A stretch of 64,000 nucleotides of DNA from Squalus acanthias. Lineage: Eukaryota. The DNA lies in assembly GCA_030390025.1 (NCBI GenBank), contig CM059431.1:150414001-150478000 (forward strand), given 5' to 3'. Below the pieces are notes generated by a model. It saw nothing but the letters and a program-made list of their open reading frames with translations, was not told the origin of the DNA and did not search any database. The translations under genes were made by a program, and so were the position numbers. Below, piece by piece: positions 1-64,000 of the stretch. How positions within the stretch are numbered: position 1 is the first letter of the stretch; each line of letters begins with the position of its first letter.

Positions 1-231
1 ACTGTCACTCAGTAACACCTCTCCCCCGCACCTTGTGTTACTGGCTGTATCTCTACTGATAATCCAGTTTCCTCTCACTGTCACTCAGTAACCCCTCTCC
101 CCCAGCGCCCTGTGTTACTGACTGTATCTCCACTGATAATCCAGCTCCCTCACACTGTCACTCAGTAACCCCTCTCCCCCAGCGCCCTGTGTCACTGACT
201 GTATCTCTACTGATAATCCAGTTTCCTCACA
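1..231. repeat. ~77-bp minisatellite, 3 copies (cut by window edge)
   Basis: actgtcactcagtaac... restarts at 1, 77 and 154. Confidence 0.9.
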
Positions 232-323
232 TCGTGACACGGTGGGGATGGCCTGAGTTTTGGTGACTCCTGTTTAACACTGCCCCTCTCTCTCTATCTT
301 TCTCTCTGTCTTCCCGGGACTAG

Positions 324-522
324 GCTTGCCGTGATTTCCTGCTGCTGGCCCAGACTCACAGCAAGAAGTGGCAGAAAGCCCTCCAGCACGAGCGGGAGCA
401 GCGGATCCGGCTGGAGGAGACCCTGGAGCAGCTGGCCAAACAGCACAACAACCTGGAGCGAGCATTCCGGGGAGCCACTGTCCTGCCGGCCTGTAGCGTG
501 CTGAGCGCTGGCTCTGTCAAAG
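324..522 (+). CDS. OSBP: OSBP exon (coiled-coil/dimerisation region), 199 bp, phase 0->1
   Basis: ctag|GCTTGC...AAAG|gtaagg; ACRDFLLLAQTHSKKWQKALQHEREQRIRLEETLEQLAKQHNNLERAFRGATVLP. Confidence 0.95.
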
Positions 523-3500
523 GTAAGGTGTGGCGTCGAGTCAGCCTCTTTCACCCCCCTCCCCCTCCCCCCATTCCATACCCCTGTTAAATTCGCATTC
601 AGGAACAGAAAGCTGTTGGGTTGTTACACAAGATTGTGGGATCGGGGCTGATGTATTAGCATGGATTGAGGATTGGTTAACTAACAGAAAACAAAAGTGA
701 GAAGTCGCGCAACACCAGGTTATAGTCCAACAGTTTTATTTGAAATCACAAGCTTTCGGAGCGGCTGCTCCTTCGTCAGGTGAACACCCGGATGTCCTAT
801 CGTATCGGGCAACGGAGCCCTGTGTGAGAACCTCTCTGGATACGTTGAGGGACATCCTGAAACCCATCGTACAGGGAACCCCCAGCTTCTGTCGCGACAC
901 TACAGACTTCTTGCAGAAACTCAGCACCCATGGACCAGTTGAACCAGGAATAATCCTCGCCACGATGGACGTATCGGCACTCTACACCAGTATCCCCCAC
1001 GATGACGGCATCGCTGCGACAGCCTCAGTACTCAACACCAACAACAGCCAATCTCCAGACGCCATCCTACAACTCATCCGCTTCATCCTTGACCACAATG
1101 TCTTCACCTTCGACAACCAGGACTTCACCTGAAGAAGGAGCAGCCGCTCCGAAAGCTTGCGATTTCAAATAAAACTGTTGGACTATAACCTGGTGTCTTG
1201 CGACTTCTCACTTTTGTCCACCCCAGTCCAACACCGGCATCTCTACATCATAACAGAAAACAGAGTAGGAATAAACGGGTCATTTTCGGGTTGGCAGGCT
1301 GTAACGAGTGGGGTACTGCAAGGATCAGTGCTTGGGCCTCAGCTATTCACAATCTGCATGGGGGGATCTTGGCTACAAGGACAGGTTGGAGAAGCTGGAT
1401 TTGTTTTCATTAGAGCAAAGGAGGTTGAGGGGTGATTTGATAGAGGTGTACAAGATTATGACTGGTTTGGATAGGCTAGACGGGGAAAGGCTGTTCCCAC
1501 TAGTTGATGGTACAAGGACTAGGGGACACAGATTTAAGGTTTTGGGCAAGGGATACAGGGGGGATGTGAGGGAAAACGTTTTTACGCAGCGAGTGGTGAG
1601 GACCTGGAACTCTCTGATGACGGAGGTGGTGGAAGCGGAGACACTCAATGTTTTCAAGGGGAGACTGGATAGGCACTTGAGGGAAATAAACTTGCAGGGC
1701 TACGGGGACAGAGTGGGGGAATGGGACTGACTGGATTGCTCTACAGAGAGCCGGCACGGACTCGATGGGCCGAATGGTCGTCTCCTCTGCCTCGATGATT
1801 GACATCAATGACTTTGAGAGGACCGGGTGTAATGTATCCAAGTTTGCTGACGATACCATGCTAGGAGGGAACGTAAGCTGTGAGGAGGCTGCAAATGGAT
1901 ACAGACAAGTTAAGTGAGTGGGCAAGAACATGGCAGATGGAATATAATGTGGAGAAATGTGAAATTGTCCACTTTGGTAGGAAGAATAGAAAAGCAGAAT
2001 TGTTGGGACACTAGTAAATGTTGGCATTCAGAGGGATTTGGGGTCCTTGTACACGAATCACAGAGTTAACATGCAGGTATAGCAAGCCATTAGGAAGGCA
2101 AGTGGTATGTTGGCCTTTATTGCCATGGGGTTGGAGTGTAAGAGTAAGGAAGTCTTGCTGCAATTGTACAGGGCCTTGGGGAGACCACACCTGGAGTACT
2201 GTGCACAGTTTTGGTCTCCTTACCTAAGGAAGGATGTACTAGCCTTCAAGGTGGTGCAACAGAGGGTCACTGGATTGATTCCTGGAATGCGAGGGTTGTC
2301 CTATGAGGAGAGATTGAGTAGATTGGGCCGATACTCGAGTTTAGAAGAATGTGAGAAGTAGCACAACACCAAGTTATAGTCCAAAAGTTTTATTTGAAAT
2401 CACGAGCTTTCGGAGCGCTGCTCCTTCGTCAGGTGAAGTGAAGAGATGCATATAGGCACAGCATATATAGTCAGAGAACACTGCCAGATGATTACAGTTA
2501 ATCTTTCTAACTGCCCTTTATCACACCTCGGCAGAGAGATAATCACGGCAATCAAAGGTGTGGATGGTGTCCAAACAGGGCAGTCAGGAAAACATTACAT
2601 CAAAGACAATGAGGTTGGGTCACAAGGGGTCAATTGTGGCAGATGCTGGGGTCTGTATGGAAAACAAAAAACCTTTTTTTGCTGGAAATCACAGCAGGTC
2701 CGGCCGCATCTGTGTAGAGAGAACAAGCCAACGACGACTCGAGTCTGGATGACTCTACGTCAGGTGGGGTTACATGTAGCATGACATGAACCCAAGATCC
2801 CGGTTGAGGCCGTCCTCATGGGCGCGGAACTTGGCTATCAGTTTCTGCTCGATGATTTTGCGTTGTCGTGTGTCTCGAAGGCCGCCTTGGAGACACTGCG
2901 ACAACGTATGAACGGACACTGCGCAACAATCGCCAGGCAGGAGTGTTCCCTCCCAGTCGGGGAACACTTCAGCATTCAAGGACATTCAGCCTCCGATCTT
3001 CGGGTAAGCGTTCTCCAAGGTGTGATAAAGGGCAGTTAGAAAGATCAACTGTAATCATCTGGCTGTGTTCTCTGACTATATACGCTGTGCCTATATGTAT
3101 CTCTTCACTTCACCTGACGAAGGAGCAGCGCTCCGAAAGCTTGTGATTTCAAATAAAACTGTTGGACTATAACCTGGTGTTGTGCGACTTCTCACATTTG
3201 TCCACCCCAGTCCAACACCGGCATCTCCACATCGAGTTTAGAAGAATGAGAGGTGATCTCATTGAAACACAAAATTCTTACAGGGTTGATGCCGAGAGGT
3301 TGTTTTCCCCCCTGGCTGGAGCGCCCAGAACTAGGGGGCATAGTCTCAGGATAAGGGGTCGGTCATTTAGGACTGAGATGAGGAGAAATTTCTTCACTCA
3401 AAGGGTTGTGAATCTTTGGAATTCTCTACCCCAGAGGGCTGTGGGTGCTCAGTCGTTGAGTATATTCAGGACTGAGATCGATAGATTTTTGGACACTAGG

Positions 3501-6500
3501 GGAATCAAGGGATTTGGAGATCGGGCGGGAAAGTGGAGTTGAGGTCGATGATCAGCCACGATCTTATTGAATAGCGGAGCAGGCTCGAGGGGCCGTCTGG
3601 CCTACTCCTGCTCCGATTTTTTAATGTTCTTGCATTCGTAATTACATCGAATATACAGCAAGGAAGCGGACCTTTCGGCCCAACTAGCCTGTGCCGGTGT
3701 TTCTGCTCCACGCGCGTCTCCTCCTGTTCCATTTGCCTCCCCTTGGCCTTTCAGCCCATGTTTCTAGTCCCCTTTTCTCTCAACAACTGCTACTTGCAAT
3801 GGTATCGCACCTTTAACACAGTGAAATGTCCCAAGGCGCATCACAGGCGCATGATCCAAATTTGGCACCGAGCCACAAGAGATATTAGGGGAGGTGACCA
3901 AAAACTTGGTCAAAGTGGTAGGTATTAAGGAGAGAGAGAGAGAGAGAGAGACGCAGAGGTTTAAAGAGGAAATTCCAGAGCTTGAGGCCTAAGCAGCCTC
4001 TGTCTGTCTCTGCCCGTCTCTGGCTGGCACCCCCCCTCGCCCCCTCCCTTTGCTCCTTGACCCTTTGCTGTCCCCTCTCTGGTTGAACGCTCTTTGTTTT
4101 TAGGGAGCACCAGTAGCCGGGACCTGAGCGATGAGGATGACGAGAACGAGTTCTTCGACGCGATGGAGGACGTGGCAGAGTTTATCACGGTGCAGGCAGA
4201 TTCACGGTACCACAGGTCAGTGTCACGCTGGGGGCGGGGTGCGGGTCAGACCGCACAGGAGCTGTATCTTGCAGTATGTTTCCTTCCCCCCCACCCCCCC
4301 CCCCCTGTTCCGCCCCCCCCTCCCCCTCCTCGCCTACACAGTAGGCATCACGTCTCGCTGAGCAGCAGTCCCGATGTTCTTCGGTATCCTAAGCGAGTGT
4401 GCGAGCACAGAGTGTCCGCAGATCTAAAAAGTGGAAAGAATTCCCGTGCCGTACTCTTTGTGGGATCTGTGCGCAAATTGGCGGCAGCTGTCGACAACGC
4501 AACAGCGACTACAGACCGCGCAGTGCTTTGGGTCGTCCAGAGAATGCGAAAGGCACAAATCAACAAAGGCGGACTTGTATTTATATAGTGCCTTCCACGG
4601 CCGCAGGACGTCCCAAAGCCCTTCACAGCCAATGAAGTCCTTTTTTGGAAGTATAGTCTGTTGTAATGTAGGGAAACGCGGCAGCCAATCTGCACACAGC
4701 GAGCTCCCACAAATTGTCATATATCCCCATTGCCCTTATGTGGAATCAGAATCACAGAATCCCCACAATGCAGATAGAGGCCATTTCGTCCCATCGAGCC
4801 TGCACCGACATATATCCCACCCTATCCCCGTAACCCCACGTATTTAATCCCCCTAACACTAAGGGTCAATTTATTATAGCCAAATCAACCTAACCCGCAC
4901 ATCTTTGGACTGTGGGAGGAAACCGGAGCACCCGGAGGAAACCCACGCAGACACGGGGAGAATGTGCAAACTCCACACAGACAGTCACCCGGGGCCGGAT
5001 TCGAACCCGGGTCCCTGGCGCTGTGAGGCAACAGTGCTAACCACTATGCCACCGTGTTGCCATGCCGGAGTATTGTAGGATATTGTCATATATCCCCATC
5101 ATCCTAATGTGGGGGTTTTTATAGGATACTGTTATCAATGTTCCCCCTCTCTTTTTGGCTGCGCGGCCCCTTCACAGTTACGCACATGCACAAAACTTAA
5201 CATTGGAAAAGCCAGTCCCCGGGCTGTGCAGCTTCGAGGGAACGTTGATTGTCTTGTATCCCTGTTGCCCTTATGTGGGGGTATTGTAGGATATTCCCAT
5301 AAATCCTTTATCTCCAATACAAGTTTGAGGACGAGGAAACGCTGATAACATCTGATTCATATTTTTATTAAATCTAGTCGATGTGCTAATAAAACGCATC
5401 CCCTTCCCTGCAGAGTGTATGCGATGTCGGTGCAATACTCACGTATCAAGGGCACCTTCACGAGGTCGCAGGTGTGTCGTCTTGACTGCTTAACGCTAGC
5501 CTCAGAAACACCAGCTTAAAGTTCCCCAGGATCTCCAGTGTGTTGTGTCCTTTATAGACTTCTCCCCTCAGTGAGTCTACGCAAAAACCCCTCTCTCGTT
5601 GAACTCGCTGATGAGAAACCGTGTGCATCGGTCCGTCCTTATCTCTTCCCAGTAACGCTAGCCTCTTCATACCATCCTCCAGTCTCCTGAACTGAATTAC
5701 TATGTGCCTACTACATACCTCATAAGACCACAAGGAATAGGAGCAGGAGTAGGCCATTTGGCCTTTCAAGCCTTGTCCGCCATTCAATAAAATCATGGCC
5801 GATCTTCTACCTCAACTCCACTTCCCCGCCTGATTCCCCATATCCCTTGATTCCCCTCATCTCTGATTGGACAACGTTCCTGGGAGGACTGGAGGTAGAT
5901 AAACAATGGCAAGCATTTAAAGATAGAATGACAAAATTGCAAAAATTGTTTATACCAATCTGGCATAAAAGGAAATCTAAAAAGGTGACTCAACCGTGGA
6001 TAACGGGGGAAATTAGAGACAGCATAAAATCCAAAGATAGGGCGTATAAAATAGCCAAAAAAAGCGCCAGAGCGGAAGATTGGGAACAGTTTAAGATAGA
6101 GCAAAGGAGGACAAAGGGCTTAATCAAGAGGGGCAAAATAGCTTACGAAAGCAAGCTGGCGGAAAATATAAAAACTAACTCCAAAAGCTTTTATAAGTAT
6201 ATCAAGAGGAAAAGACTGGTGAAAACCAAAGTTGGCCCATTGCAGTCAGATACGGGGGAATATATAACGGGAAATAAGGAAATGGCAGACCAACTAAATG
6301 CATACTTTGGGTCAGTCATTACGAAGGAAGACACAAAAAACCTCCCTGGGATATCGGGAAAAATAGGGACATTTGCAAAGGAGGAACTGACGCAAATCAA
6401 TATCTCTAAGGATATGGTGTTAAGGAAGCTAAAGGGATTGAAGGCGGACAAATCCCCAGGGCCTGATAACATGCATCCTAGGGTGCTGAAGGAGGTGGCC

Positions 6501-9500
6501 CTAGAGATAGCGGATGCACTAAGTATGATTTTTCAGAATTCATTAGACTCGGGAACAGTGCCCATGGATTGGAGGGTAGCTAACGTTACCCCACTATTCA
6601 AAAAGGGGGGTAGGGAAAAAGCAGGTAATTACAGACCTGTAAGCCTTACATCAGTTGTGGGCAAAATGCTGGAGTCCGTCATTAAGGATGAAATAGCGGA
6701 GCACTTAGCAAATGGGGACAAGATAGGACAGAGTCAACATGGATTTACAAAGGGTAAATCGTGCTTGACTAATCTATTGGAATTTTTTGAGGGAGTAACT
6801 GGTAAAATAGATGGGGGAGAGCCAGTAGATGTGGTGTACCTGGACTTCCAAAAGGCCTTCGATAAGGTCCCACATAAAAGATTAGCAGGGAAAATTGAAG
6901 CTCATGGGATAAAGGGGAAAGTATTGACGTGGATAGAGAACTGGCTGTCAGATAGAAAACAGAGAGTTGGAATAAACGGCTCATTTTCTGAATGGCAGGC
7001 AGTAACAAGTGGGGTACCACAGGGATCTGTCCTGGGTCCCCAGCTGTTCACAATTTACATTAATGACCTGGATCAGGGAGTCGGATGCAGCATTTCCAAA
7101 TTTGCAGACGACACTAAACTAGGAGGGGGGGTGGGCTCAGAGGAGGAGACCAGGAAGCTCCAGAGCGATTTGGACAGACTGGGTGATTGGGCGGATAAAT
7201 GGCAGATGCACTATAATGTGGACAAGTGCGAAGTTATCCACCTTGGGTGCAGGAACGGGAGGGCAAATTATTATTTAAATGGCAATAAATTGGGAGAGGG
7301 GGAAGTACAGAGAGACCTGGGTGTTCTTGTACACCAGTCACTGAAGGCGAGCATGCAGGTGCAACAGGCGGTCAAGAAGGCAAACGGTATGCTGGCCTTC
7401 ATAGCAAAAGGGTTGGAATACAGGAACAGGGATACGTTGCTGCAGCTGTACAGGGCACTGGTGAGACCACACCTCGAGTACTGTGTACAGTTTTGGTCGC
7501 CTCATCTGAGGAAAGATGTTCTTGCCATGGAGGGGGTGCAGCGGCGATTCACCAGGCTGATACCAGGAATGGCGGGATTGACCTATGAGGAGAGACTATG
7601 TAGTTTAGGGATGTACACACTGGAGTTTAGAAGATTGAGAGGGGACCTCATAGAAGTGTATAAAATTCTGACAGGTCTAGACAGACTAGATGCAGAAGGA
7701 ATGTTTCCCTTGGCGGGTGAGAACAGAACTAGAGGACATAATTTAAGGATAAGGGCTAAACCATTTAGGACAGAAATGAGGGGGAATTTCTTCACTCAGA
7801 GGGTGGTGAACCTGTGGAACTCATTGCCACAGAGGGCAGTGTACGCCAGCTCATTAAATATATTTAAGAGGGAATTAGATATATTTCTACAGGCAAAAGG
7901 GGTTAAGGGTTACGGAGAGAAGGCGGGGACGGGATACTGAATTGGAGGATCAGCCATGATCTCATTAAATGGCGGAGCAGGCTCGAAGGGCCGGATGGCC
8001 TACTCCTGCTCCTATCTTCTATGTATCTATGTATCTCCAAAAATCTATCAAACTCAGCCTTGAATATACTCAACGACTGAGCATCTACAACCCTCTGGGG
8101 CAGAGAATTCCAAAGATTCACCACCCTCTTGAGTGAAGTCATTTCTCCTCGTCTCAGTCCTAAATGGCCGACCCCTCATCCTGAGACTACAATCCTTCGT
8201 TCTAGACACTCCAGTCAGGGGAAACAACCTCTCCGCATCTGCCCTGTCAAGCCCTCGAAGAATTTTCTCCAGTTTAACGTGTTCCCCTCTCATACTTCTA
8301 AACTCCAGAGAGCATAGGCACATTCTACTCCATCTCTCCTCATAGGACAGCCCTCTCATCCCAAGAATCAATCTAGTGAAGCTTTGTTGCAAGTATAGCC
8401 TTCCTTTGGTAAGGAGACCAAAACTGTACACCGTGCTCCAGGTGTGGTCTCGCCAAAGCCCTGTACAATTGTAGCAAGACTTCCTTACTCTTCTACTCCA
8501 AACCCCTTGCAATAAAGGCTGACCTACCATTTGCTTTCCTAATTGCTTGCTGTACCTGCATGTTACCTTTCTGTGATTCGTGTCGAAGGACCCCCTAAAC
8601 CCCATCTTATGGAGGTTAATGAGTCTCCACTGCTTCAAGCCTGACCTGTAAGCTGTTGCGACCACTGCAGAACCAATCTCTAATGTGTGGATATTAACAC
8701 TATTTGTTCACCCATTACCCCACTGTCCTCGCTGACCTACATTGGCTCCTGGTCCAGCAACGCCTTGAAGTGAAACATCGCCATCCTCGTGTTCAAATCC
8801 CTCCATGGCCCTCGCCTTCCCCCTGCTCCCGATATCGGTAACCTCCTCCTCCAGCCCGACAACCCTTTGTGATCTCTGCACTCCTCCAATGCTGGCCTCT
8901 ACATTCCAACAGTGACTACAATTCAAAAGTGCTTCACTTGGCTGGAAAGCATTTCTGGGACGTCACGAGGTTGTGAAAGGCGCGATATAAATTCTCTTGC
9001 GCATCCCCCATTTTCATTGCTTCACCATTGGCGGCCGTGCCTTCCGCTGCCTTGGTTTTTATATACATTTAAGATTGAGAAACATTTGTGATAGCCACCC
9101 TCCTCTACTTGGGCTGTGCTGAGCCCCTTTCTTTTAACGCTGCCTGTGACCCCCATCTGCCCCAGACTGTCTGTGACCCTCCTCTCCCCCCAGGAACTGT
9201 CTGTGATCACCCCCCGGACTGTCTGTGACCCTCCTCTCCCCCAAAACCCGGAATGCCTGAACCAAACCCACCAACCCCCGCCCTGGCTGGACTGTCTGAC
9301 GTTCCCCTCCCCCAATTCTGTCAGTGAACTCCACCTCTCTCCCCACCCCCACCCCCCCAGGTCTGTCGGTGAGGGATTGGGAGGAGGTGTTATAATGCTC
9401 TTGCCCTCGCTAACACGGGCTCTCTCTGATTACAGACGGACGGGCAGCAACCTCAGTGGGGCCAGCAGTGAGGGAGCCTTTGAGGATCAAGTGAGTATTC

Positions 9501-12500
9501 GCCCTCTCTCTCTCCACCCACCCAGCCCTCGGCTCAGCCGACTCTGTCTCTGCTCCTGGTAGTTGGTTGTTGGGGTGGTTGAAGGGATGGGGGTTCGAAG
9601 GGGAGCCTCCAGCACTCTCTCTCCGGGGTTGTCCTCAGTACCCTAGCCCAGTACCTCCGGCTGCTCCATTTCAGCTGCCAACTTAGGGATTCTCTTCAGT
9701 CACTGAGAGGAACCGAGTGTCCCAGACAGTGGGAGGGAGGGATGTTAATCCTCTGTCTGTCTGTCCTGTGCCCGGCTTCCCCCCTCTCCTCGGTCTCTCT
9801 CTCTCTCTCTCACTCCCTCTCCTTCCTCCACCCCCCCCCCCCCCCCCTCTCCTTCCTTCCTCTCTCCTCCCTCCCCTCCCATGTGAGAGTGGAGAGCGAT
9901 GTCCCGGTGATGGGTCGGCGTGGAGTGGGATGTCCCGGTGATGGGTCGGTGTGGAGAGCGATGTCCCGGTGATGGGTCAGTGTGGAGTGGGATGTCCCGG
10001 TGATGGGTCAGTGTGGAGTGGGATGTCCCGGTGACAGGTCGGTGTGGAGTGGGGTGTCCCGGTGATGGGTCGGTGTGGAGTGGGATGTCCCGGTGATGGG
10101 TCGGTGTGGAGCGGGATGTCCTGGTGACGGGTCGGTGTGGAGTGGGACGTCTCGGTGATGGGTCGGCGTGGAGTGGGATGTCCCGGTGACGGGTCGGTGT
10201 GGAGTGGGATGTCTCGGTGATGGGTCGGTGTGGAGAGCGATGTCCCGGTGATGGGTCAGTGTGGAGTGGGATGTCCCGGTGATGGGTCGGTGTGGAGAGC
10301 GATGTCCTGGTGACGCGTCGGTGTGGAGAGCGATGTCCCGGTGATGGGTCGGTGTGGAGAGCGATGTCCTGGTGACGGGTCGGTGTGGAGTGGGATGTCC
10401 CAGTGATGGGTCAGTGTGGAGTGGGATGTCCCGGTGATGGGTCGGTGTGGAGCGGGATGTCCTGGTGACGGGTCGGTGTGGAGTGGGATGTCTCGGTGAT
10501 GGGTCGGCGTGGAGTGGGATGTCCCGGTGACGGGTCGGGGTGGAGAGCGATGTCCCGGTGATGGGTCGGTGTGGAGTGGGATGTCCCGGTGACGGGTCAG
10601 TGTGGAGTGGGATGTCCCGGTGACGGGTCGGTGTGGAGTGGGATGTCCCAGTGATGGGTCAGTGTGGAGTGGGATGTCCCGGTGATGGGTCGGTGTGGAG
10701 CGGGATGTCCTGGTGACGGGTCGGTGTGGAGTGGGATGTCTCGGTGATGGGTCGGCGTGGAGTGGGATGTCCCGGTGACGGGTCGGGGTGGAGAGCGATG
10801 TCCCGGTGATGGGTCGGTGTGGAGTGGGATGTCCCGGTGACGGGTCAGTGTGGAGTGGGATGTCCCGGTGACGGGTCGGTGTGGAGTGGGATGTCCCGGT
10901 GACGGGTCGGTGTGGAGTGGGATGTCCCGGTGACGGGTCGGTGTGGAGTGGGATGTCCCGGTGACGGGTCGGTGTGGAGAGGGATGTCCCGGTGATGGGT
11001 CGGTGTGGGAGAGAGCGGGATGTATTATTGATAAGGTATTTTTAAATTGTCCTCACTCGCTGTGTTTGAATCTTACCGAGGGCGATTTATTCAGATTAAC
11101 AGGAATGATTGTAGTTTTTCTTTGAGCTATGAAAGTTTAAGGCACCTCTCCAATGTTTTTTCAGATGTACTGTACTTTCTGCGATTAGTTGGAGAGCGGG
11201 TAGGCAAGTGGGTTTTGGTTAGATTGTTGCAGAGGTTCTACTGTTACTGGAGCGATGATTTAACTATCTCCTGGTCTGCTGTGATCCCTGTAATGAAGGT
11301 GGCTGGCAGATGTGACCCGGGTCGATGTATTCGAATCGTAGAATGATGCAGCAACAGAAGGAGGCCGTTCAGCCCATCGTGCCTGTGTAGGCTCTGTGAA
11401 AGATCCTATCCGATTAGTCCCACTTCCCCCATCTGTGTCCCCATAGCCCTGCAAATTTTCTCCCTTCAAGTATTTACCCAATTCCCCTTTTTGAAAGTTA
11501 ATATTGAATCTGCTTCCACCGCCCTTTCAGGCAGCGCATTCCAGATCATCATAACTTGCCGCGTTAAGAATGTTTTCCTCATGTCTCCTCTGGCAATCGC
11601 CTTCAATCTGTGACCTCTGGTTACCGACCCTCCCACCACTGGAGACAGTTTTGTCTTATTGACTCTACCAAAACCCTTCATGATTTTCAACACCTATTAA
11701 ATCACCCCTTAACCTTCTGTGCGCTGCGGCGCCCAGCCCCAGTTTCTCCACGTATCTGAAGTCCCTCATTCCTGGTACCATTCCAGTAAATTTCTTCTGC
11801 ACCCTCTCCAAGGAAGGAGGTTCTTGCCATGGAAGGAGTTCAGCCAAGATTCACAAGGCTGATACCTGGGATGGCAGGAATGACGTATGAGGAGAGATTG
11901 GGTCGATTAGGCTTATATTAGCTAGAGTTTAGAAGAATGAGAGGGGATCTCATCGAAACATATAAAATTCTGACAGGTCTGGACAAACTAGATGCAGGAA
12001 GGATGTTCCCGATGGTCGGGGAGTCCAGAACCAGGGGTCACAGTCTAAGGATAAGGGGTAAGCAATTTAGGACTAAGATGAGGAGGAATTTCTTCACCCA
12101 GAGAGTGGTGAACCTGTGGAATTCTCTACCACAGAAGGCAGTAGAGGCCAATTCATTAAATAGATTCAAGAAGGAGTTGGATATATTTCTTAAGGCTAAA
12201 GGGATCAAGGGATATGGGGAGAAAGCAGGGACAGGGCACTGAATTTGGATGATCAGCCATGATCGCATTGAATGGCGGTGCAGGCTAGAGGAGCCGAATG
12301 GCCTACTCCTGCTCCTATCTTCTATATTTCTATGTCCTTCCTGAAGTGTGGTGCCCAGAATTGGATACACTACTCCAGCTGGGGCCTAACCAGTGTTTGA
12401 TAAAGTTTCAGCACAACTTTCTTGTGTTAGTGCTCTCTGCCTCTATATATAAAGCCAAGGATCGCACTGCAACAGTAGGATCCAATTGCAATGAGTTCAC

Positions 12501-15500
12501 GCTGGTGAGGGGTTCGAATCCCAAAAGTCACGAGCTGAAAGTCAAGTCTTGGCGTGGGAGGAGTGCAGCGCAGATTCACCAGAATGTTACCAGGGCTCCG
12601 AGGGTTAGGGGAGAGATTACATAAACGAGGCTTGTGTTCCGTGGAGTATTGACGGTTAAGGGGTGATATGATTGAGGTGTTTAGGATTTTGAAATTAATT
12701 GATGGGGTAGATAGAGAGAAACCTTTTCTGGTGGTGGGGGAGTATCGGACAAGGGGGACATAACCTTAAAATCAGAGCCAGGCCATTCGGGAGAGAAGTT
12801 GGGAAACACTTCACGCAAAGGGTGGTAGAAGTGTGGAACTCTCCCACAAAAAGCAGTAGACGCCGGCTCAATTAATAATTGTATGTCTGAAATCGATCGA
12901 TTTTTGCTAGCCGAGGGTATTAAGGGATATAGATCAAAGGCGGGTGAACCGAGTTAGGATACAGATCAGCCATGACTCGCGGAGCAGGTTCAAGGGGCTG
13001 AATGGCCTACTCCTGTTCCCGTGAGGTCACGCAATCCGCCCCTCCCCTCTCCTTAGGACCGCTCGCTTTGGTATCGAACTTGGGGCTGTCGACGTCATCA
13101 GATCAGATGGCCATCGTATCACCGACCAGGATATTGGACACTTTCTAAATGGTGATTAAACTAGGGACTGTAGAGGAACCAAGAGATTTAGCAGTCTAAA
13201 GTTCACCCATCATCCAGTGGACAAGTCCGACAAGCAATCAAAAAGCCCAAAGAAATGTTGACCTTGATCTCGAGGGCTGGAATACAAAGGGGAGGAAGTT
13301 ATGCTTCAGTTTGTGCAGAGCCTTGGTCAGACCCCATCGGGCGCACTGCGTTCAGTTCTGGGCACCTCACCTCACCTCACCTCAGGAAGGATATATTGGC
13401 TTTGGAGGGGGTGCAGCGCTGATTCACCAGAATGATACCGGGGCTGAAGAGGGTTAAATTATTCAGACAGGTTGCATAAACCTGGCTTGTATTCCCTTGA
13501 GTATAGAAAATTTAAGGGGTGATGTGGTCGAGGTGTTCAGTGTTAAAATGATTTGATAGGGTAGATAGTGAGAAACTATTTCCTCTGGTGGGGGAATCCA
13601 TATGGATTGAAATAAAAGATAAGGGATCGATCACGCTAATAGGGGTATGCAGTAGACCACCTAACAGTGGAGAGGAGGTGGAGGAAGAAATGTGTCGGCA
13701 AATATGTGAAATGAGTAAAGTAAATAGAATGATAATGAGAGATTTTAACGACCCCCAAATAAACTGGCGAGAGGGGTACAGGGAATGGAGATTTTAAAAC
13801 TTGTGCCGGCCTCCTTTCTCAACCAGTATGTAAAAGCCCAACAAGAGAGGGAGCACTGCTGGATCTAGTAATGGGGAATGAACCAGAACAGATAAGAGAA
13901 GCAAGCTTTGGGGAACATCTGGGCAATAGCGATCACAACATAAGGTTTAATATAAAGATTGAGAAGGACATAAGTAAGACCAAAGTAATAAATTGGAACA
14001 AAGCTGATTTTAAGGGGGTGAGAATGGAACTCGGGGAAAATAAACAGGAAAATTTACTGACAAACATAGAAATAGAACAGCAGGGGGAAACACTCAACGG
14101 TGATCAATTGAGTCCAGGAGAAGTATATCCCACTAAAGAGCAAGAACAAACTAGCCAGTAACGAGACACCGTGGATGAATAAAGAGATAAGGGTAACATC
14201 GAAACTAAAGAAAAAGGCAGAGACTAAGTACAGAGACAACAAAGGAGAGGATGGCAAAGGGAATATGAAAAGGTTAGGAAAGTAGACAGAAAAACTATTA
14301 GGAAGGCAAAGAGAAACTACAACATTAAATTATCAAGCATTATAAAATGAAAGTGTGAAGTATTCTACAGACACATGAATAACAAAAGAAAACTCAGGCT
14401 AGGGATCTGACCACGAAGGGATATGCAGTTAACTTGCCGGTAATGACGGCAAATGACAGAAATATGAAATAATTACTTTGCTTCATTAATTACCAGGGAG
14501 ACTGAAATGGTGGACATGACTGATCAAAAAAGATGCGAAGACATTTTAAGATAGAAAGTGGGGGAGATAATTGATAAACTAATCAAACTTAGAGTGGTCC
14601 GGATGGATTGCATCCCTGACTATTAAAAATAAGTTATGGAAGAGATAGCAGAGGCGCTATTACATATTTTTATAAAAATTCACTAAAGGGAATAGTGCCA
14701 GAGGGCTGGCGGACTGCTAATGTGATTCCTACATTTAAAAAGGGCGATAGAACAAGTCCAAGGAACTATAGAGCAATTAGCTTAATGCCGGTGGTAGGAA
14801 AGGTAATGGAATCCTTGCTTAAAAGATGTAATAGAAAAACATCTAGAAACTGAAAATATAATATAGTCAGCATAGATTTCAAAAGGGAAGGTCTTGCTTG
14901 ACTAACATTATTTGAAGAAGTAACAGAAAGGGTAGATGAGGGCAACGCAGTAGATGTAATATATTTGGATTTCCAAAAGGCTTTCGACAAGGTACTGCAC
15001 AGTAGACTCTTGACTAAGATCAGAGCATGTGGAGTCGGGACAAGTAGCAGAATGGCTAGCAAGCTGGTTATAAAATAGGAAAACGGAGAGTCGGGGCTAA
15101 AGGTAGTTTCTCAGGTTGGTAAATGGTGAAAAGTGGTGTTCCATGAGGATCTGTGCAGGGACCACTGTTGTTCACTATTGACATAAACGTTTCAGACTCT
15201 GGAATTGGAAGTACAATTTCAAAATTTGCAAATGACACCAATTTGGGGGGTGTAGTCAATAAAGAGGACTGTGACAAAATACAGGAAGACATCAATAAAC
15301 TTGCAGAATGGGCATGTTATTGGCAACTGAACTTCAATATAGAGAAGTGTGAGATGGTACGCTTTGTTAGGAAGAATAAGGATGCCACATACTCCTTGGA
15401 CAATAAGTGTATAAATGGGGTAGAGGAATCTGGGGGTACAGATGCACAAATCCCTAAAAGTAGCGACGCAGGTTAATAAGGCTATTCTAAAAAAACAAAC

Positions 15501-18500
15501 AAAGCATAGGGTTCATTTCTAGAGGAATAGAATTGAAAAGTTATGTTAAGTTTGTGTCGAACCTTGGTTAGGCTGCACTTGGAGTACTGTGAGCAGTTCT
15601 GGTCTCCATATTATAAAAAGGATACTGAGGCACTGGAGAAGGTGCAAAAAAGATTTACGAGAATGATATCAGAACTGAGGTTGTACCTGTCAGGAAAGAT
15701 TGAACAGGCTGGGGCTTTTTTCCTCTAGAAAAGAGAAGACTGAGGGGTGACCTGATCGAGGTTTTCAAGATTATGCAAGGGTTCGATAGGGTAGATGTAG
15801 AGAAGATGTTTCCACTTGTGGGGGAGACCAGAACTAAGGGGCCATAAATATAAGATCGTCACTAATAAATCCAATCGGGAATTCAGGAGAAACTTCTTTA
15901 CCCAGAGAGTGGTGAGAACGTGGAACTCGCTACCACAGGGAGTGGTTGAGGTGAATAGTATAGGTGCATTTAAGGGGAAGCTTGATAAGCACATGAGGGA
16001 GAAAGGAATAGAAGGATATGCTGATGGGGTGAGATGAAGAGGGGTGGGAGGAGGCTTGTGTGGAGCATAAACACTGGCATGGACCTCACAGAGTCACAGA
16101 GTGCGTTTCAAGTGCTCATCTTAATGCTTCTTGAATGTTGAGGGTTCCTGCCTCTACCACCCTTTCAGGCAGTGAGTTCCAGATTCCGACCACCCTCTGG
16201 GTGAAAAAGTTTTTCCTCAAATCCCCTCTAAACCTCCTGCCCCTTACCTTGAAACTATGCCCCCTGGTTATTGACCCCTCTAAGGGGAAAAGTTCCTTTC
16301 TATCTACCCTATCTATGCCCCTCATAATTTTGTACACCTCAATCAGGTCCCCCCTCAGCCTTCTCTGCTCTGAGGAAAACAACCCCAGCCTGTCCAGTCT
16401 CTCTTCATAGCTGAAGCGCTCCAGCCCAAGTAACATCCTGGTGAATCTCCTCTTCACCCTCTCAAATGCAATCACATCCTTCCTATAGTGTGGCGACCAG
16501 AACTGCACACAGTATTCCAGCTGTGGCCTAACTAGCGTTTTGTACAGCTCCATCATAACCTCCCTGCTCTTATATTCTGTGCCTCGGCTAATGAAGGCAA
16601 GTATCCCATATGCTTTTTTAACCACCTTATCTACCTGTCCATGTGCCTTCAGGGATCTATGTACATGCACATGCAAGGTCCCTCTGATCCTCTGTCCTTC
16701 CTAGGGTCCTACCATTCATTGTGTATTCCCTTGCCTTGTTAGTCCTCCCAAAATGCATCACCTCACACTTTTCAGGGTTAAATTCCATTTGCCACTGTTC
16801 TGCCCATCTGACCGACCAACCCGTCTGTATCGTCCTGTAGACTGAGGCTTCCCTCCTCACTATTTACCACTCCACCAATTTTCGTGTCTCTGCGAACTTA
16901 CTGATCATACCTCCTATATTCATATCTAAATCATTAATGTGCACTACAAACAGCAAAGGACCCAGCACCGATCCCTGCGGTACACCACTGGACACAGGCT
17001 TCCGGTCACAAAAACAACCTTCGACCATCACCCTCTGCCTCCTGCCATGAAGCCAATTTGGGCCGAATGGCCTGTTTCTGTGCTGTAAATGCTACGTAAA
17101 GGAGGCCTATTCTTAAATTTAGAGCCAGGCCATTCGGGGGCGATGTCGGGAAGCACTTCTTCACACAAAGGGTAGTGGAAATCTGGAACTCTCTTCCCTC
17201 CTAAAAGGCTGTTGATGCTGAGGGTCAATTGGAGCAGCGAAGACCGAGAGATCGATTTTTGATAGGCAAGGGTATAAAGGAACAAATTAAATTTAGGTGC
17301 AGATCAGTCATGATATAATAGCATGTCCCGAGTGGCTGACGGGCCTGTTCTTGCGACTGCGCTTAACCTGCCCCAGTGTCCTTCATTTTTAATCAAATGT
17401 TTCCCGAAACGGTCTTTCCAGTGTTTCGGGATTTGACGTTGCATGTTCCCAGGTCTGAGCCTGTCGCAGTTTTCATGCGTGTCTGTTCCCTGTGTGACCC
17501 CTTCCCCTCCTCCTCCTCCTCCCTCTTTCCCCCCCCCCCCTCTCCGTCCACACCCCCCCAGGCACAGGGCTGCTGTTCTTGTTTTTTAGAGTGTCTGTCA
17601 GTGGAGAGGAAAGTCAGGAATGGAGCGGAGATTGACCAGACTTGAGAGGCACAGGAAGGGAGTTGAGCTGGGGAAGGAGCAGGAGGCAAATGGAGAGTTG
17701 ATAGAGAGAGAGAAAGAGAAAAGAGGAGGACAAAAAAAAAGGAAGCGCTCGAGTGGATAGCAAGACTCTCAGAACAGACGATGACAGACAGGCTCAGCCT
17801 CGTAGACAATGGAGGTATACGGAAACTGTGCGTGTGGGGGGTGTGTGTGTGTCTGAGCCAGCCAGAATAGCAATATTCAGACAGTCCCGTGTCCTAAGTG
17901 CTGCTCTTCATCGCTCACTCTCTTATTCGCTTTGAACCCTCCATCCTTCCTTTGTGGCTGGCTCTTGCTCCTTATCTCCGCTTCCCCTCTCCCCACCCCC
18001 CTCTCCCCCGTCCTGTCCTGCCCCCCTCTCCGTTTTTGCTCTTTTCCCCGCCTCTTCCGCCTTCCCCGGTGCGCGCCCCCCCCCCCCCCCCCAAGACCCG
18101 TGTCCTCCTCACAGCCCTCCGCACCCCCCCTTCTCTCTCCCCCCCCCCCTCGGCCCCAGTCCTCTCGGCGCCCCCCCCCACCCTCGGCCCCAGTCCTCTC
18201 GGCGCCCCCCCCCCCCCCCCCCTCAGTCCCCTCGGGCCCCTCGGCCCCCCCCCCCTTCAGTCCCCTCGGCCCCCCCCCCCTTCAGTCCCCTCGGCCCGTC
18301 CCCTTGGCCCCCCCCCCCCCCTTCAGTCCCCTCGGCCCATCCCCTTGGCCCCCCCCCCCCTTCAGTCCCCTCGGCCCGTCCCCTTGGCCCCCCCCCCCCC
18401 TCAGTCCCCTCGGGCCCCCCCCTCGGCCCCAGTCCCCTCGGGCCCCCCTCCCCCTCAGTCCCCTCGGGGGCCCCCCCCTCAGTCCCCTCGGGGGCCCCCC

Positions 18501-21500
18501 CCTCTGTCCCCTCGGCCCCCCACCCTCGGCCAGTCCCCTCGGCCCCCCCCCTCAGTACCCTCGGGGTCTCCCCCCCACCTCAGTCCCCTCGGGTCTCCTC
18601 GGCCCCCCCCCCCCTCAGTCCCCTCGGCCCCTCCCTCGGCCAGTCCCCTCGGCCCTCGGCGGCCCCCCCAGTCCCCTCGGGGGCCCCCCCCCCCAGTCCC
18701 CTCGGGCCCCCCCCCCCCAGTCCCCTCGGGCCCCCCCCCCCCCCAGTCCCCTCGGGGCCCCCCCCCCCCAGTCCCCTCGGGGCCCCCCCCCCCCAGTCCC
18801 CTCGGCCCTCGGGCCCCCCAGTCCCCTCGGGCCGTCCCCCCGGGCCCCCCCTAGTCCTCTCGGCCCCTCCCCCCTCAGTCCCCCCCTCGGCCTCGGCCCC
18901 CCCGCCCCCCTCTGCCGCCCACCCCCTCTCACCCTGTCCGGCTCTCCCTCTCCTCCCGTCGGACAACTCTTGTAACCGGAGAAGCTGGGGTTGTTCTCCG
19001 AGCAGAGAAGGTTCAGGGGAGATTTATTCCAGGCGTTCAAACTCACGAATGGGCTTTGATAGAGTAAACGAGGAGACTCTGTTTCCAGTGCGGTAACCAG
19101 AGGACACAGAGTTAAGGTAATTGGCAAAAGAACCAGTGGAGAATATATTTTTACGCAGGGAGTCGTTGTGATCTGGAACGCGCTGCCTGAAAGGACGGTG
19201 GAAGCAGATTCAATAGTAACTTTCAAAAGGCAATTGGATAAATACTTAAAGGGGAGAAAATTGCCGGGCTGTGGGGAAGGAGCAGGGGGCAGTGGGACCA
19301 ATTGGATCGCTCTTTCACAGAGCCAGCACAGGCAGGGTGGGCCGAACGGCTGCCTCCAGTGCTGTGTCATCCTGTGACCTCTGACTCAACTCTCTTTTCC
19401 TCGTCTCTTGCTCCCCAGACCCTGGAAGATCCGCTGTCCAGCACCAGCACCAGCACCAGCACCCTGGAATCGACCAGCAAGGAGGTGGTAATCAAGGGCA
19501 ACCGGAGGAACCGCATTCCCGACAAACCCAACTACAGCCTCAACCTCTGGAGCATCATGAAGAACTGCATCGGAAAGGAGCTGTCCAAAATCCCAATGCC
19601 TGTGAGTACGGCGCCGAAGCAGGGGTAAAGTGGCTCTCTGTCACGATACGGGCTTCGGGCACAGCGTCAGGGCACAGGGCACTCGCCGGGGATCCACAGC
19701 TACGCCCGGGTCTGATACACTGGGAGTGACGTACACTGGGTGTGAATGGGATGGAGTCTGGTACACGGAGTGAATGGGATGGGGTCTGGTACACTGGGTG
19801 TGACGTAGACTGGGAGTGAGGGAGATGGGGTCTGGTACACTGGGTGTGATGTACACTGGGAGTGAGGGAGATGGGGTCAGTACACGGTGTGACGTAGACT
19901 GGGAGTGTGGGAGATGGGGTCTGGTACACTGGGTGTGAGGGAGACTGGGAGTGAGGGAGAGGGGGTCTGGTACACTGGGTGTACGTAGACTGGGAGTGAG
20001 GGAGAGGGGGTCTGGTACACTGGTTGTGATGTAGACTGGGAGTGAGGGAGATGGGGTCAGTACACGGTGTGACGTAGACTGGGAGTGAGGGAGAGGGGGT
20101 CTGGTACACTGGTTGTGATGTAGACTGGGAGAGGGGGTCTGGTACACTGGGTGTACGTAGACTGGGAGTGAGGGAGAGGGGGTCTGGTACACTGGGAGTG
20201 ATGTAGACTGGGAGTGAAGGAGATGGGGTCTGGTACACTGGGTGTGACGTAGACTGGGAGTGAAGGAGATGGGGTCTGGTACACTGGGTGTACGTAGACT
20301 GGGAGTGAGGGAGAGGGGGTCTGGTACACTGGGTGTGATGTAGACTGGGAGTGAGGGAGAGGGTCTGGTACACTGGGTGTGACGTAGACTGGGAGTGAGG
20401 GAGATGGGGTCTGGTACACTGGGAGTGATGTTGACTGGGAGTGAGGGAGAGGGGGTCTGGTACACTGGGTGTGACGTAGACTGGGAGTGAGGGAGATGGG
20501 GTCTGGTACACTGGGAGTGAGGGAGACTGGGAGTGAGGGAGATGGGGTCTGGTACACTGGGAGTGAGGGAGAGGGGGTCTGGTACACTGGGTGTGACGTA
20601 GACTGGGAGTGAGGGAGATGGGGTCTGGTACACTGGGTGTGACGTAGACTGGGAGTGAGGGAGATGGGGTCTGGTACACTGGGAGTGAGGGAGACTGGGA
20701 GTGAGGGAGATGGGGTCTGGTACACTGGGAGTGAGGGAGGGGGGGTCTGGTACACTGGGAGTGAGGGAGAGGGGGTCTGGTACACTGGGTGTGACGTAGA
20801 CTGGGAGTGAGGGAGATGGGGTCTGGTACACTGGGTGTGATGTAGACTGGGAGTGAGGGAGATGGGGTCTGGTACACTNNNNNNNNNNNNNNNNNNNNNN
20901 NNNNNNNNNNNNNNNNNNNNNNNNNNNNNNNNNNNNNNNNNNNNNNNNNNNNNNNNNNNNNNNNNNNNNNNNNNNNNNNNNNNNNNNNNNNNNNNNNNNN
21001 NNNNNNNNNNNNNNNNNNNNNNNNNNNNNNNNNNNNNNNNNNNNNNNNNNNNNNNNNNNNNNNNNNNNNNNNNNNNNNTACACTGGGTGTGACATAGACT
21101 GGGAGTGAGGGAGAGGGGGTCTGGTACACTGGGTCTGCCGTAGACTGGGAGTGAGGGAGAGAGGGTCTGGTACACTGGGGGTGATGTAGACTGGGAGTGA
21201 GGGAGAGGGGGTCTGGTACACTGGGAGTGATGTGGAGTGAGGGAGAGGGGGTCTGGTACACTGGGAGTGATGTGGAGTGACGGAGAGGGGGTCTGGTACA
21301 CTGGGAGTGATGTGGAGTGACGGAGAGGGGGTCTGGTACACTGGGAGTGATGTGGAGTGAGGGAGAGGGGGTCTGGTACACTGGGAGTGATGTGGAGTGA
21401 GGGAGAGGGGGTCTGGTACACTGGGTCTGCCGTAGACTGGGAGTGAGGGAGAGGGGGTCTGGTACACTGGGTCTGCCGTAGACTGGGAGTGAGGGAGACG

Positions 21501-24500
21501 GGGTCTGGTACACTGGGGGTGATGTAGACTGGGAGTGAGGGAGATGGGGTCTGGTACAGAGGGATCTGTATACACACAGTGAAAGGGATGGGGTTTGCTA
21601 CACTGGATAGTTATGTACAAGTTGAATTGATATAGACTGTGCCGGTTTCTAATTCTGCCCTCGGGGCTTTCTCCGTTGCGACACTCCCCCCCTCGCAGGT
21701 TAACTTTAACGAGCCCCTGTCGATGCTCCAGCGGTTAACGGAGGACCTGGAATATCACGAGCTCCTGGACAGGGCCTCCAAGTGCGACAGTGCCTTAGAG
21801 CAGCTGTGCTATGTGGCTGCATTCACCGTGTCCTCGTACTCTACCACCGTCTTCCGAACAGGAAAGCCTTTCAACCCCTTGCTCGGGGAGACCTTTGAAC
21901 TGGACAGGCTGGAAGATGAGGGCTTCCGGTCCATTTGTGAGCAGGTGAATCTACAGCCGCCTTCCCATTCCCCCTCACTGTTGTCTGGGGCTTCTCGAAC
22001 ACGAGAACTCGGAGTAGGCCTCGAGCCTGGAAAGAAAGAAAGGCTTGCATTTCTATAGCGCCTTTCACGATGTCTGCATGTCCCAAAGTGCGCAGTACTT
22101 TTAGAAGCACAGTCACTGTTGAAACGCGGCAGCCAATTTGCGCACATCAAGTTCCCGCAAAGATCAATGTGATAATGCCCAGATAACTTTTTTTTTTAAG
22201 TGATATTGATTGAGGGGCTAATATTGGGCCAGGACACCGGGCAGAATGCGCCCCTGCTGCTCTTCGAACTAGTTGCCCGTGGGATTTTTGACGTCCACCT
22301 GAGAGAGAGTAGACGGGGCTTCGGTGCGACGTCTCATCCGAAAGACGGCACCTCCGACCGTGCAGCTCCCCCTCGGTGAGTGCCGGCCTAGATTTTTTTT
22401 TGTGCGCAAGTCTCTGGAGTGGTAACCCGCAGCCTTCTGACTCCGAGGCGAGCGTGCTATCCCAATGAGCCACGGATGACACTAGAAATCAAGAAATCCG
22501 AGCAGGAGTAGGCCCTTCGATCCTGCTCTGCCATTCGATAAGATCATGGCTGATAATCTACCTGAACGCCACTCTCCTCGCCCTATCCCCATATTGGATG
22601 CCAGACATTTGAGTTTAGCGTCGCTGGTCGAGTGGACCGTGAGTTCCTTATAATCCGGAGCGCACTTTTCACTGTCCAAAATCTAGGTGAACAATGCCAG
22701 GGCACGTAACGGAGCTTGACTTGTATACTGGGTGCTGGAATTAAACGTGTAGCTCCCCTCTCTTTCCGGAGGTTAGGCTGTAGTCAGCGGAGTTCAGCGA
22801 AGATTCACAAGGCTGATACCTGGGATGGCAGGAATGATGTATGAAGAGAGATTGGGTCGATTGGACTTATACTCGCTGGAGTTTAGAAGAATGAGAGGGG
22901 ATCTCATTGAAACTTATAAAATTCTGACAGGACAGGACAAACTCGATGCAGGAAGAATGTTCCCGATGGTCGGGGAGTCCAGAACCAGGGGTCACAGTCT
23001 AAGGATAACGGGTAAGCCATTTAGGACAGAAATGAGGAGGAATTTCTTCACCCAGAGAGTGGTGAACCTGTGGAATTCTCTACCACAGAAGATAGTTGAG
23101 GCCAATTCATTAAATATATTCAAGAAGGAGTTGGATATATTTCTTAAGGCTAAAGGGATATGGGGAGAAGGCAGGTACAGGGTACTGAGTTTGGATGATC
23201 AGCCATGATCGCATTGAATGGCGGAGCAGGCTCGAGGGGCTGAATGGCCTGCTCCTGCTCCTATCTTCTGTTTCTATGATTCTAGTCCTCGCTTCACAGG
23301 GATGAGGTGTAGCTGCGGCCTATTAACTGGGTAACTTTGATCAAAGGAAGAAGGGAGTTGCGTGTATACAGCGCCTTTCACCAGCTCCGGATCCCTCGGT
23401 CAACAGCAGCTGAAAAGCAGGTGAACCGGTCACGATCACGTCGCTGTTTGCGGGAGCTTGCTGTGCGCAAATTGGCTGCCGCGTTTCCGACATCACAACA
23501 GTGACCGCACGTCAAAAGGTACTTCATTGGCTGCAAAGTGCTTTGGGACAACAGCGCCTTTTAACGTCCCAAAAACGTCCCGAGGTACTTCACCAGGTGC
23601 GTTAATCAGACAAAAATTTGACACCGAGCCACATGAGATATTAGGACAGGTGACCAAAAGCTTGGTCAAAGAGGTAGGATTTAAGGAGGAGAAAAGAAAG
23701 GTAGAGGTGTTCACGGAGGGGAATTCCAGAGCTTGGGGCCGAGGCGCATGAAGGCACGGCCGCCAATGTTGGAGCGATTGGAAATTGGGAGATGGGCAGG
23801 AGGCCAGAATTGCAGGAGCGCAGAGCTCTCCGAAGGTTGAAACATAGGAGATACTGAGGGGGCTCGACAAGGCAGCTGCAGAGAGGACGTTTCCCCTCGT
23901 GGGGAGATCTAGAACTCGGGGGGCATAGTTTCAGAATAAAGGGTCGCCCTTTTAGAACTGAGATGAGGAGGAATTCTTCTCTGAGGGTCGTAAATCTGTG
24001 GAATTCTCTGCCCCAGAGAGCTGTGGAGGCTGGGTCATGAAATACATTGAAGGTGGAGATAGACAGATTTTTGCAAGATAAGGGAGTGAAGGGTTATGGG
24101 GAGCGGGCAGGGAAGTGGCTTTGAGCCCAAGATCAGCCATGATCTTATTGAATGGCGGAGCAGGCCGGAGGGGCCAAGTGGCCTATTCCTGCTCCTATTT
24201 CTTATGTTATGTTGTAGAGCTGGAGGAGGTTACAGAGTTAAGGGATGGGTGGGGGGGCGAGGGCCCGAGAGGGATTTGAAAATAAGACCGAGTTTTAAAA
24301 TCGAAGCATTGCCGGAGCGGGAGCCCGAAGCAGGCCAGCGAACGGACTCCGATCAAAGCTGAAGTACTTCTGGCTTTGTTCAGAGTGGGGTGGTCACGGG
24401 AGATCTGGTAACCGGTGAAGGGAAGCTCACTCTAACTGAAGCCCGCGGGGCCCCCTGTTAGGACGCGGGGTTGACCTGTCGCCAGGAGGAGGCACTGATT

Positions 24501-24839
24501 GGATCGTTTCGGGGGAGGGTGTAATGTTTTTAACGGTGTGCTGCTTTGAACCCCCTCCCCAGGTCAGCCACCACCCTCCGGCCGCTGCCCATCACGCCGA
24601 GTCCAAGAATGGCTGGGCACTGCGCCAGGAGATAGCCATCGCCAGCAAGTTCCGAGGCAAATACCTGTCCATCATGCCCCTGGGTAAGTGTGCCAGTGAT
24701 TCACCAGCTGGGCAACAATCCCAGCTTGCTGTGTGGGTGGTTTTTAAAAAAAAAATATCATTCATTATATTCCTTCTCCGGTCGTGGGCATTGCTGGCAA
24801 AGCCAGCATTTATGGGGTCAGACTGGGTAAGGACCGGAG

Positions 24840-24910
<71 letters not shown>

Positions 24911-24967
24911 CCCGGACTGGGTAAGGACTGGAGTTACCTATAGTCCCAGACTGGGTAAGGACCGGAG

Positions 24968-25013
<46 letters not shown>

Positions 25014-25167
25014 AGACACAGACACAGACACAGACACACAGGCCCGGACTGGGTAAGGATTGGAGTCACCTGTAGTCCCAGACTGGGTAAGGATTGGAGT
25101 CACCTGTAGTCCCAGACTGGGTAAGGACTGGAGTCACCTGTAGTCCCAGACTAGGTAAGGACCGGAG

Positions 25168-25215
<48 letters not shown>

Positions 25216-25933
25216 AGACACAGACACACAGGCCCGGACTGGGTAAGGATTGGAGTCACCTGTAGTCCCAGACTGGGTAAGGATTGGAGTCACCTGTAGT
25301 CCCAGACTGGGTAAGGACTGGAGTCACACATGGTCCCAGACTAGGTAAGGACTGGAGTCACCTGTAGTCCCAGACTGGGTAAGGATTGGAGTCACCTGTA
25401 GTCCCAGACTGGGTAAGGATTGGAGTCACCTGTAGTCCCAGACTGGGTAAGGACTGGAGTCACCTGTAGTCCCAGACTAGGTAAGGACCAGAGTCACCTA
25501 TAGTCCCAGACTAGGTAAGGACCGGAGTCACACATAGTCCCATACTGGGTAAGGACTGGAGTCTCACATAGTTCCAGACTTGGTAAGGACCGGAGTCTCA
25601 CATAGTCCCAGACTGGGTAAGGACCGGAGTCACACATAGTCCCAGACTGGGTAAGGACCGGAGTCACACATAGTCCCAGACTGGGTAAGGACCGGAGTCA
25701 CACATAGTCCCAGACTGGGTAAGGACCGGAGTCACACATAGTCCCAGACTGGGTAAGGACTGGAGTCTCACATAGTTCCAGACTGGGTAAGGACCGGAGT
25801 CTCACATAGTTCCAGACTGGGTAAGGACCGGAGTCTCACACAGACAGGCCCGGACTGGAGTCTCAGACACACACACAGGCCCGGACTGGAGTCTCAGACA
25901 CACACACACACAGGCCCGGACTGGAGTCTCACA

Positions 25934-25977
<44 letters not shown>

Positions 25978-25996
25978 CCCGGACTGGAGTCTCACA

Positions 25997-26046
<50 letters not shown>

Positions 26047-26131
26047 CCCGGACTGGAGTCTCAGACACACACACACACAGGCCCGGACTGGAGTCTCACA
26101 CACACACACACAGGCCCGGACTGGAGTCTCA

Positions 26132-26171
<40 letters not shown>

Positions 26172-26225
26172 CCCGGACTGGAGTCTCACACACACACACA
26201 GGCCCGGACTGGAGTCTCACACTCA

Positions 26226-26289
<64 letters not shown>

Positions 26290-26302
26290 CCCGGACTGGA
26301 GT

Positions 26303-26340
<38 letters not shown>

Positions 26341-29300
26341 CCCGGACTGGAGTCGCGGACACGCAGGCACACGGACTGGAGTGTCACGCGGAGCCCAGAA
26401 ATGTGGGTAATAGAATTACCGTTTACCGGCTCTTCCCCCCCCCCCCCCCCCCCCCCCCCCTCCTCCACACACATGTCCACTGACCTGCCTCTGGTGCTTT
26501 TTAAGTGTACGATGTGCCAATCGTCTGATGCACGTGTCTTCTGTGCTGCAGGCTCCATCCACTGCACCTTCCATCAAAGCGGCAACCACTACACGTGGAG
26601 AAAAGTCACCACCACAGTGCACAACATCATCGTAGGCAAGCTGTGGATCGACCAGGTGAGGGAGCGCTGCACTGTCGGCGGGACAGTACTGAGGGAGCGC
26701 TGCACTGTCGGAGGGGCAGTACTGAGGGAGCGCTGGACTGTCGGCGGGGCAGTACTGAGGGAGCGCCGCACTGTCGGAGGGACAGTACTGAGGGAGCGCC
26801 ACACTGTCGGAGGGACAGTACTGAGGGAGCACTGCACTGTCGGCGGGGCAGTACTGAGGAAGCGCTGCACTGTCGGAGGGACAGTACTGAGGGAGCGCTG
26901 CACTGTCGGAGGGGCAGTACTGAGGGAGCACTGCACTGTCGGAGGGGCAGTACTGAGGGAGTGCTGCACTGTCGGAGGGGCAGTACTGAGGGAGCACTGC
27001 ACTGTCGGAGGGGCAGTACTGAGGGAGTGCTGCACTAAGGGAGGGGCAGTACTGAGGGAGGGTCACTGCGCTGTCAGTTGGGCCAGTACTGAGGGAGCGC
27101 TGCACTGTCAAAGGGGCAGTACTGTGGGAGCGCTACACTGTCGGAGGGACAGTACTGAGGGAGCACCGCACTGTCGGAGGGGCAGTATCGAGGGAGCGCT
27201 GCACTGAGGGAGGGGCACTGCGCCGTCAGATGGGGCAGTACTGAGGGAGTGCTGCACTATCGAAGGTCCCGTCTTTCGGGTGAGATGTTAAACCGAGGCC
27301 CCGCCTGCTGTCTCAAGTGGACGTAAAAGATCCCATGGTCACTATTTGGAAGAAGAACAGGGGAGTTCTCCCCAGTGTCCTGGGGCCAATATTATCCCTC
27401 AACCAACATCACTTTTTAAAAAAAAAAAAACATTTGATCCAGTCATTTACTGCATTAGTTTTTGTGGAAGTTTTCTGTGCGCTCATTGGCTGCCGCCTTC
27501 CATACCTTACAATAGTGACAATACTTCAAACGTACATCATTGGCAGACAGCGGGGCAGTGGGATTAGTTTAGGATTGTTACAGGGCTATGGGGAGAGCAG
27601 GGCTGTGGGATTAGTTTGGGATTGATACAGGGCTATGGGGAGAGAGCGGGGCAGTGAGATTAGTTTGGGATTGATACAGGGCTATGGGGAGAGAGCGGGG
27701 CAGTGAGATTAGTTTGGGATTGATACAGGGCTATGGGGAGAGAGCGGGGCAGTGAGATTAGTTTGTGATTGATACAGGGCTATAGGGAGAGAGCGGGGCA
27801 GTGGGATTAGTTTGGGATTGATACAGGGCTATGGGGAGAGAGCAGGTCAGTGGGATTAGTTTGGAATTGCTCCAGAATGTAACCAATCGTACCGTGCTGG
27901 GCCAAATGGCCTCTGCTGTAACTGTGCGGTTGCATAAAAATCAATCTGGGTGACACTGAGATCGAGGACCCTGCTGCTAATTCTGGTGCAGAGTTTTGGG
28001 GATAGATTATCAGGATTAAAAAGTCCATTGGATACCGAACCCAGTTACTACAACTTCAGTCGTATTTCACAGTGCTATCTGGGATTAAATTTAACCCTTT
28101 TATCCCTGGTATCATTCTAAGGACAGGTTGCATGGACTAGGCTTGTAATCTCCTGAATAAAGATTAAGGGGTCATCTCATTGAGGTGTTTCTGATGGTTA
28201 AAGGAGTTGATAGGATAGATAGAGAGCAACTGTTTCCACTGGTGGGGGGAGTCCAGGACAAGGGGGCTTAACCTCAAAATGAGAGCTAGACCGTTCAGGG
28301 CTGATGTCAGGAAGCATCTCTTCATTCAAAGGGTAGTGGAAATCTGGAACTCTTTCTCTCTCTTTCCCCCCCCCCCCCACCAAAAAAAAGCTGTTGAGGC
28401 TGGGGGTCAATTGATAATTTCTAAACTGAGGTCGATACATTTTTGTTCGGTAGGGGTATTAAGGGTTACAGAACCAAAGCGGGTAAATGAAGTTGAGGTA
28501 CAGACCAGCCACAATCTAATTGAATGGCGGAACAGGCTCTCGGGGCTGAACGGCATCCTCCTGTTCCTGTGCAACAGACTCGAGGGGCTGAATGGCCTCC
28601 TCCTGTTCCTGTGTAACAGGCTCGAGGGGCTGAATGGCCTCCTCCTGTTCCAATATAACAGGCTCGAGGGGCAGAATGGCCTCCTCCTGTTCCAATATAA
28701 CAGGCTCGAGGGGCAGAATGGGCCTCCTCCTGTTCCTGTGTAACAGGCTCGAGGGGCTGAACGGCCTCCTCCTGTTCCAATGTAACAGGCTCTCGGAGCT
28801 GAACGGCCTCCTCCTGTTCCTGTGTAACAGGCTCGAGGGGCTGAACGGCCTCCTCCTGTTCCTGTGTAACAGGCTCGAGGGGCTGAATGGCCTCCTACTG
28901 TTCCAATGTAACAGGCTCGAGGGGGCTGAATGGCCTCCTCCTGTTACATAAGAACATAAGAAATAGGAGCAGGAGTAGGCCAATCGGCCCCTCGAGCCTG
29001 CTCCGCCATTCAATAAGATCATGGCTGATCTGATCCTAACCGCCAATCTACTATCTATCACAGAACCATCTCCTGCATCTAACAGAATTGCACACACGAA
29101 ATAGGAGCAGAATCAGGCTACACGGTCCCTGGGCCCGCTCCACTAACCACAGGGCCATGACCGATCCGAACCTAGACTCATGTCCAAATTCCTGCCCGCT
29201 CCCCGTAACCCTTAATGCCCTTTACTTCTAGGAAACTGTCTATTTCTGTTTTAAATTTAATTAATGTTGTAGCTTCTACAGCTTTTTGTGGCAGCATATT

Positions 29301-32300
29301 CCATGGACCTACCACCCTCTGAGTGAAGTAGTTCCTCCTCATCTCAGTTTTGAAAGAGCAGCCCCTTATTCTAAGACTATGTCCCCTAGTTCTAGTCTCA
29401 CCCGTCATCGGGAACATCCTCCCCGCATCCACCCGATCCAACCCCTTCACAATCTTATATGTTTCAATAACGGCCTCCTCCTGTTCCTGTGTAACAGGCT
29501 GTCGGAGCTGAACGGCCTCCTCCTGTTCCTGTGTAACAGGCTCGAGGGGCTGAACGGCCTCCTCCTGTTCCAATGTAACAGGCTCTCGGAGCTGAACGGC
29601 CTCCTCCTGTTCCTGTGTAACAGGCTCGAGGGGCTGAATGGCCTCCTCCTGTTCCAATATAACAGGCTCGAGGGGCAGAATGGGCCTCCTCCTGTTCCAA
29701 TATAACAGGCTCGAGGGGCAGAATGGGCCTCCTCCTGTTCCAATGTAACAGGCTCTCGGAGCTGAACGGCCTCCTCCTGTTCCTGTGTAACAGGCTCGAG
29801 GGACTGAACGGCCTCCTCCTGTTCCAATGTAACAGGCTCTCGGAGCTGAACGGCCTCCTCCTGTTCCTGTGTAACAGGCTCGAGGGGCTGAATGGCCTCC
29901 TCCTGTTCCTGTGTAACAGGCTCGAGGGGTTAAATGGCCTCCTCCTGTTCCTGTGTAACAGGCTCGAGGGGTTAAATGGCCTCCTCCTGTTCCTGTGTAA
30001 CAGGCTCGAGGGGCTGAATGGCCTCCTCCTGTTCCAATGTAACCGGCTCGAGGGGGCTGAATGGCCTCCTCCTGTTCCTGTGTAACAGGCTGTCGGAGCT
30101 GAACGGCCTCCTCCTGTTCCTGTGTAACAGGCTCGAGGGGCTGAACGGCCTCCTCCTGTTCCAGTGTAACGGGCTCTCTGAGCTGAACGGCCTCCTCCTG
30201 TTCCAATGTAACAGGCTCTCGGAGCTGAACGGCCTCCTCTTGTTTCTGTGTAACAGGCTCGAGGGGCTGAATGGCCTCCTCCTGTTCCTGTGTAACAGGC
30301 TCGAGGGGTTAAATGGACTCCTCCTGTTCCTGTGTAACAGGCTCGAGAGGCTGAATGGCCTCCTCCTGTTCCAATGTAACAGGCTCGAGGGGCTGAATGG
30401 CCTCCTACTGTTCCTGTGTAACAGGCTCGAGAGGCTGAATGGCCTCCTCCTGTTCCTGTGTAACAGGCTCGAGGGGCTGAATGGCCTCCTACTGTTCCTG
30501 TGTAACAGGCTCGAGGGGGCTGAATGGCCTCCTCCTGTTCCTGTGTAACAGGCTCGAGGGGTTAAATGGCTTCCTCCTGTGTTCCGAGGATACTTGAACT
30601 GACCAGTACTTACCGTCGCGCTCTTGTTTTTGTGCTAACAGAGTGGGGAAATCGACATCATCAACAAGAGGACAGGGGACCGGTGCCACCTAAAGTTTGC
30701 ACCTTACAGCTATTTCTCCCGGGACGTGGCACGGAAGGTAGGTTCCCCTCTCACTCTCACTCACACTCGCCCGTTATCCACACCTTTGCCCCCAGCCCCG
30801 TGCTCGCTGACCGACATTGACTCTCGGTCGCCCTGCCCAATTTCCATTCCTCTGTTCAAACCCCTCCATGGCTTCACCCCTTCCCGATCTCTCTAACCTC
30901 CTCTAGCCCTACAACCCTCAGATATCTGCGTTCCTCCAATTCTGGCCGCTTGCACATCCCCCCCCCACCCACCCACCCACCCACGATTTTAATCGCTCCA
31001 CCATTGGCGGCCGTGCCTTCAGCCGCTGAGGCCCCAAAGACTGGAATTCCCTTCCTAAACCCCTCTCCCTCTATCTCCTCCTTTAAGACGCTCCTTAAAA
31101 CCTACCTCTTTGTCCAAGCTTTTGGTCAGCTGTCCTAATATTGTGGCTCGATAATTTTGTTCGATAATCGCTCCTGTGAAGCGCCTTGGGACTTACTACA
31201 GTAAAGGTGCTGTATGAATGGAAGCTGTTTTGAAGCTGTCCCCCTCAAACCTCCCTGCCCCCCCCTGCTCTCCCCCCAGATATCCATCATATTCTTATTG
31301 CTAACTTGTTCTTTGGATGTGGGTGGAGCTTACAAGGGTCCCATTGATTGTCCATTTCCCTACTTTGGCTCTTTATGCCCTGAAAGCAATGAAATAGTGT
31401 GGGACCTGAGTCACATGTAGGTCAGGTCAGGTAGGGTGGGAGAAGGTTGCCTTCTCAATACAACTCCTGGGAAGCATTCGGGTGTCAATTCCCCCCTCCC
31501 CTACCCTTATTGGGCAGGAATCTATCAGGAAAGGCTGGGGCTCTTTTCCAGGGATGAGGGGTGACCTCATGGAGGTCTTTAAGATAATGAAAGGGTTTGA
31601 TGGGGTAGACATGGAGAAGGTGCTTCCACTTGTGTGGGGTTGGGGGAGGAAGTTCAAAACTGGGGGCCATCAAAGTAAGATGGTCACTAATAAATCCAAC
31701 AGAAGAATTCAGGAGGAATTGATTTACCCAGAGAGTGATGAGAAGGTGGAACTCGCTACCCCAGGTACTGGTTGAGGCGAATAGCATAGATCCATTTACT
31801 GGAAGCTTGGTAAACACATGAGGGAGATAGGAATAGATGGATATGTTGATAGGGTGGGAGGATGCTCGCTTGGAGCATAAACACCGGCACGGAGCTGTGG
31901 GCTGAATCATAGAATCCTACAGCACAGAAGGAGGCCATTCGGCCCGTCGTCTGTTCCGCCTCTTTGAAAGAGCTCTCCCACTAATCCCACATCCCAGCTT
32001 TTTCCGTCTTTGGGATGAGACGTTAAACTGCTCTCTCGGGTAGACGTAAAAGATCCCATGGCACTATTCGAAGAAGAGCAGGGGAGTTCTCCCCGGTGTC
32101 CTGGCCAATATTTATGCTTCAATCAACATCACTAAAAACAAATGATCTGGTCATTATCACATTGCTGTTTGTGGGAGCTTGCTGTGCACAAATTGGCTGC
32201 CGCGTTTCCCACATTACAAGCACGACTACACTCCAAAAGTACTTCATTGGCTGTAAAGCGCTTTGAGACGTCCGGTGGTTGTGTAAGGCGCTATAGAAAT

Positions 32301-35300
32301 GCAAGTCTGTCTTTCTTTCATAAGCCTGCAAATTAGTCCTCTACAAGTACACGTCCAATTGCCTTGTGACAGTTCCTATGGAATCTGACTCCACCGCTCT
32401 TTCAGGTAGTGTGGTCCAGATCTTAACAAACCCTCTCCATGTGAAGAAATCTCTCCTCCTTTCCCCTCTGGTTCTTGTGCCAATTATTTTAAATCAGTGA
32501 CCTCTGGTTATCGACCTGGTTGCCAGAGGAAACGGTTTCTCCCTGCTTTCTCGATCAAAAACCCCTTTTTAAATTTCGAATACCTGTAATAGGCCCCCCC
32601 TTAACCTTCTCTGCTCTAAGGAGAACAACCCCAGCTTCTCCAGTCTCTCCACACAGCTGAAGTCCCTCATCCCTGGTAGCACCCTGGTCAACCTCCGCTG
32701 TACCCTCTCCAGGGCCTTGATGTCCTTAAACGCAGGGCCCAGAATTGGACACAATGCTCCAGCTGAGGCCTAATCAAAGATTTGTAAAGGTTCAGCATGA
32801 CTTCCTTCTTTTTGTATTCAATGCCCCTATTTACAAAGCCAAGTATTCCAAGCGCTTTCTTACCCGCCTTATCAACTTGCCCTGCCACCTTCCAAGATTT
32901 GTGACGATGCACCCCCAAGTCCCTCTGTTCTTGTAGCCCTCCCCCGTGCCCGCTAAGGAGATTTACCAGAATGCTACCAGGGATGAAAGACTTTCAATAT
33001 GTGGAGAGACTGGAGAAGCTGGGGTTGTTCTCCTTAGAGCAGAGAAGCTTAAGGGGAGATTTGATGGAGGTGTTCAAAATTGTGAAGGGTTTTGACAGAG
33101 TAAATAGGCAGACTCTGTTCCCAGTGGCAGGAGGGTCGGTAACCAGAGGACACAGACTTAAGGTAGTTGGCAAAAGAACCAGAGGCAACATGAGGGGGAA
33201 AAAAATGTCTGCAACGAGTTATGATCTGGAATGCACTGCCTGAAAGGGTGGTGGAAGCAGATTCAATAGTAACTTTCAAAAAGGGAATTGGATAAATACT
33301 TACATAGAATTACATAGATTGTACGAGTTTAAAAGAATGAGAGGGGATCTCATTGAAACGTATAAAATTCTGACAGACTGGATGCAGGGAGGATGTTTCC
33401 CCTGACTGGGGGATCTAGAACGAGGGGTCACAGTCTCAGGATATGGGGGAGGACATTTAGGACTGAGATGAGGAGAAATTTCTTCACTCAGAGGGTGGTG
33501 AACCTGTGGAATTCTCTACCACAGAAGGCGATGGAGGCCAAGTCACTGAATATATAGAAGGAGATAGATAGATTTCTAGACACAAAAGCCATCAAGGGGT
33601 CTGGGGAGAGAGCGGGAATATGGGATTGAGATGGAGGATCAGCCATGCTCTTATGGAATGGCGGAGCAGGCTCGAAGGGCTGAATGGCCTACTCCTGCTC
33701 CTATTTTTCTATGTACAGCACAGAAACAGGCCATTTGGCCCAACTGGTCCGTGCCAGTGTTCGTGCTCCACACCAGCCTCCCCCCACCCTTCTTCATATC
33801 ACCCATCAGCAGGACCCTCTATATTCCTTTCCCCCTCATGTATTTATCGAGCTTCCTCTTAAATGCGCACCACGTGGTTTACTCCTGATCCCCCTCAGAG
33901 CAACTAGGAACAGGCAACATGTGAGGACATGCCAGCATTGGGCAGATGCTGCTCGCAAATCTAGCAGCTTAACAAACTATATCACTGCATCATTACAGTG
34001 ACGAAGGCAAATACTTACCTCCTTCTGGGCTGTGTGATTCTATGATGGTTTGGGGCATTGCTGATGGTGAATTAAACACGATAAAAAAAGCATAAACACT
34101 GTGGGTGCTGGAAACGTTATGGGTGTGCGGTTTGAGATGTGGAGCGATTGCCTGACGTCTGACTTCTTTTGGGTTTTTTTATCGCTGGGGTCGTAGGTCA
34201 CTGGTGTTGTGACTGACATCGGGGGCAAAGCTCACTACATCCTCTCGGGGACGTGGGACGAGAAGATGGACTACTCGCGGGTCCTGCACAGCAGCAAAGG
34301 GGAGAACGGCACGGAGGGGAGGCAGAAGACGGTGTACGAGACCCTGCGGGGGAAGGAGCTGTGGAAGAGGCACAAAGCCCCGTGAGTTGTTCCCAGGCAG
34401 GCGCACGCGAGCGCCCCTCAACCTCCGAGACACTCCCCACTCCGGGTCCACACCATCCCAACTTGGAGCTATATCGGCCGGTCCTTCGCTGCCACTGGGT
34501 CCAAATCCTTGAACTCCCCTTCCCGACAGCGCTGCGGGAGCACGGCACGGACTGCACCAGATCATCAGCCCCCCTCCTCCGGTGCTGACCTGAATTGACT
34601 CCCGGTCCGGCAACACCTCGCTTTTTCAAATTCTCCACCCTTGTCTTCAAATTCCTCCATGGCCTTGCCCCCCCCCCCCTCCATATCTCCGTAAACTCCT
34701 CCAGCCCTACATCCCTCCGAGATCTCTGCACTCCTCCAATTCTGGCTTCTTGCGCACTCTCCCCCCCCCCCCCCCCCCCCCCCCACCCCCCCCGATTTTA
34801 ATCGCTCACCATTGGCAGCCGTGCCTTCAGCTGCGAAGGCCCTAAACTCCGGGATTCCCTCCCTAAACCCCCCTCTCCGCCTTTAAGACGCTCCTCAAAA
34901 CCTTACTCTTTGACCAAGCTTTTTGGCCATCTGTCCTGATGTCTCCTGATGTGGCTCGGTGTCGACTTTAATTTGAGAAGTCGCACAACACCAGGTTATA
35001 GTCCAACAGTTTTATTTGAAATCGCAAGCTTTCAGAGCGCTGCTCCTTCGTCAGGTGAAGTGAAGGAATACAAATCGGCAGCTCCGAAAGCTTGTGATTT
35101 CAAATAAAACTGTTGGACTATAACCTGGTGTTGTGCGACTTCTCACATTTGTCCACCCCAGTCCAACACCGGCATCCCCGCATCGTGGACTTTAATTTGC
35201 TAATTGCTCCTGTCAAGCAACCTGGGGCGTTTTGACGAGGTTAAAGGTGCTGTATAAATGGGAGCTGTTCAAGAAGAAGGCTCACCACCACCTTCTCAAG

Positions 35301-38300
35301 GGGCAACGAGGGGCTGTGCAACAATGGGTGTCGGCCGTGGCTCAGTGGGTCGCACTCTCGCCTCTGAGTCAGAGGGTTGTGGGTTCGAGTCCCACTACAG
35401 TGACTTGAAACCCATAATCTAGGCCGACACTCCCAATGCCAGTACTGAGGAAGCACTGCACCGTCTGAGGTGCCCCCTCAGGTAGACGTGAAAGATCTCA
35501 GGGCCACTTTTGGAAGAAGAGCAGAAGGAGTTCTCCCCGGTATTCTGGGCCAATATTTATCCCTCAACCAACATCACTAAATAACAACACAGATTTACTC
35601 TCTATCTAACCCCATGCTGCACCTGCCCTGGAGATTGCTTGATGGGACAGTGTAGAGGGAGCTTTACTCTGTATCTAACCCGTGCTGTACCTGCCCTGGG
35701 AGTGTTTGATGGGACAGTGTAGAGGGAGCTTTACTCTGTATCTAACCCGTGCTGTACCTGCCCTGGGAGTGTTTGATGGGACAGTGTAGAGGGAGCTTTA
35801 CTCTGTATCTAACCCATGCTGTACCTGCCCTGGGAGTGTTTGATGGGACAGTGCAGAGGGAGCTTTACTCTGTGTCTAACCCGTGCTGTACCTGCCCTGG
35901 GAGTGTTTGATGCGACAGTGTAGAGGGAGCTTTACTCTGTATCTAACCTGTGCTGCACCTGCCCTGGGAGTGTTTGATGGGACAGTGTAGAGGGAGCTTT
36001 ACTCTGTATCTAACCCGTGCTGTACCTGCCCTGGGAGTGTTTGATGGGGCAGTGTAGAGGGAGCTTTACTCTGTATCTAACCCCGTGCTATACCTGCCCT
36101 GGGAGTGTTTGATGGGGCAATGTAGAGGGAGCTTTACTCTGTATCTAACCCCGTGCTGCACCTGCCCTGGGAGTGTTTGATGGGACAATGTAGAGGGAGC
36201 TTTACTCTGTATCTAACCCGTGCTGTACCTGCCCTGGGAGTGTTTGATGCGACAGTGTAGAGGGAGCTTTACTCTGTATCTAACCTGTGCTGCACCTGCC
36301 CTGGGAGTGTTTGATGGGACAGTGTAGAGGGAGCTTTACTCTGTATCTAACCCGTGCTGTACCTGCCCTGGGAGTGTTTGATGGGGCAGTGTAGAGGGAG
36401 CTTTACTCTGTATCTAACCCCGTGCTGCACCTGCCCTGGGAGTGTTTGATGGGACAGTGCAGAGGGAGCTTTACTCTGTATCTAACCCCGTGCTATACCT
36501 GCCCTGGGAGTGTCTGACGGACAGCGTCGAGGGAGCTGTTGTGGAGTATTTTAAACAACACTCGACACAAGGTGTTAGATCGTTATTCAAATGGTCTTTA
36601 TTCCACCGGTGGGGAGACGATCTCTACTGGCGCACCAGGAGATTTCTCCAAATTGATACAGTAACCGTTACATATTTACGCGTTCAAAAGTCGTGGTAGC
36701 CTCGTGCACAATCCCGTTACACTTTTAATTGGCTTAAAGCCCGCGTGCGCAGTTGGCTAATTCCCTATCTCGCGTCACATGACTATTCGCTTTTATTTAT
36801 TGTCACATGATATTTCTGATCTCACCTGTTATAATTTTGTGACCTTTAGTAAAACCGCATGTCTGCATTTCTGTCTCGCTGTGCCCCGTGTGGTTTTACT
36901 GATCTCTCGGTTCCATAGTTTGTGGTTAATCAGAGATGGTGCTTCTGAGCTAGTTTCATCTAATCTTGAAAAGCATGGAGACCTTGTGGTCAGCATGTCT
37001 GAGCTTTCTCCGCCAGTCTCTGTCTTAACCGTTTCTAGTGTGCAAGCTGCATTGTTAACCCCTTAATTCCTGAAGGGTGCCGATGCCCTACTTCAGGAGC
37101 TTTAATCTGTATCTGTTCTGCTGGGGCCGGGGACAGGAAGGTGGGGCTTGGCTGTGATGCTCCTCCGGGTTGAAGAGCAGAGTTGCGGAATGGCAATTCC
37201 GGGGGCTGGTAGAGGGAGCGCGGGGCGTCTGTATGGGGTGGGGGGGGGGCTCTGAATCCGAGGATGCGGGATTAAACACCTCCCACTCTGCTCCCTCCTG
37301 TCCCGCCAGGGAACACGCGGAGACCATGTACTACTTCTCGGAGCTGGCCCTGACCCTGAACGAGCCGGAGGATGGGGTGGCCCCCACCGACAGCCGCCTG
37401 CGGCCCGACCAGAGGCTGATGGAGAACGGCAGGTGGGACGAGGCCAACATGGAGAAGCAGCGGCTGGAGGAGAAGCAGCGAGCCGTGCGGCGCAAGCGGG
37501 AGTCCGACGTCAGCAGGATCACCGAGGACGGTAAGGGTCGGGGAAGGGGGAGGTGAGGGCTGTCTCGGGGGGAAGGGGGAGGTGAGGGCTGTCTCGGGGG
37601 GAAGGGGGAGGTGAGGGCTGTCTCGGGGGGAAGGGGGAGGTGAGGGCTGTCTCGGGGGGAAGGGGGAGGTGAGGGCTGTCTCGGGGGGGAAGGGGGAGGT
37701 GAGGGCTGTCTCGGGGGGGGGGGGGGGAAGCGGGAGGTGAGGGCTGTCTCGGGGGGGGAAGGGGGAGGTGAGGGCTGTCTCGGGGGAAGGGGGAGGTGAG
37801 GGCTGTCTCGGGGGGAAGGGGGAGGTGAGGGCTGCCTCGGGGGGGGGGGGGGGGAGGGGGAGGTGAGGGCTGTCTCGGGGGGAAGGGGGAGGTGAGTGCT
37901 GTCTCGGGGGGGAAGGGGGAGGTGAGGGCTGTCTCGGGGGGAAGGGGGAGGTGAGGGCTGTCTCGGGGGGGAAGGGGGAGGTGAGGGCTGTCTCGGGGGG
38001 AAGGGGGAGGTGAGTGCTGTCTCGGGGGGGAAGGGGGAGGTGAGGGCTGTCTCGGGGGAAGGGGGAGGTGAGGGCTGTCTCGGGGGGAAGGGGGAGGTGA
38101 GGGCTGTCTCGGGGGGGGGGGGGGAAGGGGGAGGTGAGGGCTGTCTCGGGGGGGAGGTGAGGGCTGTCTCGGGGGGAAGGGGGAGGTGAGGGCTGTCTCG
38201 GGGGGAAGGGGGAGGTGAGGGCTGTCTCGGGGGGAAGGGGGAGCTGAGGTCTGTCTCGGGGGAAGGGGGAGGTGAGGGCTGTCTCGGGGGGAAGGGGGAG

Positions 38301-41100
38301 GTGAGGGCTGTGTCGGGGGGAAGGGGGAGGTGAGGGCTGTCTCGGGGGGAAGGTGGAGGTGAGGGCTGTCTCGGGGGGAAGGGGGAGGTGAGGGCTGTCT
38401 CGGGGGGAAGGGGGAGGTGAGGGCTGTCTCTGGGGGAAGGGGGAGGTGAGGGCTGTCTCGGGGGGAAGGGGGAGGTGAGGGCTGTCTCGGGGGGGAAGGG
38501 GGAGGTGAGGGCTGTCTCGGGGGGGAGGTGAGGGCTGTCTCGGGGGGAAGGGGGAGGTGAGGGCTGTCTCGGGGGGAAGGGGGAGGTGAGGGCTGTCTCG
38601 GGGGGAAGGGGGAGGTGAGGGCTGTCTCGGGGGGGGGGGAAGGGGGAGGTGAGGGCTGTCTCGGGGGGGGGGGGGGGGAGGTGAGGGCTGTCTCGGGGGG
38701 GGGAAGGGGGAGGTGAGGGCTGTCTCGGGGGGAAGGGGGAGGTGAGGGCTGTCTCGGGGGGAAGGGGGAGGTGAGGGCTGTCTCGGGGGGAAGGGGGAGG
38801 TGAGGGCTGTCTCGGGGGGAAGGGGGAGGTGAGGGCTGTCTCGGGGGGAAGGGGGAGGTGAGGGCTGTCTCGGGGGGAAGGGGGAGGTGAGGGCTGTCTC
38901 TGGGGGAAGGGGTGTCCAATTCAGCCTCCCAAATCTCCCCGCCCCGCCTTGTCTCCCTCAATTGGTTCAGGGCGTGGCCACAAGACCGTAAGAAATAAGA
39001 GCAGGAGTCGGTCATTCGGCCCCTCGAGCCTGCTCCGCCATTCAATGAGATCATGGCTGATCATCGACCTCAACTCCACTTTCTCCGCCCGATCCCCATA
39101 TTCCATGATTCCCCGAGAGTCCAAAAATCTGCCTTGAATATACGCAACAGCTCAGCATCCACAGCCCTCTGGGGTAGAGAACGCCAAAGGTTCACATCCC
39201 TGAGTGAAGAAATTCCTCCTCATCTCAGTCTTAAATGGCCGACCCCTTATCCTGAGACTATGCCCCCTAGTTCTAGACACGCTCCGCATCAACCCTGTCA
39301 ATCCCCTTCAGAATCTTCTATGTTTCAATGAGATCACCTCTCATTCTTCTAAACTCCAGCGAGTACAGGCCCATTCTACGCAATCTCTCATCATAGGACA
39401 GCCCTCCGACAGTGCCTGTGCTCCCTCAGTACTCCAGAGAGTATAGACCCAATCTACTGAACGGGTAGTTCTCGTTCTCTCCCTCTCTCCCCCTGAGCCA
39501 GAAGGTCATGGGTTCGATCCCCATAACCGATGCTGACACTTCCCCGGTGCCAATCCTGAGAGAGCACTGCACTGTCGGAGGGGCAGTACCAAGGGAGCAC
39601 TGCACTGTCTGAGGGGGCGTTACCGAGGGAGCACTGCACCGTCGGAGGGGTGGTACCGATTGAGCGCTACACCGTCGGAGGGGCAGTACCGAGGGAGCGC
39701 TGCATTGTCGGAGGGGCAGTACTGAGGAAGCGCTGCACTGTCGGAGGAGGCGGTACTGAGGGAACGCTGCACTGTCGGAGGAGGCAGCACTGAGGGAGCG
39801 CTGCACTGTCGGAGGGGCAGTACTGAGGGAGCGCTGCACTGTCGGAGGGGCAGTACTGAGGGAGCACTGCACTGTCGGAGGGGCAGTACTGAGGGAGTGC
39901 TGCACTGTCGGAGGGGCAGTACTGAGGGAGCGCTGCACTGTTGGAGGGGCAGTACTGAGGGAGCGCTGCACTGTCGGAGGGGCAGTACTGAGGGAGCGCC
40001 GCACCGTCGGAGGGGCGGTACTGAGGGGGTGCTGCACTGTCGGAGGAGGCGGTACTGAGGGAGCGCTGCACTGTCGGAGGAGGCAGCACTGAGGGAGCGC
40101 TGCACCGTCGGAGGGGCGGTCCTGAGAGAGTGCTGCATTGTCGGAGGGACAGTACTGAGGGAGCCCCTCACTGTCGGAGGGACAGTACTGAGGGAGCCCC
40201 TCACTGTCGGAGGAGGCAGTACTGAGGGAGTGCTGCACTGTCGGAGGGGCAGTACTGAGGGAGCCCCGCACTGTCGGAGGGGCAGTACTGAGGGAGTGCT
40301 GCACTGTCTGGGGGATGTACTGAGTACAGCGGGGTGAGTTCTCCCCTGGTGTCCTGGGCCCAATACTTTTTCCTCAACTAACATTGCTAAAAAAACAGGT
40401 TATCTGATCGTTATCACATTGCAGTTTGTGGGATCTTGCTGGTGCAAATTGGCTGTGCTGTGTTTCCCTAAATGTCAAGAGTGAACACACATCAGATCAA
40501 GAACAATTTGAAGAGGTAGCTTTACTCTGTATCTAACCCATGCTGTACCTGCCCTGGGAGTGTTTGATGGGACAGTGTAGAGAGAGCTTTACTCTGTATC
40601 TAACCCGTGCTGTACCTGCCCTGGGAGTGTTTGATGGGACAGTGTAGAGGGAGCTTTACTCTGTATCTAACCCATGCTGTACCTGCCCTGGGAGTGTTTG
40701 ATGGGACAGTGTAGAGGGAGCTTTACTCTGTATCTAACCCGTGCTGTACCTGCCCTGGGAGTGTTTGATGGGACAGTGTAGAGGGAGCTTTACTCTGTAT
40801 CTAACCCATGCTGTACCTGCCCTGGGAGTGTTTGATGGGACAGTGTAGAGGGAGCTTTACTCTGTATCTAACTGGAATGAAAATTGTCCTGCATTGATGA
40901 CAAGTGCTGAAAATAACTCTGACCTCCTTTCCCCCCCGTTGGTTTTTGCAGGCCACCCCCACGCTGATTCGAGCTATCGGCCGCTGTGGTTCGAGAAGCG
41001 CGAGGATCCTTACACCAAAGAAGTGGTGCACCTCTACAAGGGCGGCTACTGGGAGGCGAAAGAGAAGCAAGACTGGCGCCTGTGTCCAGACATCTTCTGA
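324..41100 (+). CDS. OSBP: Oxysterol-binding protein 1, 5'-partial spliced gene (11 coding exons, 1671 nt incl. stop)
   Basis: Exons 324-522, 4104-4215, 9436-9490, 19419-19601, 21699-21944, 24563-24683, 26552-26655, 30642-30737, 34197-34381, 37310-37530 and 40952-41100 join in one open frame with AG/GT boundaries. The protein has the FFAT motif, the EQVSHHPP signature, and RTGSNLSGASS and C-terminal CPDIF, which favour OSBP over OSBP2. Confidence 0.95.
746..783 (-). ncRNA. Minimal type-I hammerhead ribozyme motif
   Basis: Minus strand reads UCAC CUGACGA A GGAGC-AGCC-GCUCC GAAA GC UU GUGA: catalytic boxes, 5-bp stem II, stem I UCAC/GUGA, palindromic stem III. Confidence 0.8.
1125..1162 (+). 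ncRNA. Minimal type-I hammerhead ribozyme motif (one stem-I mismatch)
   Basis: UCAC CUGAAGA A GGAGC-AGCC-GCUCC GAAA GC UU GCGA. Confidence 0.72.
1360..1801 (+). mobile_element. CR1 3'-end fragment (different subfamily) nested in host CR1
   Basis: LGYKDRLEKLDLFSLEQRRLRGDLIEVYKIM...FTQRVVRTWNSL* followed by 3' UTR; interrupts the host at FTI(Y)IND. Confidence 0.85.
2400..2436 (-). ncRNA. Minimal type-I hammerhead ribozyme motif
   Basis: Minus strand: UCAC CUGACGA A GGAGC-AGC-GCUCC GAAA GC UC GUGA (CUC cleavage triplet). Confidence 0.82.
3110..3146 (+). ncRNA. Minimal type-I hammerhead ribozyme motif
   Basis: UCAC CUGACGA A GGAGC-AGC-GCUCC GAAA GC UU GUGA. Confidence 0.8.
4104..4215 (+). CDS. 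OSBP: OSBP exon with FFAT motif (VAP binding), 112 bp, phase 1->2
   Basis: ttttag|GGAGC...CACAG|gtcagt; DLSDEDDENEFFDAMEDVAEFITV, with EFFDAME at 4148-4168. Confidence 0.95.
4744..5061 (-). mobile_element. tRNA-derived V-SINE (HE1-like), near full length
   Basis: Minus strand has A box TGGCATAGTGG, B box GGTTCGAATCC, the V-domain-like GTGGGTTTCCTCCGGGTGCTCCGGTTTCCTCCCAC and a LINE-like tail ending in (GATTCT)-type repeats. Confidence 0.85.
5720..8600 (-). mobile_element. Older CR1 3' fragment split by the young CR1 (parts ~5720-5863 and ~8033-8600)
   Basis: Minus-strand RVVNLWNSLPQR, LEFRSMRG and CR1 3' UTR; the halves rejoin as ...ttcccctcATCTCcaaaaatctatc. Confidence 0.8.
5864..8035 (+). 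mobile_element. Young 5'-truncated CR1 LINE; ORF2 RT and C-terminal region uninterrupted (~690 codons, stop at 7940)
   Basis: KSPGPD, NYRPVSLTS, YLDFQKAFDKVPH, GVPQGSVLGP and FADD motifs; 3' UTR and (TATGTATC)-type tail; no APE domain; ATCTC at both junctions (5859-5863, 8033-8037). Confidence 0.95.
9436..9490 (+). CDS. OSBP: OSBP exon, 55 bp, phase 2->0 (Ser-rich phosphorylation region)
   Basis: tacag|ACGG...GATCAA|gtgagt; RTGSNLSGASSEGAFEDQ. Confidence 0.93.
9889..11010. repeat. 31-bp G-rich minisatellite, ~36 copies
   Basis: Unit TGTGGAGTGGGATGTCCCGGTGAYGGGTCGG. Confidence 0.95.
11335..13600. mobile_element. Cluster of nested CR1 3' fragments in both orientations
   Basis: Minus fragment ~11335-11812 resumes at ~12335-12460 around a plus fragment ~11815-12335 (MRGDLIETYKIL...GYGEKAGTGH*); further plus fragments at ~12560-13020 and ~13140-13600. 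Confidence 0.8.
13590..16090 (+). mobile_element. Decayed long CR1 ORF2 (APE remnant + RT + 3' end), many frameshifts and stops
   Basis: ESIWIEI..IGVCSRPPN, LLDLV, HLGNSDHN, YLDFQKAFDKV, SKFANDT, LEYCEQFWSP, FFTQRVVRTWNSLP. Confidence 0.88.
16110..17045 (-). mobile_element. CR1 fragment (RT C-terminal region)
   Basis: ORF 16116-16676: KAYGILAFISRG..RPQLEYCVQFWSPHY..RGDLIEVYKIM..FFTQRVVGIWNSLP. Confidence 0.9.
18073..18925. repeat. C-rich degenerate tandem array
   Basis: Recurrent CAGTCCCCTCGG core separated by poly-C of variable length. Confidence 0.9.
19419..19601 (+). CDS. OSBP: OSBP exon, 183 bp, start of ORD lid
   Basis: ccccag|ACCCTG...ATGCCT|gtgagt; ...RRNRIPDKPNYSLNLWSIMKNCIGKELSKIPMP. 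Confidence 0.93.
19708..21560. repeat. ~46-bp modular minisatellite spanning an assembly gap
   Basis: Unit GGGGTCTGGTACACTGGGTGTGACGTAGACTGGGAGTGAGGGAGAT with shorter variants. Confidence 0.95.
20879..21078. other. Assembly gap (200 N)
   Basis: Run of exactly 200 N inside the satellite; true length unknown. Confidence 0.99.
21699..21944 (+). CDS. OSBP: OSBP exon, 246 bp, ORD
   Basis: cgcag|GTTAAC...GAGCAG|gtgaat; VNFNEPLSMLQRLTEDLEY...KPFNPLLGETFELDR...ICEQ. Confidence 0.97.
22030..22480 (-). mobile_element. tRNA-headed Deu-domain SINE (SacSINE1-like)
   Basis: Minus strand: CCGTGGCTCA..GAGTCAGAAGG head, then GGAGGTGCCGTCTTTCGGATGAGACGTCG..GGTGGACGTCAAAAATCCC core and LINE-like tail. Confidence 0.75.
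22788..23282 (+). mobile_element. CR1 3' fragment, very similar to ~11835-12335
   Basis: MAGMMYEERLGRLDLYSLEFRRMRGDLIETYKIL...; CR1 3' UTR. Confidence 0.88.
24563..24683 (+). CDS. OSBP: OSBP exon, 121 bp, ORD signature
   Basis: ccccag|GTCAGC...CCCTGG|gtaagt; VSHHPPAAAHHAESKNGWALRQEIAIASKFRGKYLSIMPLG. Confidence 0.97.
24818..26385. repeat. Composite array: 34-bp unit plus interspersed (CA)n
   Basis: GACTGGGTAAGGACCGGAGTCACACATAGTCCCA units grading into GGCCCGGACTGGAGTCTCA(CA)n units. Confidence 0.93.
26552..26655 (+). CDS. OSBP: OSBP exon, 104 bp, ORD
   Basis: tgcag|GCTCC...GACCAG|gtgagg; SIHCTFHQSGNHYTWRKVTTTVHNIIVGKLWIDQ. Confidence 0.96.
26656..27545 (+). repeat. 33-bp SINE-derived tandem array (26656-27265) followed by Deu-SINE core
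   Basis: Unit GTACTGAGGGAGCGCTGCACTGTCGGAGGGGCA, running into GTCTTTCGGGTGAGATGTTAAACCGAGGCCCC...AAAAGATCCCATGG. Confidence 0.9.
27548..27865 (+). repeat. 49-bp tandem array derived from a CR1 ORF2 end/3' UTR, ~6 copies
   Basis: Unit GGGCTATGGGGAGAGAGCGGGGCAGTGRGATTAGTTTGGGATTGATACA (GYGERAGQWD*). Confidence 0.85.
28531..30580 (+). repeat. 42-bp tandem array of the CR1 3' terminus, interrupted by minus-strand CR1 pieces (~28946-29468)
   Basis: Unit AACAGGCTCGAGGGGCTGAATGGCCTCCTCCTGTTCCTGTGT, contiguous with the CR1 3' fragment at ~28100-28570. Confidence 0.92.
30642..30737 (+). CDS. OSBP: OSBP exon, 96 bp, ORD
   Basis: ctaacag|AGTGGG...CGGAAG|gtaggt; SGEIDIINKRTGDRCHLKFAPYSYFSRDVARK (not in the supplied ORF track). 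Confidence 0.96.
31550..33860. mobile_element. Cluster of CR1 3' fragments and a Deu-SINE core (~32005-32310)
   Basis: Repeated RGDLMEVFKI, LEKLGLFSLEQR and FFTQRVVNLWNSLP motifs on both strands. Confidence 0.8.
34197..34381 (+). CDS. OSBP: OSBP exon, 185 bp, ORD
   Basis: cgtag|GTCACT...AGCCCC|gtgagt; VTGVVTDIGGKAHYILSGTWDEKMDYSRV...KELWKRHKAP. Confidence 0.95.
34974..35187. mobile_element. Miniature Penelope-like insertion (inverted arms only, ~214 bp)
   Basis: Same arms as 691-1250 and 2348-3233 with a spacer of only ~20 bp; duplication GACTTTAATTTG at 34964-34975 and 35188-35199. Confidence 0.88.
35022..35058 (-). ncRNA. Minimal hammerhead ribozyme motif (slightly degenerate)
   Basis: Minus strand: UCAC CUGACGA A GGAGC-AGC-GCUCU GAAA GC UU GCGA; the + arm keeps only GCUCCGAAAGCUUGUGA. 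Confidence 0.65.
35333..35590 (+). mobile_element. tRNA-headed Deu-domain SINE
   Basis: A box TGGCTCAGTGG, B box GGTTCGAGTCC, a single CAGTACTGAGGAAGCACTGCAC motif, then the core. Confidence 0.8.
35595..36536. repeat. 67-bp minisatellite, ~14 copies
   Basis: Unit GAGGGAGCTTTACTCTGTATCTAACCCGTGCTGTACCTGCCCTGGGAGTGTTTGATGGGACAGTGTA. Confidence 0.95.
36537..37095 (-). mobile_element. Solo LTR, 559 bp
   Basis: TG...CA termini; 5-bp TSD GGAGC (36532-36536, 37096-37100) splitting a 67-bp unit; minus strand has CCAAT (36732-36728), TAAATAT (36678-36672) and AATAAA (36602-36597) in promoter-to-polyA order. Confidence 0.8.
37310..37530 (+). CDS. OSBP: OSBP exon, 221 bp, ORD
   Basis: gccag|GGAAC...GGACG|gtaagg; [57 protein letters not shown]. 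Confidence 0.97.
37540..38915. repeat. 29-bp G-run minisatellite, ~47 copies
   Basis: Unit GGGGGGAAGGGGGAGGTGAGGGCTGTCTC. Confidence 0.95.
38985..39400 (-). mobile_element. CR1 3' fragment
   Basis: Minus-strand CR1 3' UTR and RTEMRRNFF-type coding remnant. Confidence 0.8.
39465..40500 (+). mobile_element. Deu-type SINE with internal 33-bp array (~39560-40320)
   Basis: B box GGTTCGATCCC, GCTGACACT, array, then GTTCTCCCCTGGTGTCCTGGGCCCAAT core. Confidence 0.8.
40515..40872. repeat. 67-bp minisatellite, ~5 copies (same family as 35595-36536)
   Basis: Same unit sequence. Confidence 0.95.
40952..41100 (+). CDS. OSBP: OSBP last coding exon with TGA stop
   Basis: tttgcag|GCCAC...; YRPLWFEKREDPYTKEVVHLYKGGYWEAKEKQDWRLCPDIF*. 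Confidence 0.97.
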
Positions 41101-41119
41101 AGCCCAACGCCCACTGCTG

Positions 41120-41121
<2 letters not shown>

Positions 41122-41163
<42 letters not shown>
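41122..41163. repeat. (TG)n microsatellite in the OSBP 3' UTR
   Basis: Pure TG run starting ~22 nt after the stop codon. Confidence 0.95.
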
Positions 41164-41167
<4 letters not shown>

Positions 41168-42154
41168 ACTGGCCTGGACTGAGCGACGCGACTGGACTGG
41201 GACTGAGCGACCACTTCTTTCTGATTCCCCACGGGAGGAGGAGGATCATCAACAGCCGAGGGGGATTCAGCCCCCCTCCCTCCCTCCCTCCCTTCCCCCC
41301 CACCCCCACCCCCCCCAACCGGGGCAATGATTTCCAATCGCCAGGTTGAACGACAACCCTGTTGTAAAATGACACCCGATATATTCTATAAAAATCAAAT
41401 CTGTTAACGGGTTCCTTTTCAAATCCAGTTTTATTTTAGACTCTTCCCTCGCCCTCCGAGTGTTCGTGTATTGTTTTATGTCTCTCGCTCTCCTTATCTG
41501 TCTGGTCGGCTGGGAAGTGACGGGGCTCACGGTGATAATGGGCGTTTATTTTGGTCGCAAGGGCCGTCGATCGTGAGGGAGCGGGGGGAAGGGGTGGGGA
41601 GGGTGGAGACTTCGCTACAGGCAGGATGGGAGGGAAGGGGATTGTATCTATGGGCTGGCTATATTTCCGTGCCTGTGTGAGTGGGGTTCACGTTCCCAAA
41701 CTGGGCTCTTGGGCTCGATTGGGAGAAGGGGTCCGGCTATTCAGCCTTGGGTGCGGGGGTGAGAGGCTGCCTTTAGCTGGAAGGGGTCAGGTTCTGGGCA
41801 CCCTGGGGAGCGAGCGACGGAGTTCAGTTCAGACCTGGAGTTCTGGCACCTCTTGGAGTTCACTGTTCGGAGATGGTGGGGGCGACGGGTCAGTGCGCGT
41901 TTTGAATATCGAGAGTCTGGTGAAAGAGTCCTTTTGAAGAGGGGAGAGTGAGTGAGAGAGAGACGGTGGGGTTTTGATATCGGATGGTGTTGGTGAGAAA
42001 GGAAGGGGGACGGGTGACGTGTTCAGCTCCACGCAGAGCTGGGGAGTGTGGGTAATGACGGCGCTGCAGAGCCCAATGTCCCCCAGCCAAGTTGAGCTTG
42101 ACCAACTCCATACAGTGCAAGGGGAACGTCTCCACCGTTTAATCAGCGGCCTGC

Positions 42155-42895
42155 TTCAGTGGGCAGCGCTCTGTCTCGCCCTCTGAGTCAGAAGGTTGTG
42201 GTTTCGATCCCGCACTTCAGAGACTTGAGCCCTGATATTCCAGGCTGACACTCCCCCCTGGTGCCAGTACTGAGGGGGTGCTGTACTGTCTGAGGGAGCG
42301 CTGCTGTCTGAGGGATGGTACTGAGGGAGCGCTGCTGTCTGAGGGATGGTACTGAGGGAGCGCTGCACTGTCGGAGGGACAGTACTGAGGCAGCGCCGCA
42401 CTGTCGGAGGGACAGTACTGAGGCAGCGCCGTACTGTCGGAGGGACAGTACTGAGGGAGCGCCGCACTGTCGGAGGGACAGTACTGAGGGAGCGCCTGCA
42501 CTGTCGGAGGGACAGTACTGAGGGAGCGCCGCACTGTCGGAGGGACAGTACTGAGGGAGTGCTGCACTGTCTGTGGTGCAGTCTTTTTAGATGAGAAGTT
42601 GAACTAAGGGGCCTGTCTGCCCCCTCAGGTGGACGTAAAAGATCCCATGGCCACTATTTTGAAGAAGAGCAGGGGGAGTTCTCCCTGTTGTCTGTCAACC
42701 AACATCACTAAAAACCACAGATGATCTGGTCATTTATCACATTGCAGTTTGTGGGATCTTGCTGTGCGTAAAACATTGGCTGTTGCGTTTTCTACACTAC
42801 AATACTGACTACACTTCAATAAAGTACTTTGTTGGATGTAAAGCGCTTTGGGACGTCCTGAGGTTGGTGAAAGGCGCTGTATAAATGCAAGTTCT
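42155..42895 (+). mobile_element. Near-complete Deu-type SINE with internal 33-bp array (~42265-42570)
   Basis: tRNA-like head, array, core GGTGGACGTAAAAGATCCCATGG, tail AAGGCGCTGTATAAATGCAAG. Confidence 0.85.
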
Positions 42896-43061
42896 TTCTA
42901 ATTGTGGAGCCTGAATTTACTCTAACATTACCGTTAAACATGGGTTGGGGTTTGATGTGGGGATGGTGGAGGATTCCTGAAGTGGGGGCGGGGAGGGGCA
43001 GCGGTGATTCCCCGTTTGGAAGATGTGGGTGGTGAGATCCAGGGAACAGGTGATTTTTTGG

Positions 43062-43690
43062 CCCCCTTGCTCTGGGAGGGAGTGCGAGTGTCCTGGGGGT
43101 GGGGAGAGCTGTCCCCTTGCTCTGGGAGGGAGGGCGAGTGTCCTGGGGGTGGGGAGAGCTGTCCCCTTGCTCTGGGAGGGAGGGGCAGTGTCCTGGGGGG
43201 GGCGGAGAGCTGTCCCCTGGCTCTGGGAGGGAGGGGCAGTGTCCTGGGGGTGGGGAGAGCTGTCCCCTGGCTCTGGGAGGGAGGGGCAGTGTCCTGGGGG
43301 TGGGGAGAGCTGTCCCCTGGCTCTGGGAGGGAGGGGCAGTGTCCTGGGGCTGGGGCGAGCTGTCCCCTGGCTCTGGGAGGGAGGGGCAGTGTCCTGGGGG
43401 TGGGGAGAGCTGTCCCCTTGCTCTGGGAGGGAGGGGCAGTGTCCTGGGGTGGGGCGGAGATCTGTCCCCTTGCTCTGGGAGGGAGTGGCAGTGTCCTGGG
43501 GGTGGGGAGAACTGTCCCCTTGCTCTGGGAGGGAGGGGCAGTGTCCTGGGGGTGGGGAGAGCTGTCCCCTTGCTCTGGGAGGGAGGGGCAGTGTCCTGGG
43601 GGTGGGGAGAGCTGTCCCCTTGCTCTGGGAGGGAGGGGTAGTGTCTTGGGGATGGAGGAAGCTGTCCCCTTGCTCTGGGAGGGAGGAGCA
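43062..43690. repeat. 50-bp G-rich minisatellite, ~12 copies
   Basis: Unit GTCCCCTTGCTCTGGGAGGGAGGGGCAGTGTCCTGGGGGTGGGGAGAGCT. Confidence 0.95.
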
Positions 43691-44729
43691 CTGGGGAGGT
43701 GAGCTGGGAGATTGGTGCTTTCTACCTTGTAAAAGGAGCCCGAGTCCAGGTGGGTTCTGTTTTGATGTGAGTGAAGCCCAAAGGAATGGAGGTCAACAAC
43801 TCATAGATGGCAGATATTGCCTCTTTGGGATTATTTACTGCAACTGAGGGAGGGTGGTAGGTTGTAATCAGCAGGTGGTTTCTTCCCATGTTTGACCTGA
43901 AGCCATGAGACTTCATTGGGTCCAGAAGACTCCTAGAGCAACTCCCTCCCGACTATATATCACTGTGCCGCCACCTCTGGTGGGTCTGTTGTGATGGGAC
44001 AGGACACACCCAGGGATAGTGATGGAGGAGTCTGGGATGTTGGTTGATGGGTATAGGTTGGTGCCCCCCTCCCCCCAAGTCTGCAGCATCTCTTGCCCTG
44101 TCCCAGACTTGCTCCTTGGGTTCTGCTGAAGTCTGGAGATAGTTGGATCCACGGATGAAGCTCATTTCCACGGATTGTTTGATTAGTTGCGGAGATGTAG
44201 CAATCTACATCGAATTACAGCACAGAAAGAGGGCAATCGGATCCTTGCTGATGTTTATGCTCCACATGAACCTCCTCCCAACCCTACTTCATCTCGCCCG
44301 ATCAGCATATCCTTTATTCCTTCCGTCCTTGTGCTTATTTAGCCTCAACCTTTCCTTGTGGGAGTGAGTTCCATATTCCCACTACACTCTGAGTAAAGAA
44401 GTTCCTCCTGAATTATCAGTTGGGTTTATTAGTGGCTGTCTTATATTGATGACACTGTGTTTTGGGCTCCCCGAACAAGTGGAAACATCTTCTCTACATC
44501 TACCCTATGGGACCCCTTTCATCATAAAGACATCTATCAGGTCACCCGTGAGCCTTATCTTTACTGGAAGAGCCCCACCGTGTTCAAAGTACATGGAATA
44601 GTGTTCGGAATCAACAATGGACCCACATTAAGTTCCCAGAGAAGTCTTACACGAATGGCAGAGACTGCGCATGTGATGTGAAGATATCTTTCCCCACCAC
44701 AGTTCCGTAGCCCAGGGAGTGTCCCTTCT

Positions 44730-45632
44730 CTCTTGGCTCAGTGAGTAGCACTCTGAGTTTGAAGGTCGGGGGTTCGTGACCCCACTGCAGAGAATCTCAA
44801 GCCCGATAACCCAGGCTGACACTCCTGCTGGTGCCAGTACTTAAGAAGTGCTGCACTGTGGGAGGGGCAGTACTAAGGGAGCGCTGCACTGTCAGAGGGG
44901 ACAGTATTGAACAAGTGCTGCATTGTCAGAGGGGCAGTACTGAGGGTGCACTGTCAGAGGGGGCAGTACTGAGGGTGCACTGTCAGAGGGGACAGTATTG
45001 AACAAGTGCTGCATTGTCGGAGGGGCAGTACTGAGCAAGTGCTGCATTGTCGGAGGGGCAGTACTGACGGAGCGCTGCACTGTCAGAGGGGGCAGTACTG
45101 AGGGAGCGCTGCACTGTCAGAGGGGGCAGTACTGAGCAAGTGCTGCATTGTCGGAGGGGCAGTACCCAGGGTGCACTGTCGGAGGAGCAGTACTGAGGGA
45201 TGCCGCTGCACTGTCAGAGGGGGCAGTACTGAGGGAGTGCTGCACTGTCAGAGGGGACAGTATTGAACAAGTGCTGCATTGTCGGAGGGGCAGTACCGAG
45301 GGTGCACTGTCGGAGGGGCAGTACTGAGGGACTCCGCTGCACTGGCGGAGGTGCCGTCTTTTGGGATGAGATGTTAAACCGAGGCCCCCATCTGCCCTCT
45401 TGACGTATGTAAAGGATTCCCACGGGCACTATCTCAAAGAAGGGCAAGGGAGTTCGCCCCGCTGTCCTGGAACCAATATTTATCCCTCAACCAATGTCAC
45501 TAAAAATACAGGTTCGCTGATCATTGCAGTTTATGGAATCTTGCTATGTGCAAATTAGCTGCCGCGTTTCCGATATGACAACAGTGACTACACTTCAATA
45601 AAGTATTTTATTGGCTGTAAAGTGCTTTGGGG
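44730..45632 (+). mobile_element. Deu-type SINE with internal 33-bp array (~44835-45345)
   Basis: TGGCTCAGTG head, GGTTCGTGACC, array, GGAGGTGCCGTCTTTTGGGATGAGATGTTAAACCGAGG core. Confidence 0.85.
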
Positions 45633-46640
45633 CAAACGCACAAAGTGTGGTAAATAATGTTGGTGAGCTGCAGGCGCAAATAGCCACATGGGAATATGAG
45701 TTTCGAAGGATGAGAGATGATCTCATTGAAACATACAACATTCTTACAGGGTTTGACAGGGTAAATGCAGGGAGGATGATTCCCCTGGATGGGGAGTCTA
45801 GAACCGGGGGTCACAGTCTCAGAATAAGGGGACGGCCATTTCGGACTGAGATGAGGAGAAATTTCTTCACTCAGAGGGTGGTGAATCTTTGGAATTCTCT
45901 ACCCCAGAGGGCTGTGGAGGCTCAGTCGTTGAGTATATTCAAGACAGAGATTGATAGATTTTTGAATATTAAGGGAATCAAGGGATATGGGGATAGTGCA
46001 GGAAAGTGGAGATGAAGTTAAAGATCAGCCATGATCTTATTGAATGGCGGAGCAAGCTCGAGGGGCCAAGAGGCCTACTCCTGCTCTTATTTCTTATATC
46101 CTTATGATGTCTTGGCTATAACGGAGACCTGGCTGAAAAAAGGGCAGGATTGGGTACAAAATATTGCTGGATATAAAGTGCTCAGTAAAGATAGGGAAGG
46201 AAAGAAAGGAGGTGGTGTGGTCCAGAAACTTAACTGGACCAGCCACATAAATACTGTGGCAACAAGAGCAGGTCAGAGGCTAGGTATTCAGCGGCGAGTG
46301 TCTCACCTCCTGACTCCCTAAAGGCTTTCCACCATCTACAAGGCACAAGTAAGGAATACTCTCCACTTGCTTGGATGATTTCAGTTCCAACAACACTCAA
46401 GAAGCTCGACACCATCCAGGACAAAGCAGCCCAATTAATTGGCACCCCATCCACCACCTTATACATTCACTCACTCCTCCACCAGCGTACCGTGTCTGCA
46501 GTGTGTACCATCTACAAGATGCACTGCAGCAACTCGCCAAGGCTTCTTCGGCAGCACCTCCCAAACCTGTGACCTCTTGCGCCTGGAAAGACAAGGGCAG
46601 CAGGCGCATTGGAACACCACCACCTACAAGTTCTCTCAGG
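45633..46640 (+). mobile_element. LINE mosaic: CR1 APE N-terminus split by a CR1 3' fragment (~45698-46105), then a second LINE C-terminal remnant
   Basis: NAQSVVN..ELQAQIATWEY / DVLAITETWL..GYKV..DREGKKGGGV; then QKLNWTSHINTVATRAGQRLGI. Confidence 0.8.
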
Positions 46641-47360
46641 CTCAGGACACACTCTCTCTCTCTCTCTCTCTCTCTGTCCCAGGACACTCTCTCTCTCTCT
46701 CTCTGGCCCAGGACACACACACTCTCTCTCTGGCCCAGGACACACTCTCTCTCTCTCTGGCCCAGGACACACACTCTCTCTCTCTGGCCCAGGACACACT
46801 CTCTCTCTCTCTGGCCCAGGACACACACACACACTCTCTCTCTCTCTCTCTCTCTGGCCCAGGACACTCTCTCTCTCTCTCTCTCTCTCTCAGGCCCAGG
46901 ACACACTCTCTCTCTCTCTCTCTGTCCCAGGACACTCTCTCTCTCTCTCTCTCTGACCCAGGACACACTCTCTCTCTCTCTCTCTCTCTCTCAGGTCCAG
47001 GACACTCTCTCTCTCTCTCTCTGGCCCAGGACACACACACACACACTCTCTCTCTCTCAGGCCCAGGACTCTCTCTCTCTCTCTCTCTCTCTGGCCCAGG
47101 ACACACACTCTCTCTCTCTCTCTCTCTCTCTCAGGCCCAGGACACACTCTCTCTCTCTCTCTCTCTCTCTCTCAGGTCCAGGACACTCTCTCTCTCTCTC
47201 TCTCTGGCCCAGGACACACACACACACTCTCTCTCTCTCTCAGGCCCAGGACTCTCTCTCTCTCTCTCTCTCTCTCTGGCCCAGGACACACACTCCCTCT
47301 CTCTCCCTCTCTCTCTCTCAGGCCCAGGACAAACTCTCTCCCTCTCTCTCTGGCCCAGGA

Positions 47361-47416
<56 letters not shown>

Positions 47417-47502
47417 AGGCCCAGGACACACACTCTCTCTCTCTCTCTCTCTCTCTCTGGCCCAGGACACTCTCTCTCTCTCTCTCTCTCAGGCCCAGGA
47501 CA

Positions 47503-47533
<31 letters not shown>

Positions 47534-47625
47534 GCAGGACACTCTCTCTCTCTCTCTGTCTCTTTCTCTCTCAGGCCCAGGACTCTCTCTCTCTCTCTCT
47601 CTCTCTCTCTGGCCCAGGACACACA

Positions 47626-47658
<33 letters not shown>

Positions 47659-47806
47659 GTCCAGGACACTCTCTCTCTCTCTCTCTCTCAGGCCCAGGAC
47701 ACACTCTCTCTCTCTCTGGCCCAGGACACTCTCTCTCTCTCTCTCTCTCTCTCTCAGGCCCAGGACACACTCTCTCTCTCTCTCTCTCTCTCTGGCCCAG
47801 GACACA

Positions 47807-47842
<36 letters not shown>

Positions 47843-48500
47843 CCCTGTACATACACACACTCTCTCTCTCCCCCTCTCTCTCTCAGGCCCAAGACAAACT
47901 CTCTCCCTCTCTCTCTGGCCCAGGACACACACTCTCCCTCTCTCTCTGGCCCAGGACACTCTCTGTCTCTTTCTGGCCCAGGACTCTCTCTCTCTCTCTC
48001 TCTCCCTCTCAGGCCCAGGACACACGTGCTCTCTCTCTCTCTCTCTCTCTGGCCCAGGACACACACTCTCCCTCTCTCTCTGGCCCAGGACACTCTCTGT
48101 CTCTTTCTGGCCCAGGACACACTCTCTTTCTCTCCCTCTCAGGCCCAGGACACACACACTCTCTCTGTCCCTCTCTCTCTCTGTCTGTCTCTGTCTCTGC
48201 CCCTGACTGTCTCTCTCTTCCTGCCTCTCTCTCTCTCTCTCTGCCGCTCTCTCTCTGTCTTTCCGCTTTCTCTCTCTCTCTGTCTGTGTCACACACTCTC
48301 TGTCGCTCTCGGTGTCTGTTTCGCTCTCTCGGTCTGTCGCTCTCTCACTCTATCTCCCTGTATGTTGCTCACTCTATCACTCCGTCTGCTGCTACCTCTC
48401 TCTCTCTCTCTCTGTCGCTCTATCTGTCGCTGCCTGTCTCTTTCTCTCTGTCACTCTCTGTCGCTCTCTCTCTCACTCTCTCCCTCTCTCTCTGATGCTC
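46635..48500. repeat. Compound microsatellite GGCCCAGGAC(AC)n(TC)n grading into CT-rich sequence
   Basis: Directly visible. Confidence 0.95.
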
Positions 48501-49254
48501 TCTTAAAATTAATTGTATCCATCGGCAGCTAACATAACATGAGAACGTTCCCTATATTTGTCTTTGTTTCACTGTATAAGTTACACTGTTATGTGAAACA
48601 CCATTTGCCGACCTGTGTCTGTTCCCCGACTGAGGCAGTGCAGAAGTCCAGCTTTGCACCAAATCTCCCGAGTTTACTATTTGACTCTCTCCAGTATAAT
48701 GCTGGGGTACATTTTCCACTTGCCCCCCGGGTCGCCCATTGCAGAAACAGACAGAATGTCACTTACTTTGGGCGACACCGTCTCGTTCAATCTTCAGAAC
48801 TACACTGAGGGGGTCCGGCTCTGTCGGAGATGCAGAGTCTGAGTGAGTTGTGAAAGCTGGGCTTTATCCGGGTGAGTGCAGCAGATATCTTGGAAATCCT
48901 TCAAAGAAGACCAGGAAACTCTCCAGGTGATTTGTCCATATTTTCTCTGTTAATAATCTGCATTAAAACAAATACATTGGAAAGACATGCCATTGGCTGA
49001 TTGTGGAACCTTGCTGTGTGCTTATTGGCTGGGACTCTCCCACACAGGAACAGAAACTGAACGTCACAAAGTGAAGTGATTCAGTGGCTGTGAAGTGATT
49101 CGAAACAACGGCGTCTTTCCTTCTTTCCTTATTACCTCCTTCCCTCCTTTCCATCTTTCATCTTTCCTTCTTCCCGTAATTCCCTCTTTCCTTCTTATGT
49201 CCTTTCCTCCTTTCCTTCTTCCTTTCTTTCCTCCTTTCCTTCTTTCCTGGTAAC

Positions 49255-50700
49255 AGGGCACTTAGTAAATAATAATAGGATTGGGCAGAGTCAACACGGT
49301 TTTATAAAAGGGAAATCGTGTTTGACAAATCTGTCAGAGTCTTTTGAGGTTGTAACCAGCAGAATCGATAAGAGGAAACCAGTGGATGTGGTGTATTTGG
49401 ATTTTCAGAAGGCATTCGATAATGTGCCAGCGAGAGGTTATCAAACAAAATGAAGGCTCATGGGATTGGGGGTAATATACTAGCATGGATTGAGGATTGG
49501 GTTTTGGACAGAAAACAGAGAGTAGGAATAAACAGGTCATTTTCGGGTAGGCAGGCTGTAACTAGTGGGGTACCGCAAGGATCAGTGCTTGGGCCTTAGT
49601 TATTCATAATTTAAATCAATGATTTGGATGAGGGGATCAAATGTAATATATCCAAGTTTGCTGATGATACAAAGCTGGGTGGGAATGTAATTTGTGAGGA
49701 GGATGCAAAGATGCGTCAAGGGAATATAGACAGGCTAAGTGAGTGGGCAAGAACATGGCAAATGGAATATAAGGTGGAATTCTCTACCCAAGAGGGATGT
49801 GGAGGCTCAGTCGTTGAGTGTATTCAAGACAGGCAACGATAGATTTCGGGATATTAAGGGAATCAGGGATATGGGGATTGTGCAGGAAAGTGGAGTTGAG
49901 TTTGATGATCAGCCATGATCTTATTGAATTGTGGAGCAGGCTCGAGGGGCCAAATGGACTATTCCTGCTCCTATTTCTTATGGCCCTATGTTCTTATTTA
50001 CTCATATTCAATTTTCTGCCTTTTTAACAATTGTTTTAGTCATCCTTTGCTGGCTTCTAAAGCTCTCCCAATTCTCAGGCTTACTACTATTCTTTGCAAC
50101 ATTATAAGCCTCTTTTAATCTAATACTTTCCTTTCCTTCTTTCCTAATTTTGCTCCTCTTTTCCTCCTTTTCTGTTTTCTTTCTTTGTTTCCTTCTTTCC
50201 TTCCTTCCTTCTTTCTTTCTTTCTTTCTCTCTGTCTCTTTCTTTCCCTTTTTGCTTTCCTTGATTCATTCCTTCTTTCTTTTTCCGCTCTTTACTTTTTC
50301 TTTCTTTCTGTCTGTTCTCCTTTCCTACTTTCCTTTGTTCCTCCTTTCACTATTTCCTTATTTCCTCCATCCTTTCTTTCTTTCTTTCTTTCTTTCATTC
50401 TTTCCATCTTTCCTTGTTGCTTTTCTGCTTCCCTTGTTTCATTCCTTCTTTCCTTTTTCTTTCCTTCTTTCCACCTTTCCTCCTTTCACTTTTTCCTGCT
50501 TTCCTTCGTTCACTTTTTCCTCCTTTTCTTCTTTCCTCCTTTCCTTCTTTCCCTTTCCTCCTTTCCTACTTTCCACCTTTCCTCCTTTCACTCCTTCCTC
50601 ATTTCCTTCATTCCTGATTTGCTTTTTTCCTCCTTCCCATCTTTTCTCCTTTCCTCCTATCCTCCTCACATCCTTTCTTCCTTCCTTCCTTTCTTTCTTA

Positions 50701-50767
<67 letters not shown>

Positions 50768-53700
50768 ATATCCAGACTTCCAGGTTTTAACCCTGTTCCT
50801 GGTGAAAGGACAGCGTCTGACGATCTTTATTACACAGTCTGCACCAGGCAAAGGAGCAAGTTATATCCCGTTTAGGCTGAGGTTGATATAAAATGGCAAT
50901 ATTCGACCCCCTTCAGAATAATTGTCCCTTCGGGGAGTGGAGGGCTATTGCACTGTGTCAGGTGAACCATATCAAGTGTTGGAAAGACAGTGTCTGACCC
51001 ATTCCCCTCAAGAGTCCCTGATCAAAGAGACAGGAAATCTTCACCCCTTGGGTCTGAGCAGGATTATGCCCAGGTCACAAATTTAAAATATACGTTTGCC
51101 ACTTTCGAGATTCGGTGCTTATACAAATGTTAAAACAAATATTCTTGTTGCTAATTTATAGAGCGCTCTCTGCATAGCCCACAAACCACAATCTCCAAAA
51201 TCTGAAAAGCTTTAGTCTGCACACAGCAAACATATCCGGTGGGGTTTGATGGTCATTTTCACATCCGAACTGCACACTGAGTCAAACAGCAAAACTTTCA
51301 ACATTCCTGCTGATTAAATATTGTCATCTGACGAATGACCAGAGGACACGAGGGACGTGCCATCAGGGATGGAGCTTTAATACAGAGAAAATAGAATAAT
51401 ATTAATCTCATAGTGCAAGACTGAGATAACAATAAATCAGTTCACTATTTGAAGGTTAAGAGTATTCTGGAGATTTGCAGCATTGTCTCAACGGGGTAAG
51501 TTTATATTTAGACTTAGATCATTAGTCTGATTTTTGATTATGCTGAAAAGTTGATGGAAGTTAATGCGATACCCAGTCCTAAAAAGGGAAAAAAATGTCC
51601 AATTCGGGTCCAGTCGATGCAGAGGGAGACTAAATCAATTTTAATAGCTTAAAATCAATAATTTTGCACAGAGGATCGACAATAAACATAGAATATAGGA
51701 AAGCTACGATAGAGTAATGAGAAACAAACAAAGACATAGGACAATCAAAAAGGGCATTTTATAGGCACGTTACTAATAAGAGGAGAATCGCAATAACTGT
51801 ATATATTAATGACCTGGACTTGGGTGGACAGGGAATAAGTTCATAGTCTGCAGCTGACAAAAAACTGGGAAATGTAGCAAACAGTGAGGAAGATAGTAAC
51901 AGACTTCAGGAGGAGACAGACTGGTGAAATGGGCAGACACACAGCAGATGGAATTTAACGCCGAAAATTGTGGAAGTGATGCATTTTTGTAGGAAGAAGG
52001 AGGAGAGGCAATATAAACGAAAAGGTATCATTTTAAAAGAGGTACAAGAACAGAGAAGCCTGGGGGTATACGTACACAAATCTACTAGTTAGGCCTCACC
52101 GAGAGAATTGTTTCCAATTCTGGGCACCAGACTTTAGGCAGGCTTTGGAGAGGGTGCAGAGGAGGTTTACCAAAATGATACCGGGGATGAGGTACTTCAG
52201 TTATGTGGAGAAACTAGAGATGCTGGGATTGTATTCCTGTGAGCAGTGAAGGTTAAGGGGAGATTTAATAGAGGTGTGCAAAATTATGAGGGTGTTTGAT
52301 AGCGTAGATAGAGAGAACATGTGTCCAGTGGCAGTAGGGTCGGTAATCAGAGAACATGGATTTAGGATAATTGGCAAAAGAAACAGAAGCAATGAATTGT
52401 TATGATCTGGAACGCACTGCCTGAATGGGTGGTGGAAACAGATTCAATAGCAACTTTCAAAAGGCCATTGGATAAATACTTGAAGGGGAAAAACATTGCT
52501 GGTATATAGGGAAAGAGCAAATGAATGGGACTAATTGAATAGCTCTACCAAAGAGCCGGCACTGGTGCGATGGCCCGAATGGCCTCCTGCTGTGCTGTAT
52601 CATTTCACGATTCTAAGAACAAGCTTGATCTAGTACATCGCGTACAGAGGGACCTACGGGTGCATGTACACAAATCTTTGAAGGTGACAGGGGAATTTGA
52701 GAAGCTCTACCAAAGAGGCTGCAAAGGGATATAGACAGTTTAATGAGTGGGCAAGAAGGTTGCAGTTGGAATATAAGGTGGAGAAATGTGAAGTTATCCA
52801 CTTTGGCTGGAAAAATAGAAAAGCAGAATATTTTTTAAAAGCTGAGAGACTGGGAAATATTGGTATTCAGAACGACCTGGGTGTCCTTGTACATGAATCA
52901 CTGAAAGTCAACATGCAGGTACAGCAAACAATTAGCAAATAAAATGATGTGTTAGCCTTTATTACAAAGGGATTGGAGTATAAGAGGAAATAAATCTCAT
53001 TGCAATTAGATAGGGCCTTGGTGGGACCGCACCTGGAGTACTGTGAACAGTTATCGTCTCCTTACCTAAGGAAGGATAAACTTGCCATAGGGGGAGTGCA
53101 ACAAAGGTTCGTTAGACTGATTCCTGGGAAAAGGGTTAGTCCTATAAGGAGAGATTGGGTAGACTGGGCCTATATTCCCTAGAATCTAGAAGAATGAGAG
53201 GTGAACTCATTGAAACATATGAAATTCTTAAGGGGCTTGTAGGTGCCGGGAGGATGTTTTCCTGCGCTGAAATAGGGGTCACAGTCTCAGGATAAGGGGT
53301 CAGTCATTTAAGACTGAGATGAGTAGAAATGTCTTCACTCAGATGGTGGTGAATCTTTGGAATTCTCTACCCCAGAGGCCTGTGGATAGTCGTTGATTAT
53401 ACTCTGGACAGAGATCGATAGATATTTGGATAGTAAGGGAATCAAGGGATATGGGGATAGGGCAGGAAAGAGGAGTTGAGGTAGAAGATGAGCCATGATC
53501 TTATTGAATGGCGGAGCAGGCTCGAGGGGCCGAATGGCCGACTCCTGCTTCTATTTCTTATGTTCTTATGTTCTCATAGGACCATCTTCTCATCCCAGGG
53601 ATCAATCTAGTGAACCTTCGTTGCACCCCTTCTGATGCAAATATATTCTTCCTCAGGTAAGGAGAGCACAATTGTACAAAGTACTCCAGGTGTGGTCTCA

Positions 53701-56305
53701 CTAATGCCGTGTATAATTGCTCTTACTCTTATATTCTTATGTTCTTATACACAAAGCCTTTGCAATAACATACCATTTGCCTTGATAATTGGTTGCTGTA
53801 CCTGCATGTTAACTTTCTGTGATTCTCAGATCCATGCTAGTATATTACCCCGAATCCCATGAGCCCTAATTTTGTTTAATGACCTCTTGTGTGGCAACTT
53901 ATCGAATGCCTTCTGAAAATCCAAATACACCACATTCACTGGTTCCCCCTAAAATGAGAGCGCATGGAATTGGAGGCAACCTTTTGGCTTGAATATGCTA
54001 TTGGTCAGGAGATCGTACACAGAGAGTTGGGATAATGGGTCTATGCTCAGATCGGCAGAATGTGACCAGTGGTGTTTCCCGGGGATCTGTCCCGGCGCCA
54101 CAGTTTTCCACTCTACTTATAAATGACTTGGATGAAGGAATAGAGAACAACATGTCCAAGTTTGCGGATGTGGCACTAAGTTATGTGACACAGTACATAA
54201 TGTAGATGGGAGGCGAAAGTTGCTAAGGGACGTTGATGGATTAAGTGAGTGGGCAAAACTGTGGGAGATGGAGTTCAATGTGGGAAAGTCCGAAGTCATC
54301 CACTTTGGACCAACGAAACATAGATCAGATTATTTTCTAAATAGTGAGATGTTAGCAACCGAGGAACTGTAGATGATCAGAGAGATTTAGTGGTCCAAGT
54401 ACCGAAATCACTCAAAGGTACAAAACATATTTTAAAAGGCTAATGTAATGTTGGCCTTTATCTCAAGAGGGCTGGAATATATAAGGGGTGGAGGTTATGT
54501 TACAGCTGTAGAGAACTCCGGTTAAACCCCATCAGGAGCACTGCACGCAGTGCTGGGCACCGCACTATTCCCTCTGGTGCGGGAGTCCAGAACAAGCCGG
54601 TATAATCTTTAAATTAGAGCTCGGCCGTTCAGGTCTGATGTCAGGAAGCAGTTCTTCACACAAAGGGTAGTGGAAATCTGGAACTCTCTGCCCCCAAAAA
54701 AGCTGTTGAGGCTGGAGGTGAATTGAAATGTTAAAAACTGAGATGGATAGATTTTTGTTAGGCAAGGGTATTAAGGGTTAGGGAACCAAGGCGGGTTCAT
54801 GGAGTTAAGATACAGATCAGCCATGTTATGATTGAATGGTGGAACAGGCTCGAGGGGCTGAATGGCCTCCTCCTGTTCCTATGTTCCTATGTGCATGTGT
54901 CTGTGTGTGTGTGTGTGTGGAAATGAAGCAAGGTTCTTGTTCCTGATTGCTGCTCTGCCAATATATATGTCTAGCTCTGTCCAGTGAAGAAGGATCCGAT
55001 TTTGCTTCATTACCAGTTCCTGCGAGTCAAGATCCTCAACCTCTCGCTGTTTAGCCTCCGCACGGGAATAAATGGGTCTGGGTGTTTGAACAGAGGTCTG
55101 GTTCCGCCTGCAGAACTTCAGCAAAGGGTCAGGAGCTTCCTGCAGCGTCCGTGCTTATGAAATTTAACGCCTTTAGCCTGTGCACATTTGGGAATGTAGT
55201 GAGCATAACTGAACATAAGAGCATGGGAAATAGGAGCAGGAGTAGACCATTCGGCCCTTCGAGCCTGCTCCGCCATTCAATAAGATCATGGCTGATCTTC
55301 TACCTCAACTCCCCCTTACCTCAGTATCCCCATATCCCTTGATTTCCTTAGTATCCAAAAATCTATCGATCACTGTCTGGAATATACTCAACGACTGAGC
55401 CTCCACAGCCCTCTGGCATGGTGAATTCCAAAGATTCACAAACCTTTAAGTGAAGAAATTTCTCTTCATCTCAGTCCCAAATGGCCAATAACTTATTCTG
55501 AGGCAGCTAGCCCAATACCTGGCCACATTTGGCATGCATGGCATGATAGTATAATCAACTGAGCCACTGCAGAAATCACATTTAACACCTGGAAGCTGTA
55601 CAAGGTGCTGCTATTTCGCTGAATCCACAGGGACTGGATGGTGCTGTGTCTAAAGTCTAAAGTATGTTCTCTCTTGTCTGTGTGTCAGTAACTGAATGTT
55701 TTTGTCCTCTTCTACCACGTGTGTGTCGCTGCCTGACTTAGGGCCTTGTTAACCTCCGCAAGAGTCCTACCTCAGCCCGTCTGTCACAGGACGATGTAAA
55801 TGCGTTGGAAGCAGTTCAGAGAAGGTTTACTAGACTAATACCTGGAATGGGCGGGTTGTCTTATGAGGAAAGGTTGGACAGGCTAGGCTTGTATCCGTTG
55901 GAGTTTAGAAGAGTAAGAGGTGACTTGATTGAAACATATAAGATCCTGAGGGGTCTGGACAGGGTGGATGTGGAGAGGATGTTTCCTCTTGTGGGAGAAT
56001 CTAGAACTAGGGGTCACTGTTTAAAAATAAGTGGTGGCCCATTTAAGACAGAGATGAGGAGAATTTTTTTCTCACAGACGGTCGTGAGTCTTTGGGACTC
56101 TTCCTCAGAGGGCGGTGGAAGCAGAGTCTTTGAATATTTTTAAGGCAGAGGTAGATAGATTCTTGATAAGCAAGGTTATCGGGGGTAGGCAGGGATGTGG
56201 AGTAATCAGATCAGCCATGATCTTATTGAATGGCGGAGCAGGCTCGAGGGGCCGAGTGGTCTACTCCTGCTCCTAATTCGTATGTCCGTCTGTATGTACG
56301 TATGT
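49255..56305. mobile_element. Run of decayed CR1 fragments with interspersed unique and CT-rich islands
   Basis: RT and C-terminal motifs at ~49255-49995, 51540-52610, 52700-53575, 53955-54890 and 55790-56305 (+); ~53575-53950 and 55210-55500 (-). Confidence 0.75.
50130..50770. repeat. Polypyrimidine low-complexity tract ending in (TTTC)n
   Basis: Directly visible. Confidence 0.95.
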
Positions 56306-57379
56306 TTATTTTTAGGATCCATTGGCTCCCCTTGTGTGAGCACAGGCCTGTGCCGCATCTCAAAGGTGTATGACTGGAGAGAGTGGGATTGAGCGGAGGA
56401 TTGACATGGACGGGGGGAGTGACGGGGGGATGTTCCATCACATACACTACCTGATCCACTTATAAGAGAGAGAGAGAAAGAGAGCGGGAGAGAAAGGGGA
56501 AGAGAGGGAGAGAGATAGAGGGAGGGAGAGAGAAAGAGAGAGAGATAAGGGGAGAGAGAAAGAGAAGGAGGGAGGATAAATATAGAGAGAGGGAGAGAAA
56601 ATGAGGGAGAGAGAGGGATAGAGAAAGCGAGGGAGTGGGAGAGAAGCAGAGAGAGAGGGGAAGAGAGTGAGGGAGAGCAAGACAGAACGAGAGGGAGAGA
56701 AAAATAGTGGGGAGAGAGAAAGAGAGAATGGAGAGAGAGAAAGAGAGGAGAGACATAGGGAGAGAAAGAAAGAGAGGAAGTAGTGAGAGGGAGATACTGA
56801 GAAAGGGAGGGATAGAGGAAACGGAGAGAAAGAGAGAGAGAGGTAGAGAAAGAGAGGGAAAGGGAGATAAACAGAGAGAGTACGAGGGAGCGAAAGAGAG
56901 AGAGAGAGAGCAAGAGATAAAGAACGAGAGAGAGGGAGCGAGAGGGGGAGAGCGAGAGGGAGAGAAAGAGCAAATGCACTTTGTGCTTTATTTGAACCCA
57001 ACTCTTCAAACCGAAGGACAGTGGCTGATTTATTGCCCCATTTTGTCTCTCCTCAGAGAGTAGATATTACCCTGCTCTTCATGGGTTATATTGCAATGCA
57101 GATTCTAGAGGGTGCAAGGGCTGGATCTGACCCACTCCACCGACAGAGGCAGAGAGAGAGAGAGAGAGAGAGGGTTTTATTGCACTGCAGATACTCGGGG
57201 TGAAAGGTCAGGATCTGACCCACTCCTCCATCAGAGAGAGAGAGGAGCTTTCACTCCAGTGGCTGGACTTGATATGATCCCAAGTGTCATGACAAAAAAA
57301 CAATACTTTTGATATTTCCAATGTTTGATGTTAATACAGGTTCCAATAAATAATTATTTATATATTTTCTCTATTTTAG

Positions 57380-57426
57380 AAAGCACTGAATTCTTTGAAA
57401 AGCTGACCACAGTTAACAGATTTCCG
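57380..57426 (+). CDS. Candidate 47-bp exon of an unidentified gene (copy 1)
   Basis: ttttctctattttag|AAAGC...TTTCCG|gtgagt; only one open frame, STEFFEKLTTVNRFP. Confidence 0.5.
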
Positions 57427-58392
57427 GTGAGTTTTCTTTGTACATTAGGCTCAGGAAGTACGAGCTGTTACTTGTGACACCTTCCTTCACGTGCTCACCA
57501 CAACCGACCAGCAAAGCTGCGATTTTTGGCCTGTGAACAGAACGATTCTTATCTGACGAACCACACGGGGAAAATGAGCATCCTTGCGATAAACAGTTCC
57601 CTGCTAAATTTGACACCAACATCACCAACAGACCCATACAAAAATAGAGCAAAGGAGTTTAGCTCTGGTACACGCTGTTTGAAAGAAAATAGACTATAAA
57701 TTCAAAGTAAGAAATCCAATGTACTGCATCTAAGCAGGAGGGAAATAGAGAAGGAGAGAAATAGGGAGAGAGGGAGGGAGAGAATGAAAGAGGGAGATAT
57801 AAAGAGAGAGGGAGGGAGAGACAGAGCGAGGAAGAGGGTAGAGAAAGAGATAGAAAGGGATAGAAACAGAGACAGTACGAGGGAGAGAAAGGAAAAGAAC
57901 GAGAGAGAGAAGAAAGAGAGAGGGAGAGGGGAGAAAGAGAGAGAAAGAGAGAGGAGGAAGAGAGGGATAAAATAAAAGAGAGAGAGAGAGAGAGAGGAAG
58001 AGAGGGAGGAAATAAAGAGAGAGAGAGAGAGAGAGATAGAGGAAGAGAGAGACAGAGAGAGACAGAGGGAGAGAAAGAGCTAATGTACTTTGCTCTTAAA
58101 TTGAACCCAACTTTCCAAAGCTAAGGACAGTGGGTGATTTATTTTCCCCTTTTGTCTCTCCTTGGAGACCAGATATCGCCCTGCTCTGTATGGATTCTAT
58201 TACAATGCAGATTCTATAGGGTGATAAGACAGGATCTGAACAACTCCACCATCAGGGAGAGAGAGGAGCTTTCACTCCACTGGCTGAACTTGATATGACC
58301 CCAAGTGTCATGGCAAAAATCTTGTGATATTCCCAATGTTTGATGGTAATACAGGTTGCAATAAATATTCTTTTATATATTCTCTCTTTTAG

Positions 58393-58439
58393 AAAGCATT
58401 GAATTCTTTGCAAAACTCACCACAGTCAACAGATATCCG
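58393..58439 (+). CDS. Candidate 47-bp exon of an unidentified gene (copy 2)
   Basis: ttctctcttttag|AAAGC...TATCCG|gtaagt; SIEFFAKLTTVNRYP. Confidence 0.5.
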
Positions 58440-58519
58440 GTAAGTTTTCTTTGTGCATTAGGCTCAGGAAGCACGAGCACTGATGTGTGACACCCGTCTT
58501 CACATGCTCACCACATTTC

Positions 58520-58742
58520 ATAGCGTCACAAAATCATAACGGCACAGAAGGAGGCCACTCGGCCCATCGAGTCTGTGCCGGCTCTCTGTAGAGCAATCCA
58601 GTCAGCCCCTTTCCCACGCTCTATCCCCGTAGCCCTGCAAGTTTATTTCCCTCAAGTGCCTATCCAGCCTGCCCTTGAAAACATTGAGTGTCTCCCCTTC
58701 CACTACTTCCGTCGGCAGTGAGCTTCAGGTACTCACCACTCG
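58520..58742 (-). mobile_element. CR1 3' end (same subfamily as 1360-1801)
   Basis: Minus strand ETLNVFKGRLDRHLREINLQGYG and matching 3' UTR. Confidence 0.8.
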
Positions 58743-58744
58743 CT

Positions 58745-61700
58745 CACTCAGTACTGCCCCTCCGACAGTGCAGCGCTTCCTCAGTATTGCCCATCTGACA
58801 GTGCTGCACTCCCTTATTGCGGAGGTTACGACAGTTCAGCGCACCCTCAGTACTGCCCCTCCGAGAGTGTAGAACCCTCTCAGTAATGGCACTCCTACAG
58901 TGCAGCGTTCGCTCAATATTTCCCCTGCGACAGTGCAGCGCTCCCTCAGTACTGCCTATCCGAAAGTGCAACGCTCCCTCAGTACTGCCCCTCCGACAGT
59001 GCAGCCCTCCCAGAGTGCTGCCTCTCGGACTGTGCAGCGCTCCCTCAGTACAACTCCTCCGACAGTGCAGCGCTGCCTCAGTACTGCACTTCGGACAGTG
59101 CAGCGCTCCCTCAGTGCTGCCACTCCGACAGTGCAGCGCTCCCTCAGTACTGACCCTCCAACAATGCATAGCTCCCTCAGTACTGACCCACCAACAGTGC
59201 AGAGCTCACTTTGTACTGCCCCTCTGACAGTGCAATGCTCCCTCAGCACTGCCAAACCGAAAGTGCCGCTCCCGCAGTACTGCCCCTCCGACAATGCAGC
59301 GCTCCCTCAGTACTGCGCCTACGACAGTGCAGCACTCCCTCAGTACTGCCTCCTCCGAGAGTGCCGTGTTCCCTCAGTACTGCCACTCCGAAAGTGCAGC
59401 GCTCCCTCAGTACTGACCCTCCGACAATGCATCGCCCAATCAGAACTGACCCACCAACAGTGCAGAGCTCCCTCAGTACTGCCCCACTGACAGTGCAGCG
59501 CTCCCTCAGTACTGCCCTTCCGACAGTGCAGCGCTCCCTCAGTACTGCCGCTCAGACAATGGCGCCCTCACTCATGTTCTCTCTAACAGTGCATCGCTCC
59601 CTCAGTGCTATCCCCTCTGAGAGTGCAGCGCTCCCTCAGTACAGCCCTTCTTACAGTGCAGTGCTTCCTCAGTGCTGCTCCTCCGACAGTGCAGCGCTCC
59701 CTCAGTACTGCCCGTACGACAGTGCAGAGCTCCCTCAGTACTGCCCGTACGACAGTGCAGCGCTCGCTCAGTACTGCCCCTCCGACAGTGCAACCCCATC
59801 TCAGTACTTCCCCTCCGACAGTGCAGCGCTCCCTCAGTACTTCCCCTCAGGCAATGGCTCCCTCCCTCAGTACTGCCCCTCCGAAGGTGCAGAGCTCCCA
59901 GAGTACTGCCCGTACGACAGTGCAGTGCTTGCTCAGTATGGCAATTCCGATAGTGCAGCCTTCCCTCAGCACTGACCCTGACAGTGCAGCGCTCCCTCAG
60001 AACGGCCCCAGCGACAGTGCAATGCTCCCTCAGTGATGCCCCTCCGAAAGTGTAGCGCTCCCTCAGTACTGCCCCTTCGACACTCCATAGCTCCCTCCAT
60101 ACCGCCCCTCTGAAAGTGTATTCTCCCTCAGTACTGGCCCTCCGAAAGTGCAGCGCTCCCTCAGTACTGCCCCCTCTGACAGTTCAGCACTACCTCAGTA
60201 CTGCCCTCCGACAGTGCAGCACTTCCTCAGTTATGACCCTCCGACAGTGCAGTACTACCTCAGTGCTGCCCCTCCGACAGTGCAGCGCTCCCTCAGTACT
60301 TTCCCTTCGACAGTGCAGCGCTCCCTCAGTACTGCCCCTCCGACAGTGCAGCGCTCCCTCAGTACTTTCCCTCCGACAGTGCAGCGCTCCCTCAGTACTG
60401 CCCCTCCGACAGTGCAGCGCTCCCTCAGTACTGCCCCTCCGACAGTGCAGCGGTCCCTCATTACTGCCCCTCAGACAATGGCGCCCTCACTCCTGTTCTC
60501 GCTAACAGTGCAGCGCTCCCTCAGTACTTTCCTTCCGACAGTGCAGTGCTCCCTCAGTACTGCCCCTCCGACAGTGCAGCGCTCGCTTAGGACTGCACCT
60601 CCGACAGTGCACTCCTCCCTCGGCACTGACCCTCCGGCAGTGCAGAGCTCCCTCAGTACCACCCCTCCGACAGTACAACGCTTCCTCAGAACGGCCCCAG
60701 CGAGAGTGTAGAGCTCCCTGAGTACTGCCCTTCCGAAGATGCAGCGCTCCCTCAGTGCTGCCCCTCCGACAGTGCAGCACTCCCTCAGTGCCACCCTTCC
60801 GACAGTGCGGAGCTCCCTCAATGCTGCCCCCTCTGACAGTGCAGTGCTTCCTCAGTACTGCCCCCTCTGACAGTTCAGCACTACCTCAGTACTGCCCCTC
60901 CGACAGTGCGCCACTTCCTCAGTTCTGTGACCCTCCGACAGTGCAGCACTACCTCAGTACTGCCCCTCCGACACTGCAGAGGTCCCTCAGTACTGCCCCT
61001 CCGACAGTGCAACGTTCGCTCAATAATTCCTCTGCGACAGTGCAGCACTCCCTTAGTAATGCCGAACTGACAGTGCAGCTCTCCCTCAGTGCTGCCCCTC
61101 CGACAGTGCAGCGCTCCTTCAGTACTGACCCTCCGACAGTGCAGCGCTCCCTCAGTACTGACCCTCTGACAGTGCAGCGCTCCCTCAGTACTGACCCTCT
61201 GACAATGCATCGCTCCCTCAGTGCTGCCCCTCCGAAAGTGTAGCGCTCCCTCAGTACTGCCCCTTCGACACTCCATCGCTCCCTCCATACCACCCCTCTG
61301 AAAGTGTATTCTCCCTCAGTACTGGCCCTCCGAAAGTGCAGTGCTCCCTCAGTGCTGCCCCCTCTGACAGTGTAGTGCTTCCTCAGTACTGCCCCTCCGA
61401 CAGTGCAGCACTCCGTCAGTACTGCCCCTCCGAAAGTGCAGCGCTCCCTCAGTACTGCCCTTTCAACGGTGCAGCGCTCCCTCAGTACTGCGCCTACTAG
61501 AGTGCAGCGCTCCCTCAGTACTGCCCCTCAGACAATGGCGCCCTCACTCATGTTCTCTCTAACAGTGCAGCGCTCCCTCAGTGCTATCCCCTCTGAGAGT
61601 GCAGCGCTCCCTCAGTACAGCCCTTCTGACAGTGCAGCGCTCTCTCAGTATAGCCCTTCTGACAGTGCAGCGCTCCCTCAGTACAGCCCCTCCGACAGTG

Positions 61701-64000
61701 CAGAGCTCCCTCAGTACTGTCCCTCTGACAGTGCAGCGCTCGCTCAGTACTGCCCCTCCGACAGTGCAACGCCAACTCAGTACTTCCCCTCCGACAGTGC
61801 AGCGCTCCCTCAGTACTGCCGCTCGACAGTGCAGTGCTCCCTCAGTACTTCCCCTCCGACAGTGCAGCGCTCCCTCAGTACTGACCCTCAGACAGTGCAG
61901 TGCTCCCTGAGAACGGCCCCAGCGACGGTGCAGCGCTCCCTGAGTACTGCCCCTCCAACGGTGCAGCGCTCCCTCAGTGCTGCCCCTCCGAAAGTGTAGC
62001 GCTCCCTCAGTACTGCCCCTTCGACACTCCATAGCTCCCTCCATACCGCCCATCTAAAAGTGTATTCTCACTCAGTACTGGCACTCTGAAAGTGCAGCGC
62101 TCCATCAGTACTGCCACCTCTGAAAGTTCAGCACTACCTCAGTACTGCCCCTCCGACATTGCAGCACTTCCTCAGTTCTGAACCTCCGACAGTGCAGCGC
62201 TCCCTCAGTACTGCCCCTCCGATAGTGCAGCGCTCTGTCAGTACTGCGCCTACGACAGTGCAGCGCTCCCTCAGTACTGCCCCTCAGACAATGGCACCCT
62301 CACTCAAGTTCTCTCTAACAGTGCAGCGGTCCCTCAGTACTTTCCCTCCGATAGTGCAGCGCTCCCTCAGTTTTGCCCCTCCGACAGTGCACTGCTCCCT
62401 CAGCACTGACCCTCCGGCAGTGCGGAGCTCCCTCAGTACCACCCCTCCGACAGCGCTGCGCTTCCTCAGAACGGCCCCAGCGAGAGTGCAGAGCTCCCTG
62501 AGTACTGCCCCTCCGACGGTGCAGCACTCCCTCAGTACTGCCCCCTCTGACAGTGCAGTGCTTCCTCAGTACTGCCCCCTCTGACAGTTCGGCACTACTT
62601 CAGTACTGCCCCTCCGACAGTGCGCCACTTCATCAGTTCTGTGACCCTCCAATAGTGCAGCGCACCCTCAATACTGCCCCTCCGACAGTATAGCGTTCCC
62701 GCAATATTTCCCCTCCGACAGCGCAATGCTCTCTCAGGACTGCCCCTCCGACAGTGTCGCCCTCCCACAGTGCTGCCCCTCTGACATTGCAGCGCTCCCT
62801 CAGTACAACTCCTCCGACAGTGCAGTGCTCCCTCAATACTGACCCTCTGACAATGCATCGCTCCCTCAGTACTGACTCTCCAACAGTGCAGAGATCCCTC
62901 AGTACTGCCCCTCTGACAGTGCAGCTCCCTCAGTACTGCCCCTCCGACAGTACAACACTCCCTCAGTACTGCGCCTACAAAAGTGCAGCACTCCCTCAGT
63001 ACTGCCTCCTCCGTGAGTGCCGTGTTCCCTCAGTAGTGCCACTCTGACAGTGCAGCGCTCCCTCAGTACTGACCCTCCGACAATGCATCGCTCAATCAGT
63101 ACTGACCCACCAACAGTGCAGAGCTCCCTCAGTACTGCCCCTCTGACAGTGCAGCGCTCCCTCAGTACTGCCTCTCCGAAAGTGCAGCGCTCCCTCAGTA
63201 CTGCCCTTCCGACAAGGCAGCGCTCCCTCAGTACTGCACCCACGACAGTGCAGCGCTCCCTCATTACTGCCCCTCAGACAATGGCACCCTCACCCATGTT
63301 CTCTCTAACAGTGCAGCGCTCCCTCAGTGCTATACCCTCTGAGAGTGCAGCGCTCCCTCAGTACAGCCCTTCTGATAGTGCAGCGCTTCCTCAGTACTGC
63401 ACATCCAACAGTGCAGCGCTCCCTCAGTACTGCCCCTCCGACAGTGCAGAGCTCCCTCAGTACTGCCCACACGACAGTGCAGCGCTCGCTCAGTACTGCC
63501 CCTCCGACAGTGCAATGCCATCTCAGTACTTCCCCTCCGACAGTGCAGCGCTCCCTCAGTACTGCCCCTCCGACAGTGCAGCGCTCCCTCAGTATTGCCC
63601 CTCCGACAGTGCAGAGCTCCCAGATTACTACCCATACGACAGTGCAGTGCTCGCTCAGTACAGCACTTCCGACAGTGGAGCGCTCCCTCAGCACTGATCC
63701 TCAGACAGTGCAGTGCTCCCTCAGAACGGCCCCAGCGACAGTGCAGCGCTCCCTGAGTACTGCCCCTCCGACGGGGCAGCGCTCCCTCAGTACTGCCCCT
63801 TCAACACTCCATAGCTCCCTCCATACCGCCCCTCTGAAGGTGTATTTTCCCTCAGTACTGGCCCTCTGAAAGTGCAGCGCTCCATCAGTACTGCCCCCTC
63901 TGACAGTGCAGTGCTTCCTCAGTACTGCCCCCTCTGAGAGTTCAGCACTACCTCAGTACTGCCCCTCCGACAGTGCAGCGTACCCTCAGTACTAGCCATC
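58745..64000 (-). repeat. >5-kb satellite of the 33-bp SINE-derived monomer with higher-order structure (runs off window)
   Basis: CAGTACTGCCCCTCCGACAGTGCAGCGCTCCCT monomers (reverse complement of the intronic arrays) with recurrent variant blocks. Confidence 0.93.

Follow-up and report, generated by a model that had tools for sequence, protein, structure and literature searches.

Three hammerhead-bearing fold-back insertions in a Squalus acanthias window, very probably dead-on-arrival copies of one Penelope-like element family

The window (the whole 64,000-nt stretch of Squalus acanthias DNA analysed here) carries three insertions with arms in inverted orientation, all located in LINE remnants within introns of an OSBP-family gene. 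Self-BLAST gives arm-match identities of 89-98% pairwise, places the coordinates of an earlier sequence-only reading as correct to within a few bases, and shows the arms to be the sole part common to all three insertions, with the pLTR inverted in each; no additional copy of arm or cargo was detected within the 64-kb window at E<=0.01. The three insertions with inverted arms, five hammerhead motifs (min-HHR) and target duplications (TSDs) of 12, 17 and 12 bp described by that reading were all recovered, by self-BLAST, motif search and empty-site paralogues. The features are as follows.

Insertion 1
682..693 (+), left TSD, 12 bp, its final 3 nt overlapping the inverted arm
691-784 (-) and 1122-1249 (+), arm pair by self-BLAST
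691..784 (-), inverted pLTR arm, tail-less, ending 2 nt before the predicted Inr adenine
746..783 (-), min-HHR motif, stems I and II intact
784..1120 (+), RT fragment from the ORF of the element itself (P0003 aa ~129-240, 91-93% identical)
1121..1250 (+), sense arm beginning at the predicted Inr adenine 1122, with a 33-bp tail at 1218-1250
1125..1162 (+), min-HHR motif, A.C mismatch in stem I
1251..1262 (+), right TSD, 12 bp

Insertion 2
2335..2351 (+), left TSD, 15-17 bp, its final 4 nt overlapping the inverted arm
2348-2531 (-) and 3015-3233 (+), arm pair by self-BLAST
2348..2893 (-), inverted 3'-end copy of the element (GIY-YIG ORF end, UTR, tail-less arm)
2772-2770 (-), stop codon of the inverted GIY-YIG ORF end (protein match, P0003 aa ~603-643)
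2400..2436 (-), min-HHR motif, intact, UC cleavage doublet
2891..3020 (+), GIY-YIG fragment (P0003 aa ~563-604, just 3' of the YIG motif)
3018..3231 (+), sense part of the pLTR, reached by skipping ~350 nt at a 3-nt overlap (AGG)
3077-3082, 3105-3110 and 3199-3231 (+), TATA-like signal, Inr-like signal and 33-bp tail of the sense pLTR
3110..3146 (+), min-HHR motif, intact, predicted cut at 3142/3143
3232..3248 (+), right TSD, 15-17 bp

Insertion 3
34964..34975 (+), left TSD, 12 bp
34974-35080 (-) and 35081-35187 (+), arm pair by self-BLAST
34974..35080 (-), inverted arm with min-HHR motif
35022..35058 (-), min-HHR motif, G-U in stem II, A.C in stem I
35081..35187 (+), sense arm beginning at the 3' strand of stem II, with a 38-bp tail
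35188..35199 (+), right TSD, 12 bp

The arrangement is that of an inverted 5'-truncated copy, a sense 5'-truncated copy and a tail between TSDs, the tail being carried by the right arm alone in all three insertions (33, 33 and 38 nt). Internal junctions are different in each, with microhomologies of 0-7 nt at all centres; none of the three centres is a perfect palindrome. The RT fragment of insertion 1 has a single frameshift near 850, F-T codons continue across the junction, and an unexplained G at 1121 precedes the Inr-adenine start of the sense arm. The inverted copy of insertion 2 has a ~235-nt 3' UTR between ORF stop and arm (2348-2531), and is linked to the sense GIY-YIG fragment by a 3-nt overlap at 2891-2893; its arm measures 184 bp, so that the length of ~90 bp given earlier fails for this insertion. 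TSD edges and element ends overlap by 1-4 nt, hence the 17-bp TSD is possibly 15-17 bp, and the start of the inverted arm overlaps the 3' end of the left TSD by 2-4 nt in all three cases. Among 2453 random 30-nt pairs taken as a chance control, at least 12 nt were common in 2 and at least 17 nt in 0, and LINE-like copies in the window span each site without the insert (2, 7 and 3 spanning hits).

All cargo maps onto one shark ORF, P0003 (aa 130-243, ~563-604 and ~603-643), the RT piece being 93% identical. P0003 has RVT_1 above cut-off, DKG, YIDD, CX4CxxC at 505-513 and VVYLI...YIG; Pfam makes no GIY-YIG call on P0003 itself, although its relatives show GIY-YIG at E<=0.01 in 17 of 20 picked among the top matches (8 above cut-off), and the Neptune-type CX2-5CxxC linker motif occurs in 90 of the 121 relatives that cover the region between RT and EN. 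The pieces of window cargo, which are short, gave nothing significant in Pfam, nor did P0003 in a PDB sequence search, and a search for the ORF N-terminus found no shark protein. Public shark-type contigs (4 runs, 3 coded organisms) bridge stop codon and UTR, joining the ORF end to the repeat, and their loose ends supply the YIG codons that precede 2891 and continue the ORF normally beyond 3020 and 2893; RT, endonuclease and arm are thus linked through short contigs and through a protein whose source species is related or identical. Of the 112 contig joints, 15 were listed; 14 of these occur in one contig each, and the sole recurrent one is normal ORF continuity.

All inserted DNA belongs to one element, made up of the ORF end, a ~450-nt pLTR/UTR with one clear min-HHR, and a tail, and the arms are its pLTR end, of which one copy stands in sense and the other inverted, as published for PLEs. 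As judged from its sequence, the element would be an EN+ PLE, with a predicted single ORF containing RT and, at its C terminus, GIY-YIG. Its putative placement with the Neptune clade, whose PLEs likewise have a C-terminal GIY-YIG with CX2-5CxxC linker (P0003 505-513), is by this linker motif, which Nematis has too. Searches with the arm motif gave 0 matches in metagenome, viral and prokaryote collections, so that at DNA level they yielded no full-length element, and the protein search found 4 distant metagenome loci and 0 viral ones; in the contig of an unrelated PLE, L004 (36% aa), a truncated copy likewise bears a min-HHR in inverted orientation at its 5' end. As side observations, Atlas feature matches place GIY-YIG on 18-31% of members, a lead only; one loose-end consensus (116 contigs, agreement 0.4) hints that the tail ends at or near the start codon; and contig depth, which is not copy number, rises near 3111.

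A loose motif search of the window returned six matches, namely the five motifs of the earlier reading (C3 at 779-, 1129+, 2432-, 3114+ and 35054-) and one unrelated (35445), the sixth arm (35081+) opening inside stem II and holding half a ribozyme. The core boxes CUGANGA, GAAA and UH stand in type I order in all five full arms, and every motif has an extra nucleotide A at 9/10.1, G10.1-C11.1 (G-U in one) and a palindromic AGCU at 15.2-16.2, so that the description as Penelope-like insertions with minimal type-I hammerheads agrees with PMC4209133. Helix I has 4 bp in three motifs; the other two, with an A.C mismatch in stem I, fail a strict structural scan that retains 3/5 and, in 20 Markov resamples of the window, finds 0 matches each time. 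A check with hammerhead models had been proposed: the structural scan bears it out in part, while Rfam has no hammerhead match at E<=1 in window positions 1-36000. Conservation of stem II and core, likewise put forward for checking, holds for pairing (stem II paired in 5/5, including one G-U) and for the core boxes; compensatory stem changes number 0 among the five copies, which are 96% identical and differ at N7, loop II, H17 and CpG-type sites. A 4-nt variant of loop II occurs in both arms of insertion 1 and is absent from insertion 2, which indicates that each arm pair comes from one source. In public contigs (4 runs), none of 40 listed of 122 substitutions falls in 3106-3157, in a sample biased by an 80% likeness filter, and indels lie in loop II. 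Four Rfam miRNA matches were rejected as far under the gathering score, as was a hairpin at 2730-2765 (-), just after the stop codon, as a second hammerhead (no GAAA, no stem I, U at A9).

Within an insertion the two hammerheads are on opposite strands, which rules out a cis dimer. Predicted arm:arm duplexes reach -165 and -322 kcal/mol, versus about -19 to -21 for the hammerhead folds, and predicted folding leaves 39 of 41 hammerhead nucleotides in insertion 1 and 40 of 40 in insertion 2 paired long-range. In these models the hammerhead of fold-back copies is most likely silent, because each arm would pair with its antisense twin.

These results make it very probable that the three insertions are one-off, dead-on-arrival copies of a single autonomous EN+ PLE family (Neptune-type linker), with the hammerhead riding along; two-strand-primed insertion is the proposed route. 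The RT-GIY-YIG protein would nick the two target strands 12-17 nt apart, and each 3'-OH would prime reverse transcription, via 1-4-nt matches, at one of two internal start sites on the element RNA, the 33-38 nt between these sites corresponding to the tail. Both cDNAs would then stop early or jump by microhomology, to be joined head to head. The hammerhead would be carried along as a pLTR component, its role, if any, being dimer processing of tandem transcripts from full-length elements. We infer two-strand priming from three junction sets; the junctions agree with both target strands acting as primers, and the left-TSD overlap of the inverted arm is expected if the top strand primes that arm. 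Some deletions may postdate insertion.

The arms of insertion 1 stop at the predicted TATA/Inr start, one of them with an extra G (n=1) that is possibly a copy of the cap. It may be, though we hold this doubtful, that the junctions record PLE integration in vivo, with both target strands priming, at the two sites that define the tail, on one element RNA whose capped Inr start lies 7 nt ahead of the hammerhead core. Reverse transcription would run to the end of this RNA, giving a ~130-nt strong-stop cDNA with the cap copied into it (G 1121), and could go on only by a jump. Insertion 1 would then have mis-jumped into the RT region at a protein-predicted microhomology, and in insertion 2 the trailing cDNA would re-enter <=9 nt from the stop of the leading one. 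If true, this would provide one account for pLTR formation, inverted arms and tails.

Similar structures have been described. Canonical EN+ PLE complex insertions (PMC8557442; PMC3846280; Schostak et al. 2008, PMC2377424) likewise have an adjacent inverted truncated copy, a 30-40-bp tail, TSD, microhomology deletions and TATA plus TCACT, the inverted 5'-truncated copy and 30-40-bp tail being reported by Craig et al. 2021 (PMC8557442) and the inverted pLTR, TSD, tail, microhomology deletions and TATA plus TCACT by Arkhipova et al. 2013 (PMC3846280). The present insertions differ in their shark-type host, in TSDs of 12-17 bp versus 8-10 bp in rotifers, and in being very short rearranged copies without an upstream direct pLTR. 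Metazoan PLE min-HHRs (Cervera & De la Pena 2014, PMC4209133) are likewise type I, with the same core boxes, extra nucleotide 9/10.1, G10.1-C11.1, palindromic 15.2-16.2 and 4-bp helix I, and opposite-strand pairs 100-700 bp apart are reported; helix II has 5 bp here versus 7-8 in Schistosoma, and two supplements of that paper that were searched contain no shark term. Dimer cleavage is reported by Lunse et al., as cited in PMC6765202. Poseidon_Ac (PAc) of Anolis (Frangieh et al. 2024, PMC11167929) likewise has the HHR in the pLTR, a tail between two RT start sites and AT-rich targets, but is of Penelope/Poseidon type as opposed to the Neptune-type linker here, and its ORF starts at stem II with the tail ~111-118 nt into the ORF, whereas here the tail seems, as a hint only, to lie at or near the start codon. 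In vitro, both strands are cut and extended by a PLE protein, tail length equals the spacing of the two RT start sites, and insertion still takes place with HHR mutants (PMC11167929).

The earlier reading had proposed a mobile unit with interchangeable cargo, that is, a non-autonomous unit defined by two ribozyme arms and copied whole, an explanation to which the restriction of shared sequence to the arms would lend itself. In its favour, PMC3846280 has rotifer pLTRs able to mobilise unrelated DNA in trans, and 10.64898/2026.07.22.740005 proposes that the retrozymes of animals derive from pLTRs and are non-autonomous. The claim was not supported: in both insertions that have cargo, it comes from the ORF of the element itself, P0003, and the centres differ in 3/3, as do the contig joints (14 of the 15 listed, of 112, single-contig), whereas fold-back or MITE-like elements have many copies with one internal structure, a comparison made on this small sample. 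Non-LTR retrozymes (PMC7229834; 10.64898/2026.07.22.740005) are likewise type I, PLE-derived and largely non-coding, but form head-to-tail tandem arrays of HHR units; here the insertions are head-to-head singles with ORF remnants, their arms inverted and on opposite strands, and their transcript is predicted to fold into a single long duplex. We therefore consider a swappable-cargo unit highly improbable.

The same element could have gained its mirror arm if one cDNA or an antisense template primed itself or folded back, with internal deletions and inversions arising later from the instability of palindromes. Long palindromes are unstable, and the microhomologies at all centres agree with such a course. 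PMC3846280 attributes head-to-head repeats in rotifer PLEs to self-priming on an antisense template. Nevertheless, this route is somewhat unlikely, given the lack of a perfect palindrome at all three centres, the inverted arm beginning in the left-TSD overlap in 3/3, and the coincidence within 9 nt, after the ~350-nt skip, of the inverted-copy end and sense re-entry of insertion 2, which two independent deletions would rarely produce (a rough, post hoc argument). A separate question is whether the hammerhead is a vestige retained by descent in the pLTR, without self-cleavage in this family. Stem I is broken in two of five copies, none of the six arms starts or ends at the predicted cut site, the predicted dimer fold is no more stable than two monomers (-19.3, one stem I omitted, versus -21.2), and min-HHR activity in vitro is low (PMC4209133). 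Set against this are the intact core boxes in 5/5, the absence of the listed substitutions from 3106-3157 within that filtered sample, and the cleavage of a lizard PLE hammerhead with protein help (PMC11167929). A vestige thus appears unlikely.

With insertion as truncated copies of one EN+ PLE family as the preferred reading, the finding is mostly ordinary, a known ribozyme and a known insertion shape in a further PLE family of vertebrates. Such fold-back copies are raw material for asking by what route PLEs form inverted arms and tails and what the HHR does (PMC11167929, PMC8557442), and a very abundant shark PLE family with sharp junctions suits a genome-wide test of two-strand priming and the strong-stop jump. 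For the host, intronic fold-back copies would give long double-stranded RNA in pre-mRNA.

Each of the three fold-back Penelope-like (PLE) insertions in the window is bounded by two arms, i.e., by the pLTR end of the element present once in sense and once inverted, as delimited by self-BLAST against the window:

691-784 (-) and 1122-1249 (+), arms of insertion 1
2348-2531 (-) and 3015-3233 (+), arms of insertion 2
34974-35080 (-) and 35081-35187 (+), arms of insertion 3

Arm matches are 89-98% identical, arm-versus-arm differences amount to 5/94, 9/184 and 2/65 sites, and beyond the six arms the three regions have no other match in the window (E<=0.01). Target site duplications (TSDs) measure 12, 17 and 12 bp in insertions 1, 2 and 3; in a chance control, at least 12 nt were common to 2 of 2453 random 30-nt pairs, and 17 nt to none. 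Because every site is crossed, insert-free, by other LINE-like copies of the window (2, 7 and 3 matches, respectively), these are three true insertions, and the inverted arms with 12-17 bp target duplications claimed by the sequence-only reading are borne out. At 2331-2337, on the left TSD edge, the LINE copy hosting insertion 2 lacks 4 nt of its paralogues, a loss that perhaps happened at integration. The insertions lie between or after OSBP-family exons at 324-521, 4106-4222 and 34200-34382 (+), which resemble oxysterol-binding protein 1 (best seen against PDB, E 4e-8; Pfam below cut-off), so all three are most likely intronic. The genome is of shark type, as the reverse transcriptase (RT) piece of insertion 1 shares 93-95% identity with proteins from Heptranchias perlo and ~90% with those from Scyliorhinus and Chiloscyllium (64 matches).

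The window also holds 33-bp minisatellite arrays, those at 26550-27345, 39581-40244 and 42213-42575 being opposite in orientation to that at 58743-63842, and is filled with many further 29-67-bp minisatellites. A hairpin of inverted LINE-end-like repeats (28868-29002) gives weak miRNA matches far below the gathering score, and 35330-35400 (+), tRNA-like by eye with A-box and B-box-like motifs, is probably a SINE head.

The cargo was traced with P0003, a shark protein of 643 aa taken as the ORF of the element, used as tblastn query on the window:

787-1129, RT piece with one frameshift, P0003 aa 130-243
insertion 2, plus strand, endonuclease piece, P0003 aa ~563-604
insertion 2, minus strand, endonuclease piece, P0003 aa ~603-643, ending at the stop

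P0003 carries DKG, RVT_1, YIDD, CX4CxxC (505-513) and VVYLI...YIG, and has 39,071 relatives (E<=0.001). GIY-YIG was found in 17 of 20 hand-chosen long top matches (E<=0.01; 8 above cut-off), and CX2-5CxxC, described in PMC8557442 as a hallmark of Neptune and Nematis, in 90 of the 121 matches covering that region. Public contigs from four runs (3 organisms), aligned to 2490-3290, span the stop codon and UTR of insertion 2; their loose ends are YIG codons ahead of 2891, ordinary ORF continuation beyond 3020 and ordinary continuation of the inverted copy beyond 2893. From these bridges and loose ends it follows that the stretch 2532-2884 represents the reversed 3' end of the element itself, and that insertion 2 reads as an inverted ORF end, UTR and arm followed by a sense endonuclease piece, a skip of ~350 nt, arm and tail.

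The hammerhead motif proposed for five arms is indeed present in five of the six, the sixth beginning within stem II. Stem II is base-paired in all five; a strict structural scan retained three (none in any of 20 Markov resamples), the other two having an A.C mismatch in stem I. No compensatory changes occur in the stems among the five copies. The minimal hammerhead features defined in PMC4209133, which also notes opposite-strand pairs 100-700 bp apart, are found in the motif copies. An Rfam search of 1-36000 returned no hammerhead match at E<=1, which we infer reflects the nearly absent stem III. In the contigs of the four public runs, none of the 40 substitutions listed (of 122) falls within 3106-3157, and indels are located in loop II (80% likeness filter); some degree of motif conservation is suggested. 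A hairpin at 2730-2765 (-), 5 nt past the ORF stop, combines a 5-bp stem with a CUGA-CG-UA box; it resembles a second, degenerate hammerhead and was rejected as one, having neither GAAA nor stem I. Three contigs (runs X3 and X8) that read through this hairpin fall 12 nt short of the window sequence at some point within 2721-2882.

A mobile unit defined by its ribozyme arms, with interchangeable cargo, had been proposed from these features and does not stand: the cargo derives from the element's own ORF, the centres differ in 3/3 insertions, and among 15 joints listed of 112, 14 are single-contig, the recurrent one being normal ORF continuity. The ribozymes also lie on opposite strands within an insertion, so that no transcript carries two sense copies; in predicted folds the arm:arm duplex takes up 39/41 (insertion 1) and 40/40 (insertion 2) hammerhead nucleotides, at -165 and -322 kcal/mol versus about -20 for hammerhead folds; and 0/6 arms begin at the predicted cleavage point 3142/3143. 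According to PMC11167929, insertion of the Anolis lizard element Poseidon_Ac (PAc) persists with hammerhead mutants, and the ribozyme needs protein.

As to how the insertions arose, both target strands would be nicked, each priming on element RNA at one of two internal sites, and the two cDNAs would then be joined via microhomology. Nicking and priming of both strands fits because the inverted arm start overlaps the left TSD end by 2-4 nt and the tail end the right TSD by 1-2 nt in 3/3 insertions, and because one loop variant, missing from insertion 2, is common to both arms of insertion 1. Both steps, at two internal RNA sites, were demonstrated for PAc in vitro (PMC11167929); a less likely but plausible rival is a mirror arm made by self-priming, as in PMC3846280. 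In insertion 2 the sense copy resumes after its skip <=9 nt from where the inverted copy ends. In insertion 1 the sense arm begins precisely on an Inr-like adenine at 1122, which corresponds to 3107; the end of the inverted arm comes 2 nt later than that start point, and an F-T match to P0003 runs on across the junction. Between RT fragment and arm, at predicted +1, the G at 1121 matches neither the pLTR (C) nor the ORF codon (Phe); it is possibly a reverse-transcribed cap, and possibly a point mutation. A capped RNA 5' end with a strong-stop jump would account for this single junction (n=1); insertion 3 has no coincidence like those of insertions 1 and 2. We consider strong-stop combined with two-strand priming rather improbable. 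Within a literature collection holding few subscription journals, searches on twin priming or strong-stop in Penelope-like elements found no title on PLE mechanism.

The fold-back architecture itself is already published: PMC8557442 describes an inverted 5'-truncated PLE copy next to the 5' end, together with a tail of 30-40 bp that often occurs on a single end. PMC3846280 shows pLTRs in inverted orientation, accompanied by a TSD, a tail and deletions at microhomologies, and a TATA-like box that precedes TCACT by ~20 bp. Tails in the window measure 33, 33 and 38 nt. TATATA at 3077 and TCACTT at 3105 (+) lie 22 nt apart within 3077-3110, the same layout as the promoter-like TATA and TCACT of the rotifer Penelope pLTR (PMC3846280), and the predicted start there is 7 nt ahead of the hammerhead core. 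Drosophila elements with variable inverted repeats are reported in PMC2377424 and PMC3681739. The metagenome contig L004 carries an unrelated (36% aa), decayed PLE whose truncated 5' end has an inverted minimal hammerhead (60-97, minus strand, 6-bp stem I).

A literature search on shark Penelope hammerheads found nothing on this family by title; in PMC6155905 the matching word denotes the shape of the ribozyme. Shark terms are absent from the two searchable supplementary files of PMC4209133 and from the searchable ones of PMC8557442. A bioRxiv retrozyme survey (10.64898/2026.07.22.740005) includes one chondrichthyan genome, and its supplements may list this family. The insertions are real and were rightly observed, and the family is either a new or a merely uncatalogued representative of a known type of PLE.
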